Shown here: positions 1-64,000 of the stretch, piece after piece
Numbering within the stretch: position 1 is the stretch's first letter
How the letters are laid out: each line of letters starts with the position of its first letter
Source: Candidatus Poribacteria bacterium
Lineage (GTDB): Bacteria; Poribacteria; WGA-4E; PCPOR2b
NCBI GenBank assembly: GCA_965208675.1
Contig: OZ242351.1
Span: 3,136,001-3,200,000, forward strand
Length of the DNA stretch: 64,000 nucleotides
Direction: 5' to 3'
Translations under genes and position numbers: made by a program
Notes under the pieces: generated by a model
What the model was told of the DNA's origin: nothing
Database searches by the model: none
What the model saw: the letters and a program-made list of their open reading frames with translations, nothing else

Positions 1-403
1 CTCTTGTATTACGGTAAGTTGCGGCATTTAAGTTTACCTCCAACGTACTTCCATCACTCTTCCGCAATACTAGCTCCGCATCACGTATTGTACCGTCGCT
101 TACAAGGCTAGCGAAGGCTTTCTTTGCACCTTCGACACTGTCCGGATGATATATCTTCGAAATAGGGTGGCCGACAATCTCCGCTTCTGCATAACCCAAC
201 GCCGTGCATAACGCCTCATTGCAGTGGAGAACCCTTTCCGAGACGGCATCAGCAGAAGCAAACATGTCCGGGCCGTTGTAATATGGATCTGCCTCCGACA
301 TCCGCTTGAATTTATCTCTATCGCGCTCTAACCTCGCCACTTGCTGGCGCAACCGCCGTATTTCGCTATTTCGTTGTGATTGTTTCCCATCTTCCGCTTG
401 CAT
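1..403 (-). CDS. PAS-domain signal transduction protein, N-terminal part (runs off window start); possibly a sensor kinase or sigma-54 activator
   Basis: Manual translation from ATG at 403 (RBS GAGGTG upstream): MQAEDGKQSQRNSEIRRLRQQVARLE (coiled coil), then PDMFASADAVSERVLHCNEALCTALGYAEAEIVGHPISKIYHPDS...ELVLRKSDGSTLEVNLNA (PAS/PAC pattern). Not in the ORF track because it is truncated. Confidence 0.8.
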   Translation of the reverse strand, partial: MQAEDGKQSQRNSEIRRLRQQVARLERDRDKFKRMSEADPYYNGPDMFASADAVSERVLHCNEALCTALGYAEAEIVGHPISKIYHPDSVEGAKKAFASLVSDGTIRDAELVLRKSDGSTLEVNLNAATYRNTR

Positions 404-438
404 TTCTCACCTCGGGTTTTACCGGATAAGTTCGCACA

Positions 439-467
439 AGAATAACACCGTTTTGCGTGCATGTCAA
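439..467 (-). promoter_or_regulatory. sigma-70-type promoter of the PAS gene
   Basis: Minus strand TTGACA-N17-TATTCT with an extended TG, about 35 nt upstream of the ATG. Confidence 0.65.
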
Positions 468-479
468 CCAATACGAACA

Positions 480-690
480 GCCATGAGGGCATTCCGATTC
501 CCGATGATATGTCTATGACCCCCTCTAGCTCCCCCTTGGTAAGGGGGAGGATTAAAATGAAAAACTGCGTCGCGATTCGGAGATTGCTGCTACCCAACGC
601 TTTTGAAACCTTTCGACGACAGAAAAGCGGTGGGTTTCGGAAAGGCTGTCGCCTTCGCTATTCGCTCAGTTGATCTCTACCCAATCTACA
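480..690. repeat. Composite intergenic repeat (CCCCCTCTAGCTCCCCCTTGGTAAGGGGGAGG hairpin + GTAG-type REP arms + 33-bp GA-hairpin motif)
   Basis: The same modules recur at 2157-2640 and 10316-10503. Confidence 0.75.
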
Positions 691-700
691 AAAGGTAGGG

Positions 701-1048
701 CTAAAACGCGGCGTCATCGCTTTTCGCATGAAAATTGCCGTTGGCATCGAAACCGGAGACCGACGCGTACGCGGAACCGCTGCTGCAACTTACGAGATCT
801 ACAACAGCGGAATCGGAAAGATTATTCCCATTAGCAAACGCGCCGCCATCTTGATCTACCGCGTGGTCAACGCGGGCGCGTACACTATAATAGCCATTTA
901 CAAGACCCCAACCGTTCACTGATGCCGTTGCCCGACATGTATTTTCATCTGCGGTACAGAAGGCGTTAAACGCATACACGCTAACACAAATGACAAGAAT
1001 TGAAATCACAATGGAGCTGCACAACATTACCGAAAATTTCAATTTCAT
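701..1048 (-). CDS. Small secreted Gly/Ser/Ala-rich hypothetical protein (gene B, copy 1)
   Basis: Signal peptide ending VSVYA; RBS AAGGAG; paralog of 14357-14779 (A[FY]NA, GLV[NS]G, SGSAxxxVSGxD). Confidence 0.75.
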   Translation of the reverse strand: MKLKFSVMLCSSIVISILVICVSVYAFNAFCTADENTCRATASVNGWGLVNGYYSVRARVDHAVDQDGGAFANGNNLSDSAVVDLVSCSSGSAYASVSGFDANGNFHAKSDDAAF

Positions 1049-1060
1049 GGAATTCTCCTT

Positions 1061-1687
1061 TTAATTTTGGTAGTCAATAAGAATTGCCGCAGGTTCGTAC
1101 CCGGCGGTTTCGGCGTTTACAATGCTTATGCCGGGGAACTTCGTCTTAAACGCCCCTGACGTTATTTCTTGATCTGTAAAAAGCCTGTCGTAGCTATCGA
1201 CCAACTGATTTACCGTGGTTGTGGCGCCAAGCCGACGGCGAATAAAAGGCATTTCAACAGATTTTCCATTAGCCGCTTGAAGTGTATAACTATCCCACCA
1301 GACATATATCACGTCCGGATAGATTGGGTAAACTCTACCGCTACGAGTTTCAAATATAGCGTTCAAAAAGTCATGGTCGCCCTGATTCCATAATTCGATT
1401 AGGACGCGGTACATTGTTACGTGGTCCGAAAAATCACGCTCCTGAAAATAGTCTTCGAGCCACACCGGCGTCATCGGAAATCCGTCAGGCACTTCAGGAA
1501 AATTACTGATATTTCCATCTTCTCGTTCAACTGACGAGTCTTGAGAAACACGTAAGTCAGGTAATGGTTCACTATTCGTGCCATGCACCCATCGGCTTCC
1601 GAAATTGCTGCCAATCACTATCACCACAGCAAACAATAATGCGCCGCCCAACAAGAGTGTCTGTTTTCTCGTAAACGTGGTTTTCAC
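1061..1687 (-). CDS. N-terminally membrane-anchored hypothetical protein (gene A, copy 1)
   Basis: N-terminal TM segment followed by FGSRW; core NFPEVPDGFP..PVWLED..RVLIELWNQGDH..VYPIY shared with 14798-15580. Confidence 0.8.
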   Translation of the reverse strand: MKTTFTRKQTLLLGGALLFAVVIVIGSNFGSRWVHGTNSEPLPDLRVSQDSSVEREDGNISNFPEVPDGFPMTPVWLEDYFQERDFSDHVTMYRVLIELWNQGDHDFLNAIFETRSGRVYPIYPDVIYVWWDSYTLQAANGKSVEMPFIRRRLGATTTVNQLVDSYDRLFTDQEITSGAFKTKFPGISIVNAETAGYEPAAILIDYQN

Positions 1688-1725
1688 CCTTCCACCTCCG
1701 TCATTTCAGAGAAACTTATGTGAGT

Positions 1726-1745
1726 GCTGCAGACCGTTCTACAGC
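1726..1745 (-). promoter_or_regulatory. Conserved 5'-leader hairpin (further copies at 9397-9416, 9888-9907, 15635-15654)
   Basis: 8-bp stem with an AYGG loop on the mRNA strand; compensatory and G-U changes between the four copies. Confidence 0.65.
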
Positions 1746-1762
1746 TTGTAGTATTGTCTATA

Positions 1763-1778
1763 TGCAAAAGACATGCCA
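1763..1778 (-). promoter_or_regulatory. sigma-54 (-24/-12) promoter
   Basis: Minus strand TGGCATGTCTTTTGCA matches TGGCACG-N4-TTGCW with exact GG-N10-GC spacing. Confidence 0.8.
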
Positions 1779-1822
1779 ATACATATAATCACCTTCATTT
1801 TAGAGGCTCGATTTTGGCTCAT

Positions 1823-2019
1823 AAACCCTTATGTGCAAAGGGATGCGAGAAATTTTATTTTTTTGTTTTGGACGGCATGGCTTTGAATTCCTATGGCAAA
1901 GGATGCGACATTTGTTGACACAATTAAGGGAAATTTGGGGTTCCCGGAGCGTGAAGCCTTACCATACAAGGGTTTTGCGAGCTGTGCGACAAAAGTTGAC
2001 AAAAGCAAAAAATGTCGCA
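1823..2019. promoter_or_regulatory. Putative sigma-54 enhancer region (TGCGACA boxes and IHF-like sites), copy 1
   Basis: TGCGACA-WWW-GTTGACA at 1904 and 1985, inverted TGTCGCA at 2013, AAACCCTT-N-AAGGGA elements; conserved in three copies upstream of sigma-54 promoters. Confidence 0.6.
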
Positions 2020-2156
2020 CCCTATTTTGAAAACGGAATCCTCGCCGGGTAAGTCGGGATGATACAAATATTGAGCAGGAATTAGGCGCAACCATTGAAC
2101 TAACTCCCACGGATTCCATTCGCAAACTATCATGCATTTCGGGTAGCCGAGTTTTT

Positions 2157-2640
2157 GTAGGTTGGGTAGAAATCAACTAAGCGAATAGCGAAGGCGATAG
2201 TCTTTCCGAAACCCAATGCTTTTGAGGCCTCTCTATGTCATAACAGCGTTGGGTGGGGTGAATTCTGGTAGGAGGAAATTCCAATTCCCGACTGTATGTC
2301 TATAACCCCTTCTACCTCCCCCTTGGTAAGGGAGAGGATTAAACTGACAAAACAGCTTTTGTAGGTTGGGTAGAGCGGGTTTGATGAAATATGGGAATTA
2401 TGAGGCATGAGGTTGGTCAGTTGATTGCGTTCAAGAATTGCTAGTGCGCAGCGAAACCCAACGATCAACTGAGCGAATAGCGAAGGCGATAGTCTTATCC
2501 TAACCGCCTCCAACAAACCGAACTCGCCGCAATATCCAAAAGCGTTGGATTGGTTGAATGCTGGTAGGAGGGAATTCCAATTCTCGATGGTCTGTCAACA
2601 ACCCCCTCTAGCTCCCCCTTGGCAAGGGGGAGGATTTTTC
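2157..2640. repeat. Composite REP-like intergenic repeat cluster
   Basis: GTAGGTTGGGTAGA...AACCCAAC arms, two 33-bp motifs (2172, 2463), two CCCCCTTGGYAAGGG hairpins; 2463-2703 is nearly identical to 10330-10570. Confidence 0.8.
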
Positions 2641-2703
2641 TGTATCATTCCCATGTGCGATTGAACTGGACAAATATACGCATTAAAATCCCTGCGTTCG
2701 CGG

Positions 2704-4089
2704 TTACCGCCGTTCGTCAGAAAGCCGAGTACCCGGCATGGCATAGTATTCGCCATTTGTCACTTCGGCGACTCGGCGCTGAAAGACATCCCTTTCGCGT
2801 TGCCGCGGGTGTACGAAACCGCCGATGACGTAAACAATGGCACCGGCTTGGCGGCAAACATCAATTCCCCCGCCGGGGGTGTACCCCTTCTCCCGACGGC
2901 GGCTGGTTGCTTCGTCGGTTACGATAATCAGTACAAGCTGGCGATGCTCTGGCGTGTCGAGCTTGGGGACGCCTTCCATTATGGCGTCGAGCAGGTGTTC
3001 ATCGCCCTCCTTCGGAAGCCGAAATAGCTTCTTGACCTGCTCGGCATCCAACGGCGGTTTCGTCACCACCATTGAGCTTTCTCCTCCGCCTACCCGCGCC
3101 CAAAAGCGGATGACACCGAAACGATAGTCGAGTCCGTTCTCATCAAGCGCATCCGCCAACCTATCCACTCCTGTACATATTTCATCAGTATTAAATCCCA
3201 TGCTGAAGCTGGAGTCGAAGATGAAAACAATATCGGAAGGCGACTTCACCGTTTCGACGAAGTGTTCGCCCATGAGTTCGAAAATCCCGGCGATCCTGAG
3301 AATCCGCTTATCTGTCATAGAGGTTGGCCACCTTCGCTGCTGATATTCATCAATGGGGCGCCACTTGCCTCCGGTTTCCTCAGCCAATTTCATCTGAACC
3401 GCATTATTTACCCCAAAAACGTCAATGTGAATCTCCTCCTGCTTACACTGTTCAACAATTTTACTTGCAAGCTGCTGTATAGCATTCTCCGCGTCCCACG
3501 TGGTTTGCAGGGGCGAATTTGTGACGACAATCAAGTGTTTGCGGGCGTCCAATCTGTAATCCAACTCCCTTAACCCCCACATTATCGCGTCAAGTCCATA
3601 TCCGGTGGAGTGGTCGTGCCGAAAATCGTCGTAAAGGCCTTCATGTACTGCACGCAGGCTGTCAATGAACGGACTGCCTTCGAATTTTGGGCCTCGATGA
3701 TTTTGAAACCAGACGGGCGCTATCTGGTAGTCGACTCCCGACTCCTCGAACATACCCACTAATTCGCCGAGATGTCTTTCAATTTGAACTATCGACGTTT
3801 TCATTTTTTCGCCGCGTTCGATGACAAAGACGATGTCAACCAAGTTATTCTCACTTTGACGGCTGGCGCGGCGAGCGATGCCGACAAGGCTTCTGCCGAC
3901 ATTTACCTTGGTTACTTCCGTTTCTTCCACTTTCGATTCTTTTTTTGGGTTAATCATGATTTTCGATTGCCGGCGCGGCGGTTGGACTTGCGCCCCAGCG
4001 AACGCTGCTAATGCATCAACGACTATCCAGATAGTCAACACCATCAAAGCAATCCCCGATTTCGAGGTGTATCGTTTCAATACAATCAT
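2704..4089 (-). CDS. Secreted protein with two tandem von Willebrand A (VWA) domains (copy 1)
   Basis: DIVFVIERGEKM (degenerate MIDAS) and DIVFIFDSSFSM...IIVTDE (intact DxSxS); start moved to ATG 4089 (RBS AAGGAG); paralog at 10571. Confidence 0.85.
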   Translation of the reverse strand: MIVLKRYTSKSGIALMVLTIWIVVDALAAFAGAQVQPPRRQSKIMINPKKESKVEETEVTKVNVGRSLVGIARRASRQSENNLVDIVFVIERGEKMKTSIVQIERHLGELVGMFEESGVDYQIAPVWFQNHRGPKFEGSPFIDSLRAVHEGLYDDFRHDHSTGYGLDAIMWGLRELDYRLDARKHLIVVTNSPLQTTWDAENAIQQLASKIVEQCKQEEIHIDVFGVNNAVQMKLAEETGGKWRPIDEYQQRRWPTSMTDKRILRIAGIFELMGEHFVETVKSPSDIVFIFDSSFSMGFNTDEICTGVDRLADALDENGLDYRFGVIRFWARVGGGESSMVVTKPPLDAEQVKKLFRLPKEGDEHLLDAIMEGVPKLDTPEHRQLVLIIVTDEATSRRREKGYTPGGGIDVCRQAGAIVYVIGGFVHPRQRERDVFQRRVAEVTNGEYYAMPGTRLSDERR

Positions 4090-4187
4090 TGGATTTTCTC
4101 CTTTCTTGCTGCGCCCAAGTCTAAATTGTGAATGACCGATTGAACTGACTAACCCAACCGACAAGAACGGAAACGTATTGTTCGGTG

Positions 4188-6407
4188 CTACTTAACAACC
4201 GCCATCCACCTTAGCGCGGTGTAATCACCCGCTTCTAGTTGGATGTAATAATTTCCGCTTGTGACGAGTTCGCCGTTTTGGTTTCGGCCGTCCCAATTCG
4301 CAGCACTCGCTTTGTCTCGATAGACTCCCGATACTTGATGTCCAATGTCGAGGGTGCGGACGATATGACCGCTCTGGTCGTAGATGCTTAAGGTTACGAC
4401 TGCATCGTTTGCCAACTGGTACGGTATCCAGGTCTCTGGGTTAAACGGATTCGGATAGTTCTGCAGCAACGCTGTCCGTTTGATGTTTCCCAAGGTGGTG
4501 ACGCGTTTTTCCAGCGGTCTCACCGCTAATTGGATAAAAGAGGAAACGTCCCACAGCAACACGGTGCCGTCCCAGCTCCCACTGGCGAGTGTACGCCCAT
4601 CCGGACTGAACGCAACGCTCCAAACCTCATCAGTATGCCCGTTGAGCGTGCGCAGGTGTTCTCCCGTGTCGGCATCCCATAATCTGACGGTGGCATCATG
4701 ACCGCCGCTAGCTATTGTGCGTCCATCGGGACTGAACGCAACGCTATAAACCCCAAACGCATGCCCGTTGAGTGTGCGGAGGTGTTCTCCGGTATCAACG
4801 TCCCACAATCGAATGGTAGTGTCCCAACTCCCGCTAGCAATCGTATGTCCGTCGGGGCTGAACGCGATGTCGTTTACCTGATTCCTATGTCCGTCAAGCG
4901 TTCGCAGATGTTTACCACCTGCAGTCCACAGGCGGATAGTGTCGTCCCAACTCCCGCTAGCCAGTGTGCGCCCATCGGGACTGTACGCTACGCTATAGAC
5001 GTGGTTCCTATGCCCTTTGAGCGTTCTCCGGTGTTTGCCTTTATTGAGATCCCATAACTGGATAGTGTCGTCCCAACCCCCGCTGGCTAACCTGGTGCCA
5101 TCGGGATTGAACACTACACTATAAACCGTCCCCCAATGCCCAATGAACGTTTGAAGATGTTCTCCCGTTTGCGCATTCCATAATCGGATGGTATCGTCCC
5201 AACTGCCACTGGCGATGGTACGCCCATCGAGACTGAACGCAACGCTCCGGACCCAACTTGAATGTCCGTTGAGAGTTCGGAGGTGTTTTGCTGTACCGGC
5301 GTCCAACAGTCGGATGGTACTGTCCCCGCGACTACCGATTGCTACGGTACGTCCATCCGGGCTAAATGCTAAGCTATTGACCTCGCGTGTATGTCCGCTG
5401 AGTGTTTGGTAGTGCTCCCCCGTGTCAATGTCCCATAATCGGATGGTGCTGTCCCAACTGCCACTGGCTAGCGTACGTCCATCGGTGCTGAAAGCAACGC
5501 TCCAGACCATTCCTTTATGACCATCGAGTGTTTGCAGGTGTTTTCCGGTATCGGCGTCCCACAGCCGGAGGGTACTGTCCCCACTCCCGCTGGCAATGGT
5601 GTGCCCATCAGGACTGAACGCAACGCTCCGGACCGTACCCGTATGCCCGCTGCGCCTTCTCAGAGGTTTTCCCGTATCGGCGTCCCACAACCGGAGGGTT
5701 TTGTCCAAGCTCCCACTTGCGAGGGTACGCCCATCGGGACTGAATGCCACGCTCCAGACCGATTTCGTATGCCCTTTGAGCGTTCGCAGGTGTTCTCCGG
5801 CATCGGCGTCCCACAGCCGGACGGTTTCGTCCGAACTCCCACTTGCGAGGGTTCGTCCATCGGGACTGAATGTGACACTCCAGACATCATCTGTATGCCC
5901 GGTAAACGTACGCAGTTGCTCTCCGGTAGCAGTGTCCCATAGCCGGATCGTAGGTTGCTCACCTCCGCTAGCGATGGTGCGTCCGTCCGGACTGAACGCA
6001 ACGCTATAAACCCAACCCGTGTGTCTAGTAAGCGTTCGCAAGTGTTCACCCGATTCCGCGTCCCACAGCCGGACAGTACGGTCCCAACTCCCGCTTGCGA
6101 TTTTGCGTCCGTCCGGACTGAACGCAACGCTCCAGACTCTACCCGTATGCCCAGTGAACAGTGCGGCCTCTTGATGAGTCACCGTATCGTAAAGCCAAAC
6201 GCCGGTACCGCTAGCGACCGCAAGTCGCGTGCCGTCGGGCGAATGCTGTATTTCATGCATAATGCCTTTACCGAACCTTGCTTTAGCGCCCTCGGGCAGC
6301 CCCCACTGTGGAGAATCTTGGGCGTAACTGTGCGGTAAATATAGAGCGGAAACGAATAAAAAGCTAAGCTTGAAAAACATTACTTTCTTCATTGGAATAA
6401 TCCTCAA
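4188..6407 (-). CDS. Secreted WD40-repeat protein with C-terminal FlgD-Ig/T9SS-CTD-like domain (copy 1)
   Basis: About 13-14 GH..VxSVAFSPDG..ASGS.D.T.RLWD repeats; signal peptide; QNYPNPFNPETWIPYQL...WDGRNQNGE tail. True start may be ATG 6392. Confidence 0.92.
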   Translation of the reverse strand: MRIIPMKKVMFFKLSFLFVSALYLPHSYAQDSPQWGLPEGAKARFGKGIMHEIQHSPDGTRLAVASGTGVWLYDTVTHQEAALFTGHTGRVWSVAFSPDGRKIASGSWDRTVRLWDAESGEHLRTLTRHTGWVYSVAFSPDGRTIASGGEQPTIRLWDTATGEQLRTFTGHTDDVWSVTFSPDGRTLASGSSDETVRLWDADAGEHLRTLKGHTKSVWSVAFSPDGRTLASGSLDKTLRLWDADTGKPLRRRSGHTGTVRSVAFSPDGHTIASGSGDSTLRLWDADTGKHLQTLDGHKGMVWSVAFSTDGRTLASGSWDSTIRLWDIDTGEHYQTLSGHTREVNSLAFSPDGRTVAIGSRGDSTIRLLDAGTAKHLRTLNGHSSWVRSVAFSLDGRTIASGSWDDTIRLWNAQTGEHLQTFIGHWGTVYSVVFNPDGTRLASGGWDDTIQLWDLNKGKHRRTLKGHRNHVYSVAYSPDGRTLASGSWDDTIRLWTAGGKHLRTLDGHRNQVNDIAFSPDGHTIASGSWDTTIRLWDVDTGEHLRTLNGHAFGVYSVAFSPDGRTIASGGHDATVRLWDADTGEHLRTLNGHTDEVWSVAFSPDGRTLASGSWDGTVLLWDVSSFIQLAVRPLEKRVTTLGNIKRTALLQNYPNPFNPETWIPYQLANDAVVTLSIYDQSGHIVRTLDIGHQVSGVYRDKASAANWDGRNQNGELVTSGNYYIQLEAGDYTALRWMAVVK

Positions 6408-6420
6408 TATTTCCAGAATA

Positions 6421-6574
6421 ATTAGGACTTACGCAGTTCAGTTTGTAGTAGCGCAATTTATTGCGCGTCCTGCAGGTCGTTTACTTCCTTGACTTGACAT
6501 ATTGTTTTATGTAGAAACGGGCAATAAATTGCCCTACTACGAACCTTTGGACATCCAACTGCGTAACTCCTAAT
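6421..6574. mobile_element. MITE-like element with terminal inverted repeats enclosing a GTAG-type REP doublet
   Basis: ATTAGGACTTACGCAGTT (6421-6438) / AACTGCGTAACTCCTAAT (6557-6574), 1 mismatch; internal inverted pair GTAGTAGCGCAATTTATTGCGCGT (6445) / ACGGGCAATAAATTGCCCTACTAC (6517). Confidence 0.65.
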
Positions 6575-6661
6575 AACAAGAAAAACACAGAATTTGCCCA
6601 CAAATCTCAAACGATGGAAATAACGAATAGCGAATCAGTAGACGTATCATGGTAGACCTCG

Positions 6662-7486
6662 TTATTCCTCCACACAATCGTAGGCATCGGGGCTGTGTAT
6701 CTGGTTGTATTCCGCAATTTGCACATCAATTGCACGGGGCGCATCGTCAATATGAACTATCCAATCTTTGTATTTCGATTCGACAGGCAAGCCATCCACT
6801 TCATCTACCCATATGTAGGCAGCACCCAATTCGCTAAGAACATATGGGATTTTTACCTTGCCCTTATCGCGAAACTTCTTTTCTATCTGATCTGCTATGG
6901 CTCGGCGCTTCGCATCGATCCACGGTTCGGCAGGGCTATTGGACAAAGCCTCAGTTGCCGTGACTCTCGTGATCACCTCTCCACGCTGTCCATGCTTCCG
7001 CTCGTATAGCTTCAGCAGTCTTAAGAATTTCGCTCTATTGTAGATAACAGTGTACCCGGTTGCTGGGACATAGCGGAATAGCACTTCTACGTCGGGATCA
7101 ATAAACCAAGACCTCACTTTGATTCTGCTCTTTCGGTCATACGTAGCCGCAGGATGAGGCAGTCCCTTGGCGAGATTATAAACCCTTTCCGACACAGTAT
7201 TCTTCAGCTCCAAATCAACCTCATTATGAGCAATCTGTGTACCAAGACGTACATTTGCGTCTCCTTGAGCATGACAGAAATCGTACATGTATTGAAGAAC
7301 GGCATCATACTCAGGCTCAGTCATATCCGCTCGAATATGGGCATAACTTTCAATAAGCGCATGTGGAAATTCTGTCGGAACTTTATCCTTTACCACCGGC
7401 TCCGGTTCCCTCGGAATTGGTGTTTCGGTTTCGCTGCAAGCCAAGCACATCACTAAGATGGCAGTGAGAATCAATACCCGTGTCAT
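6662..7486 (-). CDS. Hypothetical lipoprotein
   Basis: ATG 7486 with RBS GGAGG; MTRVLILTAILVMCLAC lipobox-like signal followed by a Pro/Glu linker. Confidence 0.7.
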   Translation of the reverse strand: MTRVLILTAILVMCLACSETETPIPREPEPVVKDKVPTEFPHALIESYAHIRADMTEPEYDAVLQYMYDFCHAQGDANVRLGTQIAHNEVDLELKNTVSERVYNLAKGLPHPAATYDRKSRIKVRSWFIDPDVEVLFRYVPATGYTVIYNRAKFLRLLKLYERKHGQRGEVITRVTATEALSNSPAEPWIDAKRRAIADQIEKKFRDKGKVKIPYVLSELGAAYIWVDEVDGLPVESKYKDWIVHIDDAPRAIDVQIAEYNQIHSPDAYDCVEE

Positions 7487-7614
7487 GTGAAACCTCCATT
7501 CATTTGTGTGATTTTTTTCAGTCTTAGGAAGTAACGTTCTAACTAGGAATGAAAAGAGTAACACTTTCATTGATTAATCCTCTTTAATTGTTGATAGACT
7601 TTTTATTGCAAATC

Positions 7615-8457
7615 TCAATGCAATATGTTCGCCTTAATGGAGCCCCAAGCAACCGCAGATTGCTCATTGGGATGAACTGCCAACCCTAATCCCCGTTTAA
7701 TGCCGCCTTGAAAGTGCGCAGTAATCTCGTCTTCGGTGAAGGCCCGTTTCGCAATTAGGACTTCATCAATAAGGCCATCCAGCCAAATGTCTTCTTCCGC
7801 AAAACCGATGGTTACCGGTGCGTTAATGGATCTGGGAGTGAAATCATCCGTTATATTCGATGGTATCCTAAACCGCGCAACTTGTTTGCCATCCAAGTAA
7901 ATTGTGTGCTCTTCGCCCCAACTGCGTGGGAATCGGTCACGCACTATAGCAACCTGATGCCACGTCTGAGGCTGCACTTCCCAAAGGAAGCTTCTGCCGA
8001 AAGACGCACCGCCGGCTCCATCTCCGACAACTTTGAGGATGTTTAACGTTGGATTCCCGTGTAAACTGTATCCAAGAATCCACTTGTCTAAAAACCCGGG
8101 GCCTTCATCTTGAGCGATGAACGCGTGTCGATGGCCGAATAGGGTTTCATTCATGTTGATCCACATGGCAATTGTGAAGTCTGATTCGTACAGCTTCAGA
8201 CTTCTATCTTTGCCGACATCGACATAACCATCCGGCTCCACTTGAATTGCATTTCCAAATTTACCCGCCTCCCATTTTGCGTTCTGCTTCAGTATGCCGT
8301 GGTTTCCGTGCCGAGAGAGGTCTTTGGTAATTTCCCCTCTGCCTTCATCAAACGGCAAGGCAAGTACAATGTCTCTGTCGACGACTGATTCGGCTTCTCC
8401 AGAGTAGAAAGCGGCGACGAACGCGGTTATCAGTAGAGCTGAAACTAAAGTTTTCAT
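7615..8457 (-). CDS. Secreted LamG/concanavalin-A-like domain protein with C-terminal AVxP..WGxIK motif
   Basis: LPFDEGRG..DLS.HGNHG..GKFGNA..FTIAMWIN..WHQVAIV..YLDG..GLIDEV; ends LAVHPNEQSAVAWGSIK; start ATG 8457 (RBS GGAGG). Confidence 0.88.
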   Translation of the reverse strand: MKTLVSALLITAFVAAFYSGEAESVVDRDIVLALPFDEGRGEITKDLSRHGNHGILKQNAKWEAGKFGNAIQVEPDGYVDVGKDRSLKLYESDFTIAMWINMNETLFGHRHAFIAQDEGPGFLDKWILGYSLHGNPTLNILKVVGDGAGGASFGRSFLWEVQPQTWHQVAIVRDRFPRSWGEEHTIYLDGKQVARFRIPSNITDDFTPRSINAPVTIGFAEEDIWLDGLIDEVLIAKRAFTEDEITAHFQGGIKRGLGLAVHPNEQSAVAWGSIKANILH

Positions 8458-8538
8458 TGGTAATTCCTCCTTCATAACATTACTAGCAGACATGTTTCCA
8501 ATCAGGTTCTAAATTGTGTATTGACTTTTTAATATCTT

Positions 8539-9348
8539 TCACACTTTATCATTTAAAAGGTACGATTTCATCACTGCTTTGAGGTTGTTCGATCTCGAAA
8601 GCCAACCGGGGAGAGCACTCGCATAAAAAGAATTTTGCTTTGCTAGAGTTTTTAAGAATTCGCGCTTATGAAAATCAAACTCCAAGAAAACCTTCCACGC
8701 ATATTCCGGTTCCTCTTTCAGTGCTGCGTCAATGTTATTGTTGAATTTCTTGACTGCTAAGGCGGTACGCGTTTTCCAAATTCCATCCGGTTCCACATTC
8801 ACCAGTTTCTGAATAACCCGTGTCGCATTCGCACCCGCAAGCGTAGCAAAATCTGCATATCCAGCTTGCAAGCTCGGATGAACGTCCCAGCAATTATAAC
8901 GTTCAAAATAATCTCGGTAAAACCTCTTTATTACCTCCAGATTTGCATCGGTCAAAGCCAGTGCATCTTGACTCGTGTTTGTGCGCCCTAAGCGGATTAC
9001 ATTTGCGGGCAGGTGCGCTTTATCACCTTGTTTATTCCGCCATTCCATCCACGCGACAGCCGTTATGCCCGCGTAAGAAACCCCGCCAACATGTGCGGGT
9101 TCATGGATATTCAGCCCGGTTTCATGCCTCAGGATGAACCTTAAAGCAACATCTCGTGAAAGAGACGCGTGGACAAGGCTATTCATTTTGGCAAATTGCA
9201 GATCGTTCGACAATAATCGTTCTGGTACAGCTTTCATATCGCGGCCATTGAGCCAGCGGATTCCGAAATAACCGCCTGCAATCAATAGCGCTGAAATCAA
9301 AACCGATCCGCATACCAACAGTTTTTGTCTAATCGAGAACATTAACAT
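8539..9348 (-). CDS. Membrane-anchored glycoside hydrolase family 108 (N-acetylmuramidase-like) protein with peptidoglycan-binding C-terminus
   Basis: ALRFILRHETG..EPAHVGGVSYAGIT resembles the GH108 HEGG..DP.D.GG.T..GIT pattern; DFATLAG..IQKLVNVEPDG and GWLSR match the C-terminal part. Confidence 0.7.
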   Translation of the reverse strand: MLMFSIRQKLLVCGSVLISALLIAGGYFGIRWLNGRDMKAVPERLLSNDLQFAKMNSLVHASLSRDVALRFILRHETGLNIHEPAHVGGVSYAGITAVAWMEWRNKQGDKAHLPANVIRLGRTNTSQDALALTDANLEVIKRFYRDYFERYNCWDVHPSLQAGYADFATLAGANATRVIQKLVNVEPDGIWKTRTALAVKKFNNNIDAALKEEPEYAWKVFLEFDFHKREFLKTLAKQNSFYASALPGWLSRSNNLKAVMKSYLLNDKV

Positions 9349-9444
9349 CACCTTCCTCACTCTATCAATCCTCGCTTGAGGGAAATTTATGTGAGCACCG
9401 CGGACCATTCCGCAGTTCAAAGTGTTACCAATGGCTATCTTATA

Positions 9445-9460
9445 AGTAAATTGTGTGCCA
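9445..9460 (-). promoter_or_regulatory. Degenerate sigma-54 promoter
   Basis: TGGCACACAATTTACT: intact -24 element, -12 GC changed to AC; homologous to 9937-9952. Confidence 0.5.
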
Positions 9461-9721
9461 ATCTGAATACGCTCACGCTATTAGCATACGCCATTGTCTA
9501 TCTTTACTTGGAACCTCTCAAGGCAATTAGTAGTTTGCAGTCGTCTTACGATATATAACCTGCAACCTAGGATTTTGCCTTTTTAGGTACCGCTTAATTA
9601 TCTTGCGAAAATATCTATGGGTCTTGCGTTTAGCGTTCAAGTCGTCACCCCCGTTTAGTTAACCTTTTTTAGTGAAGCCCATGTAGTATCGAACGTTAAT
9701 TTTTTCACCAGGATAATGCTG

Positions 9722-9837
9722 CTAGTAGGTCTTACGTACTGCTACCGGCTCCACATAGTGGAACCGGCGACTTCCGAAATAGCTGCCGCAATCAATCCGC
9801 ATAGCAACTATTTCTGTCTAATCGTAAACATGGACAT
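9722..9837 (-). pseudogene. Decayed 5' fragment of a gene-A-type membrane anchor gene
   Basis: MSMFTIRQK then TAG, followed by frameshifted GSYFGSR; aligns to the 5' end of 8539-9348. Confidence 0.7.
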
Positions 9838-9936
9838 CACCTTCCTCACCCTGTCAATCCTCGCTCTTGCGAGAAATTTATGTCACCACTGCGGACCGTT
9901 CCGCAGTTCAAAGAGCTACTTAATGGGTATTTCATA

Positions 9937-9952
9937 AGCAAATTGCGTGCCA
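9937..9952 (-). promoter_or_regulatory. sigma-54 (-24/-12) promoter
   Basis: TGGCACGCAATTTGCT, perfect consensus. Confidence 0.85.
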
Positions 9953-9994
9953 AGACGAATAACCCCGTACAATTTAAGCTCCGATTTGACTCGG

Positions 9995-10194
9995 AAACCC
10001 TTGTGTGTCAAGGGATACGGGCAGTTAATTTTTTTCAGACTGAAACGGCAGCGTCCTGACGGGGCAGGCAAAGGGGGTGCAACATTTGTTTACAAAAATC
10101 GGGAAAATTGGGGGAAAAATAGCGCGTGAAACCTTGCTAGGTAAGGGTTTTGGGGGATGTGCGACAAAAGTTGACAAAAGCAAAAAATGTCGCA
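9995..10194. promoter_or_regulatory. Putative sigma-54 enhancer region, copy 2
   Basis: TGCAACATTTGTTTACA (10078); TGCGACAAAAGTTGACAAAAGCAAAAAATGTCGCA (10160-10194) identical to copies 1 and 3. Confidence 0.6.
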
Positions 10195-10315
10195 CCCTAT
10201 TTTGAAGACGGAAGCGTCAGCGGACACGGCGGAATGATACAAAATGGAGCAGGAATTGGGTGCTATGGTACGCAAACTCACCTGTATTTCGGATAACTGA
10301 AAGGTGAAAGCTCTT

Positions 10316-10503
10316 GTAGGTTGGGTAGAGATCAACTGAGCGAATAGCGAAGGCGATAGTCTTATCCGTACCGCCTCCAACAAACCGAACTCGCCGCAAT
10401 ATCCAAAAGCGTTGGATTGGTTGAATTCTGGTAGGCGGGAACTCCAATTCCCGACTGTATGTCTATAACCCCCTCTAGCTCCCCCTTGGTAAGGGGGAGG
10501 ATT
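10316..10503. repeat. Composite REP-like intergenic repeat
   Basis: Same modules as 2157-2640. Confidence 0.8.
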
Positions 10504-10570
10504 TTTCTGTATCATTCCCATGTGCAATTGATCTTGACAAATTAACGCATTAAAATCCCTGCGTTCGCGG

Positions 10571-11947
10571 TTACCATCGTTCGTCAGAAAATTGAGCATT
10601 TGGCAGGGCATAGTGTTCACCTTTTGTTACCTCAGGGGCGCGTCGCTGAAAGACATCCCTTTCGCTATGCCGCGGATGTTCATAACCGCCAATGACATAA
10701 ACAATGGCACCGGATTGGCGGCAAACGCTAATCGCCATATCCGGTGTGTATCCCCTCTCGCGGCGGCGGCTGGTCGGTTCATCCGTTACGATCATGAGGA
10801 CAAGTTGGCGATCCGCAGGCGTTTGAAGCTTGGGGACGCCTTCGATAATTGCATCGAGCAGGTGTTCATCGCCTTCCTTCGGCAGCTGGAATAACTTCTT
10901 GACCTGCACAGCATCTAACGGCGGTTTCGTCACCACGATTGAGCTTTCTCCCCCGCCTACTCGCGCCCAAAACCGGATAACCCCGAAACGATAGTCGAGT
11001 CCTCCTTCATCTAGGGTTTCCGCCAAAACATCAAATCCACCGCAAATATCTTCGACATCGGCTTTCATGCTAAAGCTGGAATCGAAGACGAAGACGATAT
11101 CGGCAGATTGCTTCGCCGCCGGAATCATGTGTTCGCCAATGAGTTCGAAAATCCCGCCAATTCTTTGAATCCGCTTATCCAAATATGAGGGTGTTCTTCG
11201 TACCTGCTGGTATTCGTCAACTGCGTACCACTTCCCGCCGGTCTCCTCCGCCAACTGTAGTTGCACGGCTTCATTTACCCCAATAACATTGATGTGAACA
11301 TCATCCTGCACACACCGCTCAATTATCTGATTGGTACGTTGCTGTGTTGCATTTGGTGCTTTCCATGCCGTCTGCAACGGGGAATTTGTGACGACAATCA
11401 TGTGCTTGGCGGCATCCGATCTGTAGTTCAACTCCCTTACCCCCCACATCATCGCCTCAAGTCCATATCCGGTCAAATGACTGCCTCGAAATTGTGTGTA
11501 GAAACTATCCTGGATAGCACGAAAGTCGTTCCTGAATTCGCTGCCCTCAAATTTTCCACCGCCCTGATTTTGAAACCAGACTGGCGCTATCCGGTAGTCG
11601 ACCCCCGACTCCTCGAACACACTCACCATATTGTCAAGCTGTTCTTCAATCTCCGCAATCGCCGCTTTCATCGTCTCGCCGTGTTCAATGACATAGACGA
11701 AATCAACCATCTTTTCCTTACCCTGACGGCTGGCGCGGCGTGTAATGCCGAGGAGGCTTTTACCAATATTAATCTCTGTTTTCTGCGCTTTTGCCTCATT
11801 TTTTGGACTGACCATAACTCGCCGCTTACGGCGCGGCGGCTGCACTCGTGCTTCGGCAATCGCTGAAAACCCATCAACACCAATCCAGATTGTCAGCATC
11901 ATTAAAGCCATTCCAGATTTCAATTTGACTGGTTTCAACATGTTCAT
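10571..11947 (-). CDS. Secreted double-VWA domain protein (copy 2)
   Basis: DIVFVFDSSFSM MIDAS, IVTDE; RFWARVGGGESS identical to copy 1; start ATG 11947 (RBS GGAAGGAG). Confidence 0.85.
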   Translation of the reverse strand: MNMLKPVKLKSGMALMMLTIWIGVDGFSAIAEARVQPPRRKRRVMVSPKNEAKAQKTEINIGKSLLGITRRASRQGKEKMVDFVYVIEHGETMKAAIAEIEEQLDNMVSVFEESGVDYRIAPVWFQNQGGGKFEGSEFRNDFRAIQDSFYTQFRGSHLTGYGLEAMMWGVRELNYRSDAAKHMIVVTNSPLQTAWKAPNATQQRTNQIIERCVQDDVHINVIGVNEAVQLQLAEETGGKWYAVDEYQQVRRTPSYLDKRIQRIGGIFELIGEHMIPAAKQSADIVFVFDSSFSMKADVEDICGGFDVLAETLDEGGLDYRFGVIRFWARVGGGESSIVVTKPPLDAVQVKKLFQLPKEGDEHLLDAIIEGVPKLQTPADRQLVLMIVTDEPTSRRRERGYTPDMAISVCRQSGAIVYVIGGYEHPRHSERDVFQRRAPEVTKGEHYALPNAQFSDERW

Positions 11948-12065
11948 TGATGCACTCTCCTTCCGTTCCGCTCTAGTCACGGCGGGTTACACTGCAATTC
12001 TCCCTGGCCGTAGCGACGAAATTCTGATTTTCGAATTACTGGTTTATCACTCCTACGGTACGGGC

Positions 12066-14267
12066 CTACTTGACAACCACCATCCGCCGTGTCGAGCTGT
12101 GATCGCCCGCCGCGAGTTGAATGTAATACGTTCCGCTTGTGACGGGTTCTCCGTTTTGGTTGCGGCCGTCCCAATGCGCTGCGCTGGCTTTGTCTCGGTA
12201 GACGCCCGATGGTTGATGCCCAATGTCGAGGGTGCGGACGATATGACCGCGCTGGTCGTAGATGCTAAAGGTTACGACCGAATCGTCCGCCAACTGATAA
12301 GGTATCCAAGTCTCCGGGTTGAACGGATTCGGATAATTTTGCAGCAACGCTGTCCGTTTGATGTTTCCCAAGGTTGTTATGCGTCGTTCCGACGGTTCCA
12401 CCGCTAATTGGATTGAAGACTCAACTTCCCACAATAACACCGTGCCGTCCTGACTCCCGCTCGCCAGTGTGCGTCCATCAGGACTGAACGCCACGCTCTC
12501 GACCGGAGCTGTATGCCCTTTGAGTGTCCGCCGGTGTTTTCCGGTTTCAATGTCCCACAGTCGGATAGTATTGTCCTCGCTTCCACTAGCGATGGTCTCT
12601 CCATCGGGACTGAACGCCACGCTCTCGACCGGAGCTGTATGCCCTTTGAGTGTCCGCCGGTGTTTTCCGGTTTCAATGTCCCACAGTTGGACCGTACCGT
12701 TGATACTTCCGCTAACGATGGTGTTTCCATCGGGACTGAACGCAACACTTTCGACTTGAAGTGCATGCTCCATGAGTGTTTTCAGGTGTTTTCCGGTATC
12801 AGCGTTCCACAGCCGGATGGTATCGTCCTTGCTTCCACTAGCGATGGTTTTTCCATCGGGACTAAACACAACACTTAGGACGAACCATTCATGCCCCTTG
12901 AGCGTTTGCTGATGTTCTCCGGTATCGGCGTTCCACAGCCGGATATCTTCCCAATTCCCGCTAGCGATGGTCTTTCCATCGGGACTAAACACAACGCTGG
13001 AGACCCAACCTGAGAGCGTTTTCAGGTGTTTTCCGGTATCAGCGTTCCACAGCCGGATGGTATCGTCCAAGCTACCACTGGCGAGTATGTGTCCATCGGG
13101 ACTAAACGCTACACTGTCGACCCAATCTGTATGCCCCATGAGTGTTCTCAAATGTTTTCCGGTATCAGCGTTCCACAGCCGGATATCTTCCCAATTCCCG
13201 CTAGCGATGGTCTTTCCATCGGGACTAAACGCAACGCTTTCGACTGGAGTTGTATGTCCCATGAGTGTTTTCAGTTGTTTTCCGGTATCAACGTTCCAAA
13301 GGCGGATGGTACCGTCCAAACTCCCGCTGGTGATGGCGGTTCCATTGGGACTAAACGCCATACTTTCGACGCAAGTTGAATGCCCGGTGAGCGTTTGCTG
13401 GTGCTCTCCGGTATGAGCGTTCCACAGTTGGATTTCATCCCAATTCCCGCTAGCGATGGTCTTTCCATCGGGACTGAACGCAACGCTGGAGACCCAATGC
13501 CTATGCCCCTTGAGCGTTTTAAGAGTTTTCAAGTGTTCTCCGGCATGGGCGTTCCACAGGCGTATGGTATGGTCCCCGCTCCCGCTAGCGATGGTTTTTC
13601 CGTCGGGACTAAACGCAACGCTTGAGACCCAATCTGTATGCCCGATGAGCGTTTGCTGGTGTTTGCCGGTATGAGCGCTCCACAAGCGGATGGTGCTGTC
13701 CCGACTCCCACTCACGATTGTGTTTCCGTCGGGACTGAATGCAACGGTTTCGACCCCATCTGAATGCCCGTCCAACGTTCGCTGGTGTTTTCTGCCAAAT
13801 GTGTTCCACAGGCGGATGGTACCGTCCTTGCTCCCGCTAGCGACGGTTTTTCCATCGGGACTAAACGCAACGCTTGAGACCCAATCTGTATGCCCCTTGA
13901 ATTTTTGCTGGTGTCTTCCGCTATCAGCGCTCCACAGGCGGACGGTATTGTCCACGCTTCCACTAGCGATGGTTTTTCCATCGGGACTAAACGCAACGCT
14001 ACTGACCGAATGCATATTTCTAGTGAGCAGAGCAACCTCTTGATGAGTCGCCGTATCGTAGAGCCATATTCCGATACTGCTGGCAACCGCAAGGCGGGTG
14101 CCGTCGGGCGAATACTGTATTTCATTTATCACACCTTTACCGAGGCGCGCTTGGGCGCCCTTGGGCAGCCCCCATAGCGGAAAATCTTGGGCGCCGCCGG
14201 GCGGTACGCACAGCACGGAAATAAAAAAGGATAATAGGCTAAGCTTGAAAATCATTGCTTTCTCCAA
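12066..14267 (-). CDS. Secreted WD40-repeat protein with C-terminal FlgD-Ig/T9SS-CTD-like domain (copy 2)
   Basis: WD40 repeats, signal peptide, and QNYPNPFNPETWIPYQL tail nearly identical to copy 1. Confidence 0.92.
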   Translation of the reverse strand: MEKAMIFKLSLLSFFISVLCVPPGGAQDFPLWGLPKGAQARLGKGVINEIQYSPDGTRLAVASSIGIWLYDTATHQEVALLTRNMHSVSSVAFSPDGKTIASGSVDNTVRLWSADSGRHQQKFKGHTDWVSSVAFSPDGKTVASGSKDGTIRLWNTFGRKHQRTLDGHSDGVETVAFSPDGNTIVSGSRDSTIRLWSAHTGKHQQTLIGHTDWVSSVAFSPDGKTIASGSGDHTIRLWNAHAGEHLKTLKTLKGHRHWVSSVAFSPDGKTIASGNWDEIQLWNAHTGEHQQTLTGHSTCVESMAFSPNGTAITSGSLDGTIRLWNVDTGKQLKTLMGHTTPVESVAFSPDGKTIASGNWEDIRLWNADTGKHLRTLMGHTDWVDSVAFSPDGHILASGSLDDTIRLWNADTGKHLKTLSGWVSSVVFSPDGKTIASGNWEDIRLWNADTGEHQQTLKGHEWFVLSVVFSPDGKTIASGSKDDTIRLWNADTGKHLKTLMEHALQVESVAFSPDGNTIVSGSINGTVQLWDIETGKHRRTLKGHTAPVESVAFSPDGETIASGSEDNTIRLWDIETGKHRRTLKGHTAPVESVAFSPDGRTLASGSQDGTVLLWEVESSIQLAVEPSERRITTLGNIKRTALLQNYPNPFNPETWIPYQLADDSVVTFSIYDQRGHIVRTLDIGHQPSGVYRDKASAAHWDGRNQNGEPVTSGTYYIQLAAGDHSSTRRMVVVK

Positions 14268-14356
14268 TCGTTAAATGCGGTGGTCAGTGTCCAGTTGCCA
14301 GCAAATGCTATTCACTGGCAACTGGACACGCGTTTTCGCGTAGTGATGCGTTGTTT

Positions 14357-14779
14357 CTAATCCTCGCCTTCTGGCGGAGTGATTACGTGCGATGTCTTTT
14401 CACTAAACGACTTTCTAGTTGCATTGTACCGCACGTCATGTGTTCGTTTATGATGCCAGTTATGCACATCTCTACCACTCACATAACCACTTGCACTGCC
14501 GCTCTTATTATCCGCTCCTCCCATGGAAACGGATACACTCGCTACCGTCCCGGGGTGGATAGTGTCACTATCACTATCGGATTTATTTCCAATACTAACT
14601 GACGCTTTGACTGTTCCGGACACAAGCCCAGTGCTGTTCGCTCCGCCAGTTAGCGAAATGGTTCCAGCAGTCGCATTGCGGCTCCCGCTAGCCCAAGCGT
14701 TATACGCACTTACGCTAATACAAACAATTAGGGAGGTAAACACAAAAATACTCAACGTGACCAACACTTTCACTTTCAT
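14357..14779 (-). CDS. Small secreted Gly/Ser-rich hypothetical protein (gene B, copy 2)
   Basis: Signal peptide ending VSVSA-like ISVSA|YNA; RBS AAGGAG; paralog of 701-1048. Confidence 0.75.
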   Translation of the reverse strand: MKVKVLVTLSIFVFTSLIVCISVSAYNAWASGSRNATAGTISLTGGANSTGLVSGTVKASVSIGNKSDSDSDTIHPGTVASVSVSMGGADNKSGSASGYVSGRDVHNWHHKRTHDVRYNATRKSFSEKTSHVITPPEGED

Positions 14780-14797
14780 GGTATTCTCCTTTTTGTT

Positions 14798-15580
14798 TTA
14801 GTAGTCGTTAAGAACAGTTGCCGGGTCATAACCGGCATCACTGTAATCAACAAAGGTTACATCGGGATGCATCGTCACATAAGCGCCCGACATTAATTCT
14901 TCCACTGTAAAAAGATTCCCATCTTCATTGAGTAATGGCTCAACCGTGCTTGAAATACCAAGTCTGTAGCTAATATACGGCACCTCAAGCGACTCTCCAT
15001 TGAGGTTTTCACCAACGTAACTATCCCACTCAACATAAACCACATCGTGATAGATTGGGTACACCTTACCGGTATCTTCATCAAGAACACCGTATACAAT
15101 TTCGTGGTCTCCCTGATTCCACAATTCTATCAAGACACGGTCAATTATCACATGGTCGGCGTGAAGAATCTCGTCAAAAAAGTCTTCGAGCCAAACTGGT
15201 CTAATGTTTGATGGAAACCCTTCAGGCACATCAGGGAAATTCTTCCCTTCATCCTTTTCAAGTGAGGACAGGGTGTCAGCAAGAGTCGTTGACTCGTCAT
15301 TGCCAAGAAAATCTTGCAGAGTTTCCGACTCTTCATGAGTGATGTTGTTTTGCCCCGGTTCGAGTTGTGATTCAGACATTGATGGGGCATCTTGAGTAAC
15401 AGAAGCGCAGGCAGGACAATTCATCTGTCCGGCATACCGTTTGGCAGTCAACAGGTGTTCCGGCACGGGATTCACATCCGGACCATGTAACCAGCGGCTT
15501 CCGAAATAGCTGCCTGCAACCAGTAACACCGCGAACAAAACTGTGGCGCCCACTACAAGTCTCTGTTTACTCGTTAACAT
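14798..15580 (-). CDS. N-terminally membrane-anchored hypothetical protein (gene A, copy 2)
   Basis: Start moved to ATG 15580 because the longer ORF start lies in the sigma-54 promoter; TM + YFGSRW; core shared with 1061-1687. Confidence 0.8.
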   Translation of the reverse strand: MLTSKQRLVVGATVLFAVLLVAGSYFGSRWLHGPDVNPVPEHLLTAKRYAGQMNCPACASVTQDAPSMSESQLEPGQNNITHEESETLQDFLGNDESTTLADTLSSLEKDEGKNFPDVPEGFPSNIRPVWLEDFFDEILHADHVIIDRVLIELWNQGDHEIVYGVLDEDTGKVYPIYHDVVYVEWDSYVGENLNGESLEVPYISYRLGISSTVEPLLNEDGNLFTVEELMSGAYVTMHPDVTFVDYSDAGYDPATVLNDY

Positions 15581-15671
15581 TGTTATCACCTTTCTACCGC
15601 TGTCTCTTCTTGGTTGAGAGGAATTTATGTGACCGCTGCAGACCGTTCTGCAGCTTGTGATATTGTCTATA

Positions 15672-15687
15672 AGCAAAATACATGCCA
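15672..15687 (-). promoter_or_regulatory. sigma-54 (-24/-12) promoter
   Basis: TGGCATGTATTTTGCT with exact spacing. Confidence 0.8.
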
Positions 15688-15729
15688 ATACATATAGTCA
15701 CCGTCATTTTAGGTGCGGTTTTGGCGAAT

Positions 15730-15928
15730 AAACCCTGATGTATCAAGGGATACGGGCAATTTTATTTTTTTTGGTTAGGGACGGCATAGCTTTGAATGCC
15801 TATGGCAATGGATGCGACATTTGTTGACACAATTGAAGGAAATTTGGGGTTGCCGGCGCGTGAAGCCTTGCCACACAAGGGTTTTGGGGGATGTGCGACA
15901 AAAGTTGACAAAAGCAAAAAATGTCGCA
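15730..15928. promoter_or_regulatory. Putative sigma-54 enhancer region, copy 3
   Basis: TATCAAGGGATAC (IHF-like); TGCGACA boxes at 15813 and 15894, inverted at 15922. Confidence 0.6.
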
Positions 15929-16029
15929 CCTCTTCTTAAGATGGCGGTACCAAACCGGTATGTATACGGTGCTGAAAGCAAATGTTTAAAAAGACAATCG
16001 CCGCTCCACTTTTCGGCCGGTGATTTACG

Positions 16030-16300
16030 GCAACGGCATGAACGCCGACTCAGCGCACATCTTGACCTCCCCAAGAGTTTGGCGGCAATCGTCTGCTTAC
16101 TATTGACACGCTTGAGGGATTCGGATATCAAAACGCGCACTGTTTCTTTCAAACCGGGAAGTGCGGCTATGCCCGCCGATTTATTCGCCAACGCACCTGC
16201 GTTAAGCGTTGTGTTCTTCCGGCAATCGAAAGATTGCATGTCAATCTCTCGCCGGGCTTTTTTTTGTACTAGTTTCCAACAACCCCTCCCAATGTTGCCG
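16030..16300 (-). pseudogene. Eroded C-terminus of a sigma-54 enhancer-binding protein (Fis-type HTH)
   Basis: LPGLKETVRVLISESLKRVNSKQTIAAKLLGRSRCALSRR matches the HTH_8 pattern; upstream GGNIG resembles a decayed PGNIREL; no intact AAA+ domain. Confidence 0.6.
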
Positions 16301-16738
16301 CCAAACCCGATGCTCCGGCACCTGCATTCGCCGTAAATCGCAGCACACTTCACGCTAGTCTGCCTCGGAATCTTGAAACCATTTTGAAATTAAAGTGATA
16401 TACTGAACATCAACTCCAGAATTTTCGCACGAGATGGGCGGCATTGAGTATCATAAGGCGAATACGCTTGCGGCGGTATACATAACGCGAAACGAAAAAA
16501 TATGATGATTGAACCGTTTTAGAGTAGATTTCCGGGCTATCGCCTATAGCTTTTTCGCGTTAATCGCCAAAATTCAAAGCGTTGAATTGAAAAAAAGAGC
16601 GTATACTATTGGGAAGATAGAAAAATCCTAGGCATGAACTGTCGGTTGATTTACAGAAAGATTTGTCATTACAGCGCAACCGGCGCACAAAGACGCTCTA
16701 GCCAAAAAAATTACTCACCCGTATGAGATGAAAGAACG

Positions 16739-18469
16739 TTGAATCGACCGAGGAAAATTTCCAGGCGCGCATTCCTGCAGCAGTCCTCCGGCGCGATTGC
16801 GATGGGATTCGTAGGATTACATAAACTCTTTGCCGATTCCGCATCAGGCCAGGGTTCAGGCGGATTCATTGTAGAGCGGTACGGTAATCTGATCGCTGAT
16901 CCCGATGGAATTCTTGACCTGCCGCCAGGATTTGCTTATCGGGTCTTCTCCAGGACAGGCGATCTCATGGATGATGGCTTGTTAGTACCGGGCGACCACG
17001 ACGGCATGGCTGCCTATCCGAGGCAAGACGGAAAGACGGTTCTTGTCCGCAACCACGAGTTAAGCGCTGACGAGATTGAAAAAAGCCCATTCGGCACAGC
17101 GAATGAACTCGTCGGCCAGGTGCCGCTCGAAAAAATGTTCGATCCGGGCCTCCCGGATATCGGCGGTACGACAACCATGGTTTATGACACTCAAACCGGA
17201 ACGCTGGAAAGCCATTTCCTGAGCCTTGCCGGTACGCTTCGGAATTGCGCCGGGGGACCGACGCCTTGGAATAGTTGGGTTACTTGCGAAGAATCCGTCC
17301 AGAGAGCGGTAGACGGCCATGAGCGAGACCACGGTTATAATTTTGACGTTCCCGCCGATGCCGCCGAATTAGTAGATCCGGTTCCCCTGACAGACATGGG
17401 ACGGTTCTATCATGAGGCGATTGCTGTAGATCCAAATAGCTGGATTGTCTACCAAACCGAAGACCGAAGTGATGGACTCATCTATCGCTTCATTCCGAAT
17501 CAACCCGGAAACCTCGCCGCGGGCGGTCGCCTTCAGGCGCTGGCAATTAGAGATATGCCAAGCGTGGACACCAGGAATTGGGAGCGCCGCGCCGTCCACG
17601 TTGGACAGGCTTTAGATGTCTCGTGGATTGATATCGTTAATGTCGAATCGCCGGAGGACGACCTGCGCCACCAAGGCTTCTCAAACGGTGCCGCGATGTT
17701 CGCGCGGGGTGAGGGTATGTGGTACGGAAACGGCGCAATTTACTTCGCGTGCACCAACGGCGGCGCCGCAAGGACCGGACAGATTTGGCGTTACATTCCC
17801 AGCCGGTTTGAAGGCACAACTGCAGAGGATATTTACCCAGGGCAGCTTGACCTATTCATCGAGCCGAACAATAGCAATCTTTTGGAAAATGCCGACAATG
17901 TCACCGTCGCACCGTGGGGCGATTTGATTCTGTGTGAAGATGGTGTCGGAGTACAGTTCCTAGTGGGTGTAACACCAGAAGGCAACCTCTACAAATTTGG
18001 AAAGAACTCGCTAAACGATTCGGAACTTGCGGGAGCCACATTCTCGCCGGACGGCACAACCCTGTTCGTCAACATTCAATTTCCGGGTCTGACACTCGCC
18101 ATCACGGGGCCTTTTCATTCAGCACGGGTTTTAGGTGAATCTGCGCGGAAACCCGCCGCAACCTTCGGTCAAATTAAGCGCGCCGAGCTTTTCCAAAACT
18201 ACCCCAACCCCTTCAACCCTGATACATGGATTCCCTTTAAACTCGCCGAGGCTGCCGACGTAAGAATGGATATCTTTAGTTCGACCGGCAGCCTAGTGAG
18301 GCGGCTAAATCTGGGATACCTACCCGCCGGCGACTATCGCCATCGTTCTAAAGCAGCGTATTGGGACGGCCGAAACAGCTACGGAGAAAGAGTATCAAGC
18401 GGACTCTATTTCCTGCAGATGCACGCCGGTGATTATACATCCAGGCAGAAACTAGAGGTTCGGCAATAA
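16739..18469 (+). CDS. phoX: PhoX-family (DUF839) alkaline phosphatase, Tat-exported, with C-terminal FlgD-Ig/T9SS-CTD-like domain
   Basis: SRRAFL Tat motif; HDGM, LVRNHE, NCAGGPTPWNSWVTCEE, GRFYHEA, YQTED, RGEG, ADN, CED, ELAGATFSPDG..LFVNIQ motifs; QNYPNPFNP tail. Confidence 0.88.
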   Translation: MNRPRKISRRAFLQQSSGAIAMGFVGLHKLFADSASGQGSGGFIVERYGNLIADPDGILDLPPGFAYRVFSRTGDLMDDGLLVPGDHDGMAAYPRQDGKTVLVRNHELSADEIEKSPFGTANELVGQVPLEKMFDPGLPDIGGTTTMVYDTQTGTLESHFLSLAGTLRNCAGGPTPWNSWVTCEESVQRAVDGHERDHGYNFDVPADAAELVDPVPLTDMGRFYHEAIAVDPNSWIVYQTEDRSDGLIYRFIPNQPGNLAAGGRLQALAIRDMPSVDTRNWERRAVHVGQALDVSWIDIVNVESPEDDLRHQGFSNGAAMFARGEGMWYGNGAIYFACTNGGAARTGQIWRYIPSRFEGTTAEDIYPGQLDLFIEPNNSNLLENADNVTVAPWGDLILCEDGVGVQFLVGVTPEGNLYKFGKNSLNDSELAGATFSPDGTTLFVNIQFPGLTLAITGPFHSARVLGESARKPAATFGQIKRAELFQNYPNPFNPDTWIPFKLAEAADVRMDIFSSTGSLVRRLNLGYLPAGDYRHRSKAAYWDGRNSYGERVSSGLYFLQMHAGDYTSRQKLEVRQ

Positions 18470-18687
18470 CCTCCCAAAACTTGTCCAATAATCGTCTCAA
18501 AATCTCCATCGCTTTGTTGCAATTCCTCCTAATTATTGTCACATTCCAGCCGTAAATTAAAAGCACCAAAATATGGCTCTGTTTTAATCGTCGATCCAAC
18601 CTTGGCAGATATCTATAATGCCATAACTATTCCCGTCCCATCCGCCGGAAACTTCGCAGTTCGCCGCCTCGCATCGAAATTCCTTTT

Positions 18688-19800
18688 TTGTTGCACCAGC
18701 GCCCAAAGTGTGCTAAAGTAAAATACCTGACACGCAAACGTACCCAAATTACGGCTAACTTAAAATCGAATTTCTGGCGAGGCGCAAGCCTGCTGGTAAT
18801 ACTTCTGATCGGCTGCCATTCAGCCGTGTGGGCTGAAGGCATAAGCGGTTACTTCTTCGGCGATTACTACTACTCCGCTAAATCTCACGATTCAGCCCTC
18901 GAGAATCGAAGCGGATTCCAGTACCGCCGCATCTATTTTACGTACGATAAAGGCATGTCGGATGAGCTCTCAACACGGTTGCGGCTTGAGATGAATAGCC
19001 CCTCCTTTCCCGCCGCCAATGAAAAAAAACGTCTAGAACCGTTTGTCAAACACGCCTATCTCAAATGGAAAAGCCCTGCATGGCGAACTGCAACCTACTT
19101 CGGTCTTTCCGGAACGCCAACCTGGGCAAATGTCGAAAAGGTATGGGGTTATCGCCACGTTACGAAGACATTGCTCGATTTACAAAAACTCGCAGCTAGC
19201 ACAGACTTCGGCGTGGCAGTCAAAGGGAACATTGATGCAGAAAAGAAATTTAGCTACAATCTCATGATTGCAAACGGAATGGGTACTAGCGGCGAGATTG
19301 ACCAGAACAAGAAAGTCTATCTTTCCGTGGCTGCCAGACCCATCAGCGGCATAGTAGTGGAGGTTTATGCGGATGTTGGAGATACCGAAGGCGGCCTCAA
19401 TCAGCGCACCGTTCAAGGCTTTTTGGGTTATCAGCACGATATTTTCCGGCTTGGTGTCCAGGCCGCAAATCAAATCCGTGAACAGGACGATATTGCAGAA
19501 GATTTGAATCTTTCGGGAATTTCGGTTTTCGGCGTAGCGGAAATTACGGAGAATAGGGTATGGGGATTTGCGCGATTTGATAGGATGTTCTCGGCGAACC
19601 CTGACGCTGGAAGAATATCCTATACTCCCTATAGCAACACAGCGAAATCGAATTCGATTATCATCGGGCTTGATTGGAAAGTTATCAAAGACCTTAATAT
19701 TATCCCGAATCTGTTCCTTGTTTTCTACGATCAACCCGACATAGGCGATAAACCAAATACAGATATTATGCCGCGTTTAACGGCATATTTTAGGTTTTAA
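18688..19800 (+). CDS. Outer-membrane beta-barrel porin (phosphate-porin-like); true start probably downstream
   Basis: GYFFGDYYY..GFQYRRIYFTYD..FVKHAYLKW; alternating beta pattern; C-terminal Phe (AYFRF); adjacent to phoX. Confidence 0.7.
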   Translation: MLHQRPKCAKVKYLTRKRTQITANLKSNFWRGASLLVILLIGCHSAVWAEGISGYFFGDYYYSAKSHDSALENRSGFQYRRIYFTYDKGMSDELSTRLRLEMNSPSFPAANEKKRLEPFVKHAYLKWKSPAWRTATYFGLSGTPTWANVEKVWGYRHVTKTLLDLQKLAASTDFGVAVKGNIDAEKKFSYNLMIANGMGTSGEIDQNKKVYLSVAARPISGIVVEVYADVGDTEGGLNQRTVQGFLGYQHDIFRLGVQAANQIREQDDIAEDLNLSGISVFGVAEITENRVWGFARFDRMFSANPDAGRISYTPYSNTAKSNSIIIGLDWKVIKDLNIIPNLFLVFYDQPDIGDKPNTDIMPRLTAYFRF

Positions 19801-20039
19801 TCCCTAGAGAATGAGAACGCACACGCTACCATTGGGAGCAAGGAGATATAACTAGACATCGGCCTGATGCGCAGTCAGAGCATGAAGTTGAGCGAGTTGA
19901 TAGAGCTTGAGTTAAGAATTTGGGTGGATGCGGCGCAAAACGAAAGCCGCTGCTTATCGTTCGCGGTTGTCCCAAAAAAATCATCAATTGAGCGGATAGC
20001 GAAAGCGATAGTTGCTCCTAGTTGGGCGATAGTCTTCTA

Positions 20040-21389
20040 ATGGCAAACCACCTTTACGACCTCATCGTCATCGGCGCCGGGCCGGGCGGTTATATCGCGG
20101 CCGATCGCGCCGGCGCCAAAGGCAAAAAAGTACTGCTAATTGAAAAAAGCAATCTCGGCGGCGTTTGCTTGAATGAAGGGTGTATTCCGAGTAAAACGCT
20201 GCTGCACTCCGCAAAGCTGTTCGTCCAAGCCTGCAACTCCCAAGCCTACGGTGTCACGGTCGAAAACCCGCAATTCAACCTCGCGGACGCAATGTCGCAT
20301 AAAGGTGAAGTTATTCAGAAACTGCGGGCAGGGGTCGCGTATCAGATAAAGCAAAATCGGGTCGAATTACTTCACGGGCAAGCCCGCTTCGCCAATCGCA
20401 ACACAATTCAAGTCAACGGGAAGCAATTTCAAGGCGAGAATATAATCATTGCTGCGGGTTCCTCACCCGTCCGTTTGCCCATTCCCGGCGCGGATGCGGC
20501 GCATGTACTCACCAGCACGAAAATCCTCGAAATTGAAAATTTACCGAAAAACCTAACCATTATCGGCGGTGGTGTCGTCGGCTGCGAGTTCGCATCCTTT
20601 TTTTCCAACGTGGGCGTGAATGTATCAGTCGTCGAAATTTTGCCGGAAATAATCCCAACCCTAGACCCCGAATTTGCCCGGATGCTGCGGAAGTCGATGG
20701 TGGATGTAGATTTCCATCTTGGCAGCACTGTGGAGTCTATCGGAAAAGATACGGTGACGTTTTGTCAAAATGGAGAGTCCACTTCGATTCCTTGTGACCA
20801 CGTCCTGATGTCCGTTGGCAGAAAGCCGAACTTAGAAGGATTAGGGTTGGATGAAATTGGGGTTGACCACAATAGCCGCGGTGTTACAGTCAATGAGTTC
20901 ATGCAGACCAACATTCCGGGCATCTACGCTATTGGGGATATCACGGGCAAATCTATGTTAGCCCATGCCGCCGCGCGGATGGGCGAAGTCGCGGTTAAAC
21001 ACATCCTCGGCGAATGGGATGTTATGCGGTACCACGCGGTACCTTGGGTGGTGTATACATATCCGGAAGTCGCTTGGGTCGGGCTGACGGAAGCGGAGGC
21101 TGCGGATAAAGGCGTCACCGTGAAATGTGCGAAGTTGCCCATGAGCGCCAACGGCCGCTTTCTAGCTGAAAATCCGGGAAAGCGCGGCTTATGCAAGGTA
21201 GTAATTGATTCCGAAAGCAATGCGTTGTTAGGCGTACAGATGATTGGCGCTGCATGTTCCGAGATTATTTACGGCGCCGCAGCCATGATTGAAGATGAAT
21301 TCAGGGTTCAAGACATTCAAGAGGTTATTTTTCCACATCCGACCGTATCGGAAATTTTCAAAGATGCCCTTACGGCAATGCACGCCTAA
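20040..21389 (+). CDS. lpdA: Dihydrolipoyl dehydrogenase (E3)
   Basis: GAGPGG FAD motif, GGVCLNEGCIPSK redox disulfide, GGGVVG NAD motif, HPTVSE. Confidence 0.95.
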   Translation: MANHLYDLIVIGAGPGGYIAADRAGAKGKKVLLIEKSNLGGVCLNEGCIPSKTLLHSAKLFVQACNSQAYGVTVENPQFNLADAMSHKGEVIQKLRAGVAYQIKQNRVELLHGQARFANRNTIQVNGKQFQGENIIIAAGSSPVRLPIPGADAAHVLTSTKILEIENLPKNLTIIGGGVVGCEFASFFSNVGVNVSVVEILPEIIPTLDPEFARMLRKSMVDVDFHLGSTVESIGKDTVTFCQNGESTSIPCDHVLMSVGRKPNLEGLGLDEIGVDHNSRGVTVNEFMQTNIPGIYAIGDITGKSMLAHAAARMGEVAVKHILGEWDVMRYHAVPWVVYTYPEVAWVGLTEAEAADKGVTVKCAKLPMSANGRFLAENPGKRGLCKVVIDSESNALLGVQMIGAACSEIIYGAAAMIEDEFRVQDIQEVIFPHPTVSEIFKDALTAMHA

Positions 21390-21530
21390 AAGCCGCGGAT
21401 TGCCCGACCTGTATAATCTCGCAGACGAATAGCGAGCCATCAACCGAGCGAATAGCGACGGGATCAACCGAGTGAATAGCGAGGGCGATAGTCTTAGCAG
21501 TACCGATAAGGAGAAGGAGTCGATAGGGGA

Positions 21531-23987
21531 ATGCCCAAGTCCCTCACAATAGACCCATCTGACGTTCGCAAAAAGTCAGTCATAAAAAGCCAAGAAATAC
21601 CCGTAAACGCCTACGCAGCAGATCCAAAACAGGAGACTGCACAGTACGGTTCGGAAAACCTAGTACGCATCTATAGAGATATGCTCTATATCCGGGAATT
21701 TGAGGCGATGTTGGATGCAATCAAGAAAGAAGGCGTTTACCAAGGTGTCCAATACAATCATAAGGGGCCGGCGCACCTTTCCATCGGCCAGGAATCCGCT
21801 GCTGTAGGCCAGTCTTACCACCTTTCCCCGGAGGACTTTATCTTTGGCTCTCACCGCAGCCATGGCGAGATTCTCGCCAAGAGTTTCGCCGCCATTGAAA
21901 AGTTGAGCGAACCAGCGTTGATGGATACCATGGAATCTTATATGGATGGCGCTCCGCTTCGCGTCGTAGAGACGTTGACTAAGGGAAATGTCAAAGATCT
22001 CGCCGTCAACTACACCCTCTACGGTACGCTCGCCGAGATTTTTGGGAGAGAATACGGATTCAATAAAGGCATGGGCGGATCCATGCACGCCTTTTTCCTT
22101 CCGTTCGGTGTTATGCCCAACAACGCCATCGTAGGCGGTTCCGCCGATATCGCCGCCGGTGCCGCACTCTTCAAGCGCGTGAACCGAAAGCCGGGTATCG
22201 TCATCGCCAATATCGGCGACGCCTCATTGGGATGCGGCCCAGTTTGGGAAGCCATGATGTTCGCCGCTATGGATCAGTACCGTACCTTATGGGACACGGA
22301 TGTAGGAGGAAACCCGCCAATATTATTCAACTTCATGAACAATTTTTACGGGATGGGCGGCCAACCAAAAGGCGAAACCATGGGCTTTGATGTGCTAGCG
22401 CGCGTGGGGTTAGGTGTCAATCCGGAAGCCATGCACACGGAGCGGGTAGACGGCTACAACCCGCTCGCCGTGGCGGACGCGGTTGCTCGAAAACGGAAGG
22501 TGTTGGAAGCGGGCAATGGTCCCGTCTTGTTGGACACGGTGACCTACCGATTCTCCGGACATTCACCTTCGGACGCCTCCTCTTATCGAGACAAATCGGA
22601 AATTGACCTCTGGAGCCAACAGGACTCACTGGCAAATTACGGGAAATATCTCAAGGAAAACGGCCACGCGGATGATAGCCAACTGGACGAATTTCGGGTT
22701 GATATCGGCGCGCGTCTAAGCAAAGTGTTGGAAGCCGCTGCCTCCTTGGAAATTTCTCCCCGCATAGATGTTCAAGTCGACTCAATTGGCGATGTGATGT
22801 TCTCCAATGAATTCAAAGACCGCATGGACGAACGCGAGCCGGAGGTGTTAATTCCCAAGGAGAATAGCCGCCTCAAAACGACGTTGAGTAAGAACCGGTT
22901 TGGATTGAAAGATGGGAAACCGCTGCCTAAACTTCGGACCTTAACCTACGCCGAGGCGCTTTTCGAAGCCATGATTCACCGATTCTATGAAGACGCTACA
23001 ATGATCGCCTACGGCGAGGAAAACCGGGATTGGGGCGGCGCTTTTAGCGTCTATCGCGGATTAACCGAGTGCCTGGCATATCATCGGCTATTCAACTCTC
23101 CTATTTCCGAGGCGGCGATTGTGGGGACAGCCGTTGGATACGCCCTCTCCGGCGGACGCGTTGTGGCGGAGCTAATGTATTGTGACTTCATGGGGCGCGC
23201 GGGAGATGAAATTTTCAATCAGATGGCGAAATGGCAATCTATGTCCGCCAATGTCTTGCAGATGCCGTTGGTGTTGCGGGTATCTGTCGGCTCGAAGTAC
23301 GGGGCGCAGCATTCCCAAGACTGGTCTTCAATCGTGGCGCATATTCCCGGCTTAAAGGTCATGTTTCCGGCGACCGCATACGATGCGAAGGGTATGTTGA
23401 ACCTGGCGCTGCGCGGCACCGATCCGGTTGTTTTCTTTGAGAGCCAGCGGCTGTATTCCGAACCGGAAACCCTCGTAGAAGACGGCGTACCAACCGAATA
23501 CTATGAAGTAGAGGTGGGCGAACCGGCGCTCCGCCGCCGCGGCGCAGATTTAACTATTGTCACCATTGGCGCCGCCCTCTACAGAGCCATTGAAGCGGCT
23601 GAAGAACTCGAGGAAAAGCACAGCATCTCTACGGAGGTGATTGACGCCCGTTTTCTCAACCCGCTGAATTACGAAATTATCGTTGAATCCGTGAAAAAGA
23701 CCGGGCGGGTCGTCCTAGTCTCAGATGCCTGCGAACGCGGCACTTTTCTCCACACCATGGCGTCGAATATTGCCCAGTTGGCATTTGACCATCTGGACGG
23801 CCCCATCGCCGTGGTTGGCGCACGCAACTGGATTACACCGCCCGCAGAGATGGAAGAAGCCTTCTTCCCACAGAAGGACTGGATCATTGATACAATTCAC
23901 GAGCGGATTTTGCCGATTGCCGGCCATAAGGTAACCACTATACAAACCACCGGAGAGATACTGAGGCGCAATCGGCTCGGGGTATAG
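21531..23987 (+). CDS. Fused E1 alpha/beta subunit of a 2-oxoacid/acetoin dehydrogenase (TPP-dependent)
   Basis: [28 protein letters not shown] motif, TYRFSGHS; beta half with PISEAAIVG and GAQHSQ. Confidence 0.9.
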
Positions 23988-24080
23988 GGCGGGACAATCA
24001 ACCGACCCAATAGGGCGGGCGATAGTCTTCGCTCTCCGGTGAGGTAAAGGCTATCGCACTCATTATTCTTTCGCTTAATC

Positions 24081-25289
24081 GTGGTGCAAATGGTTACGTA
24101 TCTTATAGGAACCGCATATTTTTTCCTCATCGTAGAAATCTTAGTCATCATCAAATCATTCGTCTATGCACGTCAAGAAAGGAAAGCGAAGAGACCCGAG
24201 TTTACGCCAAAGGCAGCCATAATTGCGCCGCATTACGGATGGGATACACAGACCGCAGAAAATGCCAAGCGGTTATTGGACCAAGATTACGGCGGCGATT
24301 ATGAAATTTTGTTCGTCACACATCAGACGGGAACATCAGGATACGATATATCCTACCCACACCTCCTTGAGATCGCCGAGGATAGAACTAACGCGCGTGT
24401 GCTCTTGGCGCCGAACATCATCGATAATTCACTGCCGCGGTCCCAGAAGGTGGAGAATCTGATGACGGCGATCGCCGAATTGCCGGACGACGTCGATGTA
24501 ATCGCCTTCGTCGATGCAGATTCAACGGTTCAAAAAGATTGGCTCAAGTTGCTCGTCCAGCCTCTACAGGACAAAGATATCGGCGCAACAGTCGGCGCAC
24601 GGTTTTATGTGCCGCAGCGATTAAATTTTGCTTCGCTCGTCGAGACCATCTGGATTAATTTTCAGATCGCATTCCAAGGCGATCACTCGCTCACAATGGT
24701 ATGGGGCGGATCAAACGCCATTCGGCGCCGTCTCCTTGATGCCGGATCAGTATTGAAACGTTGGGAAAATGCGACTATCGAAGATCACAACCTGACCCAC
24801 ACCGTGAAGGACCTCAAACTTAAAGTGCATTTCGTTCCAGACTGTATCGCGGTTACGCATACCGGTAACCGCACATGGAAACAGATTCTTGAATTTACCA
24901 ATCGGCAGATGGTCATGACCTTCAGGATGGGCCTCAAAGCACAGTGGATTCTCACCCTGTTGGTATTTTTGCCGAAAGCGCTAATTGTATTCGCGTCTAT
25001 CCCGCTCGTGTTTCATTATAATCGGCTCATTCTTGTGTTTTTGGTGCCATTTATCGAAATTCAAAGTTATCGGCTCTTCTCCAAAAATCTACCGCAATGG
25101 CTAAAGGATGACCCGCAGGTGCATGAAAAAATCAGAATATCCTCGTTCGCGGCGCCAACATCGATGTTCCTTGCAGGGCTGAATGCCGTGTACGCCCTAT
25201 TTCAGAACAAAATCGTCTGGGGCGGTGTACGCTACGAAATCCTTTCAGCCACAAAATGCCGTATTTTGGGAAGAATACACACGAAGTGA
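24081..25289 (+). CDS. Membrane GT2/GT21 glycosyltransferase (HpnI/ceramide glucosyltransferase-like)
   Basis: N-terminal TM, QKVENL, FVDAD, WGGSNAIRR, IEDH, C-terminal TMs and IVWGGVRY. Confidence 0.8.
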   Translation: MVQMVTYLIGTAYFFLIVEILVIIKSFVYARQERKAKRPEFTPKAAIIAPHYGWDTQTAENAKRLLDQDYGGDYEILFVTHQTGTSGYDISYPHLLEIAEDRTNARVLLAPNIIDNSLPRSQKVENLMTAIAELPDDVDVIAFVDADSTVQKDWLKLLVQPLQDKDIGATVGARFYVPQRLNFASLVETIWINFQIAFQGDHSLTMVWGGSNAIRRRLLDAGSVLKRWENATIEDHNLTHTVKDLKLKVHFVPDCIAVTHTGNRTWKQILEFTNRQMVMTFRMGLKAQWILTLLVFLPKALIVFASIPLVFHYNRLILVFLVPFIEIQSYRLFSKNLPQWLKDDPQVHEKIRISSFAAPTSMFLAGLNAVYALFQNKIVWGGVRYEILSATKCRILGRIHTK

Positions 25290-25340
25290 AACTATACCTA
25301 ATATAAACAATCTGTAATGGTCATGTAGAAATTAATTCTT

Positions 25341-25373
25341 GAAACCGAGGTTTTTTCTTCAAAACTCGGTTTC
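25341..25373. repeat. GAAACCGAG-N-CTCGGTTTC palindromic repeat (copies at 26721-26753, 51764-51794, 52220-52244)
   Basis: Four intergenic hairpins with the same stem. Confidence 0.75.
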
Positions 25374-25419
25374 TGTAACTAGTTACCGCAAGGCGGATAA
25401 ACTTGGAAAGGAATTTTCA

Positions 25420-26640
25420 ATGCCTGAACGTAGTCGAATATCGCCGCGTTTTTTTGTTAATCAGCTCGCCTCCACGCTGTTAGAAGACTGGTGGACCTCC
25501 TATACGTTCGTCAAATATCAAATCGCAAAAGAGAGTTTTAACTGGCGGCACCCGTTCGGGGCAAAACACGGCCGAGGCGACGCGGTACAACTGGTCAGCC
25601 TGCGTATCACAGATATGTGCAATCTGCGCTGTCACTCCTGCGGTCAATGGGGCGATAACGGTTACCTGCTCGGGAGTTCACTCAAGGAATTGAAACAGCG
25701 CGAGGTACCCGTCGAAACATACAAACGGCTCGTCGATCAGATTGTTGATGCCGGTTGGTCGCCGCTATGGTATATTTGGGGCGGCGAACCCATGCTCTAT
25801 CCCGGCTTAATAGAGTTGCTGTATTACATCAAGGAGCGGGGGATGCCAATCTCGCTCGTGACCAACGCCACAAACGTCGCGAGACGCGCAGACGACATTC
25901 TCGACACCTGCAAAATTCTCTACGTGAGCGTTGACGGTCCCAACGCGGACATCCACAACACGCAGCGCCCGGGCGTTACCGAGAACTACGACAACTTCAA
26001 GGATGTCAAAGCGGCGCTCGAAACTATCAGCGAAGAGAAAAAACGCCGCAATCAGAAATTCCCGTACGTTGTTCCGTTGAGCTGCATCACACAATACAAC
26101 ATCGACGAGGTGGTAGACCTCTACGGATTCACCAGCCAATACGCAGACACGCAAATCTTCTATCTCACGTGGTGGATCGATTCGCAGTCCGCGCAAGAAC
26201 ATTCGATGGATTTCGAGCGGCGGTTCGGTTTTAAGCCGCAAACCCATTTTGGCTGGATTGGCACCTGGAAAGATTTCGATCACGGCGTTATCCTTGATAA
26301 ATTTGAGGAGATGGAAAACATCTCCCGAACCCAAGGACGGTGCCCACCCATGATGATGCCAAAGCTTAACACGCGCGACGATATCAACCGCTACTATACC
26401 AATCACAGCGATTCCTTCGGATATAACCAGTGCGTCAGCATCTTCATGACGCTGGAAATCGACAGCAACGGCGATGTAAGCCTCTGCCGCGATTATCACG
26501 ATTACATCATCGGCAACATCAAAACCGACGCCGTCACAGACATCTGGAACAACGAAGCCGCCGTAAAATTCAGACACTCCATCAGCACCGAGGGAATCAT
26601 GCCGGTATGCCGCCGCTGCTGCGGGTTGATGGGATATTAA
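25420..26640 (+). CDS. Radical SAM / SPASM-twitch domain protein
   Basis: CNLRCHSC (CxxxCxxC), WGGEP, VSVDG, C-terminal C..GDVSLC..CRRCC; start ATG 25420. Confidence 0.9.
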   Translation: MPERSRISPRFFVNQLASTLLEDWWTSYTFVKYQIAKESFNWRHPFGAKHGRGDAVQLVSLRITDMCNLRCHSCGQWGDNGYLLGSSLKELKQREVPVETYKRLVDQIVDAGWSPLWYIWGGEPMLYPGLIELLYYIKERGMPISLVTNATNVARRADDILDTCKILYVSVDGPNADIHNTQRPGVTENYDNFKDVKAALETISEEKKRRNQKFPYVVPLSCITQYNIDEVVDLYGFTSQYADTQIFYLTWWIDSQSAQEHSMDFERRFGFKPQTHFGWIGTWKDFDHGVILDKFEEMENISRTQGRCPPMMMPKLNTRDDINRYYTNHSDSFGYNQCVSIFMTLEIDSNGDVSLCRDYHDYIIGNIKTDAVTDIWNNEAAVKFRHSISTEGIMPVCRRCCGLMGY

Positions 26641-26819
26641 CCAGTTTAAAGAAAATGGGAGGATGGACACCCCTGTCCCAATAATCGGGGCTAGTTTTTG
26701 TCGGTTGGGTAGAAAACTAGAGAAACCGAGTTTTTTGGAAAAACTCGGTTTCTTAAAGTAAGACTTTCCCCTCGTATTCCGCTAAGCCGATCGTTTAAAA
26801 GGAAAGGAAAATCCAACAA

Positions 26820-27683
26820 ATGAAAATAGGTTTACGCATACCGGGCGCAGGCGCGCAAATGCCCTTTGATTCCTTCTGCCGTTGGTGTGTTGACAACGGC
26901 TTTGAAGCAGTTGACGTGGGCACCGTCACACCCCAAATCGCAAAAACCGCAAACGACGCCGGTTTGGTCATCGGCAGCGCTGATATTCAGGGCGTCGGCG
27001 ACTTGCTAAGCGTCAATAAATCCAAGCAGAAAAAAGGCGCCGAAGCCGCGAAAGCCTCAATTCAGGCTGCCGCCGACAACGGCGTCTGTATCATGTTCTG
27101 CGTCCTTGTGCCCGAAGATGGAAGCCTCGGGCGAGTCCCAAACTTTGAAATCTGGAAGGCTGTGTTTCCGCCGATTGTCGAATTTGCGGAGTCTAAGGGT
27201 GTCACCATCGCGCTCGAAGGCTGGCCCGGCCCCCCGCCGCACTATCCTACACTGGGCTGTACCCCTGAAATGCTGCGTCTGATGTACGCTGAATGTCCAT
27301 CCCCATCGCTCGCCCTAAACTACGACCCATCCCACATGATTCGAATGGGTGTGGACTATTTGCGCCTGCTCAATGAATTTGCCTCGTACGTCCGGCACGC
27401 GCACGGAAAAGACACGGTTTTCGATGCAGAAGCCTACTACCTGCACGGCAATCTCGGCCCCACCTTCTACGAACCCCAGACCTTCGGCGAAGATTGGTGG
27501 CGCTACTGCATCCCCGGCGAGGGTTTGACCGATTGGCCCAAGGTAATCAAACGCCTTGAGGACGAAGGCTTTGATGGCATCATCAGCGTCGAACTGGAAG
27601 ACATCCGCTATTACGACGATTGGGAAGCACAAGCCGACGGGCTCCGCCGTTCACGCGACCACCTCGCACAATACATTCGCTAG
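26820..27683 (+). CDS. Sugar phosphate isomerase/epimerase (xylose isomerase-like TIM barrel)
   Basis: IALE, NYDPSH, HAHGKD, PGEG..DW, ISVELED. Confidence 0.88.
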   Translation: MKIGLRIPGAGAQMPFDSFCRWCVDNGFEAVDVGTVTPQIAKTANDAGLVIGSADIQGVGDLLSVNKSKQKKGAEAAKASIQAAADNGVCIMFCVLVPEDGSLGRVPNFEIWKAVFPPIVEFAESKGVTIALEGWPGPPPHYPTLGCTPEMLRLMYAECPSPSLALNYDPSHMIRMGVDYLRLLNEFASYVRHAHGKDTVFDAEAYYLHGNLGPTFYEPQTFGEDWWRYCIPGEGLTDWPKVIKRLEDEGFDGIISVELEDIRYYDDWEAQADGLRRSRDHLAQYIR

Positions 27684-27868
27684 CATTACCGAACCCCGCA
27701 TCCAAATCATGTCAACTCTCATTCCCCTCCTTACCAAGGATGAAGGAGGCTGTAGAGGTGCAAACTGCCGGCAGGTGGCAGGTTCCGAAGATGCCGACGC
27801 ATTATGCACGTGCAGAGATGGCGGAACTGGGGGCGGTTGCAAGGTTCAAGTACGGGAAGTGAGAAAAG

Positions 27869-27938
27869 CAGTGTCCAGTGGCTAGTGGTCAGTAAGATAC
27901 TGCTTTTACCGGCTACTGGCCGCTGGTCACTGGCACTG
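27869..27938. repeat. Heptamer-repeat hairpin between convergent genes (related copy at 14277-14330); possible terminator
   Basis: CAGTGTC CAGTGGC TAGTGGT CAGTAAG ... CTACTGGCCGCTGGTCACTGGCACTG. Confidence 0.6.
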
Positions 27939-27940
27939 TA

Positions 27941-28780
27941 CTATTCTTCCGCCTTCCAGATGACAATAAGCGTGGCGCCGCCTATATCGTCGGGATCTAA
28001 GTGCGTAAGAGATTTGTGGTTGGCATCGCGATTGACGATGAAATCGAAGGAAATATATCCAATACCCATATCCCAATGTTCGCTTACAGTACGACGAGTA
28101 ACCGTCCCGCCGCCCCCCTGATAGGGAGTGGGCCCAAATTCGTCCCTTACCTTGTCCTGGGAGCTGCCGATACCGTTGCAACCTACGGTTTTTGCGGTGT
28201 TCGGCGCGCTTATATCTATTCTGCGAATACGATCGGAACTATCAAGATAAACGATTATTCCGTCGTTTTTCCATTCGTAGTGGTCGACGTCAAAATGTTC
28301 GAGTCCATCGGGGTGAGGTTCGAAGTGATGTTTGGGTATCCCGTACAGTTTAGCAGCGTCACTAAGCAGAGTGCCCAACCTAATGCCCGCAGCTTCCTGA
28401 GCTGGTACGATTAAGGAATGAATAACGCTGACCTCCGCGGTTTTGGAGACGACTTTGTTTGTAGGGTCTTTGACAGATAGTGTGACGGTTGTGACGCCCA
28501 TTTCGATGGGGGCAGTCCAAATCACTTTGGGCTTCGAGTTGGAACTGAGCAATCCGCCCGCCGCTTGCCAGTTGTAAGTCAGTGCATCCCCATCTACGTC
28601 TTGAGTTATCGCTTCAAGCGTTATGCGTGCGCTCGCATGAACTCGTTCCGGAACAAAGATTGTGTTGATGACAGGTGGTGAATTTCGAGGGTTGACGGGC
28701 TCGGGAGCAACGAGGCTCTCATCGTCGCCGCAAGCCGATATGACGATTGAGATAAGGGATAGGGTGAGAATAATTTTCAT
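27941..28780 (-). CDS. Lipoprotein with Ig/PKD-like domain
   Basis: VISAC lipobox; NSPPVI..DVDGDALTYNW..GG..WTAP. Confidence 0.75.
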   Translation of the reverse strand: MKIILTLSLISIVISACGDDESLVAPEPVNPRNSPPVINTIFVPERVHASARITLEAITQDVDGDALTYNWQAAGGLLSSNSKPKVIWTAPIEMGVTTVTLSVKDPTNKVVSKTAEVSVIHSLIVPAQEAAGIRLGTLLSDAAKLYGIPKHHFEPHPDGLEHFDVDHYEWKNDGIIVYLDSSDRIRRIDISAPNTAKTVGCNGIGSSQDKVRDEFGPTPYQGGGGTVTRRTVSEHWDMGIGYISFDFIVNRDANHKSLTHLDPDDIGGATLIVIWKAEE

Positions 28781-29129
28781 AGCTGTTTCCTATGCTGGTA
28801 CGCCAAAGCGTCGAGACTTTCGCCGTTGAGTACAAAGACGAAGGTTTTTAGGTTGGGTAGAGCGATCAACCGACCGAATAGGGAGGGCGATAGTTCTTAC
28901 CTCCAGAAACACGCAACACAGTGCGTATGATTTCCGCGGGTGGAAGCAGTTCAAAAATTGATACGACGTAGCGAAACCCAACGCTTTTTCTGGTCTGTCC
29001 ATATGAAAACGTCTTGACTTCACCGCACATTGGCTGACGCCTTAAATGTAACAAACTGCAACTGCTATAGAAATCATTTCGACATCTTAACACAGCTATG
29101 AGCAACAAAATTCTGCGTGCCTGACCATC

Positions 29130-30569
29130 TCACAGTTTTATCAATACAACAATCAAGATAATAGCAAACACGATTCCTACGAACACCATCCAACCTGTAA
29201 CTGACACCAACTTTGATAAAATTAGTTGATTTGACTGGTCAAGTTCGGCTTTCATTTTTGCGATAAGGGATGCTTTATCTTCGTCATACCGAGAAGAACG
29301 ATTATCTTCAGATTTAGTGCCAACTAATTCTTTTAATATTGCTTTTATCTGCTTCTGAAGAAACACGAGGCGTTCCTCGGCGCGAAGACTCAAATCGCCA
29401 ATCTCATCGATGGGAATCTCGCCGTCAAAGTCGGGAAACCATTGGGGATGTTGCTGTCTAAGTCGATCCACCTCACCGTCAAATAGGTCGAGTTGAATCC
29501 GCGATTCCAATTGTTGGCCACGGTATTCGTCCTTGAATTCGTAATCGTGGCAACATTGCCGAAGTTCGGCTCTAACGCTTTCATTTTTATAGAAGGAAAC
29601 GTTCTCTATTGCCACATCAAGGAATTTTACTCTATCTTGCTCAAAGGCTTTCCTGACTTCTTCAGGTTTGCGGCAGTGCCACTCCGAACCGGCATAAAAT
29701 GCTTGCCTCAAAGCAATATCATCGCTGTCCTTTATTTTTTCATCCTCTAGTAGCCTGCCCAGAGCCGCGCGACATTTGCGATATAAGCCATGTTTATCCT
29801 CGTTACCTTCGACTCTCCATCGTTTTATTGTATTCAGCACATCCATGTCGCTAGGTGCATGTGGAACTGAATAACCAAGTGGAGCTAGTGTTTCTCCAAG
29901 GTAAGCAAGTACGTTTACTGCCAATTTTTCATTGACTGGCACAGTGTTAAACAGCCTCCAAGCAGCATGGTACGGATGTTCTGTGGACGAGAGCACGAAC
30001 CACCCGATGGGGTCAGAAGACATGGCTTTCCGATAAGATTTAGGTTTAAGCATAGGATTTGAAATAGTAAATCCTATTGCCTTAAGCCATTGTTCATCAG
30101 TTAACACTTTGAAAGCATCTGTTCTTTCGTACAGGTAGACTAGCCATTTATCATAAATATATTCGTTTGAAAAGAACAACTGTAATAGTTCTACATTGTC
30201 ATCAAAAGACTGAAGCAACTCCTTTAAGACTCCAAATTCTCTATCAACAATCCAGTTGTCACTGCGCCCTAATTCAGTTGAGACTGAAGGGCCGGCCAAT
30301 AATGCCTTCTTTATTGCGGTGTCACCGTTTCTAAATAAGCGTAGCGCTATATCACTTGTCAAACGTGCATACAATGCTAATCCTAGGTCTATTAAAGGTT
30401 CGTTGCGTTCAATCAGAACTGTTTGAAGTTCTTCGCTTATTTGTCCACCAGTGAGTTGACCACGTGGTTTGCGTTCTTTTAACCACTCCAATACCGCCTC
30501 CGCATTTGCATGCGAAAGCCAGTACGATTCAAACTCTGGATTTTCCAGTATGTCTTTTTGTTCATTCAT
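29130..30569 (-). CDS. Hypothetical helical protein with C-terminal coiled coil and transmembrane helix
   Basis: 479-aa ORF; hydrophobic C-terminus WMVFVGIVFAIILIVVLIKL; visibly AT-richer than the flanks. Confidence 0.7.
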   Translation of the reverse strand: MNEQKDILENPEFESYWLSHANAEAVLEWLKERKPRGQLTGGQISEELQTVLIERNEPLIDLGLALYARLTSDIALRLFRNGDTAIKKALLAGPSVSTELGRSDNWIVDREFGVLKELLQSFDDNVELLQLFFSNEYIYDKWLVYLYERTDAFKVLTDEQWLKAIGFTISNPMLKPKSYRKAMSSDPIGWFVLSSTEHPYHAAWRLFNTVPVNEKLAVNVLAYLGETLAPLGYSVPHAPSDMDVLNTIKRWRVEGNEDKHGLYRKCRAALGRLLEDEKIKDSDDIALRQAFYAGSEWHCRKPEEVRKAFEQDRVKFLDVAIENVSFYKNESVRAELRQCCHDYEFKDEYRGQQLESRIQLDLFDGEVDRLRQQHPQWFPDFDGEIPIDEIGDLSLRAEERLVFLQKQIKAILKELVGTKSEDNRSSRYDEDKASLIAKMKAELDQSNQLILSKLVSVTGWMVFVGIVFAIILIVVLIKL

Positions 30570-30747
30570 TTTCTATTTTTGTGAAACGGAAGTCCCCGTT
30601 TCCTATGTGTTATAGTCGTTATTGAAACGGGTTTTGGTTTGGGTCAGGGGTGTATAGCGTGCCATTACGCTCGATATCATACACATTGATTCTATTTTAC
30701 CGCCGTGGCAAATGAAAAGAGGCGAGATTGCAGAGATGCGGGATGGT

Positions 30748-31815
30748 TTACTTGGCGAGAGAATAACTGAGATCGCTACAATTATATCCAAACTCACAAA
30801 TGAGTTGGTACAAAGCATCACGACGATTGTTAGCATTCATGCCTTTGAATCGGATTCTGCCGTTATTCTCATTTCGAACAAATTTCCTGCCACCTTGCGG
30901 GCCCTCAATATTCAACACTCTCTCATCTAAATTCCGTGGATTTCTGCTGTCGCGAATAATTTCGCATAGCTTTGTCAATATGTCCGACCACCTGTTTACC
31001 GGGTATGTGACTTGGTTAAACGTAAAATTTTGAAGTCTTCTGCTATTTACATCATCGTTAGGCTTGCCATCACACGCTTCATTTGGCAATTCAGCATCGC
31101 TTGGCGTTGCGTCGTCAACGTCGGCGTGGACGGGCGGATTAGGCGGGGCTGGCGTTTGATTTTGAAGATAAGGTATAAGGATGTCCTCATCGCCATCATT
31201 GAAGTTTCTGACGAATTGCATTAACTGAGGTAATATTGTTTTGCCTCGTAGGAGAGTTTCCGCGTTTTGGACACTTTTTTCAGATACGACGTTGCATCGG
31301 CTTAAGACAGATATCATCAAATGGGGCAACAGTGGTTCATGTATGGCTACTGATTCAAGGCTAAATTCATCGAACTTATCAATCTCAGATGGGAAGTAAA
31401 ACTGCCACTCTTTGCCGTTAGTAAGTACAGCCAGGTTTACCACAGGCTCGCTTTTTCCTCTCTCAAAGACGTAATTCTTTAACTGTTCTCTTTCTCCTTC
31501 TCCTAGCTTAATGTCTTCTCCTTTAGCTTCGATAATAGCCTTTAACTTTTTCTCGATTAGCAAAACATAGTCTGGCACCTCCCCTTTTCTAATACTATAG
31601 TTTGGCTTTATTTCCGAATTGTTCCAACCTAAATGAGATAGTATTGGGAAAATTAAAGCCTCGCGCACTGTTTGTTCATTTTGAGGGTTATCTTCCAGGT
31701 TCCAATTTTTTATCACCTTGTGAATATCGCTTAACACGAAAGTTCTCCTCTCCATTGCACGGTGCAAGCTTGGGCTTACCAAAAGCATTGAGTTGCGTTT
31801 CATGGAATTTGTCAC
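30748..31815 (-). CDS. HsdR_N-like PD-(D/E)xK nuclease fused to a putative SeqA-C-like DNA-binding domain
   Basis: NEQTVREALIFPILSHLGW..PDYVL..IIEAK..QLKNY..LTNGKEWQFY; Pro-rich linker; C-terminal FTFNQVTYPVNRWSDIL..MNANN..LICEFGY. Confidence 0.7.
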   Translation of the reverse strand: MTNSMKRNSMLLVSPSLHRAMERRTFVLSDIHKVIKNWNLEDNPQNEQTVREALIFPILSHLGWNNSEIKPNYSIRKGEVPDYVLLIEKKLKAIIEAKGEDIKLGEGEREQLKNYVFERGKSEPVVNLAVLTNGKEWQFYFPSEIDKFDEFSLESVAIHEPLLPHLMISVLSRCNVVSEKSVQNAETLLRGKTILPQLMQFVRNFNDGDEDILIPYLQNQTPAPPNPPVHADVDDATPSDAELPNEACDGKPNDDVNSRRLQNFTFNQVTYPVNRWSDILTKLCEIIRDSRNPRNLDERVLNIEGPQGGRKFVRNENNGRIRFKGMNANNRRDALYQLICEFGYNCSDLSYSLAK

Positions 31816-32110
31816 GAGCGACGTTTTTTAGTATGTACCCGGTAAAATCCGGTTAACCCAACCCAAAAAAACTAACGACAACCAACTCAACCGCGATAGT
31901 TTCACGTGCTTCTTACACGCAGCACCCGCATTGTAGGTTCTTTCAATTCCCATCCTCTTCATTAAAGGACACGCATCACCGCCTCAACATTGGGGATAAG
32001 TTCAATGTCCTCCCCCAATCATAGCCCATCATTTAATCACAAAAATCACAGTTCAGACAACACACCCGACCCGCGCCTACATTAGCTCCCACAAAGGACT
32101 ACGTCGCTAA

Positions 32111-32764
32111 TCAAGACACCCTACAAACCGCTCCCGAACCCGCATCACAATACCAGAAGCAATCATCCCAGCGGGTCATACCGTGCGGCTCTGGATACGG
32201 CTCGGGTATTTCAATCCTGTCAACAATCGAACCGTCCTTGAGGCTCAACCGATAAAACGCCCGGTGATTTGTTTCTACGCACCAGAGGTCGTCGCCCTCC
32301 CACGCAAGGCCGTGCGGACGGTCTCCCGGCGCCGGGATAGAATGCAGCACGGCAAGATTATTATCCGGATCTAACTGGTAAACCGCCGCAGAAGGCGGCA
32401 CCGCCACCCATAACCTGCCGTCTCGCCATTCTAATCCGTGCGCCCCTGACCCCTGCGCGCCTGGTGTCGGATAGGCGGCAAGCGTCCTCCCGCTTGCCGG
32501 GTCGGCTTTAAAAATTGCAGGTCCATCGGCTGCTATGCGCGTCGGCGTTAGAGTCGATGCAAGCCAAAGGTTCGTACCGTCCACCGTAATGCCGCTCCCG
32601 TGCACGGAATCTGTGTCGATAGCTTTCAAAGCTTCCCCTGCATAGGAGACCAAGACGGCTTGATTCGAGACCTGATCCAGAAACCAAATCCCTCCTTCTG
32701 TGGCTTGCATTCCATTTGGTTGGCGTCCCGGAAAGTCAAACATTTTCTCTATTTTAACTTCCAT
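32111..32764 (-). CDS. Small beta-propeller protein (glutaminyl cyclase/Vgb-like)
   Basis: Repeated PGxxPHG(L/M)xW blades. Confidence 0.7.
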   Translation of the reverse strand: MEVKIEKMFDFPGRQPNGMQATEGGIWFLDQVSNQAVLVSYAGEALKAIDTDSVHGSGITVDGTNLWLASTLTPTRIAADGPAIFKADPASGRTLAAYPTPGAQGSGAHGLEWRDGRLWVAVPPSAAVYQLDPDNNLAVLHSIPAPGDRPHGLAWEGDDLWCVETNHRAFYRLSLKDGSIVDRIEIPEPYPEPHGMTRWDDCFWYCDAGSGAVCRVS

Positions 32765-32809
32765 AAAAACCCCTCATAACGACGCGCATCTGCCGTGTAA
32801 TCTGACGTA

Positions 32810-33838
32810 CTAATCGAAGAGTTTTGACTTCGCTTCAATGATTTGTATCCGGCGTTGGGCTTCGGCTATCAAATCTTTTAAGGCGGCATTCTCGCTTGCA
32901 AGACGGATAAACGACCTGTATTGGGCAATCGCTTCTGCATTGCGCCCCTGCCGCTCATAAATAAATCCAAGATTCGCGTATGTCTCTGCCAAGTTCGGGT
33001 TGATTTGAATCGCCTCCTTGTAGGCAGCAATCGCCTCGTCCCATCTGTTCAAATCCTCATAGGCATATCCGAGATTGTTGTGCGCCTCCGCGTAGTTTGG
33101 GTTGAGGCGGATGGCTGTCTTGTACGCCTCAACCGCGCCCTCGAATCTGCCCTGTTTACGATACACGATTCCCAGATTGGTATATGTTTCTGCGTAGTTC
33201 GGGTCAATCTCGATCGCCTTTTTGTATGCGGAAATAGCGCCGTCGAATTTGCCCTGTTGCTGATACACAATTCCTAGATTGGTGTGCAGCACCGGACTGA
33301 TCGGGTCAATTTGCACTGCCGTTGTGAACGCTGCTATCGCTGCTTCAAAATCGCCCTGTATTCCATACGCTTTTCCGAGGTTGTTATACGCCGCCGAAAA
33401 GTCTGCCTTGATACGGATTGCCGCTTTGAATTCAGGGATAGCCTTGTCAAGCTCCTCCATCTGCTGATAGACAATTCCCAGATTGTAGCGCACCGCTTCA
33501 TCGGTGGGATTGACCTCGACCGCCTTCTGCCATCTGGAGAGGACATCACTCAACGCTTTTTTTGCGTCGGGCGTGTCTATCCCCCCGAGCGCAAAAGCGG
33601 CGCCGCTCCGATTCAACGCCGCCTTATCATTCTGCAGCATATCTGTTAATGCCGGAACAGCCGCGTGAGCGAGTTCGCCCATCCCGCCCAAGGTAATCGC
33701 AGCGCGCCGCCGAACGGACGCATCCGCGGCGTCAAGCTGTTTAATCAGCGACGCTATTCGCGGTTCATCGGCGCCGAACAAGTTTATCGTGGTACCCAAA
33801 AGACATAAAAGCGCAAAAACACTCGTCCTGCGTCTCAC
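32810..33838 (-). CDS. Secreted HEAT-repeat + TPR protein
   Basis: Signal peptide; VRRRAAITLG..AVPAL HEAT repeats; about six YxNLG..Y..AIxINP TPRs. Confidence 0.9.
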   Translation of the reverse strand: MRRRTSVFALLCLLGTTINLFGADEPRIASLIKQLDAADASVRRRAAITLGGMGELAHAAVPALTDMLQNDKAALNRSGAAFALGGIDTPDAKKALSDVLSRWQKAVEVNPTDEAVRYNLGIVYQQMEELDKAIPEFKAAIRIKADFSAAYNNLGKAYGIQGDFEAAIAAFTTAVQIDPISPVLHTNLGIVYQQQGKFDGAISAYKKAIEIDPNYAETYTNLGIVYRKQGRFEGAVEAYKTAIRLNPNYAEAHNNLGYAYEDLNRWDEAIAAYKEAIQINPNLAETYANLGFIYERQGRNAEAIAQYRSFIRLASENAALKDLIAEAQRRIQIIEAKSKLFD

Positions 33839-33969
33839 TGAAAATTTTTCCTATCAAGTCAGGAACAAATGAAAAGTTTGTATGCTTTAGAATGAATCTG
33901 CACACCCTACGGCAATATAGCCGTCAACCTTATGTTTGGGGTTCTCTACACGGCTATCACGCCAAATCT

Positions 33970-34968
33970 TTACCTAATTTTGTTATTTGCTACGTTCTCC
34001 TGCTTCAGCCAACCCCAAGTCAGTGCGTGCTTGCCGGCAGGTGATACGGAGAAAATCGTCACGAATTCAGGGTCGAACCACGCTGCGGCGCGGTTAAAGT
34101 TGCCTATCGTTGGAAGTTCTGTGCGATTTCCTTTTCCATCAGCATCTTGAATGATAATCTTCGCTACGCCGCCCCCGAACGTAGTCGTAGCAAGTTCTTT
34201 GCCGTCCGGTGACCACTCAGGGTCTCTACAACATCCGATTTTTATCTGGTTTTTGCCATTTGCGCCCATTACAAAGATTTCAGCATGCCCGGAGCGTTCC
34301 GTAATCCAAGCGATTTTTTCATTGTCCGGCGACCATGCAGGGTGCGAGTCCTTGGCGCGGTGATTGGTCAGATTTTGCAGGTTTTCTCCGTTCGCGTCCA
34401 TGAGGTGGAGGTCTCCAATCGTCTTACCCCGTTTCGAAGAGAAGGCAATCTTTCGAGCGTCCCGCGACCACGCGGGTTGGATGTCGGCGGCGGGGTCGTT
34501 AGTAATATTCTCAATGATTTGCCCTGCCGCGTTCATCGTATAGATTTCAAAGTTCCCGTCGCGGTTGGACGTGAAGGCTAGCTTCCCACCCCCAGGATGC
34601 CAGTTCGGCCAACTGTCTTCTGCGGCATCGTCGGTGAGCCGTTTCAACTTCATTCCATCCCCATTCACTACGTAGACATCAATGTTCTTCTTCGATTCAG
34701 TGTGGAATGCCAACCTTGTGCCGTCCGGCGACCACTCCAATCCCAACGGTTGCCCGTTAACCAACAGCAGTGCACGCTGATTGTTGCCGTCGGGGTTCAT
34801 CAACCAGATATTGCCCTCGTCCGCGTTAGTAGAGACCGCGAGGGTTGGATTGTTCGGTGCTTTCGACTCGGCGCGTGACAGGAACATCGCACCCATTAGT
34901 AAAAGCACAACTAAAATAATTCTCAAGATTTCTGTTTTCTGATTTTGGATAGTCCTCACCCCCTGCAA
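33970..34968 (-). CDS. Secreted TolB-like (PD40) beta-propeller, array member 8
   Basis: WSPDG repeats; ends AWFDPEFVTIFSVSPAGKHALTWGWLK; start uncertain. Confidence 0.88.
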   Translation of the reverse strand: MQGVRTIQNQKTEILRIILVVLLLMGAMFLSRAESKAPNNPTLAVSTNADEGNIWLMNPDGNNQRALLLVNGQPLGLEWSPDGTRLAFHTESKKNIDVYVVNGDGMKLKRLTDDAAEDSWPNWHPGGGKLAFTSNRDGNFEIYTMNAAGQIIENITNDPAADIQPAWSRDARKIAFSSKRGKTIGDLHLMDANGENLQNLTNHRAKDSHPAWSPDNEKIAWITERSGHAEIFVMGANGKNQIKIGCCRDPEWSPDGKELATTTFGGGVAKIIIQDADGKGNRTELPTIGNFNRAAAWFDPEFVTIFSVSPAGKHALTWGWLKQENVANNKIR

Positions 34969-35030
34969 TACCAGAGATAAGATAGTTCTCTCAAATCAAA
35001 TCGGGCGGCAATTGAAAAATTTGGTATAGT

Positions 35031-36008
35031 TTATTGTTCGTTACGCGCCGCCTTCTTCAACCAGCCCCAAGTCAGTGCCTGCTTCTCGGCAGGCGACACT
35101 GAGAATACCGTCACAAAATCAGGGTCAAACCACGCGGGCGCACGGCTGACATTGCTGACCCCCGGTAGTTCCAGCTGAGGTCCTTTTCCGTCCGCATCCC
35201 GGATGAAAATCCTTGAACCGCCCCCAAATGTTGCGCCGGCAATCTTTTCTCCGTCCGGAGACCACTCCGGATCGCGGCAACACGCGATGGGTACCTGATT
35301 TGCACCATCGGCAGCATCCATCGCATAGATGTTGGCAGCACCCGTTCGGTTCGAGATAAACGCAATCTTCCGCTCATCCGGCGACCATGCGGCATGGGTA
35401 TTCGCCGAGCGGTTATTCGTCAGATTTCGCAGGTTCTCCCCGTTCGGGTCCATGACGTAAATGTCCCCAAGCGACCTCCCTCGTTTCGACGTAAACGCCA
35501 TTTTTCGTCCGTCCGGCGACCACGCGGGATCGGTGTCCTTTACCGCGTCGTTCGTAAGGTTCTTCAGCGCCTGGCCCCCATCCGTCATCGTGTAGATTTC
35601 AAAGTTCCCGTCCCGATTGGTCGTGAAGGCAATCGTTTTGCCGCTGGGATGCCAGCTCGGTCGGCTGTCTTCCGCTGCATCGTCGGTGAGCCGTTTAAGG
35701 TTTTTCCCGTTGGCATTCACCACATAGACATCAATGTTCTTCCTCACTTCGGTATGGAACGCAAGCCTCCGCCCGTCTGGCGACCATTCCAGACCCAACG
35801 GCAGTGGATTAGCGTCAATCGCCAACAGCGGGCGGACATCTTCACCTTCCAAATTCATCAACCAGATAATCGCACCCTCGCCTACACTGGAAACCGCAAG
35901 CGTTGGCTTCTTAGGCGCTTGCGCATGGACGTGCGTCAAAAGTACGCCATTGATAAAAAGAAACACGACAACAGACACAACACAACGCCGAATTTTCTGA
36001 ATTTGCAT
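35031..36008 (-). CDS. Secreted TolB-like beta-propeller, array member 7
   Basis: PD40 repeats; FSVSPAEKQALTWGWLK. Confidence 0.88.
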   Translation of the reverse strand: MQIQKIRRCVVSVVVFLFINGVLLTHVHAQAPKKPTLAVSSVGEGAIIWLMNLEGEDVRPLLAIDANPLPLGLEWSPDGRRLAFHTEVRKNIDVYVVNANGKNLKRLTDDAAEDSRPSWHPSGKTIAFTTNRDGNFEIYTMTDGGQALKNLTNDAVKDTDPAWSPDGRKMAFTSKRGRSLGDIYVMDPNGENLRNLTNNRSANTHAAWSPDERKIAFISNRTGAANIYAMDAADGANQVPIACCRDPEWSPDGEKIAGATFGGGSRIFIRDADGKGPQLELPGVSNVSRAPAWFDPDFVTVFSVSPAEKQALTWGWLKKAARNEQ

Positions 36009-36075
36009 AAATTGCTACCTCACTGTTTGATATCCGGAATCTGACTGATGGTTAAAACTCCAATACCAAAGCGTA

Positions 36076-37149
36076 TTAGTCATCGCCGCCAACCTGCTTA
36101 ATCCAACCCCACGTCAATACTTGTTTGTCAACAGGTGCAACCGAGAATTCAACCACCAACTTCGGATCGAACCACGCCGGCGAGCGGTTCTGCAAGCCGA
36201 TGTTTGGGAGATCATTCCAGTTCAGATTGCCGGTCGCCGGGTGGATACGGATGTTCGCTTGGCCGCCGCCGAGCGCCGCCGCGGCAATGTGTTTCCCGTC
36301 CGGCGACCAACTCGCCTCCCTGTTGGGGAAACCGCCCGCCTTTGGGTCTTGAAGATCGCTAATCTTCAATAAATTCCCGCCGTCCGCGGCATCCATCGTC
36401 CAAATCTCATCATTGCCGCTTCGACGAGACGTCCAAGCAATCATTTTGTTGTCCCACGACCATGTCGGTTGGATATCTTCGCCTCGAACATCAGTAAGGT
36501 TCTGCAGAATCTCCCCTTCACCATCCATAAGGTAGATGTCTCCAAGGGATTTGCCTCGTTTCGATGCAAAGGCAATCTGCCGCCCGTTTCGCGACCATGC
36601 CGGATACTGGTCCTTGGCTGGATCGTTCGTCAGGTTACCCAAAATGTCACCCCGCATATTCATCGTGTAAATCTCATAATTCCCGTCACGATTAGTTTGG
36701 AATGCCATCCTTAGGCCGCTAGGATGCCAGGTGGGCCAACTGTCTTCCGCCTCGTGGTTGGTAAGTTTTTCGAGATTTTCGCCGTTGGCATCCACCACGT
36801 AGATATCAATGTTGTCTTCCAATTTGGTGAAGAACGCAATTTGGTTGCCGTCCGGAGACCATTGCAAGCCCGAGGGTATCGGGTCTCCGTCAATTTCTAG
36901 AATGAATCGCGGGTTCTTCCCATCGGGGCTGCGCATCCATATACCTACCCCTTCACCCGCATTAGTCGTGAGTGCGATGACTTCCCTCGCGGGCGCTTTT
37001 GCACCCGCCCCCACAACTAATACTGCGTTGCTCAATACCAACATCCCCAAGAACCAGACACACATCAACACTATTCGATTTTGCACCGTAATCACCTCAT
37101 TGATTAAAGGTTTATGCGTAACCGCGTTTAAGAATGTGAGGTCTCGCAT
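36076..37149 (-). CDS. Secreted TolB-like beta-propeller, array member 6
   Basis: PD40 repeats; FSVAPVDKQVLTWGWIK; true start probably about 60 nt downstream. Confidence 0.88.
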   Translation of the reverse strand: MRDLTFLNAVTHKPLINEVITVQNRIVLMCVWFLGMLVLSNAVLVVGAGAKAPAREVIALTTNAGEGVGIWMRSPDGKNPRFILEIDGDPIPSGLQWSPDGNQIAFFTKLEDNIDIYVVDANGENLEKLTNHEAEDSWPTWHPSGLRMAFQTNRDGNYEIYTMNMRGDILGNLTNDPAKDQYPAWSRNGRQIAFASKRGKSLGDIYLMDGEGEILQNLTDVRGEDIQPTWSWDNKMIAWTSRRSGNDEIWTMDAADGGNLLKISDLQDPKAGGFPNREASWSPDGKHIAAAALGGGQANIRIHPATGNLNWNDLPNIGLQNRSPAWFDPKLVVEFSVAPVDKQVLTWGWIKQVGGDD

Positions 37150-37163
37150 ATCAATCTAGCAAG

Positions 37164-38165
37164 TCAATCATCTTGCACTATTTGCTTTACCCATCCCCAC
37201 GTCATAGGACGTTTCTCAACTGGCGTAACGGAGAACTCAACTACGAATTTCGGATCGAACCACGCTGGGGAACGGTCTTGGGCGCCGATTGCCTGCAGGT
37301 CCATCCAATTCAGGTTGCCCTTTGCCGAATGCACGCGAATAGTCGCGCTGCCGCCCCCAAGTGCCGCCGAAGCGATGAGTTTGCCATCCGGCGACCAAGA
37401 GGGTTCCCGAACTCGAAAGCCTGCCGCTTTAGGATCTTGGAGATCGCTAATCTGCCTGACATTCGCGCCGTCCGCGTCCATCGCCCAAATTTCTGCTGCG
37501 CCATTTCGAGCAGAGGTCCACGCAATCTGCTTGCCGTCCCAAGACCACCTAGGTTGAAAATCTTCACCCCGAACGTTCGTGAGATTTTCCAAAATCTCGC
37601 CATTCTGGCTCATCAGGAATATATCTCCCAGCGTCTTCCCGCGTTTGGAGGCAAACGCTATCCGTCGAGCGTCCGGCGACCACGCCGGATAGTGGTCCTT
37701 GACCGCGTCATTGGTCAGGTTGTCCAGAATATCCCCGCGTGACGTCATTGTGTAAATCTCAAGATTGCCGTCACGGTTGGTGTGGAAAGCTATCTTCTGC
37801 CCGCTGGGGTGCCATGTGGGCCAGCTATCCTCTGACTCGTGTTCCGTGAGCCTACGAAGGTTTTCTCCGTCGCCGTTCACCACGTAAATATCGACGTTTT
37901 TATCTAACTCCGTGTGAAATGCTATCTTTGTTCCGTCCGGAGACCACACCAAACCCGACGGCATAGGATTACCGTCAATCGGCAAAATGAGGCGTGCGCC
38001 ACCTCCGTTATCATTCATCAGCCAGATGCCCACGTCGCCATCACTTGCAACCGCAATGGTCGACCGATTCGGCGCTTGTGCTTCTACGTCCATCGCAAGC
38101 ACCGTGCTGTACAAGAGCGGAAGACAGAAACAAATTACACGTGATAATGTTTTTTGTATTTCCAT
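37164..38165 (-). CDS. Secreted TolB-like beta-propeller, array member 5
   Basis: PD40 repeats; FSVTPVEKRPMTWGWVK; RBS GGAGG. Confidence 0.88.
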   Translation of the reverse strand: MEIQKTLSRVICFCLPLLYSTVLAMDVEAQAPNRSTIAVASDGDVGIWLMNDNGGGARLILPIDGNPMPSGLVWSPDGTKIAFHTELDKNVDIYVVNGDGENLRRLTEHESEDSWPTWHPSGQKIAFHTNRDGNLEIYTMTSRGDILDNLTNDAVKDHYPAWSPDARRIAFASKRGKTLGDIFLMSQNGEILENLTNVRGEDFQPRWSWDGKQIAWTSARNGAAEIWAMDADGANVRQISDLQDPKAAGFRVREPSWSPDGKLIASAALGGGSATIRVHSAKGNLNWMDLQAIGAQDRSPAWFDPKFVVEFSVTPVEKRPMTWGWVKQIVQDD

Positions 38166-38291
38166 AGCTTACAACCTCCCAACGAAAGCGTGCGTGTACG
38201 AAAGAATATGTGATGCCGCTATCTCTACACCGCTGCCCATTATATCCAAATCGGTTTTCAACTGAAAATGAATATAGGTAGTTAGTATTCG

Positions 38292-39362
38292 TTATCGTCC
38301 TGCCAGCTTCAACCAGCCCCAGGTCAAAGGCTGTTTCTCCGCCGCGGAGACGGAAAATGCACCCACGAAGGCCGGATCAAACCAAGCCGGCGACCTATCT
38401 TCACCGCCCACCGCCGGTAAATCTTGCCACTCCAGATTGCCATCCGAAGGATGGATTCGGATGTTAATTACTCCTCCCTGTCCAAACGCCGTCGAGGCAA
38501 TACGTCCGCCGTCAGGCGCCCACGTAACATCCCTATTTCTCACTCCCGGCGCTCTGGGGTCCTGGAGGTCGCTAATCTTCATCGGATTCGCTCCATCCGC
38601 CTCCATTGACCAAATCTCCCCAGCACCGTTACGGCGAGAGGTCCACGCAATTCGATTCCCGTCCCGCGACCACTTGGGTTGAATATCTTCGCCGCGAACG
38701 TTGGTGAGATTTCGTACGTTCTCACCGCTCGAATCCATCACAAAGATGTCCCCAAGAGTCTTCCCCCGTTTGGAAGCGAAGGCTATCGTTCTACCATCTG
38801 GCGACCACGAGGGGTACTGGTCTTGCACCGAGTCGTTCGTGATATTTTCCAATGCCTCTCCCGCCGATGTCATTGCATAGATTTCAAGGTTCCCATCGCG
38901 TTTCGTGGAAAAGGCAAGCCTTTCCCCTTCCGGGTGCCAAGCCGCCCAGCTATCTTCTCCCGGATGGTCCGTCAGTCTCTTGAGATTTTCCCCGCCGGCG
39001 TCTACAACGTAGACATCAATGTTCCCTTCTAATTCGGCATGGAACGCAATCTGTTTCCCGTTGAATGACCAAGTTAAGCCCGACGGCAGCGAGTCCTCTC
39101 CAACCTCTAAAACCAACCGAGGATTCTCTCCTTCGGGGGTCATAAACCAGATGCCTACCCCTTTCCTCACGTCCGTAGCAAACGCAATTGTCGGCTCGTC
39201 CGGCACCTCAGCCGGCGCGTTCCCGATGAGTATCGCACTCAGTAGTAGTAACAGCCAGACCGAATACACCGCACACATCAAAAATTTCTGAATGCACATC
39301 CTGTGGTCCCTTTTGTGGTATTGAAAATTCGCGGTGTGTGTCAGCGCGTCATTCCGCCGCAC
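38292..39362 (-). CDS. Secreted TolB-like beta-propeller, array member 4
   Basis: PD40 repeats; FSVSAAEKQPLTWGWLK; start probably MCIQK. Confidence 0.88.
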   Translation of the reverse strand: MRRNDALTHTANFQYHKRDHRMCIQKFLMCAVYSVWLLLLLSAILIGNAPAEVPDEPTIAFATDVRKGVGIWFMTPEGENPRLVLEVGEDSLPSGLTWSFNGKQIAFHAELEGNIDVYVVDAGGENLKRLTDHPGEDSWAAWHPEGERLAFSTKRDGNLEIYAMTSAGEALENITNDSVQDQYPSWSPDGRTIAFASKRGKTLGDIFVMDSSGENVRNLTNVRGEDIQPKWSRDGNRIAWTSRRNGAGEIWSMEADGANPMKISDLQDPRAPGVRNRDVTWAPDGGRIASTAFGQGGVINIRIHPSDGNLEWQDLPAVGGEDRSPAWFDPAFVGAFSVSAAEKQPLTWGWLKLAGR

Positions 39363-39375
39363 ACACAGTCCATTG

Positions 39376-40404
39376 TTAATTGTCCAATCGCACCTGTTTC
39401 ACCCATCCCCAACTCAAGAGCCGCGCCTTGATAGGCGTCACGGAAAACTCCGGAATAAACCCAGGGTCGAACCAAGCTGGAGACCGATTCGGGAAACCGA
39501 TGTCCGGTATCTCTTTCCAGTCGCCTTCTCCGTTGGGGTTGCTAGTAAAAACTACAGCCCTGCCGCCGCCAAAACCCACACCCGCGACCCTTCTGCCATC
39601 TGGTGACCACTCAGGATCACGCTTCACTCCCGCATAACCGATTAGCTCGACTATGTTCCCGCCATCCGCAGCATCCATCACGAAGAGTTGACCGTTCCCC
39701 GGCCGAAAAGAGATCCATGCTATCTTCTCATTATCCGGAGACCACGCAGGTTGGCTGTCTTCCGCTTTATGATTGGTGAGATTGGTCAGGTTTTGACCAT
39801 CGACGTCCATGGTGTAGACATCTCCCAGCGTCCGCCCGCGCTTCGAGCTAAACGCAAGCTTACGGCCGTCCCGCGTCCACGCCGGATGGAGATCGTTGGC
39901 AGGGTCATCTACAAGTTTCTTCTGGATAACTCCATTCGGCGTCATCGTGTAGATGTCAAAATTTCCGTCACGGTTTGTTGAAAATGCAATACGTTGACCG
40001 CTAGGATGCCAGTCGGGCCACGCGTCCTCCGCCTCGTGGTCGGTGAGTCTTTTGAGGTTCGCCCCATCGCCGTCGACAATGTAGATATCAGTGTTCAACT
40101 TCAGATGTGTATGAAAAACCAGTTTTTCGCCGTCCGGCGACCAGTTCAAACTCAAGGGAACTGGATCGCCGCCAACTTCAAGGATAGGGCGTTGATTTTC
40201 CCCATCAGTATCCATCACCCAAATATTCCCGCCCGCTGCATCGCTAGAGACCGCAATGGTCGGGTTTTTGGGCGCCTGTGCCTCAACACTCACGATGCAC
40301 CCTATTCCAATCAAAATGAACATACCGATGTACAGGACATATAGCTTCCGTAATTGCATAGCCGATAACCCCCTTCCGGTACGATTACGGATTATTCTTC
40401 GCAT
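39376..40404 (-). CDS. Secreted TolB-like beta-propeller, array member 3
   Basis: PD40 repeats; FSVTPIKARLLSWGWVK; start probably MQLRK. Confidence 0.88.
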   Translation of the reverse strand: MRRIIRNRTGRGLSAMQLRKLYVLYIGMFILIGIGCIVSVEAQAPKNPTIAVSSDAAGGNIWVMDTDGENQRPILEVGGDPVPLSLNWSPDGEKLVFHTHLKLNTDIYIVDGDGANLKRLTDHEAEDAWPDWHPSGQRIAFSTNRDGNFDIYTMTPNGVIQKKLVDDPANDLHPAWTRDGRKLAFSSKRGRTLGDVYTMDVDGQNLTNLTNHKAEDSQPAWSPDNEKIAWISFRPGNGQLFVMDAADGGNIVELIGYAGVKRDPEWSPDGRRVAGVGFGGGRAVVFTSNPNGEGDWKEIPDIGFPNRSPAWFDPGFIPEFSVTPIKARLLSWGWVKQVRLDN

Positions 40405-40481
40405 CGTTAATCGAATCGCTCCGTTTGTGGAAAGGTTTCACATACTTACCGTCACACTTTGCTTCAAAATATGCGCCGAAT

Positions 40482-41327
40482 TTATGCAAGCCCCGTCAGT
40501 TTTTCGCTTAGCTCCCAAAGCCCCTTCTGTAGTTGCGTATCTTTAAATTTGGGCGGTATCGCTTTGAGCTTCTTTTTGTCAAAATATCCGCCGGTAACCC
40601 CTTGAACCTCATCGGAACTCGCCAAATAGATACTGGTCTGCGCGGCCTCTTCCGGGGAATGGGTAAACCTTTTCATGATTTTACTCATCAAGGGTTGGTA
40701 CCACTTCTGCGGATGCACATTCCAAATTCCAGTAGAGGCCTGGCCCGGATGCAATGCGTTTGCCGTGACGCGTGTATCTTTCAAACGCTCCGCAATTTCC
40801 ATGGTGAACAGAACAACAGCCAGTTTGGAAGTCGCATACGCCTTGAAACTCTTATACTTCCTTTGGAAATGTGGATCGTCAAAGTCAATTTTGCCCTGAA
40901 CATACGCATTGGACGCAACGTTCACAATGCGCGCTTCGGGTGCTTGTTTGAGCATTGGCAGTAGCAAATTCGTAAGGAGAAATGGACCCAGATAGTTAAC
41001 TCCCATGGTCGCTTCACATCCATCCGGAGTCTCTTCCCTTTCAGGGCGAAAGATGCCCGCATTATTTATTAACACGTGCAAATGGCTATATCTCTGCGAT
41101 AATTCATCGGCGAACTCACGAATGGAAGCGAGCGATGCCAAATCAACCTGCATCATCTCAACCTTCGTGTTCCCGCTTTCCAGTTTAATCGATTGGTACA
41201 CAGGTCGAGCATCGTTTAGATCGATGCATGCCATGACAATGGCCGCACCTTTTTTAGCGAGAGCTTTGGTAATTTCTCTCCCAATTCCGCCGTCAGCGCC
41301 GGTAATCAGTACCGTTTTTCCTTCCAT
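40482..41327 (-). CDS. SDR oxidoreductase (retinol dehydrogenase-like)
   Basis: TGADGGIG, NNAG, YATSK catalytic motif, LHPG. Confidence 0.92.
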   Translation of the reverse strand: MEGKTVLITGADGGIGREITKALAKKGAAIVMACIDLNDARPVYQSIKLESGNTKVEMMQVDLASLASIREFADELSQRYSHLHVLINNAGIFRPEREETPDGCEATMGVNYLGPFLLTNLLLPMLKQAPEARIVNVASNAYVQGKIDFDDPHFQRKYKSFKAYATSKLAVVLFTMEIAERLKDTRVTANALHPGQASTGIWNVHPQKWYQPLMSKIMKRFTHSPEEAAQTSIYLASSDEVQGVTGGYFDKKKLKAIPPKFKDTQLQKGLWELSEKLTGLA

Positions 41328-41417
41328 CGTTTGCGTGCTTTCTGAAATGAGTTAGTTGAACATCTCCTGCGTAATGCTGTCGATCAACGCGCGCATCGTT
41401 TATCATACGGCAAATTG

Positions 41418-42491
41418 TCAATTACCATGAACTACCCGCTTTATCCAGCTCCAAGTTAAAATGCGCTTAGCCGCAGGGGAAACGGCGAACGCGCCGATGA
41501 AATCAGGGTCGAACCATGCAGGTGACCGAGTTCGTGTACCAATCTGCAACCGCCCTTGCTCTGCTTCATCAGCCCCGGCGATAGCCAAGATAATGAAACT
41601 ATCCCCGCCCCCAGCCGTCACGTAAGCAACCATCTCCCCATCGGGAGACCAAGTAGGCTCAAGTTCCTCCCAATGGTCACGAGGCGCGGCAAAGGCATTG
41701 AGTTTCGCAGCATTCCCGCCGTCGGCGTCCATTAGAAAAATATCACCCGTTCCATCGCGGTGAGATGTCCAGAGAATTTGCGAGCCATCCGGCGACCACT
41801 TGGGTTGCGTATCTAGAGCGCGATGATTGGTGAGATTACGCAAGTCTTCACCATTGGCATCCATCACGAAAAGATCGCCGAGGGTTTTCCCTCGCTTAGA
41901 AGAGAAGACAATGCTTCGGCCATCCGGCGACCAAGCGGGGTCAATGTCGATGACAGGGTCATTTGTTAGGTTTTCGATGCCTTCACCCTCCGCCGTCATC
42001 ACGTAAATTTCAAAATTGCCGTCCCGGTCAGACGTGAAGATAATTCGCTGGTTGCCGGGGTGCCATTGAGGCCAACTGTCTTCTGCAGGCGCTTCGGTGA
42101 GCTGTTTGAGATTCCGCCCATCGGCGTTCATCACATAGATGTCAACATTTCCATTTACTTCGGTGTGAAACGCCAGTTTTCGGCCATCCGGCGACCACGC
42201 CAATCCTAGCGGCAACGGGTTTCCACTTATATCTAGAATGGCGCGTTGGTCCGCTCCATCAGGGGCAATCAACCAAATCGTGCCTCCCTCGCGCGGGTCA
42301 GCGGAAACCGCGATAGTCGGTTTGTCGGGCGCTTTCTGTGCTAGCGCAATCGCCGGCAGGATGATGGTCGCCAAGAAAACCAGACCGGCGCATACTTTCC
42401 GCATGGTCGAATTTCGGAGGTCTTGCATCTGCGCATTCCCTATCTCGCCCGCGCTAGCCCAACGCCAAAAAGCCTCACCTTCCCGCCGCAC
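41418..42491 (-). CDS. Secreted TolB-like beta-propeller, array member 2
   Basis: PD40 repeats; FAVSPAAKRILTWSWIK; start probably MQDLR or MRKVC. Confidence 0.88.
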   Translation of the reverse strand: MRREGEAFWRWASAGEIGNAQMQDLRNSTMRKVCAGLVFLATIILPAIALAQKAPDKPTIAVSADPREGGTIWLIAPDGADQRAILDISGNPLPLGLAWSPDGRKLAFHTEVNGNVDIYVMNADGRNLKQLTEAPAEDSWPQWHPGNQRIIFTSDRDGNFEIYVMTAEGEGIENLTNDPVIDIDPAWSPDGRSIVFSSKRGKTLGDLFVMDANGEDLRNLTNHRALDTQPKWSPDGSQILWTSHRDGTGDIFLMDADGGNAAKLNAFAAPRDHWEELEPTWSPDGEMVAYVTAGGGDSFIILAIAGADEAEQGRLQIGTRTRSPAWFDPDFIGAFAVSPAAKRILTWSWIKRVVHGN

Positions 42492-42540
42492 GCCGCGGGG
42501 AAGTTTCCCCAGTGCCCTTGCACGCTAGCACCAGCGGTCA

Positions 42541-43572
42541 TCAATTGCCTCGTCTTAACTGTTTAAGCCACCCCCACGCCAACGGTCGTTTCTCAACCGG
42601 TGAAACGGAAAACGCTCGGACAAAATCAGGATCAAACCAAGCTGGAGAGCCGTGGATTACCCCGATGTCCGGCAACATCGGGTGTGCGACTAGCTCATCA
42701 TCTTTGTCTACCTCCGCGATAAAGATGGGACTGCGGCTGATGTAGACTACCTTTTTACTGTCAGGCGACCACGAAACCTCGCGGTCATCCCATTGTCCAA
42801 TAGCGTCTTTCCGAACCCCGGAAATCTGCCTGAGATTCTCGCCCTGGGGATCCATCACGAAGATATCGCCGTTTCCATTCCTTTGCGAGGACCAAACAAT
42901 CCACTTGCCGTCCGGTGACCACTTCGGTTGGATTTCCTTCCCGCGAGTGTTCGTCAGATTCCGCGGCTCATCTCCATTCGCTTCCATCGCCCAGATGTCA
43001 CCAAGCGATTTACCCCGCTTGGTAGCAAACGCTATCTGCCGGCCGTCCGGTGACCAGGTGGGTTGAGTGTCCGGGGCGGGGTCGTTTGTGAGGTTTTCCA
43101 AAACCTTACCCACTAGATTCATCACCTGGATTTCAAGGTTTCCATCCCTGTCGGACGCGAACGCAAGCCGCTTGCCGCTAGGGTGCCACGTCGGCCAGCT
43201 ATCTTCCCCCTCATGGTCAGTTAGTCTTTTGAGTTTTTCGCCGTCGCCGTCCATCACGTAGACATCCACATTCTTTCCCACTTGGGTGTGGAACGCAATC
43301 TGGCTGCCGTCCGGCGACCACTCCATCCCCCAAGACAGCGGAGCGCCTTCGATTTTCAGAATTGAGCGCGGGTCGCCGCCATCGGGGTCTATATACCATA
43401 TTGCATTATTGCCTCCTGAATCGCTGGAGACTGCGATGGTCGGTTTTTCAGGTGCCTGCGCTTCGGTACCCGCCGCGAGCACGGCGTGAATCAACAACAG
43501 TATGCTGAAGTACACAGTCGGCATTGACGCTTCTCGGGACAGCATTTTTATCACCTCATTACAGATTTTCAA
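42541..43572 (-). CDS. Secreted TolB-like beta-propeller, array member 1
   Basis: PD40 repeats; FSVSPVEKRPLAWGWLK; start probably MLSRE (RBS GAGGTG). Confidence 0.88.
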   Translation of the reverse strand: MKICNEVIKMLSREASMPTVYFSILLLIHAVLAAGTEAQAPEKPTIAVSSDSGGNNAIWYIDPDGGDPRSILKIEGAPLSWGMEWSPDGSQIAFHTQVGKNVDVYVMDGDGEKLKRLTDHEGEDSWPTWHPSGKRLAFASDRDGNLEIQVMNLVGKVLENLTNDPAPDTQPTWSPDGRQIAFATKRGKSLGDIWAMEANGDEPRNLTNTRGKEIQPKWSPDGKWIVWSSQRNGNGDIFVMDPQGENLRQISGVRKDAIGQWDDREVSWSPDSKKVVYISRSPIFIAEVDKDDELVAHPMLPDIGVIHGSPAWFDPDFVRAFSVSPVEKRPLAWGWLKQLRRGN

Positions 43573-43705
43573 TACGCGGCTTTTAATTTCCTAGCCTTTG
43601 ACCTTACCGGTTGTGGACATTCGGCCTCTTGAGTTCAATTTGTCAGCAGAAATGTTGTCAGGTTTGGCGCTGCACGCGCCTACTCAAGACTCAAAGTGAG
43701 CGCCC

Positions 43706-44119
43706 CTAGCTCACCTCGTTATCATCCACCACACAACCAATTACCGCCGCCACCAGCGGTTCATCACCTATCGCGGTGATGTCGTGTTCGACCTTCGCCG
43801 GCATGTATGCGGAACTGCCCGGCCCCACAATCTTTTTCTCATCACCCACAGTAATTTCCGCCTTGCCCGCGAAAACGTAATAGCACTGTTCCCATTTGGG
43901 ATGGTGGTGACTGCCGTGTGTCTTGCCCGGCGGCCATGTATGAATGCCAATCATCAATCGATTTGTCGAAAGCTGATTCAATTCCTGCCCGTATAATTCA
44001 TCAGGCCCCGCGATAATTACCGAATACCCCGCCTCTTCATGAGCAATCCCCGGGACCGTGTCATCGCCAAATCCCGTGAAAGTGCCTTTTGAATCCTCTG
44101 GAGTGCGAATGTATTTCAT
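43706..44119 (-). CDS. Cupin domain protein
   Basis: HHHPKWEQCYYVFAG..YMPAKVEH cupin motifs. Confidence 0.85.
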   Translation of the reverse strand: MKYIRTPEDSKGTFTGFGDDTVPGIAHEEAGYSVIIAGPDELYGQELNQLSTNRLMIGIHTWPPGKTHGSHHHPKWEQCYYVFAGKAEITVGDEKKIVGPGSSAYMPAKVEHDITAIGDEPLVAAVIGCVVDDNEVS

Positions 44120-44378
44120 CTTGATTCTCCCCCTTGTATACAGCAAAATCCATCACCACAACCAACCCACTGTAGAAGCAATCTCCGAATCGAGACAGCT
44201 CCGCTCATAAAAACCTCGCAGCCGCCGCTCGGCACTTGGAAATGTCAAGCATACAATTTAAACGAATCAACCGTGTAAATAACAAGGGATCAAGCGAACG
44301 AATAGTGAGTGCGATAGATTTCCACAACCTTAACTGCCAGTAATTACTATCACGCTCACCATCCATTCGTTTAATTGG

Positions 44379-46379
44379 TTAATCCCGGTTCTGTTCCTGT
44401 CGTGCCTTTTGAATCGCTTTAAGACCCTCTTGATAGGTTCGGTTTTCCGGCTGCAAGGAGAGCGCTTGTTGAATGGCGTCCTCCGCATTCGCATAGTCGT
44501 CGTTCCGGTAATGCAACCACGACAGCGTATTTAAATAACGGGCTGAATCCGGTTGAAGTTCGATAGCCTTTTCCGCAAGTGCTAACGCCTTTTCGAGGTG
44601 CGCGTCCCGGGACCCGTATAAATGCGCCAACCGTTCATATGCAGGGTCAAAAGCAGGGTTCAGTTCAATCGCACGCTGATATGCCTGTTCTGCCAAGCCA
44701 ACCCGGTTCTGCCCTGAATGGACTAGACCGAGGTAATAGTGCGCCTCAAACATGTCCGGTTGCAGCGCTACCGCAGTATTCAGGCGTTCCGCCGCCGCAT
44801 CAATCTGATTTTGACTCAAAAAAATTCTACCGAGGAAATAGTGCGCCTCAATCATTTCCGGCTGTAACCTCACCGCGGCCTCGAAGCTGTTCACCGCTGC
44901 ATCAAATTGACTCTTATCCAGCGCGATGAGACCTAGTCTATAGTATGGCTCCGCGAGACTTGGGTCTTGCTTGATAACTTCCCGGTAATGACCTGCAGCG
45001 AGCTGAAAATCCCCCTGTTTAAAATAAGCATGCGCCAGTCTTAAGCGAATCTGTAATCGATCTGGTTCAAGAGTCAGAAGTTTTTCGTAAGCCGCTTGAG
45101 ACTCTTCGAATAGTTCAAGTTGAAATGCGATACTACCAATATTCAGCCACGTCTGCGGGCTGTCCGGCTTCAACCCGGCCGCCTTGCGATAGGAAGAAAT
45201 CGCCTTTTCATAGTCTTCCCGCCGGTCTGAGCTTTGCGCCTTTTTTAGCCAAACCAGCCCCAACCCACTGTGCACGGAAGCCATATCGGGCTTCAACTCG
45301 ACCGCGCGCTGCTGCGCCTTAAGCGCCTCTTCCAGTTGTCCTCGGGTAGAATAGATATAACCTAGCCCGTTATGCACTGCTGCGATATCCGGATCGTGCC
45401 AAAGTGCTTGTTCAAATTGCTGCAGCGCCGCATCGAGTTTTTTTTCGTGAATGTATTTCCAGCCCAGATTCGACAACGCGGCGGCTTTTTCCCTCCCTTG
45501 AGATGCACGCAGAACCGCGAGTTCATCTACCTGATCGTCCCGCAATTGCCGGAACTTCTTCATCTCCGCTTCTGCTTCCGCTTTTTTGCCCTGCTTAAAA
45601 TGCAGCAGCGCAAGCCGGTAGTATGCGCTAGTCAATTGAGAGTCAAGACGAATTGCCTCCTGAAACGCACGCTCCGCTTCACTGCCCTCCTCCTTCCGGA
45701 TGTGGACCAGTCCAAGCCGGAAATGCGCTTCCGCCAAAGAAGGTTCCAAGCGAATCGATTGCCGGTAGTATGCAGCCGCCTGATCAACCCGCCCATACTC
45801 AAATGCGACTCGGCCTAGAAAGTAACTCACCATGCCCGCGGTCAGCGGACTCATCCGAGATTGCCGCTGGATAACTGAGGACGGTTCAAGCCGATAGTTT
45901 CGAGATTTCGACGTCGTCATCAGGTTAAACGCCTTTTTCCATGCGGTTTCCGCTTCATCATATTCGTGCTGCCGAAACCAAGCCATCCCCAACTGTGCAT
46001 AGGCTTGAGCCCAATCAGGAAAGTACCGAATGGCTTGTTCAAATACATCTATGGCTTTTTCGTAGTGCCGCTGCCGCAAATGGGTTCCCCCCAAGCAGTA
46101 GTAAGCAGCCGTGTCATTCGGATCCAATCGCAGCGCGCCTTTGAACGTTTCTGCCGCTTCGTCCATAGCGCCCAACGACACATACGCTAGGCCCAGGTTC
46201 AGGTGGGCATCAATAGATCCTGGATTCGCATCGCGTATTTGCTGATATTGAGCAACTGCCTTGTCAAAACGAGATTTACCCTGGGCTGCCGCCATCTTGC
46301 CAAAATTCAGCAAGATAACTGTAAAAAAAGCGCCGATGATGAAATAGGTACAATTTCTTGAAGGCGAGTGATAATTCAA
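44379..46379 (-). CDS. Secreted multi-TPR protein
   Basis: Many AHYxLG/ALxLxP TPR units after a signal peptide. Confidence 0.9.
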   Translation of the reverse strand: MNYHSPSRNCTYFIIGAFFTVILLNFGKMAAAQGKSRFDKAVAQYQQIRDANPGSIDAHLNLGLAYVSLGAMDEAAETFKGALRLDPNDTAAYYCLGGTHLRQRHYEKAIDVFEQAIRYFPDWAQAYAQLGMAWFRQHEYDEAETAWKKAFNLMTTSKSRNYRLEPSSVIQRQSRMSPLTAGMVSYFLGRVAFEYGRVDQAAAYYRQSIRLEPSLAEAHFRLGLVHIRKEEGSEAERAFQEAIRLDSQLTSAYYRLALLHFKQGKKAEAEAEMKKFRQLRDDQVDELAVLRASQGREKAAALSNLGWKYIHEKKLDAALQQFEQALWHDPDIAAVHNGLGYIYSTRGQLEEALKAQQRAVELKPDMASVHSGLGLVWLKKAQSSDRREDYEKAISSYRKAAGLKPDSPQTWLNIGSIAFQLELFEESQAAYEKLLTLEPDRLQIRLRLAHAYFKQGDFQLAAGHYREVIKQDPSLAEPYYRLGLIALDKSQFDAAVNSFEAAVRLQPEMIEAHYFLGRIFLSQNQIDAAAERLNTAVALQPDMFEAHYYLGLVHSGQNRVGLAEQAYQRAIELNPAFDPAYERLAHLYGSRDAHLEKALALAEKAIELQPDSARYLNTLSWLHYRNDDYANAEDAIQQALSLQPENRTYQEGLKAIQKARQEQNRD

Positions 46380-46540
46380 GGCCGTCCCTCAACTCCGCAC
46401 CTGAACACGGTGCACGTTTCGCATCTCAGAGTGGCAAAAAACACCCCTCCAAATCCATGTGCGCTTGAACGCATTGCACTATCCGTTTCTTATTCTCTAG
46501 CAACGCTTATCCGGGGTAATATTGAGGTGCTAAACTATGC

Positions 46541-47383
46541 CTATCCGGTTGACGCGGGAACTTGTCTATGAAATCCTTTGGGTTTCCACATGATTGGATA
46601 ACCCGGCGGCCAACCTTCGCCGCCCAAAACCGCTTTGAATTCATCAGTTAATCCGCAGAGCCAGTAAAACATCTCCGCAGCGTCATACCAATCGCGAAAC
46701 TGCTGCCGAAAGTTGGGACCGTCTAGACTGTATATAGGGGTGTGATCGTGCCCGAAGTCAAAGTCGGGTTCGATAATCCAATCCCGCTGCGGCGGCGTCG
46801 TTCGCCAGTAGCAGTATTTCAGCATATTACGAATACCGCTTGCTGTGGACGCCGAACGGCGATGCCATATCGAATAAACCGTGAGAAAAATCGATCCTGC
46901 GGGCGCGGCGGTTTTAACCCTGCCTTGAATCCCCCCGTAGTGCGACATCCAACTCTGTAAGCAAAAGAAAAAATGGGAACCCGGCACCACTTCCGTGGGT
47001 CCCATCTCCACCGGTGCATCCTGCGGGTAATAGAATACCTGCAAATGATTCAGTTCCGGCGCATAACGTGAGCCGCCGTCGCGGTGCCAATTCTGATTTG
47101 GAGCCGGGCATTCCATTCGATGGTTAGCCATCCCCTTGGGTAGCGCAAAGTTCTTGCCCAGCAATGAACGCACCGCACCCGCTGCCTGGTGATTGAGCAG
47201 CACCTCGTCCACAAACCACTCCTCCTGCAGAAGGGGGCCGTGGCCATGGTTTTCAATGAATTCAAACGTTTTCCGGTTAATCTCATCTGGAACAACGGCC
47301 TCCAACATTACATAGCCGTTCTTGCAGAATTCCAATACCTGCGTATCGGTCAAGGTTGGTTCACAGTCGTTCGTACTTTTCAA
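46541..47383 (-). CDS. Phytanoyl-CoA dioxygenase (PhyH) family Fe(II)/2OG oxygenase
   Basis: WHRD, GPTEVVPGSH, IWHR..R; RBS GGAGG. Confidence 0.88.
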   Translation of the reverse strand: MKSTNDCEPTLTDTQVLEFCKNGYVMLEAVVPDEINRKTFEFIENHGHGPLLQEEWFVDEVLLNHQAAGAVRSLLGKNFALPKGMANHRMECPAPNQNWHRDGGSRYAPELNHLQVFYYPQDAPVEMGPTEVVPGSHFFFCLQSWMSHYGGIQGRVKTAAPAGSIFLTVYSIWHRRSASTASGIRNMLKYCYWRTTPPQRDWIIEPDFDFGHDHTPIYSLDGPNFRQQFRDWYDAAEMFYWLCGLTDEFKAVLGGEGWPPGYPIMWKPKGFHRQVPASTG

Positions 47384-47404
47384 AGTAAGCCTCCTCCAAA
47401 CAAA

Positions 47405-47433
47405 ATTTTACACGAATTTCAGCTTTTTGTCAA
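47405..47433 (-). promoter_or_regulatory. sigma-70 promoter of the PhyH gene
   Basis: TTGACA-N17-TAAAAT. Confidence 0.7.
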
Positions 47434-47811
47434 GATCAGCAAACTACATCAATACACTGAAGGATTTTTTTTGAAATTTCTAGCGGCATACACTTCAATT
47501 GCCATGGCATCTAAAATGATAAAATTCCCTTATCGGTTTGAGGGAGAGGCTTCCTAGCCTCGATTCTTAATCACTTCTCGTGTAAATATCCACCCAGAAG
47601 ATTCCAATTCAGCACTAACTCCGAATTTTGCTCAGAATGGCAAAACCGAATTTCTATTGCAATAGGAAGCCGTTCCACGTATAATATTTCGCTTAAAGAC
47701 TGTAGGAGCGATCTCCGAATCGCGACTTCTTCATTCGCAAGAACTACGTCCAAATCGCAGCATCTTAATACCTAGAAACTTTCCCCGAACCGCGGCATTT
47801 ATTTTAAACTC

Positions 47812-49572
47812 ATGCAAATCTCGCTCCAATGTTTTCCCTCCCAAATGCCAGCCAATAACCGCAGTTGGTTCACAAAACTCGGCACACGCGTTCAATTCAA
47901 CGACTACAGCTTCTTGTTCACAATCTATTGCTTAACGTTTTTTCTTGCCAGCACATTCGCCACGGCGGATGCCGACGTTCAATTCGTCGATGTTACGCAA
48001 TCTGCAGGCATCCATTTTACCCATGTCGATGGGCGAAGCGGACAAAAATTTTTCATGGAAACCATTGGTTCCGGCGCTGCATTTTTTGACTATGACAATG
48101 ATGGATACCCGGACCTGTATTTCGTAAACGGCGCCCCTTTACCGGGATATCAGAGCACAGAAGCGCCAATCAACCAACTCTACCGAAACAACGGAGATGG
48201 AACCTTTACTGATGTAACCGAAAAGGCAGGCGTAGGCGACACCGGCTACGGGCACGGTTGCGCTGTCGGCGATTACAATGGTGACGGTTATCCCGACCTC
48301 TACGTTACAAACTACGGCGAAAATGTCCTCTTTCGAAACAACGGCGATGGTACTTTCACCGACGTAACAGAGGACGCCCGTGTGGGAGAACCGAAATGGA
48401 GCAGCAGTTGTGCATTCGCCGACTATGACCGCGATGGCGACCTCGACCTCTATGTTGTCAATTATATCGAGTTTAGTATTGAAAACAACCCATGGTGCGG
48501 TCGAAAGGATAAGGGAATCAGGGGCTACTGCCAACCTGACGATTTTCCAGGGCTGCCCGATACACTCTATCAGAATAATGGCGATGGCACATTCACCGAT
48601 GTAACCCGGAATTCTGAAATTTACAATCCGGTCGGGAAAGGCTTGGGGGTGGTGTGGGGCGATTACGACAATGATGGGTATCCGGACATCTACATCGCCA
48701 ATGACTCCACAGAGAACTTCTTATTCAAGAACAAAGGGAACGGCAAATTTGAAGAAGTCGGCTTCTTCATCGGCGTCGCGTTCAGCGACATTGGTGTCGC
48801 CGAGAACGGTATGGGCACAGCTTTTGGCGACTGGGACAACGACGGGTGGCTGGATTTGACTGTCACAAACTACGCAGATCAGGCAAACACGCTCTATCGT
48901 AATGACCAAGCTAGCTTTTTCACCGACGTGTCGTCCGCGTCGAAAACGGCGATCGTTAGCTATCCGTACCTCGGTTGGGCGACAGAATTTATCGACCACG
49001 ACAATGATGGTTACTTAGACCTGTTTGTCGCCAACGGGCACCTCCACGATAATCTCGAAGAGATGGGACAAGACGGCACCTATGTGCAGCGAAACTTCAT
49101 GTTCCGAAATAATCGCGACGGCACTTTCGTTGAAATCTCCAACCAACTAGGTCCCGGCATGCGGCTGGAGGATGTCAGTCGCGGCGCGGCGTTTGCCGAC
49201 TACGATTTGGACGGAGACATTGATATTCTGGTAACCAACTCCAACAGCCGCCCCCGCCTCTTGCGCAATGACGGGGCAAACAAGAACAATTGGTTGGCTG
49301 TCAAGTTAATTGGAACAAATGGAGTCACAGACGCAATCGGTGCGCGTGTGACGCTCGATATGGGTGAATTTTCCCAAATGAAAGAGGTCCGTAGCGGTTC
49401 GGGTTATTTGTCGCAAAACGAACTTAAACTCTTGTTTGGTCTCGGTAAAGCCGCCACTGTCTCGCACATAGAAGTCCAATGGCCAAACGGAGAAAAGCAA
49501 CACCTAAAAAACATCGGCGCGAACCAGTGTATCATTATTACCCAAGGCTGCGGCTGGAAACGAAAAAGATAA
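47812..49572 (+). CDS. CRTAC1-family protein (FG-GAP/VCBS repeats + ASPIC/UnbV domain); start uncertain
   Basis: DYDNDGxxDL repeats; AIGARV..GSGYLSQN..FGLG..WPNG. Confidence 0.9.
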   Translation: MQISLQCFPSQMPANNRSWFTKLGTRVQFNDYSFLFTIYCLTFFLASTFATADADVQFVDVTQSAGIHFTHVDGRSGQKFFMETIGSGAAFFDYDNDGYPDLYFVNGAPLPGYQSTEAPINQLYRNNGDGTFTDVTEKAGVGDTGYGHGCAVGDYNGDGYPDLYVTNYGENVLFRNNGDGTFTDVTEDARVGEPKWSSSCAFADYDRDGDLDLYVVNYIEFSIENNPWCGRKDKGIRGYCQPDDFPGLPDTLYQNNGDGTFTDVTRNSEIYNPVGKGLGVVWGDYDNDGYPDIYIANDSTENFLFKNKGNGKFEEVGFFIGVAFSDIGVAENGMGTAFGDWDNDGWLDLTVTNYADQANTLYRNDQASFFTDVSSASKTAIVSYPYLGWATEFIDHDNDGYLDLFVANGHLHDNLEEMGQDGTYVQRNFMFRNNRDGTFVEISNQLGPGMRLEDVSRGAAFADYDLDGDIDILVTNSNSRPRLLRNDGANKNNWLAVKLIGTNGVTDAIGARVTLDMGEFSQMKEVRSGSGYLSQNELKLLFGLGKAATVSHIEVQWPNGEKQHLKNIGANQCIIITQGCGWKRKR

Positions 49573-49635
49573 CTCATAGCTCAATCCAAATCTATCTTAT
49601 CTCCCGTAGCCAGCATTCCAGAGCGTAAACCCCCT

Positions 49636-49956
49636 TCATTCCGGCACATCGATTTCCATACTCAACAACAGAAACGAATACGACTTCCCGTGCATATCGA
49701 GCGCTAACGATTTGGTCACCCCGCCGCCCAAGCAATTTTCGAGTACAAAATTCAGCGCTGAAACGTTCGGCACTTCATAGCGTACAATCTCGCCGTGGCA
49801 AATGTCTTTGAACAATGCTCGAACCCGTTCCACCGTGACTTCACGGCACACAAGGTCATAATCTTCCTCCCGGTACGGGATGACCGACAGATTCACCGCA
49901 TCTCCCTTATCGCCCGATCGGCTGTGCGCTATTTCACGTAGTTGGACTCTTTTCAT
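49636..49956 (-). CDS. AtuA-related small ferredoxin-fold protein
   Basis: AHSRSGDKGD..RYE..ALNFVL..LGGG..SL..D.HGK. Confidence 0.8.
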   Translation of the reverse strand: MKRVQLREIAHSRSGDKGDAVNLSVIPYREEDYDLVCREVTVERVRALFKDICHGEIVRYEVPNVSALNFVLENCLGGGVTKSLALDMHGKSYSFLLLSMEIDVPE

Positions 49957-50094
49957 CCGCCGCCTCTATATTCAATTCCATTCATATTTACACATGTTTC
50001 GGCAGGTAAGGTTGGAAACCGAACCTACCGCAGTGTATAGGTAATTATTGGTTTTACTTTATTATTGGGAATTAATACCTTCCCCGGACAATCC

Positions 50095-51678
50095 TTACTT
50101 CAAACCGTTTGGATTAATCGGATCTGCGGGTCGCCCATTCACCAATAGACGTACCGCAAGCCCAAACGTATGCGTGAACAGACGCCCTTTTTCTTGAAGA
50201 TGCCAGTTTTCCAAAAGGCATGCGTCGAGAGATTGCGCATCAATCTCAATGGCAGCCTCGCGGATATTGACTTTCACGCCCTGAACAACCGATTTGTGTT
50301 GATGGTCTAGTGCATCCGCAATCCGCAAAATGGCAGCCAGCTTCTTTACCCGTCCCTTGTCAGCACACGAAAGCGCCTGAAAATGAGCGTGTTTCTGTTC
50401 GTTGGGGAACGCTTTGCGATGATAACGCGCGATATTGGCGATGAGTTCAAGTTGCTGTGGGTGAAGCCCAACAACCTCCGAATTTGATATCAAGTAATAC
50501 GAGTGTTTATGGTGGGTGCTTGAGTTGATATATCCGCCAATTTCATGCAGTGTCGCAGCTACACGTAGAAGCATTCGAGATTCCCGTGACAACTGATGCA
50601 GAGGTTGCAACTGATCAAATAGTAACTCCGCCAAATAACGCACCTGTTGTGCATGCCCCACATGAAACTGGTACTTGTGCCCAAGTGCTGTCGCCGCTTT
50701 CAAGATTTCCCCTTCTTCCAATGTCGTGTCCCACGAATTTCGGAAGCGGTCGACCATCTCTGCAAGCACGCCATCCTTGAGCCCGACATTCGCGGCATAG
50801 AGCCCACGTGCACCTACAACATTACTCAGAACTTCGGTGAGCACTAGGCTTGCCGGCAGAATGACATCCGCCCGATCTGCGCGCATGTCGTACCGCTTTA
50901 TACGTTCACCCACACTCTGTTTGGAAATTTCTTTGACGAAACGCCGAAAATCACGCAATGGAATAAAACGGATATCTTCCGGAAAACCGTTCCCTTCCAT
51001 TTCAGCCAACCCGATTTGTCTGCCAATCTCTTCAACATTGCCGCCGGTGCCCAGCACCAAATCAATTTTGTAAGTGTTGATTGCATCCAACGTCGTTTCA
51101 AGCAGTTGCTCCATGTAAGCCTTTAGCAGTAATACCTGCAGGTCAGAGATGGAATCAGTTCGCAAAAAGGTCTCGCACAACCGCACCGTTCCTAGACGCA
51201 GGCTGTTAGAATAGACAATCGAACCGTGGTCGATGACATCGAACTCAACACTCCCGCCTCCAATGTCGATGACCAGAGCAATTTTGTCGCGCAAATTGAT
51301 TTTACGGGTTACCGCGATTTGCACGAGGCGGGCTTCCTCACCGCCGGAAATTCGCTCCAATTGGATGCCCGAACTACTGTAAATCCGTTTTACAAAATTA
51401 TCGCCGTTGATAGCTTCACGCGCCGCGCTAGTCGCAATGGCGCGGGTGGAATGGACTTTCGACCGCTTGAGGGCATCTCGGAATTCTCCAAACGCCTCAA
51501 TCGCTTTCTGGATTGCCTCTTCCGCTAAAAAACCCGTCAAGAAAACTTCATGCCCTAAACGCACAGGGGCGCGGCATTGGTAAATCGGTGCAACGGATCC
51601 ATCTCCCCGCACTTGTACAATTTTCAGCCGCATTGCGTTGGATCCAACGTCAATGGCGGCAAACGATGCACTTTCCAT
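50095..51678 (-). CDS. ppx: Ppx/GppA exopolyphosphatase with HD-like C-terminus
   Basis: AAIDVGSN, ATSAAREA, SGGEEA, DIGGGSVE, GTGG, RADVI, LHEIG. Confidence 0.9.
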   Translation of the reverse strand: MESASFAAIDVGSNAMRLKIVQVRGDGSVAPIYQCRAPVRLGHEVFLTGFLAEEAIQKAIEAFGEFRDALKRSKVHSTRAIATSAAREAINGDNFVKRIYSSSGIQLERISGGEEARLVQIAVTRKINLRDKIALVIDIGGGSVEFDVIDHGSIVYSNSLRLGTVRLCETFLRTDSISDLQVLLLKAYMEQLLETTLDAINTYKIDLVLGTGGNVEEIGRQIGLAEMEGNGFPEDIRFIPLRDFRRFVKEISKQSVGERIKRYDMRADRADVILPASLVLTEVLSNVVGARGLYAANVGLKDGVLAEMVDRFRNSWDTTLEEGEILKAATALGHKYQFHVGHAQQVRYLAELLFDQLQPLHQLSRESRMLLRVAATLHEIGGYINSSTHHKHSYYLISNSEVVGLHPQQLELIANIARYHRKAFPNEQKHAHFQALSCADKGRVKKLAAILRIADALDHQHKSVVQGVKVNIREAAIEIDAQSLDACLLENWHLQEKGRLFTHTFGLAVRLLVNGRPADPINPNGLK

Positions 51679-51827
51679 TTTTTTCCCTCAACTCCCAACA
51701 AATTTACACGCCGTGAGTTTAGCATATCCCACTCGCCAGGTCAATTCAATCGCACGCTCACTTGAAACCGAGTTTCTCTTTAAAACTCGGTTTCTTAAAC
51801 GCAGCAAAAACCTGCAATTTAGCTCCT

Positions 51828-52118
51828 GTAGGTTGGGTTGATCGGATTTCACTAATGATGCACAATTTTACCTTTCGCTCCGGTAGCCTAACGCCGTCCA
51901 AGATTGAATGTGCAGAGCGTAACCCAACGCTTTTCGTCTTGCCGCACCGCCACCGATAACCTGAACGCCTCGCAAATAAGACAAGACTATCGCCTTCCCT
52001 ATTCGGTCAGTTGATCGTTGGGTTCGCTACACCTTATCAAAATTTAAAACGCATTCTAACCTCGAAACGTACACAACGTATATACTTTCTTTCGTCATCA
52101 CCGCTTAACCCAACCTAC
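51828..52118. repeat. GTAG-type REP doublet (REPIN/BIME-like) containing the 33-bp motif
   Basis: GTAGGTTGGGT...AACCCAAC...GTTGGGTT...ACCCAACCTAC; same architecture at 62625-63135. Confidence 0.75.
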
Positions 52119-52298
52119 AAGAACTGAATCATAGCCCATCATTCAATCACAAAAATCACAGTTCATACAGCTCCCATATCCCGCAGGATTAATCTCCGAA
52201 TCGCGACCTTTATTCGAATCCGAGTTTTTTTCTTCAAAACTCGGTACTTTAAACGGGCAATACATGGAAGCTACCTCGCCATTAATCCGCCAGACCGA

Positions 52299-52327
52299 TT
52301 GACATCAATCCAAAATTCGTGTAAAAT
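52299..52327 (+). promoter_or_regulatory. sigma-70 promoter of the BMC vertex genes
   Basis: TTGACA-N17-TAAAAT. Confidence 0.7.
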
Positions 52328-52372
52328 GATAGCGCTAAACATCAAATAGTATACCCTTCCACAGCAAGTACC

Positions 52373-52654
52373 ATGGATATTGGAAAAATCATCGGAACTG
52401 TTGTTGCCACTCGAAAAGACCCGAGCTTAACTGGGACGCGGCTGCTAGTTGTACAACCTCTCGATGCGAACGGCAAATCTGTGGCATCCCCCCTTATCGC
52501 CGTTGACCCGCACGGCGCCGCCGGCTATGGCGATACCATCTATATGGTCACGGGCGGTGACGCCATTGGCGTAATGTCGGGGCGTGAAATGCCCGTCGAC
52601 GTTGCTGTTGTCGGAATCGTGGATTCCATGACCGTAGCAAAAGCAGAGGACTAA
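52373..52654 (+). CDS. Bacterial microcompartment vertex protein (EutN/CcmL, BMC-P)
   Basis: GTVVATRKD..L.G.RLLVVQP..AVD..AG.GD..PVD.AVVGIVD. Confidence 0.92.
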   Translation: MDIGKIIGTVVATRKDPSLTGTRLLVVQPLDANGKSVASPLIAVDPHGAAGYGDTIYMVTGGDAIGVMSGREMPVDVAVVGIVDSMTVAKAED

Positions 52655-52656
52655 AG

Positions 52657-52953
52657 ATGTATATCGCAGAAGTAATCGGTAAGATTGTCTCGGTGATTAA
52701 ACACTCTGCTTACGACAATCGAACCCTATTACTCATCCAACCTTTGAATTTAGAATCCAAGCCCGTCAAAACCCCGACAATCGCTGTCGATTACGTCGGA
52801 GCCGGCGAAGGTGACATCGTCCTCGTTGGGGCAGGGCCGGGCGTGGCTCAGGAGGTCTTTGGCGTCCAAGATGCACCGATTAGAGAACTTGTAATGGGCA
52901 TTATTGATCGATTTGACGTTGATACATTTGACGCAACCGGGTACAAAAGTTAG
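52657..52953 (+). CDS. Bacterial microcompartment vertex protein (EutN/CcmL, BMC-P)
   Basis: VIGKIVSVIKH..LLLIQP..AVDYVGAGEGD..GIID. Confidence 0.9.
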   Translation: MYIAEVIGKIVSVIKHSAYDNRTLLLIQPLNLESKPVKTPTIAVDYVGAGEGDIVLVGAGPGVAQEVFGVQDAPIRELVMGIIDRFDVDTFDATGYKS

Positions 52954-53083
52954 CAAAATGTGAAAACATCTAACACCTTTCTACGTTGTATACTTGCGCA
53001 CAACATATAAATCGTTTGAATCCGGGCGTTAACTGATTATTCTAATCGTCAACTTGCATCAATCGACATAAGGAAACCGTACC

Positions 53084-53851
53084 TTGTTAATTCCATTGCC
53101 CAGTCCGCCTCGGGCGGAAAAATCTTCTAAACTCCCTAGCGCAGTGCAGTTGTTAATTGTTGCCAATATCCTTGTTTTTGCGTGTCAGCTCTATTATTGG
53201 CATTATCGCGGCTTGAATCTCTCGTTACATTTCGGCGCAATACCCCAAAGGATTAGCGAATTTATCTTCTTTTTTCCGCAACTTCCGGACCTATCGCGTC
53301 CAACCCTAATTACCTCTCTTTTTCTGCACGATACATATAACCTCCATGGGGGTTTTGTCCATCTCATAGGTAATTTGCTGTATCTATCAGCGTTCGGCCC
53401 CAATCTTGAGAATGCAATTGGACGGATGAAATTCTTCTTGTTTTATCTGCTATGCGGGGTGTCAGCCACCCTCTTGTACGTCGTGTTTCACTACAACTCC
53501 GATGTGCCTCTGATCGGCGCAAGCGGCGCAATTGCCGGGGTGATGGGCGCCCACCTTTTCGCACGTCCCAAATCCCGTATTCGATGTCTGTTTCTAATTT
53601 ATATCGTCTCTTTGCCAGCTATTGTTGTGCTTGTCCCTTGGATACTAGTGCAATTGTTCAATTTTGTTTATCTTTCATCTCAAGATGCTGCAGTAGCTTG
53701 GTTGGCACACATCGGCGGTTTTTTAGCAGGGATCTTTTTGATAGGCAAATTCCAAATTTCTTGGTGGCCTCCTCGAAAACATGAGACCGCCAATAGCCTA
53801 AACCATACATATTCAAATCCCAATGTCCCTTTAATGAAGATTGGACGCTGA
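53084..53851 (+). CDS. Rhomboid intramembrane serine protease
   Basis: FLH..HLIGN, GASG catalytic Ser, AHIGG catalytic His. Confidence 0.92.
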   Translation: MLIPLPSPPRAEKSSKLPSAVQLLIVANILVFACQLYYWHYRGLNLSLHFGAIPQRISEFIFFFPQLPDLSRPTLITSLFLHDTYNLHGGFVHLIGNLLYLSAFGPNLENAIGRMKFFLFYLLCGVSATLLYVVFHYNSDVPLIGASGAIAGVMGAHLFARPKSRIRCLFLIYIVSLPAIVVLVPWILVQLFNFVYLSSQDAAVAWLAHIGGFLAGIFLIGKFQISWWPPRKHETANSLNHTYSNPNVPLMKIGR

Positions 53852-53974
53852 CCGCTCAAACCGTTCATAATCTCTGCACTGCAACAGAAAACAACACCAT
53901 CGGACATTGCATCGTTCCAACCGCATGGCGCGATTGGAAAAACCGTAACTTACAAAATATAGGAGACCGATGAA

Positions 53975-55168
53975 TTGACAAGTAATTATCGACATCTGCT
54001 TTTGGGGCTGTCGCTTTGTGTATTATTGACATCTTTTACCGCGCTTGATAGTGCAGCCCGCCCGGAGTTCGCAGCGCGGGAAGATAAGGATTGTGTTTTC
54101 TGCCATATCGATCCCGCTGGCGGCGGCCCGCGCAACGCTGTCGGACAAGTTTTTGAAGAAAACTACTTTGAGTTCCCCCAAGATTTCGACCCCGAGTCGC
54201 TAATGGCTGAGGCGAAAGAAATCGCGCAAAGGTTAACAAGCGCAGTGGACATTCGCACCGCTTACATCAAGACGACCGACGTCGTTCACGAAGAGGAAAC
54301 ACTCGCCAACTGTGCCTCATGCCACTCATCCGTTGACAGCTTCTTGATGATGCAGGGGGAACTAACCGTCAACGCCGAAGCGTCTGATAAACTTAGACTG
54401 ACCCTGTCCAACAATTTAGGCGCAATGCTCAACGCTTTTGCCACAGTTGATGCAATTCCCGAACACCTCTACGTTAAAGTCGGCCAATTCCGGATTCCGT
54501 TCGGCCTCAAACAAAAAGACCATAACATTCTCGTTAAAGGTGGATACAATCTGGGATCAAACAAACGGGACGTTGGGGTTGAAGTGGGCGGATCATATGG
54601 CGGTTTATTCTATAACGCAGCCGTATTCAACGGTGGAAATGCGACAATCTTCTCCGGCGGCCGCTCAGCCGATGTGGATGAAAACCACCACAAGGCTTGG
54701 GTTGCGACTGCGGGCAGCAACGTGGGTCCGCTGCGCGCGGGTGTTTCCTATCTGCGCAATAAATCGCAGGATCAGCGCAGCATGACCGTTGGGACGTTTC
54801 TGACCGCGGTTCACAAAGACTTGGTTCTCGAAGGAGAATTCAATTTTGGCGGAAACTTCCGGGACGGTGAGAGTATCAGTTTCGGGGATGAGGACATTGA
54901 CTCCAAAGGCTACTATGTCGGTGCCAAATATCATTTGAGGCGGGGGATCGTATTGTCGGGCCGCTACGGCCTGTTTGATTCAAATCGAAAGATATTGGGA
55001 GATGCCCAACAGCGTGTAACAATCGCCGCACAATACACGTTTATGAAGAGTGGTTCCCTTGAGTTGCTTTATTGGCTCAACATTGAGAATGAGAACCGGA
55101 CCGATAATAATTCACGGCAACTTCGAGGCGTAGATCAGCTAATTTTAATGTCCCACTTCTGGTTCTAA
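53975..55168 (+). CDS. Outer-membrane beta-barrel with N-terminal dihaem cytochrome c motifs
   Basis: Signal peptide; CVFCH and CASCH; VKVGQFRIPFG..RDVGVE..AVFNG porin pattern; C-terminal Phe. Confidence 0.75.
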   Translation: MTSNYRHLLLGLSLCVLLTSFTALDSAARPEFAAREDKDCVFCHIDPAGGGPRNAVGQVFEENYFEFPQDFDPESLMAEAKEIAQRLTSAVDIRTAYIKTTDVVHEEETLANCASCHSSVDSFLMMQGELTVNAEASDKLRLTLSNNLGAMLNAFATVDAIPEHLYVKVGQFRIPFGLKQKDHNILVKGGYNLGSNKRDVGVEVGGSYGGLFYNAAVFNGGNATIFSGGRSADVDENHHKAWVATAGSNVGPLRAGVSYLRNKSQDQRSMTVGTFLTAVHKDLVLEGEFNFGGNFRDGESISFGDEDIDSKGYYVGAKYHLRRGIVLSGRYGLFDSNRKILGDAQQRVTIAAQYTFMKSGSLELLYWLNIENENRTDNNSRQLRGVDQLILMSHFWF

Positions 55169-55247
55169 AGTAGCATCCACACGCCGTATGCCGTAAACTG
55201 CATTACGTAACTATTTTCATCATTCCAAATAAAAGAAAGGATTAATT

Positions 55248-55580
55248 ATGTCTGTTGCGCTACGTATTCACAATCGCCGGTTAAAACTTAAGATGACGCA
55301 GACCCAGCTTGCGCAGAAAGCGAATCTGACACCTGCGGCAATATCCCAGTTTGAATCCGGCACACGTAAGCCGTCATTCGACACACTTTCAAGTTTAGCC
55401 GATGCCCTGAAAATTACTACCGACTATCTACTCGGCAAAAAGGAACAAGGCTACGACGACCTTTTAGCCGATCCGAAAGTCAGCATCATGTTTCGCGGCA
55501 TCATGGAATTCCCTGAGAAAGACAAAGAAACGATGTTTGAATTTTATGAATTTCTCAAAGCTAAAAATGAAAGTGAGTGA
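55248..55580 (+). CDS. XRE-family HTH transcriptional regulator
   Basis: MTQTQLA..ISQFESGTRKPS..LADAL..DYLLG. Confidence 0.92.
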   Translation: MSVALRIHNRRLKLKMTQTQLAQKANLTPAAISQFESGTRKPSFDTLSSLADALKITTDYLLGKKEQGYDDLLADPKVSIMFRGIMEFPEKDKETMFEFYEFLKAKNESE

Positions 55581-56437
55581 AGCAAAGTATTTGCGGACTG
55601 AAGATGGCTGGACGAAATTCCCTTAACTGGTCTAACGTTGCACACGGGCTGTCACACAATTCTCGTCATCCCGCTGAATGTGCACGTCGTTTGCTGCAAG
55701 AGTTAAACATTCATGCCCTACCGATTCAGCCCCAAAATATTGCCAAACAACTTGAGATCGTCATCTGGGAACGGGACATGGAAAGCCAATATGACGGCTG
55801 CCTGATGCGGGTCGGAGATACCTGGGGCATACTCATCAACAGCCAGATTCAGTCTCAATCCAGAAAAAGGTTCACTATCGCTCACGAATTGGGACACTAT
55901 CACCTGGATCGGGAGGCAACCGGAGATCGGCGCTGCCGCGGAGGCGAACTAGGCTTCTTTAACGCACGCGGTCCGGAAGAGCAGCGCGCAAACCAGTTTG
56001 CCGTTGAGTTATTGATGCCATCCCCATTTTTTCAGGAAGACGCCGAGAATCTGCCCAACGTCGGCCTAGCCGCAATCGACGCGCTCTCCGCCCGTTATGC
56101 CACTTCCCTTACAAGCACGGCAATTCGCTACACCCGACTGAGCCGGCATATTTGCGCTATCGTGTTCTCCGAGAATCGACAAATTAAGTATTTCGCCTAT
56201 TCAGATGACTTTCGCCGAAATAGCGACTGTTACCTTGTTAAAGACAAACCGCTTCACCCGGAGGCGTTGGCATCGTCCCTGGCTGATACCGCACTTAATG
56301 AAACTAGGGACAAACGGGGGAAGGTGCCCCTGTCATGCTGGTGTCCCGCAAAATCAGACCGGCTCATTATCGAGCATTCACGCTTCCTGCCCCGAATTAA
56401 TAAGGTGGTCTCCTTCCTTTGGATCCCGCAGGAGTGA
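55577..56437 (+). CDS. ImmA/IrrE-family zinc metallopeptidase
   Basis: RFTIAHELGH, EQRANQFAVELLMP, TSLTS.AIR; overlaps the XRE stop (GTGA). Confidence 0.9.
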   Translation: MKQSICGLKMAGRNSLNWSNVAHGLSHNSRHPAECARRLLQELNIHALPIQPQNIAKQLEIVIWERDMESQYDGCLMRVGDTWGILINSQIQSQSRKRFTIAHELGHYHLDREATGDRRCRGGELGFFNARGPEEQRANQFAVELLMPSPFFQEDAENLPNVGLAAIDALSARYATSLTSTAIRYTRLSRHICAIVFSENRQIKYFAYSDDFRRNSDCYLVKDKPLHPEALASSLADTALNETRDKRGKVPLSCWCPAKSDRLIIEHSRFLPRINKVVSFLWIPQE

Positions 56438-56584
56438 GCACATCGTTTTGTGGGAGAAGCTCCCTAACCTCGACTTTCAGAAATTATTCGTTTTCTCGCC
56501 GGTTTGTGGGAGAGGATTCCCAGCCTCGATTTACAATCAACCAATCACCCATTGGTTGAATTTGAACCGATAATGACAATAACC

Positions 56585-57424
56585 TCAGCCGCACTGAGAA
56601 ATCGCTAGTTTCAATGTGTTTTCTAGCAATATCGCGCGTGTCATGGGTCCAACCCCGCCCGGCACCGGCGTAATGAACCCCGCCGTACCCTTGACATTTT
56701 CATAGTCCACATCCCCAACAAGCCGACCTTCAAGCCGATTAATTCCGACATCAATCACGATTGCTCCCTCTCTAACCATATCTGCCTTAATCATTTCGGG
56801 TTTACCCGCCGCGACAATCAATATATCCGCGCTTCGCGTCTGTTCCGCCAGATCCCGTGTACGGGAATGGCAGTATGTTACCGTCGCATTGCGGTTGAGC
56901 AAAATCAACCCAATCGGTTTCCCGACAAGGCTGCTGCGCCCCACGCAAACCGCATGTTTGCCTTCGATTTCCTCGCCGGTTGATTCGATGAGCCGAACAA
57001 TCCCCGCCGGCGTGCACGGCAGTACGCACTCGCGGTTTATCATCAAATTTCCCAAGTTCGCCGCGCCCAAACCGTCAGTATCTTTTTCCGGTGCGATCGC
57101 GTCAATTACCGCCTGCCCATCAATCTGGTCGGGGACTGGCATTTGCGCCAGAATCGCGTGTATCTCCTTGCGCCCGTTCAACGTCTGTATTTGGTCAATT
57201 ACCTCGTCCTGGGTCGCCCCTTCGCTCATTCGGTAAACTTCCGAATGAAAACGAACGCGCTCGCAGTCCTTCTGTTTGTAATCTACGTAAATCGTTGAAG
57301 CCGGATCGTCGCCGACCTGCACTACTGCAATACCGGGCGTAAACTTCAGCTTTTTCACTGCGCGCCGCGTGTCGCTGCGTATCGATTTTGCGAGCCGGTT
57401 CCCGTCAATTATCTCTGCTGGCAT
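56585..57424 (-). CDS. folD: Bifunctional methylenetetrahydrofolate dehydrogenase/cyclohydrolase
   Basis: KDTDG, PCTPAG, GRSSLVGKP, DVGIN, TPVPGGVGPMT. Confidence 0.96.
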   Translation of the reverse strand: MPAEIIDGNRLAKSIRSDTRRAVKKLKFTPGIAVVQVGDDPASTIYVDYKQKDCERVRFHSEVYRMSEGATQDEVIDQIQTLNGRKEIHAILAQMPVPDQIDGQAVIDAIAPEKDTDGLGAANLGNLMINRECVLPCTPAGIVRLIESTGEEIEGKHAVCVGRSSLVGKPIGLILLNRNATVTYCHSRTRDLAEQTRSADILIVAAGKPEMIKADMVREGAIVIDVGINRLEGRLVGDVDYENVKGTAGFITPVPGGVGPMTRAILLENTLKLAISQCG

Positions 57425-57873
57425 TTATTGATGTCTCTCTCCTCATTCAACTGTATAACATAGGTCAAATCCCATAATCCTAAATGCTTGTACTCATACG
57501 AACACATCTACAATTATACCATACTCAATATCCTTCCATCTATACTCAATACGATTCATACTTTCCCATGTTTCGGTAGGTGCGATTGTCGCTCTCGCAA
57601 AACTATAGTTATGATATATAAACCCAGTGCAGAAACTTAGCAGGGCTGCATACCTGAAAACTTTGAACCTCTTGCTGAGAAGGAAAAAAGGCAGTTCTCA
57701 AAAATTTAGGTCGTCCGAATCTGGAAGTTGTCAATGCCAATATGCCAGTTCTGAAAACACGTTCATTGAACCATGAGTCGCTTATACGATTCATGGCATC
57801 TTTTTTATTTTCATTGTGTATATTTCATAATTTCACCTATTTAGCAACATTATGCTAAAATTTGTTTTATGTC

Positions 57874-57902
57874 TTGACAAACATTTATAGCTGTAGTATA
57901 TT
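57874..57902 (+). promoter_or_regulatory. sigma-70 promoter with upstream palindrome TTTAGCA-N6-TGCTAAA (57840-57859)
   Basis: TTGACA-N17-TATATT in an AT-rich divergent intergenic region. Confidence 0.6.
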
Positions 57903-58077
57903 TTATTCAAAGTCGTTCATTAAATCATTACAATCTAATCAGGGGATGGAGGTGTCGTGCGCATCGCTGCTGTTTACACCGTATGCGATTTACGCCGCTG
58001 CGAATAATCGTGTTTCGCAGTCGAAACGTAAAGACCTCACGATTCAATAAACTCAATTGTAAGGAGATGTACAACTC

Positions 58078-59439
58078 ATGAATCGCTATAGAAACCTTAA
58101 CTGGCGCGTCGTACTTTTGTCAGGCATTCTTATAATAATTAGAGGCGGCGTTGCTCAAGCACAAAAGGAAACGAATATCGATGGGCGCATTGCTTTCGAT
58201 TACCCCCAAACCCCGAAAGACAAAATCGAGTTCAATTTGACCGGGAAACTGATTGGGCTTGTTGCCAAAGATGCAACAACTGATTTGCTTGATATGCTGG
58301 AAGGGGTACATGTGCGCGGTTACCATCTCGGCGATGCACATCTCGGCGAAGTCAAACGTTATTACGAAAATAAGCTGACGAAAGAGGGTTGGGATATCAT
58401 CGCCAAAGTCAAAGAAGCCGATGAAATCATTGAGGTGCGTATCCTTTCCCATCAAGATGAGGTAAACGGACTATTCATCATGGCTGAAGGCGGCGGGGGA
58501 ATCATGTTCATTAATATCTTCGGGCGCATTAATCCGCAAATGATTGGTGAATTATTTGATAGTTTAGATATCAACGACCTTGGCAATTTTGATATAGATC
58601 TGGCAGACATGGGTATGGAGTTCGAGTTTAATCTGCCAGAGTTCGATGCAGATTTCAAACCAAAGCGGAAAAGAGTTCCATCGGGAAATCGGGAATTCTC
58701 CGAACAATTGGACTGGACGCTTGATGGCGCGGGCATCTCGGTCATCTCAGCGGAAACCAAAAACGGCGTTATCACGCTTGAAGACTCGGACCAAGATAAA
58801 GTCATTGTCCGTGCCTTCATACGAGTCCGTGCACGCAACACAGCAAAAGCAGAGGAATTTGCGAAAAAAGTTCAAGTTCACGTCGAGCGGCGCGGAAACG
58901 AGATAAAGATATACAAAAATCACCCCAAATCGCCATTGGGCATCGGCGTCAGTGTCAACTATGAAATTCAATGCCCGTCCGCTGTTAGTGTGAATCTGCA
59001 TTCAACCAACGGCAAGATCGAAATCAACGGTGTAGAAGGCACGGTTGATGCCAAGACGACCAACGGAGGCATTCAATTGCACGGCGGCGCCGGGCGGATT
59101 CACGCTGTCACCACTAACGGGAATATCGAAGCATCGGTCAGTCGATTAACGGACGAAGGGATGTTTGTCTCCACCAATGGCTCTTTGACTTTAGCGATCC
59201 GCCAAGGCGTTGCCCCGGTGACGGCAAGCACGACCAACGGTTCAATCAATTTGAAGCTTCCGGGAGATTTCTCCGGACATCTCGACGCTAAAACCAGTAA
59301 TGGACGGGTGCATTCGGATTTCGACGTTCCCTTCACGGACAAATCGAAAAAGCGCCTATCCGGCAAAATTGGCGAGGGCGGGCAAGCAAATGTCCAACTG
59401 CGAACCACAAATGGAGGTATCCATCTAAGAAAGTGGTAG
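58078..59439 (+). CDS. Secreted DUF4252-like + DUF4097 (adhesin-like beta-repeat) fusion
   Basis: N-domain LEGVHVRGY..GWDIIAKVKE..FINIFGRI; C-domain repeated (S/T)TNGxI. Confidence 0.75.
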   Translation: MNRYRNLNWRVVLLSGILIIIRGGVAQAQKETNIDGRIAFDYPQTPKDKIEFNLTGKLIGLVAKDATTDLLDMLEGVHVRGYHLGDAHLGEVKRYYENKLTKEGWDIIAKVKEADEIIEVRILSHQDEVNGLFIMAEGGGGIMFINIFGRINPQMIGELFDSLDINDLGNFDIDLADMGMEFEFNLPEFDADFKPKRKRVPSGNREFSEQLDWTLDGAGISVISAETKNGVITLEDSDQDKVIVRAFIRVRARNTAKAEEFAKKVQVHVERRGNEIKIYKNHPKSPLGIGVSVNYEIQCPSAVSVNLHSTNGKIEINGVEGTVDAKTTNGGIQLHGGAGRIHAVTTNGNIEASVSRLTDEGMFVSTNGSLTLAIRQGVAPVTASTTNGSINLKLPGDFSGHLDAKTSNGRVHSDFDVPFTDKSKKRLSGKIGEGGQANVQLRTTNGGIHLRKW

Positions 59440-59532
59440 CATTTCCTCGGATGAACAGTGGCACATTCCATCACCTCTGTGCTCGGACAGCCAAATCCAA
59501 ACTAACTTATCCTCAACGAAGGAGAGTCAATT

Positions 59533-61485
59533 TTGGAATATATGGACAGCGTGGAGCAATTGATACGCGTACTAGATGATGAAGATGAATCTGTCCGCAT
59601 AAACGCGGCGATTGATTTGGCGAAACGAGGCAACCCCGCCGCGATACCTGTTCTGATAGAGACGTTGGGACATGAGAGTCAAGCCATTCGTTTTCGATGG
59701 GTACGGCAGGCGTTTGAGAAACTGGGCATACAGGCTGTGCCTCCGTTGATGGACGCCCTTACGGAGAGGGAAAGTCTAGTCCGGGTCAGTGCCGCCTATG
59801 TACTATATTGCCTTGATGACACCAAGATTGATGCTGTTGTTCCGGTTTTGGCGAATGCGCTATCTGATGCGAACGAAGCCGTTCGATGCGAAGCAGCGCA
59901 GACGCTGGGAGAGATTGGTAATCCCGCTCGGGCGGCTGTCCCGGCGTTGATTCGGATGCTAAACAATAGGTGTGAATCGGCTGAAGATTCGCGTCCCATT
60001 TGGTTTACAAGCAGCGACTGCAGCGCAGCTGCCTTTGCGTTAGCGGCGATCGGTGAACCGGTTTCCGACGTTGTATCGGCATTGGTCGGCGTCTTAGGGC
60101 GCAGCAATGTCACCAGTGATCGCCTTCAATGGAGTATAGCTGGAGCACTGCGCATCATCGGCGTACCGGCTGGCGTTGCGGTGCCTCTGTTGATGAAGGT
60201 ATTCCGGGATAACCGAAAATCTGCTCATGTTCGCGTCCAGGCAGCCTATACGCTGGCTGCAATCGGTGAGATAGACAGTGATATTGCGCCTCTTTTAATA
60301 GAGAGGCTACAGGACAGGGATTGGTGGATTCGACTCTGTAGCGCCAGATTGTTAGGAGAATTGGCTGAATCGCCTAAACCTCCCGTGCCGGAATGGCTAG
60401 AGAATGCCTGGGGGGAATGGGTGCTGCGCCCCTATTTTACTCAGGAATTGGGTACGCTGACTAATCCCACAAAAACGGCGGTCCCCGCACTGATGCAAGC
60501 CTTAGCTGATGATAGCCATCATGTGCGCCGAATGGCTGCCTACGCCTTAGCAAAAGTGGGCAATCAGGCTGAAGCAGCGGTGCCCGCCTTGATCAAAACT
60601 ATGAAAACAGAAGATGTGGGTGGCGTTGCCGCAGAAGCACTAGTTAAAATCGGTCAACCGGCATTGTCCGCGTTGATATACGCAGCCAGTGATGCGGATG
60701 AGATACTCCGTCGCCATGCGCTTTACGCGCTGAAAAAGATGGATTCCCCGGAAGCCCAAAAAGCGATAGCAGAAACGGAAACAGAGTCGCCGATTCCGTC
60801 GTTTCCAACCGCATCCGATTTCAAGCCAGCGCAACTCGACCTGTACTTAGATGATGAAAAGGTCCAGGCATTTGAATATATGTACCAATCAACTCTCGAC
60901 CGCGGCATTGGGAGCGCTATCGACTACAACCTCGTCTACCCGAAACATGAATTTCTGACTTACCTCGTCGAGCATAAGAACGTCGTGTTGCACGGGTCGA
61001 GCCAAGCCGATATTGAGGATTTCCTGCCAATACGAAAGGGGTTCGAGACAGAGGAGGACAAAGACACCAATTTTGTGTATGCAGCCCCTGATGCCATCCT
61101 CACCACTTACTTCGCTAGTTGTGACCGCGCTAAAATCGCAATTACAAATAATGGGTACTCCACGGAGAAGGACGCTTCCGGTAGAAATCGCCGATTTTAC
61201 CTTCTGGCGATAGGTATCGATTCGGACCGCCAAAACCCTTGGTCAGATGGCACGGTTTATATTCTTCCCCGCGATTCTTTTGTAAAAATATATGAATGGG
61301 AATGGGTGAGCAAAGTTCCCGTCCAACCTCTGGCGAGATTGCCGGTCTGCCGCGAAGATATCCCTTTCGCCGTTTGGAGAAAGGAATGGCGGCAACCTCA
61401 GTTATCTATGCGTGAAACTGATTTCCCTTTCCTTGAGGCAGTGCAAATTTATCCAATCCGCCCAAGACATTTTCATTCGGAGTAA
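59533..61485 (+). CDS. HEAT-repeat protein with C-terminal putative ADP-ribosyltransferase-fold domain
   Basis: VRxxAAxxLxxIG..AVPAL repeats to about aa 410; C-terminal VLHGS..VYAA..YFA..GTVYILP..EWVS. Confidence 0.75.
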   Translation: MEYMDSVEQLIRVLDDEDESVRINAAIDLAKRGNPAAIPVLIETLGHESQAIRFRWVRQAFEKLGIQAVPPLMDALTERESLVRVSAAYVLYCLDDTKIDAVVPVLANALSDANEAVRCEAAQTLGEIGNPARAAVPALIRMLNNRCESAEDSRPIWFTSSDCSAAAFALAAIGEPVSDVVSALVGVLGRSNVTSDRLQWSIAGALRIIGVPAGVAVPLLMKVFRDNRKSAHVRVQAAYTLAAIGEIDSDIAPLLIERLQDRDWWIRLCSARLLGELAESPKPPVPEWLENAWGEWVLRPYFTQELGTLTNPTKTAVPALMQALADDSHHVRRMAAYALAKVGNQAEAAVPALIKTMKTEDVGGVAAEALVKIGQPALSALIYAASDADEILRRHALYALKKMDSPEAQKAIAETETESPIPSFPTASDFKPAQLDLYLDDEKVQAFEYMYQSTLDRGIGSAIDYNLVYPKHEFLTYLVEHKNVVLHGSSQADIEDFLPIRKGFETEEDKDTNFVYAAPDAILTTYFASCDRAKIAITNNGYSTEKDASGRNRRFYLLAIGIDSDRQNPWSDGTVYILPRDSFVKIYEWEWVSKVPVQPLARLPVCREDIPFAVWRKEWRQPQLSMRETDFPFLEAVQIYPIRPRHFHSE

Positions 61486-61784
61486 AGTCGAGTGTCTATT
61501 GCGTTTTCAATGAATTTTGACGGAACTTTGTTCTCTCGTACGCTAATGGGTAGCGTCAAAAAAAGGAGATGTTCCTTTATTTGGTTGATTGCAAAGAAGG
61601 AAATTTATAGGAACTGGCAAACCCACAAAATCAAGCAAGCATTCGTGCTGTACTCCCTTTCGCTGACGATGAGTCGCTGATTTTGGCTGCAAAGGCGGCA
61701 CAAATCGTGCAACACCCGGCATAACCGTTTCATATAGCTACTGCAATACAGCGATAAACTCAACTGGAAGGAGTTAGAAAAATC

Positions 61785-62540
61785 ATGAACGAATTCTCGG
61801 AACAATTGGATTGGACGCTTGACGGTACGGACACCTCGGTCGTCTCTGCGGAAACCACGAACGGCGCAATCACGCTTGAATGTTCGGCGCGGGATAAAGT
61901 GATTGTTCGTGCATTCAAAAAAGTGCGTGCGTGGCCCACATTAAGCGCAAAGAGATTTGCGCAGAGAGTTCAGGTTCAGGTTGAGCAATGCGGACAAGAA
62001 ATAAAGATTTACAAAAAACACCCCAAACCGCCATGGGGCATCAGCGTCAGTGTCACCTATGAAATTCAATGCCCGTCCGCTGTTGATGTGAACGCGCATA
62101 CGAAGAACGGCAAAATCGAATTGCATGGTGATGCGAAACGTGTTCACGCGTCTAGCAAAAACGGCAAAATCAATTTGTATGGTGTCGCGGAACGCATTTA
62201 CGCTACTAACAAAAATGGCAAAATTGAAGCATCAGTTAAGCGATTAACGGATGAAGGAAAATTTGTCATTAAGAATGGCTCTATAGACGTCGAGATACGC
62301 GAAGGTGCCGCCCCCGTGACGGCAAGCTCGAAAAACGGTTCAATCAACTTGAAGCTCCCTAGTGATTGGTCCGGACAGCTAGATGCGGAAACCAGCAACG
62401 GACAGGTGCGCTCGGATTTCCCTATTCCCTTCACGTACAAATCCAAAAAGCGGTTATCTGGAAAAATTGGCGAGGGCGGGTCGGCAAATGTCAATCTGCG
62501 AACCAAAAATGGAGGCATCAACCTGAGAAAGCTTTTGTAA
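61785..62540 (+). CDS. DUF4097 beta-repeat protein, cytoplasmic paralog of the C-terminal half of 58078-59439
   Basis: EFSEQLDWTLDG start and KSKKRLSGKIGEGG end shared; no signal peptide. Confidence 0.85.
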   Translation: MNEFSEQLDWTLDGTDTSVVSAETTNGAITLECSARDKVIVRAFKKVRAWPTLSAKRFAQRVQVQVEQCGQEIKIYKKHPKPPWGISVSVTYEIQCPSAVDVNAHTKNGKIELHGDAKRVHASSKNGKINLYGVAERIYATNKNGKIEASVKRLTDEGKFVIKNGSIDVEIREGAAPVTASSKNGSINLKLPSDWSGQLDAETSNGQVRSDFPIPFTYKSKKRLSGKIGEGGSANVNLRTKNGGINLRKLL

Positions 62541-62638
62541 GTTGGGCAAAGCAGTAAACTGAACGAATAGTGATGGTCTTCCATAGTCATCTCTAGTAAA
62601 ATCCTCCCCCTTGATAAGTTTTTGTAGGTTGGGTAGAC

Positions 62639-63006
62639 CGATCAACTGAGCGAATAGCGAAGGCGATAGTTTTCTCTAAATTCCTACACCGTCACTCCGC
62701 CCGAACTTCGCCCCATTTTCGTTACGATGACCTTGACAAAACTCGCACAGCCATACCCAACGATCAACTGACCGAATAGGGAAGGCGATAGTCTTCTCCA
62801 AATTCCTACACCGTCACTCCGCCCGAACTTCGCCCCATTTTCGTTACGATGACCTTGACAAAACTCGCACAGCCATACCCAACGATCAACTGACCGAATA
62901 GGGAAGGCGATAGTCTTCTCCAAATTCCTACACCGTCACTCCGCCCGAACTTCGCCCCATTTTCGTTACGATGACCTTGACAAAACTCGCACAGCCATAC
63001 CCAACG
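62639..63006 (+). repeat. Tandem repeat, 3 x 122 bp, inside a GTAG-REP doublet
   Basis: CGATCAACTG unit starts at 62639, 62761 and 62883; units essentially identical. Confidence 0.92.
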
Positions 63007-63360
63007 CTTTTCGGTGTTCCGTAAGTTTCAAATGCGTTGGGTTTCATTCCGCGAACCCTGCAAAGCTAATCAAAGGGGATTCGGAGCGGTTATCTCCGCA
63101 AGAACGGTTTTGGAATTGTCGCTCTACCCAACCTACGAATACTGGGCCGAAATTGAGGAAATTGGGGTATCAGACATCTGAACTCCTCCTTAAGATTTTG
63201 CACAAGCATAACCTAATTTCCTCTCATGTCAAATCCCAAATTCAGATGTGTTTCACTTGGATTCCGTTTTTTCAAAAATGCTCCATGAGAAACCTACAGA
63301 AAAATGCCTTTCCAATGAACAATTCCCTGTTTTCTCCGTATTATTGGTAGAGAGGGGGAA

Positions 63361-63963
63361 TTGGTGTCAGACAGTGGAGCACATGAACTTTTTGAGAAAG
63401 CTAAAACGGGGAATAACGCAGCATTCGATCGATTGCAAGAAACACTGGATGCCTCGGTTAGGCGTTTTGTCCGTAGACTAGTTGGGATCAGCGATGCGGA
63501 AGATGATATTGTGCAGGACGCATTTCTGGCACTCTACATGAACCTTGAGCGACTCGAATCGAGTGGGCACCTGCGTCCTTTCCTCTTCCGTGTCGTCCGT
63601 AACTGCTGTTACGACACGCTTCGACATCAGGGACGTTTTCAGTTTGTCCCTCTAGACGTAGACTCCAAAGATTCGGCTGTCGACCTCTCGTTCCTCGCCG
63701 ATCTCCGCAAACAACCCGACGAGGAATTGCACTGGAAACTACTCCACGCTGAGGTACAGAAAGCGATTGACCGCCTGCCGGAAGTTCAACGCCAGGCAAT
63801 GATTCTTTACTGTGAAGAAGATTTGACTTATACACAAATTGCGGAAGCGATGGCAACCGATATCGGTACCGTCAAATCCAGAATTTTCTACGGCAGGAAA
63901 AACCTGCGAAAACTGCTCAAGCCTGAAATCCTTGAGGCGTTAGGCATTGAAAAGGAGACTTAA
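63361..63963 (+). CDS. ECF sigma-70 factor
   Basis: DAEDDIVQDAFL..FLFRVVRN; region 4 LPEVQRQA..LTYTQIAEAM..GTVKSRI. Confidence 0.92.
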   Translation: MVSDSGAHELFEKAKTGNNAAFDRLQETLDASVRRFVRRLVGISDAEDDIVQDAFLALYMNLERLESSGHLRPFLFRVVRNCCYDTLRHQGRFQFVPLDVDSKDSAVDLSFLADLRKQPDEELHWKLLHAEVQKAIDRLPEVQRQAMILYCEEDLTYTQIAEAMATDIGTVKSRIFYGRKNLRKLLKPEILEALGIEKET

Positions 63964-63965
63964 AA

Positions 63966-64000
63966 ATGGCTGAAACGGTAGATCTCCGCGCTCTAATCTC
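63966..64000 (+). CDS. Start of the next CDS (truncated; possibly an anti-sigma or partner gene)
   Basis: RBS AAGGAG, ATG GCT GAA ACG... open to the window end. Confidence 0.5.
   Translation, partial: MAETVDLRALI

Follow-up and report, generated by a model that had tools for sequence, protein, structure and literature searches.

The repeated upstream regions found in the window, the whole stretch of 64,000 nt of Candidatus Poribacteria DNA that was analysed, are probably best explained as belonging to a family of sigma-54-dependent enhancer-promoter modules specific to the genus, to which a GH108 muramidase gene would have been recruited by a 5'-end graft. The observation behind this, made in a first-pass annotation of the window and comprising -24/-12 sites, a conserved leader, an N-terminal anchor and a common upstream block, was confirmed. 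Its interpretation changed in several respects.

Four -24/-12 sites in the window

The minus strand was searched for the pattern TGGCAC-N5-TTGC, with mismatches counted per site. All four sites of the first-pass annotation were found in place, and the copy at 9446 was degenerate as claimed.

1764–1778, minus strand, w1 -24/-12 element, one mismatch
9446–9460, minus strand, w2 -24/-12 relic, one mismatch that kills the -12 GC (reads TGGCAC..TTTAC), without enhancer
9938–9952, minus strand, w3 -24/-12 element, perfect match
15673–15687, minus strand, w4 -24/-12 element, one mismatch

Both dinucleotides (GG and GC) are kept at three of the four sites, while the GC is gone at 9446. The motif count is weak by itself, with 83 matches in the window (up to two mismatches) against 63.4 ± 8.0 after shuffling, a value reached by 1 of 100 shuffles. 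Position is decisive instead, because every site occupies the equivalent spot of a conserved module. The upstream block of ~200 nt with its TGCGACA/TGTCGCA boxes is kept in w1, w3 and w4 and absent at 9446, and the conserved leader was recovered as the window repeat families D11, D12 and D16. A sigma-54 gene, rpoN, is present in the genome (PF04552 with 198.8 bits, 578-aa open frame) together with 23 matches to PF00158, and a candidate NtrC-type activator is encoded in the same locus. With the GG/GC elements kept, this agrees with the proposed sigma-54 control; the window sites very probably act as sigma-54 promoters served by activator sites upstream and would depend on sigma-54 in vivo.

Architecture and conservation of the module

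The module has a length of ~270 nt and is followed downstream by a leader hairpin of ~20 nt. From 5' to 3' it consists of three N6-ATTT-N6 activator sites (about -250 to -145), a palindrome CCTTG-N5-CAAGG, an A-tract and a conserved box of 37 nt (about -110 to -60) and the element TGGCA-N6-TTGC. Three such modules lie in the window.

1758–2024, minus strand, module w1, boxes at 2005–2019 and 1896–1910, nhmmer E 5.6e-69
9930–10199, minus strand, module w3, complete with perfect -24/-12 element, nhmmer E 2e-77
15666–15934, minus strand, module w4, three enhancer sites with half-site GTCGCA, boxes at 15914–15928 and 15805–15819, nhmmer E 1e-73

Module w4 also carries the CCTTG..CAAGG palindrome, the A-tract and the conserved box. 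The IHF-like sites that had been suggested for the upstream block were not recovered: the consensus WATCAANNNNTTR has no match with up to one mismatch inside w1, w3 and w4, the genome contains a single gene of the HU/IHF family, and the usual position of IHF is filled by the A-tract and the conserved box.

The locus is a visible tandem segmental duplication with a spacing of ~7.87 kb, and the similarity might be a leftover of such fairly recent duplications, with -24/-12 look-alikes that are not used. Paralogous modules are 60–75% identical overall compared to 60–73% at four-fold degenerate sites of co-duplicated activator genes, and orthologous modules of species G000 and G002 share 84–91% identity with 85.8% at four-fold sites. 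Module identity does not exceed that of four-fold sites and thus much of the apparent conservation mirrors the age of the duplicates. However, the seven positions TGG and TTGC of the -24/-12 element do not vary in any of the 34 aligned modules, which come from four species and have a median pairwise identity of 66%. Conservation was also uneven and block-wise rather than evenly spread: over 561 module pairs, identity was 79.6% in the box, 78.4% in the A-tract and 76.7% in the -24/-12 element, but 53% in the spacers and 42–47% in the flanks. Moreover, the half-sites shift in step at three separate sites, and the sole copy without enhancer is also the one without the -12 GC. A mere duplication residue is therefore very unlikely, and it is solely the block pattern and the co-variation of the half-sites that argue for selection on the modules.

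Distribution and spread of the module family

In this genome, nhmmer detected 10 copies at E ≤ 7e-45 and three more at E ≤ 1.5e-9. With a model of the 103-nt core, the copy numbers in the genus's four species were 14 (this genome), 11, 13 and 22, and the 117 further genomes searched from the order yielded no full-length module. What had been described as a four-copy local cassette is actually one branch of a genus-wide family with 11 to 22 modules per genome. Most modules precede genes without the anchor. In most of the 37 copies inspected, the first reading frame of at least 50 aa begins within ~300 nt downstream; module u2 has no gene downstream. For w1, w4, u1 and u4, the nearest relative is a module of species G002 (84–91% identity) and not a paralog from this genome, and copies predate the split of G000 and G002 and lie at orthologous places. 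REP-like repeats are abundant in the genome and adjoin modules; positions 2030–2760 of the window gave 315 BLAST hits.

A family of this size, often found before unrelated genes in a genome rich in REP-like repeats, may also be taken for a self-propagating repeat or 'mobile promoter' that is not tied to one regulatory system and whose promoter activity is incidental. Promoter reuse independent of the downstream gene has already been described for putative mobile promoters in prokaryotes (PMC3575422), with highly similar promoter regions before non-homologous genes and rewired regulation. Compared to these, the unit found here is a complete enhancer-dependent module, has orthologs between species and in 15 of 38 cases comes with an activator gene. 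The fixed distance of these 15 copies behind one activator subfamily, the gene downstream of most inspected copies, half-sites that co-vary by class and the age of the copies all speak against a mobile repeat, and terminal inverted repeats were not noticed in the module alignments, so that we regard it as unlikely. The sigma-54 module family would rather have spread via duplication of kinase-activator-module units, and later rearrangements and deletions past the leader hairpin would have brought different first genes behind orthologous modules.

The leader hairpin

Each of the four -24/-12 sites is followed by a leader with a palindrome of 7-6-7 layout.

1726–1745, minus strand, w1 leader hairpin, including one U-G wobble pair
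9397–9416, minus strand, w2 leader hairpin, after the relic -24/-12
9750–9907, minus strand, w3 leader and anchor remnant, with hairpin at 9888–9907, ATG at 9829–9831, in-frame TAG at 9808–9810 and an internal deletion
15635–15654, minus strand, w4 leader hairpin, 7-bp stem with loop AACGGT

Among the aligned hairpins, 93.6% of the cells are paired compared to 88.1% after shuffling, a level that none of 500 shuffles reached the upper value of 93.6%; a DNA operator with a palindrome would give a similar picture. One pair is split into AU (11) and GC (8) with three U-G cells; this split may go back to a single inherited event.

The palindrome might instead be an integron-like recombination site at which downstream gene cassettes are swapped, as the ~90% homology of orthologous modules from two species (w1 with L024, w4 with L023) ends at or just past the hairpin and is followed by different genes. 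However, the break points are scattered over ~60 nt (about -3, 0, +14, +14, +18 and +55 from the 3' edge of the hairpin), and four loci are simple internal deletions, with the leader fused to the final ~12 codons of the X gene. The locus showed no recombinase gene, which together with the scattered break points differs from integron cassette exchange. The three single-sided changes are U-G wobbles, more easily reconciled with an RNA stem than with a DNA site. Cassette exchange at the palindrome is thus extremely unlikely.

Enhancer classes and kinase-activator pairs

The half-sites of the three enhancer sites co-vary and fall into at least five classes, with the half-sites GTCGCA, GTTGCA, GTCACA, GGCGCA, GTGTC/GTTTAC and GGCTAC. 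The four classes in this genome match one-to-one with the four adjacent full-length paralogous activators. Fifteen of 38 modules begin 64–92 nt past the stop codon of an activator gene from one subfamily; these activators are paired with a PAS-kinase, and the kinase-activator pairs are paralogous to each other. Two further modules, w4 among them, follow decayed 3' remnants of such an activator gene.

15989–16255, minus strand, activator-gene remnant (NtrC-type, 3' end, Fis-type HTH-like stretch), just upstream of w4
2–403, minus strand, start of a soluble PAS-PAS histidine kinase of 545 aa that extends to the left beyond the window

The remnant (267 nt) shares 67% identity with the 3' end of an activator gene that lies at genome positions 3320210–3321637. 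The kinase/activator pair of the locus straddles the left edge of the window: the kinase is followed downstream by a REC-AAA+-HTH_8 activator of 477 aa (PF00072 89 bits, PF00158 190.8 bits, PF02954 36.8 bits) and, outside the window, by a fifth unit of module, X, S and WD40 genes. The domain scan of this kinase covered only the PAS start of its 545 aa. Two paralogous kinases comprise two PAS domains and HATPase_c, while HisKA is weak (20.3 bits, cut-off 26.9). The sigma-54-contacting loop is canonically GAFTGA; it reads GAYTGA in both activators inspected, a variant that may be functional.

The activator beside the window most likely serves the GTCGCA/GTTGCA class, namely w1, w3 and w4 as well as u1 just outside the window. 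It probably also feeds back on itself, because the activator and kinase genes sit downstream of w1-X1-S1. The assignment of activators to classes is putative. Species G001, with modules from classes B, C and D, encodes only a single full-length activator of the subfamily, so the rule of one class per activator fails across the genus; one type of activator C-terminus adjoins class B at three loci and class C at one.

The soluble PAS-PAS histidine kinase would phosphorylate its NtrC-type partner (REC-AAA+-HTH_8), which would then occupy the three enhancer sites and remodel the sigma-54 holoenzyme sitting on the -24/-12 element. This resembles the NtrB/NtrC control of sigma-54 promoters in the GG-N10-GC element, in several dyad-like activator sites 100–250 nt upstream, in a REC-AAA+-HTH_8 activator and a PAS histidine kinase encoded beside their targets and in the presence of rpoN. 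It differs in that the modules hold one long common scaffold (A-tract, 37-nt box, palindrome) with at least five co-varying half-site classes, and in the lack of the IHF consensus, the one HU/IHF-family gene and the GAYTGA loop.

The anchor and protein family X

The N-terminal anchor motif was present at the start of all four genes, and the cargo behind it was correctly listed as a domain of unknown type plus a small secreted protein (twice), a GH108 domain (once) and a pseudogene (once).

1061–1687, minus strand, X1, anchor and X domain, 208 aa, short linker
701–1048, minus strand, small protein S1, 115 aa
14798–15580, minus strand, X4, anchor, acidic linker and X domain, 260 aa, no Pfam match
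14357–14779, minus strand, small protein S4, 140 aa, conserved hydrophobic N-terminus

The anchor profile matched four intact genes and one remnant in the genome, all within ~20 kb. At the decayed remnant (about 9750–9831), it gave an E-value of 0.21. Sequence comparison identifies the anchor as the native N-terminus of a single lineage-specific family of proteins, X. For this family, 92 relatives were found, and 40 of them were aligned with three genes of this genome (43 sequences). The N-termini among those inspected included anchor-bearing ones, the lipoprotein-signal type and other TM segments.

According to the first-pass annotation, promoter, leader and anchor form a dedicated platform that captures new effector domains, like polymorphic toxin/effector loci. 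This finds some support in the GH108 chimera, which is real and kept in at least three sequence clusters, and in the anchor-profile matches P0106 and P0111/P0113, which align to X only over residues 1 to ~100 and have C-terminal parts unrelated to X. However, three of the four intact anchors in this genome bear the same X domain. The search of 1.84 billion proteins returned just 17 representative anchor clusters at E ≤ 0.001, and most of the 12 that were fetched and read are X-family members or fragments. Four cargo types occur among the 17 clusters, two of them beyond this genome and from metagenomes. The third type sits in another Poribacteria lineage without an upstream module and thus, anchor and promoter are not an obligate unit. 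The locus showed neither a toxin/immunity signature nor orphan cargo modules arranged in tandem, and the anchor-bearing proteins differ from polymorphic effector systems as they have neither many C-terminal domains nor visible immunity-like partners. A dedicated capture platform is hence doubtful, and the anchor, an ordinary family-X N-terminus, is no free one. Swapping of cargo did take place in the GH108 graft, but it is rare, with one event in this genome and two further types in metagenomes.

The GH108 chimera and the decayed copy

8539–9348, minus strand, chimeric gene, X-family anchor and linker (~residues 1–62) joined to GH108 muramidase / PG_binding_3
9461–9705, minus strand, 240-nt non-coding element, sharing 87% identity with the sequence that follows module u5 at another genomic site

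The chimeric gene matched PF05838 with 33.2 bits (cut-off 21.2) and PF09374 with 17.2 bits, the latter below its cut-off. All eight relatives of the GH108 domain contained PF05838, while a ninth match had only the anchor in common. Three clusters (100%, 94% and 76% identity) show the anchor-chimeric form and five a different native TM segment, with the junction near residue 62. The native GH108 gene occurs as one copy per species in all four species, this genome included, and has no module upstream. Within this genome, chimera and native copy are 83% identical over residues 64–267, and the C-terminal 205 residues of the chimera are 80–83% identical to the native GH108 of each species of the genus. 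The chimera thus resembles membrane-anchored GH108 muramidases (PF05838 and PG_binding_3) in this part, but it carries the X anchor and linker in place of the native TM segment and sits behind a module. Together with the unfused native paralog, it bears out the claim that promoter, leader and anchor were grafted onto a foreign enzyme domain. By these alignments, the gene descends from a second copy of the membrane-anchored housekeeping muramidase, in which the original anchor gave way to the promoter, leader and anchor of X together with ~25 linker residues. A cell-wall hydrolase under the same switch could plausibly make local openings in the wall for the surface proteins being induced.

The promoter of the GH108 operon is probably w3, whereas w2 at 9446, with its broken -12 and absent enhancer, is a relic. 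The homology of the 240-nt element between them stops exactly at the next TGGCAC. Unitigs of four DNA runs from one sample cover 8400–10343 with 0 differences, TAG stop included, which is not independent support because the sample may be the assembly's own source.

Genes behind the modules and the proposed regulon

Besides the X/S pairs and the chimera, the locus encodes the following proteins.

2704–4164, minus strand, VWA-domain protein A (domain scan)
4188–6407, minus strand, WD40 double-propeller protein A with T9SS-type C-terminal sorting domain
6662–7570, minus strand, lipoprotein of a lineage-specific family with paralogs behind other modules
7615–8493, minus strand, LamG / concanavalin-like secreted protein (domain scan)
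10571–11980, minus strand, VWA-domain protein B (domain scan)
12066–14267, minus strand, WD40 double-propeller protein B, paralog of A

The T9SS-type tail was tested on WD40 protein A (TIGR04183 27.4 bits, cut-off 23). Genes behind modules overwhelmingly encode proteins that are exported or held by a lipid or membrane anchor; a peptidoglycan hydrolase is also among the products. The module output comprises X/S pairs, T9SS-tailed WD40, VWA and LamG proteins, a cadherin giant and FGE-sulfatase-like enzymes. This is in line with the suggestion of a co-induced set of membrane-anchored and secreted proteins, and the output resembles an inducible programme for the cell surface of a sponge symbiont. 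The physiology of the module system as a whole is a prediction from sequence.

Sigma-54 has been called the controller of the bacterial exterior (Francke et al. 2011, PMC3162934), in a work that concerns how envelope polymers are made and transported in cultured phyla. The module targets are similar in being mostly exported or anchored proteins and a peptidoglycan hydrolase. They differ from the targets treated there as they are lineage-specific and eukaryote-like (WD40, VWA, LamG, cadherin) and belong to an uncultured sponge symbiont. A literature search joining Poribacteria with sigma-54 regulation found no study.

A wider reading can be offered only tentatively. The genus might have built parallel, mutually insulated sigma-54 switches on one scaffold, with only the half-sites rewritten, jointly at all three sites, to match diverging kinase-activator pairs. 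These switches might govern eukaryote-like surface proteins (WD40, cadherin, VWA, LamG) that presumably mediate interaction with the host, and new genes, the spare muramidase for example, might be recruited by grafts of promoter, leader and anchor.

If the modules function as read, the GH108 chimera, whose unfused paralog persists in the same genome, would be a clean example of how replacing a 5' end rewires both regulation and topology. The modules would also define, for an uncultured lineage, a regulon that is concrete and open to testing, with promoters, activator sites and candidate sensors, and would provide a natural case in which enhancer specificity was re-coded while the rest of the promoter stayed constant. 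This would bear on the avoidance of cross-talk among paralogous NtrC-type systems and would offer ready parts for orthogonal sigma-54 circuits. For sponge symbionts, the module family would help to address the question of how their many eukaryote-like surface proteins are regulated.

Putative sigma-54 sites and anchor genes

Four sites matching or resembling TGGCAC-N5-TTGC were located in the window:

1764-1778, minus: TGGCAC-N5-TTGC-like site, one mismatch (w1)
9446-9460, minus: TGGCAC-N5-TTGC-like site, one mismatch that abolishes the -12 GC (w2)
9938-9952, minus: TGGCAC-N5-TTGC site, perfect (w3)
15673-15687, minus: TGGCAC-N5-TTGC-like site, one mismatch (w4)

The bare motif is little proof of a -24/-12 element: with up to two mismatches it was found 83 times in the window and 63.4 ± 8.0 times in shuffled sequences. 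The four sites are meaningful because each occupies the same position within a repeated block. Upstream of w1, w3 and w4, about 200 nt of common sequence with TGCGACA/TGTCGCA boxes were found, while w2 has only the promoter, leader and gene start in common with the other copies. The reading frame behind each site and its leader begins with a basic stretch, one transmembrane helix and the motif (Y/N)FG(S/I)RW, referred to here as the anchor. In the fourth anchor frame, a deletion and a TAG at 9808-9810 interrupt the coding sequence. Pfam assigned a GH108 (muramidase) domain to the 269-aa protein and no family to the 208-aa and 260-aa proteins or their small neighbours. The sites, the shared leader and gene start, the upstream block in three copies and the cargo list were thus as described in the first-pass annotation. 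DNA unitigs aligned to the window agree with the assembled sequence, and their depth rises to ∼2,200-5,700 at 10325-10401. The modules are flanked by REP-like repeats (455-553, 2242-2340, 2538-2636 and 10405-10503) that carry a CTCCCCCTTGG(Y)AAGGGGGAG hairpin, and the stretch 2030-2760 gave 315 BLAST hits across the genome.

A genus-wide module family

The source genome is a single contig of 4.89 Mb. A profile of the block from enhancer to -12 element, hereafter the module, detected ten strong copies (E ≤ 7e-45) and three weaker ones. Among the strong copies is u1, located 2.7 kb to the left of the window; the genes behind it are another anchor gene, the fifth, one for a small protein and one for a WD40 protein. 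With a sequence-only model of 103 promoter-proximal positions, 14, 11, 13 and 22 copies were counted in the four species of the genus. The search also covered 117 further genomes of the order, and in these the model found no full-length module; matches in a genus of another family (g11) span only the promoter-proximal model positions 51-102. The sites that had been read as a four-copy cassette are real, but they are not a local unit and belong to a genus-wide family of 11-22 copies per species.

Two copies in the source genome are identical (genome positions 3321718-3321988, plus strand, and 3948863-3949133, minus strand), and each precedes the same 678-aa gene, whose product combines UshA-like, glutaredoxin and membrane domains. 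The activator gene ahead of the module is complete in one case and truncated (255-aa frame) in the other. The pair is a recent inverted segmental duplication, its copies ∼627 kb apart. At another locus (L047, genome 1931084-1932382), two partial modules consisting of the promoter-proximal half only precede tandem paralogs of a His-rich lipoprotein family with HEH/HDH repeats.

Module anatomy and conservation

The upstream part of the module contains three sites of the form N6-ATTT-N6, whose half-sites co-vary within a module. They fall into the following classes:

GTCGCA: w1, w3, w4
GTTGCA: u1
GTCACA, GGCGCA, GTGTC/GTTTAC and GGCTAC: other copies

Since the same replacements occur at three separate sites, selection to match one binding protein is indicated, and the pattern is hard to explain otherwise. 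A CCTTG-N5-CAAGG palindrome, an A-tract and a 37-nt box lie between these enhancer sites and the promoter. In the promoter itself, TGG and TTGC are invariant in 34 of 34 aligned copies from four species, at a median pairwise identity of 66% for the block. Conservation is unevenly distributed along it.

Mean pairwise identity of module parts over 561 module pairs
37-nt box: 79.6%
A-tract: 78.4%
-24/-12: 76.7%
Spacers: about 53%
Flanks: 42-47%

When modules of three different classes (u1, d1 and u4) were compared, the enhancer sites were the least conserved part with 51-64%, and one scaffold block reached 94.6%. The first-pass annotation had set even conservation, as from simple recent duplication, against conservation concentrated on the boxes; the concentration in blocks favours function. 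The length of the similarity has another explanation. Paralogous modules are 60-75% identical, and four-fold degenerate sites of the co-duplicated activator genes 60-73%; for orthologous modules of the source species (G000) and its relative G002 the values are 84-91% and 85.8%, respectively. Module identity is no higher than that of four-fold sites, so how old the duplicates are suffices to account for the long similarity. Only three arguments for function are left: conservation in blocks, invariance at the -24/-12 positions and half-sites that change together. A conserved ORF within the module was rejected, as indels of 1 nt and more between classes disrupt every frame. The IHF-like sites proposed earlier were not borne out, for no IHF consensus was found inside the modules and the genome holds a single HU/IHF-family gene.

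Activators and enhancer classes

The rpoN gene, which the first-pass annotation had expected of a sigma-54 system, is present in the genome, together with 23 matches to the sigma-54 interaction domain. Four full-length genes and a truncated one form an activator subfamily with at least 58% mutual identity; the next activators follow at 38%. The three activators scanned with Pfam have the architecture REC-AAA+-HTH_8, each preceded by a kinase gene, and the two kinases scanned contain PAS-PAS and HATPase_c without a transmembrane segment. Both subfamily activators printed, including the one at L041:13329-14762, have GAYTGA in place of the canonical GAFTGA sigma-54 contact loop.

One kinase-activator pair straddles the left edge of the window. 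Its kinase starts at 403, downstream of w1, X1 and S1 (the first anchor gene and its small neighbour), and its activator gene ends 81 nt ahead of u1. Of the 38 modules in the four genomes, 15 begin 64-92 nt past the stop codon of a subfamily activator, and two more, w4 included, follow decayed 3' activator remnants. From this adjacency, an ancestral unit of kinase, activator, module and target can be deduced. Four enhancer classes pair one-to-one with four adjacent activators in the source genome. A genus-wide one-to-one match between recognition helix and enhancer class was rejected because it fails in species G001, with three enhancer classes versus only one full-length subfamily activator. 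One type of activator C-terminus also adjoins two different enhancer classes. At locus L045 (genome 1023899-1028396), a GTGTC/GTTTAC-class module lies upstream of a paralogous kinase-activator operon, an arrangement that suggests auto-activation or a cascade between paralogous systems.

Leader hairpin and downstream genes

About 25-35 nt past the -12 element, the leader contains a 7-bp stem with an invariant AACGGT-type loop (20 copies, four species). The hairpin cells are paired in 93.6% of cases compared to 88.1% in shuffles, a value reached by none of 500 shuffles. At one position of the stem, 11 copies have an AU pair and 8 a GC pair, a split that may be a single inherited event, and three one-sided changes are U-G wobbles. 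This pairing pattern favours an RNA hairpin. Rfam gave no match at E ≤ 1 for window positions 1-17000, and a terminator scan of the minus-strand gene strings returned nothing convincing, with counts at shuffle level.

The hairpin is retained behind modules of four enhancer classes and before different first genes, namely, X, S, WD40 and a His-rich secreted family. Orthologous modules of G000 and G002 lose their homology at the hairpin or just past it, and the genes behind them differ. An integron-like reading was rejected, as the break points near the hairpin are scattered and several are simple X-gene deletions. We read the change of downstream genes as probable ordinary rearrangement, filtered by retention of promoter and hairpin, and not as site-specific exchange. 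In four loci of sister species (L023, L017, L035 and L037), the leader is fused straight to what remains of the X gene, its last ∼12 codons, which makes S the first gene; in two of them, S is followed by an X domain that has a lipoprotein signal. X and S thus stay paired despite changed order and anchor.

Family X and its anchor

Across the genome, an anchor profile detected nothing beyond four intact genes and the remnant at w3. Family X, to which X1 and X4 of the window belong, has 92 relatives, none with a Pfam domain, and all named ones are hypothetical proteins of Candidatus Poribacteria. Forty relatives were aligned with three genes from the source genome, and the N-termini listed have this same anchor, a lipoprotein signal or another transmembrane helix. 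On the basis of these N-termini and the genome-wide count, the anchor is the native N-terminus of family X.

The X domain had no hit in Pfam or NCBIfam. Its AlphaFold model has a pLDDT above 90 for residues 115-257; the best Foldseek match against the PDB had an E-value of 0.6, and a protein atlas search gave no usable match. The wide VIA-align search reached Z 3.4 at best (3.1 for the X domain itself), but its list is filled with matches to the transmembrane helix, so that it barely probed the domain alone. According to the model, the X domain is a confidently predicted fold without a solved-structure match in the searches run.

Against 1.84 billion representative proteins, the anchor profile had 17 hits, which include two additional types of C-terminal part without relation to X. 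One of these two occurs in other Poribacteria with no module upstream; for the Y cargo (P0106), no genomic context was matched in the genome or metagenome contigs searched. Given the few cargo types and the module-free case, anchor swapping is real but infrequent and not tied to the promoter. The swappable cargo proposed earlier holds to this extent, with the GH108 fusion and two more cargo types in its favour.

The GH108 chimera and the w3/w2 region

GH108 relatives come in two forms, with the X anchor and linker in three clusters and another transmembrane segment in five. The latter form occurs once in each of four species, this genome included, where it lies between unrelated genes without a module upstream and is 83% identical to the window gene over residues 64-267. 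The junction of the chimera is near residue 62. The two forms and the native paralog identify the window gene as a duplicated housekeeping muramidase gene that has exchanged its own 5' end for the promoter, leader, anchor and linker of X.

The full enhancer and perfect promoter of w3 are followed only by a dead anchor stub, while w2 lacks the enhancer and the -12 GC. The GH108 operon (GH108, LamG, lipoprotein, WD40, VWA) would most likely be transcribed from w3 via a long leader. A 240-nt non-coding element (9461-9705, minus) separates the stub of w3 from the relic promoter w2. It is 87% identical to non-coding sequence behind module u5 (genome 917680-917919), the homology stopping exactly at the TGGCAC of w2, and has a further copy at the G002 ortholog of u5 (L070, G002:863264-863509). 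Behind u5 and this ortholog, it lies 100-340 nt past the module without an ORF. The element could be a module-driven non-coding RNA; a structured RNA was rejected, as the folding z-score of -1.09 is not significant.

Putative targets of the module family

The genes behind modules encode X/S pairs, VWA proteins, a LamG protein, lipoproteins, FGE-sulfatase-like enzymes, WD40 double propellers with a T9SS-type C-terminal domain, the UshA-like/glutaredoxin/membrane fusion protein, a cadherin-repeat protein longer than 1,800 aa and one kinase-activator operon. Nearly all of these proteins are exported or membrane-bound. A C-terminus resembling FlgD_ig or T9SS type A sorting domains was seen in two WD40 proteins (4188-6407 and 12066-14267) and in a PhoX phosphatase (16739-18469); TIGR04183 scored 27.4 bits on WD40-A. 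This stands out, since the lineage is not known for a type IX system.

The observation itself was confirmed and its first interpretation partly supported. Judged from sequence, the system appears to be NtrC-type, sigma-54-dependent control, and its apparent distinctive features are the unusually conserved shared scaffold, the re-coded enhancer sites and one clean promoter-plus-anchor graft. All expression and physiology of the module family is inferred. The literature search found no publication on sigma-54 regulation in Poribacteria. Sigma-54 is regarded as a controller of the cell exterior in PMC3162934, and the mostly exported or membrane-bound targets of the modules fit the view expressed there.

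Follow-up and report, generated by a model that had tools for sequence, protein, structure and literature searches.

The Qrr sRNA genes of Vibrio occupy several paralogous loci, at each of which a sigma-54 promoter with an activator site precedes a 5′ stem-loop. Operator hairpins of phage coat proteins and ribosomal proteins join a short, variable stem to a small conserved loop and conserved closing pairs. E. coli leaders of the ompA type begin with a stabilising stem-loop behind a tail of 0–4 nt, and LacI/CcpA-type roadblock palindromes lie downstream of transcription start sites. The Poribacteria hairpin described here shares features with all of these. Like the Qrr loci, it belongs to a multi-copy module of activator site and sigma-54 promoter with a conserved stem-loop immediately after; unlike them, its transcripts enter protein-coding operons, no terminator follows the hairpin and the sequences are not similar. 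It resembles the coat-protein and ribosomal-protein operators in its short variable stem and small conserved loop and closing pairs, but it lies clear of the RBS and start codon. We give somewhat better than even chances to a transcribed, genus-restricted 5′-UTR stem-loop that serves as a protein recognition site, and the hairpin is probably a new RNA leader element.

The window, that is, the whole 64,000-nt stretch of DNA that was analysed, holds four copies of the hairpin (Table 1). A sequence-only reading had placed these 20-mers on the minus strand, and re-reading the window confirmed every position, strand and sequence. A degenerate 18-mer core matched six times, at the four hairpin sites, against a mean of 0.07 in 100 shuffles, none of which reached 6; the window hairpins are thus genuine, far beyond chance. 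Each has a stem of 8 bp capped by an A-Y-R-G tetraloop, whose variants across copies are ACGG, AUGG or ACAG, followed by U. Other details of that reading also hold within the window: both partners vary (G-C/A-U) at stem positions 1 and 6, as described, the wobbles of copies A and B form on the minus strand, the loops fit AYGG, and CACAUAA(A/G)UU(U/C)C lies 3′ of each hairpin. Over 17 copies, the first 12 nt of this tail have a pairwise identity of 0.62. Copies B and C belong to a tandem duplication, with B some 490 nt downstream of C.

Table 1. Positions of the hairpins, promoter elements and genes in the window (CM, covariance model).
Feature	Position	Strand	Description
Histidine kinase, N-terminal part	2..403	-	PAS-PAS-HisKA-HATPase, 545 aa, runs off window
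Operon A second gene	701-1048		115-aa product
Operon A first gene	1061..1687	-	208 aa, N-terminal membrane anchor, no Pfam match
Conserved tail 3′ of hairpin A	1708..1725	-	ACUCACAUAAGUUUCUCU
Hairpin copy A	1726..1745	-	GCUGUAGA-ACGG-UCUGCAGC; U5.G wobble; CM score 64.1 bits; in MFE fold
Sigma-54 promoter A	1763..1778	-	TGGCATGTCTTTTGCA; -12 C to hairpin start, 18 nt
UAS A	1826..1843	-	TCCCTTTGCACATAAGGG; presumed enhancer-binding-protein site
Operon B first gene	8539..9360	-	Membrane-anchored, GH108 domain; start codon uncertain, 9342-9360
Hairpin copy B	9397..9416	-	ACUGCGGA-AUGG-UCCGCGGU; U3.G wobble; CM match
Degenerate promoter B	9446..9460	-	TGGCACACAATTTAC; -12 GC to AC; upstream UAS absent
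Hairpin copy C	9888..9907	-	ACUGCGGA-ACGG-UCCGCAGU; CM match
Sigma-54 promoter C	9937..9952	-	TGGCACGCAATTTGCT; -12 C to hairpin start, 30 nt
UAS C	9998..10015	-	TCCCTTGACACACAAGGG
Operon D first gene	14798..15580	-	260-aa membrane-anchored protein
Hairpin copy D	15635..15654	-	GCUGCAGA-ACGG-UCUGCAGC; CM match
Sigma-54 promoter D	15672..15687	-	TGGCATGTATTTTGCT; -12 C to hairpin start, 18 nt
UAS D	15733..15750	-	TCCCTTGATACATCAGGG

Sigma-54 promoters had been proposed for all four copies. Those of A, C and D are canonical (TGGCAY-N5-TTGC), whereas copy B has TGGCAC-N5-TTAC with no recognisable UAS, and hence there are three good promoters and one crippled, not four. These three promoters, predicted from sequence, have GG/GC spacing and stand in modules with an upstream palindromic site (UAS), and the cluster includes an activator gene. 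At least 35 modules of the genus share this UAS. The hairpin is not a general sigma-54 feature, and to speak of all sigma-54 promoters was too broad, since it is present in just 17 of the 35 modules of this single regulon and absent from 18; the modules with a hairpin always precede one exported-protein gene set. With 18 strong matches to the sigma-54 activator domain, the genome is expected to have many further sigma-54 promoters. Because the hairpin begins 18–30 nt past the -12 element, it is predicted to fall inside the transcript, at roughly +8 to +39, and in every promoter-linked copy it lies downstream of the predicted start, as originally claimed. If transcription starts 12 nt past the -12 C, an unpaired 5′ tail of 7, 12–13 or 18–19 nt is predicted. 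The interval between promoter and hairpin has indels of 6 and 12 nt, the hairpin staying intact nonetheless, and the start codon begins 36–201 nt 3′ of the hairpin.

A covariance model built from the copies and run against related genomes found 20 copies, all in four species (four genomes) of one sponge-associated Poribacteria genus, and 17 of the 20 stand behind a UAS and a sigma-54 promoter. Under stricter filters, 4 of 151 genomes of the order had matches, all from the same genus, and the other 147 had none. When 159 genomes of the order were searched by BLAST with the 171-nt module, only the four from the genus returned genuine matches, two others having short promoter-only matches with E > 0.001. 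In 29 family genomes the hairpin pattern matched outside the genus only within unrelated sequence, and in 176 phylum genomes the UAS pattern was multi-copy in the genus only, bar an unrelated 21-copy repeat in genome G076. A metagenome scan with a 21-nt UAS pattern, from which close records may have been excluded, returned 7 loci, none of which by eye had a sigma-54 promoter or hairpin. Comparison with Rfam 15, also suggested by the sequence-only reading, gave no match in the 64-kb window at the gathering score. At E<=10, five 3-kb loci gave three weak matches (18.9–24.4 bits against gathering scores of 50–55), two of which lie elsewhere in the loci. The remaining one, STnc560 (18.9 bits, in L006), covers the hairpin on the non-mRNA strand only. 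Titles and abstracts on Poribacteria sigma-54 or enhancer-binding proteins and on sigma-54 leader stem-loops do not describe the element.

Pairwise identity is 0.94 in the loop, 0.84–0.85 in the stem and 0.83 in the promoter, and falls to 0.47–0.63 in the flanks. The hairpin is therefore under constraint, with stem and loop as conserved as the -24/-12 promoter while both flanks drift, and its two top pairs (G-C, then A-U) do not vary among promoter-linked copies. Among the 160 stem cells of the 20 copies 96.3% are paired, compared with at most 65.6% in slid registers. Three of the eight pairs show changes on both sides: position 1 (G-C/A-U), position 6 (A-U/G-C) and, in L068 only, position 2 (C-G to U-A). 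The covariation score of 0.257 exceeds that of shuffled sequences (0.169 +/- 0.021), 0 of 500 of which reached it. The covariation thus extends to 20 copies and three pairs, resting on few events because every copy is a paralogue or orthologue of the others, in four closely related species. MFE folds form the hairpin in 18 of 18 predicted leaders, 1–3 pairs shorter in L010, L019 and L025, and its stability in context is -11 to -15 kcal/mol. The first 50 nt of hairpin leaders have z from -1.5 to -3.5 in 16 of 17 cases, whereas 16 of 17 leaders lacking the hairpin have z > -1, a result that rejects the idea that some hairpin opens every leader of the regulon.

Conservation also bears on whether the hairpin is a functionless relic that spread with a promoter cassette as it was duplicated and whose palindrome was maintained through template-switch mutation or through gene conversion among copies. 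All copies trace to one ancestral module in one genus, several have decayed, and quasi-palindrome correction can generate symmetric changes in the absence of selection. However, the hairpin is conserved like the -24/-12 elements although both sides have diverged to the extent given above, with indels, and this conservation persists between paralogues with differing downstream genes. We consider such a relic very improbable.

The sequence-only reading had further favoured an RNA structure over a DNA palindrome, an argument that is weaker than it had seemed, since copies with A.C or C.A exist and DNA palindromes too can show symmetric double changes. The intact copy L010 has A.C on the mRNA strand at the terminal pair, and L025 has two terminal mismatches, C.A plus A.A; in the L025 ortholog L043 and G006:152707 the hairpin has decayed further, with UAS and promoter intact. 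Both internal single changes are G.U on the mRNA strand. At least three independent wobble events stand against two A.C-type events, an asymmetry that is not significant, and in the 20-copy alignment 154/160 stem cells are paired in sense versus 148/160 in antisense.

The main rival is a DNA operator, in which an 8-4-8 palindrome would bind a dimeric factor near the start, block the open complex or elongation, and so repress a subset of operons. As at LacI/CcpA-type sites, a 20-bp dyad, perfect or near-perfect, occupies the early transcribed region. It is tied to the promoter module, and homology often extends no further than the hairpin or a little past it (L017, L025, L001, L024). Moreover, the intra-operon copies L026 and L061, which have lost the promoter, are decaying, which argues against a position-independent RNA site. 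Position 1 shows both G..T and A..C, as expected if each half-site needs only R/Y, and type I and type II half-sites could suit paralogous regulators. On the other hand, the 4-bp centre is non-palindromic and the most conserved part, which is unusual for a symmetric DNA operator, and the changes here are compensatory, not degenerate, in contrast to LacI/CcpA-type sites. Protein binding does not easily account for the symmetric double change that L068, one of the seven copies of its genome, shows at position 2, and both internal single changes preserve RNA pairing. In addition, a search of the genome found the palindrome at no further site, and no cognate factor is evident: the activator is the sole DNA-binding protein of the cluster, and the UAS, where it presumably binds, does not resemble the hairpin in sequence. 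The promoter spacing, finally, varies by 12 bp. On balance we regard a DNA operator as rather unlikely.

According to the RNA reading that we prefer, the stem-loop would lie in the 5′ leader of a subset of the operons of one sigma-54 regulon, which an NtrC-type activator and the PAS histidine kinase encoded nearby probably drive. It would act as RNA, most likely as a sequence-specific recognition site for a protein, because the loop and apical pairs are its most conserved part. The bound protein would set the fate of the mRNA, through decay or elongation, and would add a post-transcriptional layer over activator control. Counting against this reading, the analysis turned up no candidate for such an RNA-binding protein. 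A more specific form, which we offer as an unlikely and speculative extension, is an RNA operator of an undiscovered RNA-binding regulator, forming a second, post-transcriptional checkpoint atop the two-component sigma-54 switch for exported eukaryote-like proteins (WD40, VWA, laminin-G).

A stabilising leader was the other option raised from the sequence. 5′-terminal hairpins guard E. coli mRNA from decay, for which the hairpin is needed within a few nt of the end. A naked stem-loop might likewise shield these mRNAs from 5′-end-dependent decay by an RNase E/G homologue. As in ompA-type leaders, a stable hairpin near the predicted 5′ end precedes an AU-rich single-stranded tract; the genome encodes an RNase E/G homologue, and a genome search found no RNase Y. 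Decay of copies that are no longer promoter-proximal would also fit a 5′-end role. This option nevertheless fits poorly and seems to us quite improbable. Unlike in ompA-type leaders, the predicted tail is 7–19 nt and the loop and apical pairs are conserved in sequence, which pure structure leaves unexplained, and the regulon's hairpin-less leaders have no comparable structure. Moreover, RNase E is reported to bypass orthogonal stem-loops that lie away from the end (PMC9943677).

Several other identities were considered, and the hairpin appears to be neither RBS-masking nor a terminator nor a riboswitch. None of the four window hairpins was called as an intrinsic terminator or attenuator on either strand, and GGUCACAUAA follows the stem. 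A CsrA/RsmA site was rejected: the loop has no GGA, and CsrA had no match in the genome, the control being positive in three known genomes. ANTAR targets have two tandem hairpins with hexaloops bearing A at 1 and G at 4; the hairpin here is single, with no terminator, and an ANTAR search was empty, its control also matching nowhere. RNAalifold on 9 leaders predicts a helix (GUCAC/GUGAU) that would sequester the SD; no non-hairpin pair changes on both sides, several are broken, and this reading was rejected. ORFs span the hairpin in copies B and D, yet the frame is closed in copy A; type I has no start codon between the predicted +1 and the hairpin, and a conserved SD and ATG lie downstream, so the coding reading was dropped. 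A loop-to-flank pseudoknot was set aside by eye, since CCAU stands upstream of ACGG and AUGG loops alike and hence does not covary. A genome scan for hairpins with the GAAYGGUC apex gave 7 matches, the 6 known copies and one 5-bp hairpin at chance level; thus no others in the genome share it. Unrelated control apexes gave 0–1 matches, and the reverse complement gave 4, presumably the opposite strand of perfect copies.

The hairpin marks a previously undescribed regulon of an uncultured sponge symbiont, in which the PAS kinase and the NtrC-type activator are presumed to drive the near-identical UAS/sigma-54-promoter modules. A REC-sigma54-AAA-HTH_8 response regulator lies directly downstream of the kinase, beyond the window edge. 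The hairpin-led genes encode membrane-anchored, small secreted, WD40, VWA and also lectin-like proteins. Operon B continues with Laminin_G_3, WD40 (739 aa) and VWA genes to about 2704, and operon D with a 140-aa gene and then WD40 (733 aa) and VWA (469 aa) genes. The WD40, VWA and laminin-G classes of "eukaryote-like" proteins have reportedly been discussed for Poribacteria in an earlier study, and exported proteins of this kind are widely suspected of mediating host contact. The general importance is modest because the motif is small and genus-restricted and its function only predicted. As an RNA control element, the hairpin would define an operon subset under an extra layer of control and could serve as a 20-nt bait with which to trace the regulator; as a DNA operator, it would reveal a repressor input. 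L001 alone among the copies has no ORF behind the hairpin. In paralogues with different downstream genes, the hairpin is still conserved.

The minus-strand positions and sequences given for the four 20-nt hairpins in the sequence-only reading, which proposed them as a new cis-regulatory RNA leader, were found to be exact (Table), and the tail CACAUAA(A/G)UU(U/C)C follows all four copies. A degenerate 18-mer core matched the window six times, always at these four sites, with the surplus arising because perfect palindromes match the plus strand as well; dinucleotide-preserving shuffles gave a mean of 0.07 matches, and none of 100 reached six. A sigma-54 promoter had been claimed before every copy, and TGGCAY-N5-TTGC indeed precedes three of them; the exception is copy B, in which the -12 element is TTAC and the upstream activator site (UAS, a presumed enhancer-binding-protein site) is missing. 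Copy B lies about 490 nt downstream of copy C within a tandem duplication spanning promoter, hairpin, leader and first codons. This duplication left just a truncated gene start behind the upstream copy C, which keeps its UAS and TTGC, and the gene behind copy B is intact with a GH108 domain.

Coordinates of hairpins, modules and neighbouring features
Feature	Location	Strand	Remark
Hairpin copy A	window 1726-1745	minus	
Hairpin copy B	window 9397-9416	minus	
Hairpin copy C	window 9888-9907	minus	
Hairpin copy D	window 15635-15654	minus	
Tandem duplication	window 9420-9960		
Histidine kinase	window 2-403		N-terminal part
Hairpins behind VWA genes	window 2612-2632, 10479-10499		T run on plus strand
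PhoX-type alkaline phosphatase	window 16739-18469	plus	C-terminal FlgD Ig-like domain
L001, module in source genome	G000:C1:3099108-3099261		no ORF behind
L011, module in G007	G007:2197739 region		
Decayed hairpin remnant	G006:152707		
Hairpin-less modules, source genome	G000: 2805956, 3103450, 3321904, 3948922		

Trained on 18 copies, a covariance model matched 20 across the four species of this sponge-associated genus: four in G005, three in G006, seven in G007 and six in the source genome, G000, whose positions 3136001-3200000 make up the window. Those six all lie on the minus strand and are spread within 52 kb. No match was found in the other 147 searched genomes of the order at E<=0.1 with stricter filters. 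Whole-module BLAST and a phylum-wide UAS pattern search (176 genomes) both point to this genus alone, and a metagenome scan with the UAS 21-mer returned seven loci, all unrelated. Rfam, which has no model for the element, returned nothing at its gathering scores and mere noise when the cut-off was E<=10; literature searches turned up no description either. The element is a putative short conserved leader hairpin, a kind already familiar, newly described here and confined to one genus of uncultured bacteria. In G076, from another family of the order, a 26-nt repeat, TCCCTTATCACAAGTGGGTTTATAGG, is spread over 21 chromosomal sites; its likeness to the UAS pattern reflects either chance or a distant relationship.

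On the minus strand, the modules are ordered as UAS, gap, sigma-54 promoter, variable spacer, hairpin, leader and GGAGG-type ribosome-binding site. The UAS is an 18-bp inverted repeat, TCCCTTGAYACATCAGGG, placed about 43 nt before the promoter (45 nt in copy D, counted by hand); among 17 modules without a hairpin, 15 have a gap to TGGCA of exactly 43 nt. In type I modules (G000, G005) the hairpin begins 18 nt past the -12 C; the distance is 23-24 nt in a variant from G006/G007, and 29-30 nt in type II and in locus L068. These differences are 6- and 12-nt indels directly after the -12 element. Standard sigma-54 geometry puts +1 at 12 nt past the -12 C, which would place the hairpin start at +8, +13/14 or +19/20; hence the hairpin is predicted always to be transcribed.

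Among the 17 copies with UAS and promoter, mean pairwise identity is 0.84 in the 5' arm, 0.94 in the loop and 0.85 in the 3' arm, similar to 0.83 in the promoter, but 0.47 in the 12 nt past the -12 element, 0.63 in the 12 nt preceding the hairpin, and 0.62, 0.51 and 0.40 in successive segments 3' of it. The UAS figure from this comparison is an underestimate owing to the variable UAS offset. Loop variation consists of transitions only (C to U twice, G to A once), and the closing A-U and adjoining G-C are invariant among promoter-linked copies. This conservation profile speaks against a functionless relic, which we consider unlikely. In loci L017, L025, L001 and L024, homology to other modules stops at or soon past the hairpin, so the hairpin travels with the promoter and not with a particular gene.

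Standard pairs fill 96.3% of the 160 stem cells in the 20-copy alignment, and slid stem registers reach 65.6% or less. Three of the eight stem pairs are changed on both sides: position 1 (A-U in 8, G.U in 7, G-C in 3, other in 2), position 2 (C-G in 18, U-A in L068, other in 1) and position 6 (A-U in 12, G-C in 8). The covariation score of 0.257 was reached by none of 500 shuffles (0.169 +/- 0.021), and three double-change pairs were attained by 29 of 500. Since the copies are close kin, true covariation events are few, roughly a single double change for each pair. The three symmetric double changes, the single-copy change in L068 foremost, are most simply read as selection for intrastrand pairing, and the conserved asymmetric loop and the survival of the hairpin through indels argue for it as well.

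The argument from wobbles found solely on the mRNA strand holds inside the window and is weaker outside, where position 1 is A.C in L010, and L025 shows C.A as well as A.A. Besides the seven copies at position 1, mRNA-strand G.U is present in copy B (position 3) and copy A (position 5). By our own count, the mRNA strand forms pairs in 154 of 160 cells and the opposite strand would form them in 148, which corresponds to at least 3 vs 2 events, an asymmetry that is not significant. A DNA operator for a repressor, the main rival and in our judgement rather unlikely, accounts for both G..T and A..C at position 1. It also accounts for the decay of promoter-less copies. However, an operator leaves the conserved centre and the L068 change unexplained. 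We consider RNA somewhat likelier to be the acting molecule because the hairpin lies downstream of the predicted start. As RNA, the hairpin may serve as a sequence-specific protein site that would set mRNA fate, which we favour since a naked 5' stabiliser fits poorly with predicted 5' tails of 7-19 nt and with RNase E, which is reported to bypass orthogonal stem-loops (PMC9943677). The source genome has an RNase E/G homologue, and no RNase Y match was found in it.

Several other identities were considered. The hairpin is not terminator-like on either strand, and a coding-sequence reading was rejected. A CsrA site was dismissed, with no GGA in the hairpin and no CsrA in the genome. The helix drawn by RNAalifold between the GGUCAC tail and the post-SD region, a candidate anti-SD pairing, is broken in several places and has no changes that compensate. 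With the start codon 36-201 nt beyond it, the hairpin is unlikely to mask the ribosome-binding site directly. A search for ANTAR domains returned none but was uninformative, its control being silent too, and no further source-genome hairpin shares the apex beyond chance.

The hairpin is not a general sigma-54 feature. At least 35 UAS modules are present in the genus (9 in G000, 7 in G005, 7 in G006 and 12 in G007), and only 17 carry a copy detectable by the model; two more, L043 and one in G006, hold decayed remnants, and 16 have unrelated leaders. Three model matches have no UAS: copy B, and also L026 and L061, both of which sit within operons before WD40 genes with mismatches adjoining the loop. 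Leader structure z-scores are at most -1.5 in 16 of 17 hairpin-bearing modules vs above -1 in 16 of 17 hairpin-less ones, which have nothing comparable. The hairpin-less sites, four in G000 and 13 more in G005-G007, fall into a small number of leader classes before other exported proteins.

Hairpin-bearing modules stand upstream of a single gene set whose order varies. It encodes membrane-anchored proteins that start with MFTIRQKL (one with a GH108 domain), small secreted proteins (115-140 aa), one Laminin_G_3 protein, WD40 proteins of 730-740 aa and VWA proteins. The cluster also encodes a PAS-PAS-HisKA-HATPase kinase (545 aa) and a REC-Sigma54_activat-HTH_8 regulator (477 aa). G000 has four paralogous activator genes, each adjoining a hairpin-less UAS module. 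This regulon, at least 35 near-identical sigma-54 modules upstream of genes for exported, partly eukaryote-like proteins, may prove more interesting than the hairpin.

Both VWA genes in the window are trailed by the same terminator-like hairpin, CTCCCCCTTGG(C/T)AAGGGGGAG, which belongs to the duplicated cassette. L001, with complete UAS, promoter and hairpin, is oriented towards a convergent gene and reads into its 3' end; from the N-terminal motif we take this gene to be LpxB-like. L001 may be an orphan promoter, or produce a small or antisense RNA. At L018, L019, L021 and L022 (G005-G007), a second hairpin (CAGGAU-AUA-AUCCUG, or CGCAGGA...UCCGCG) lies about 50-70 nt past the first, before small 'MKLKALVML' genes, and appears to change compensatorily between copies. 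The L011 module is intact; its membrane-anchored first gene stops after about 8 codons (MFTRKQKR-stop) and is probably broken. The alkaline phosphatase gene is on the opposite strand, immediately upstream of the module D region.
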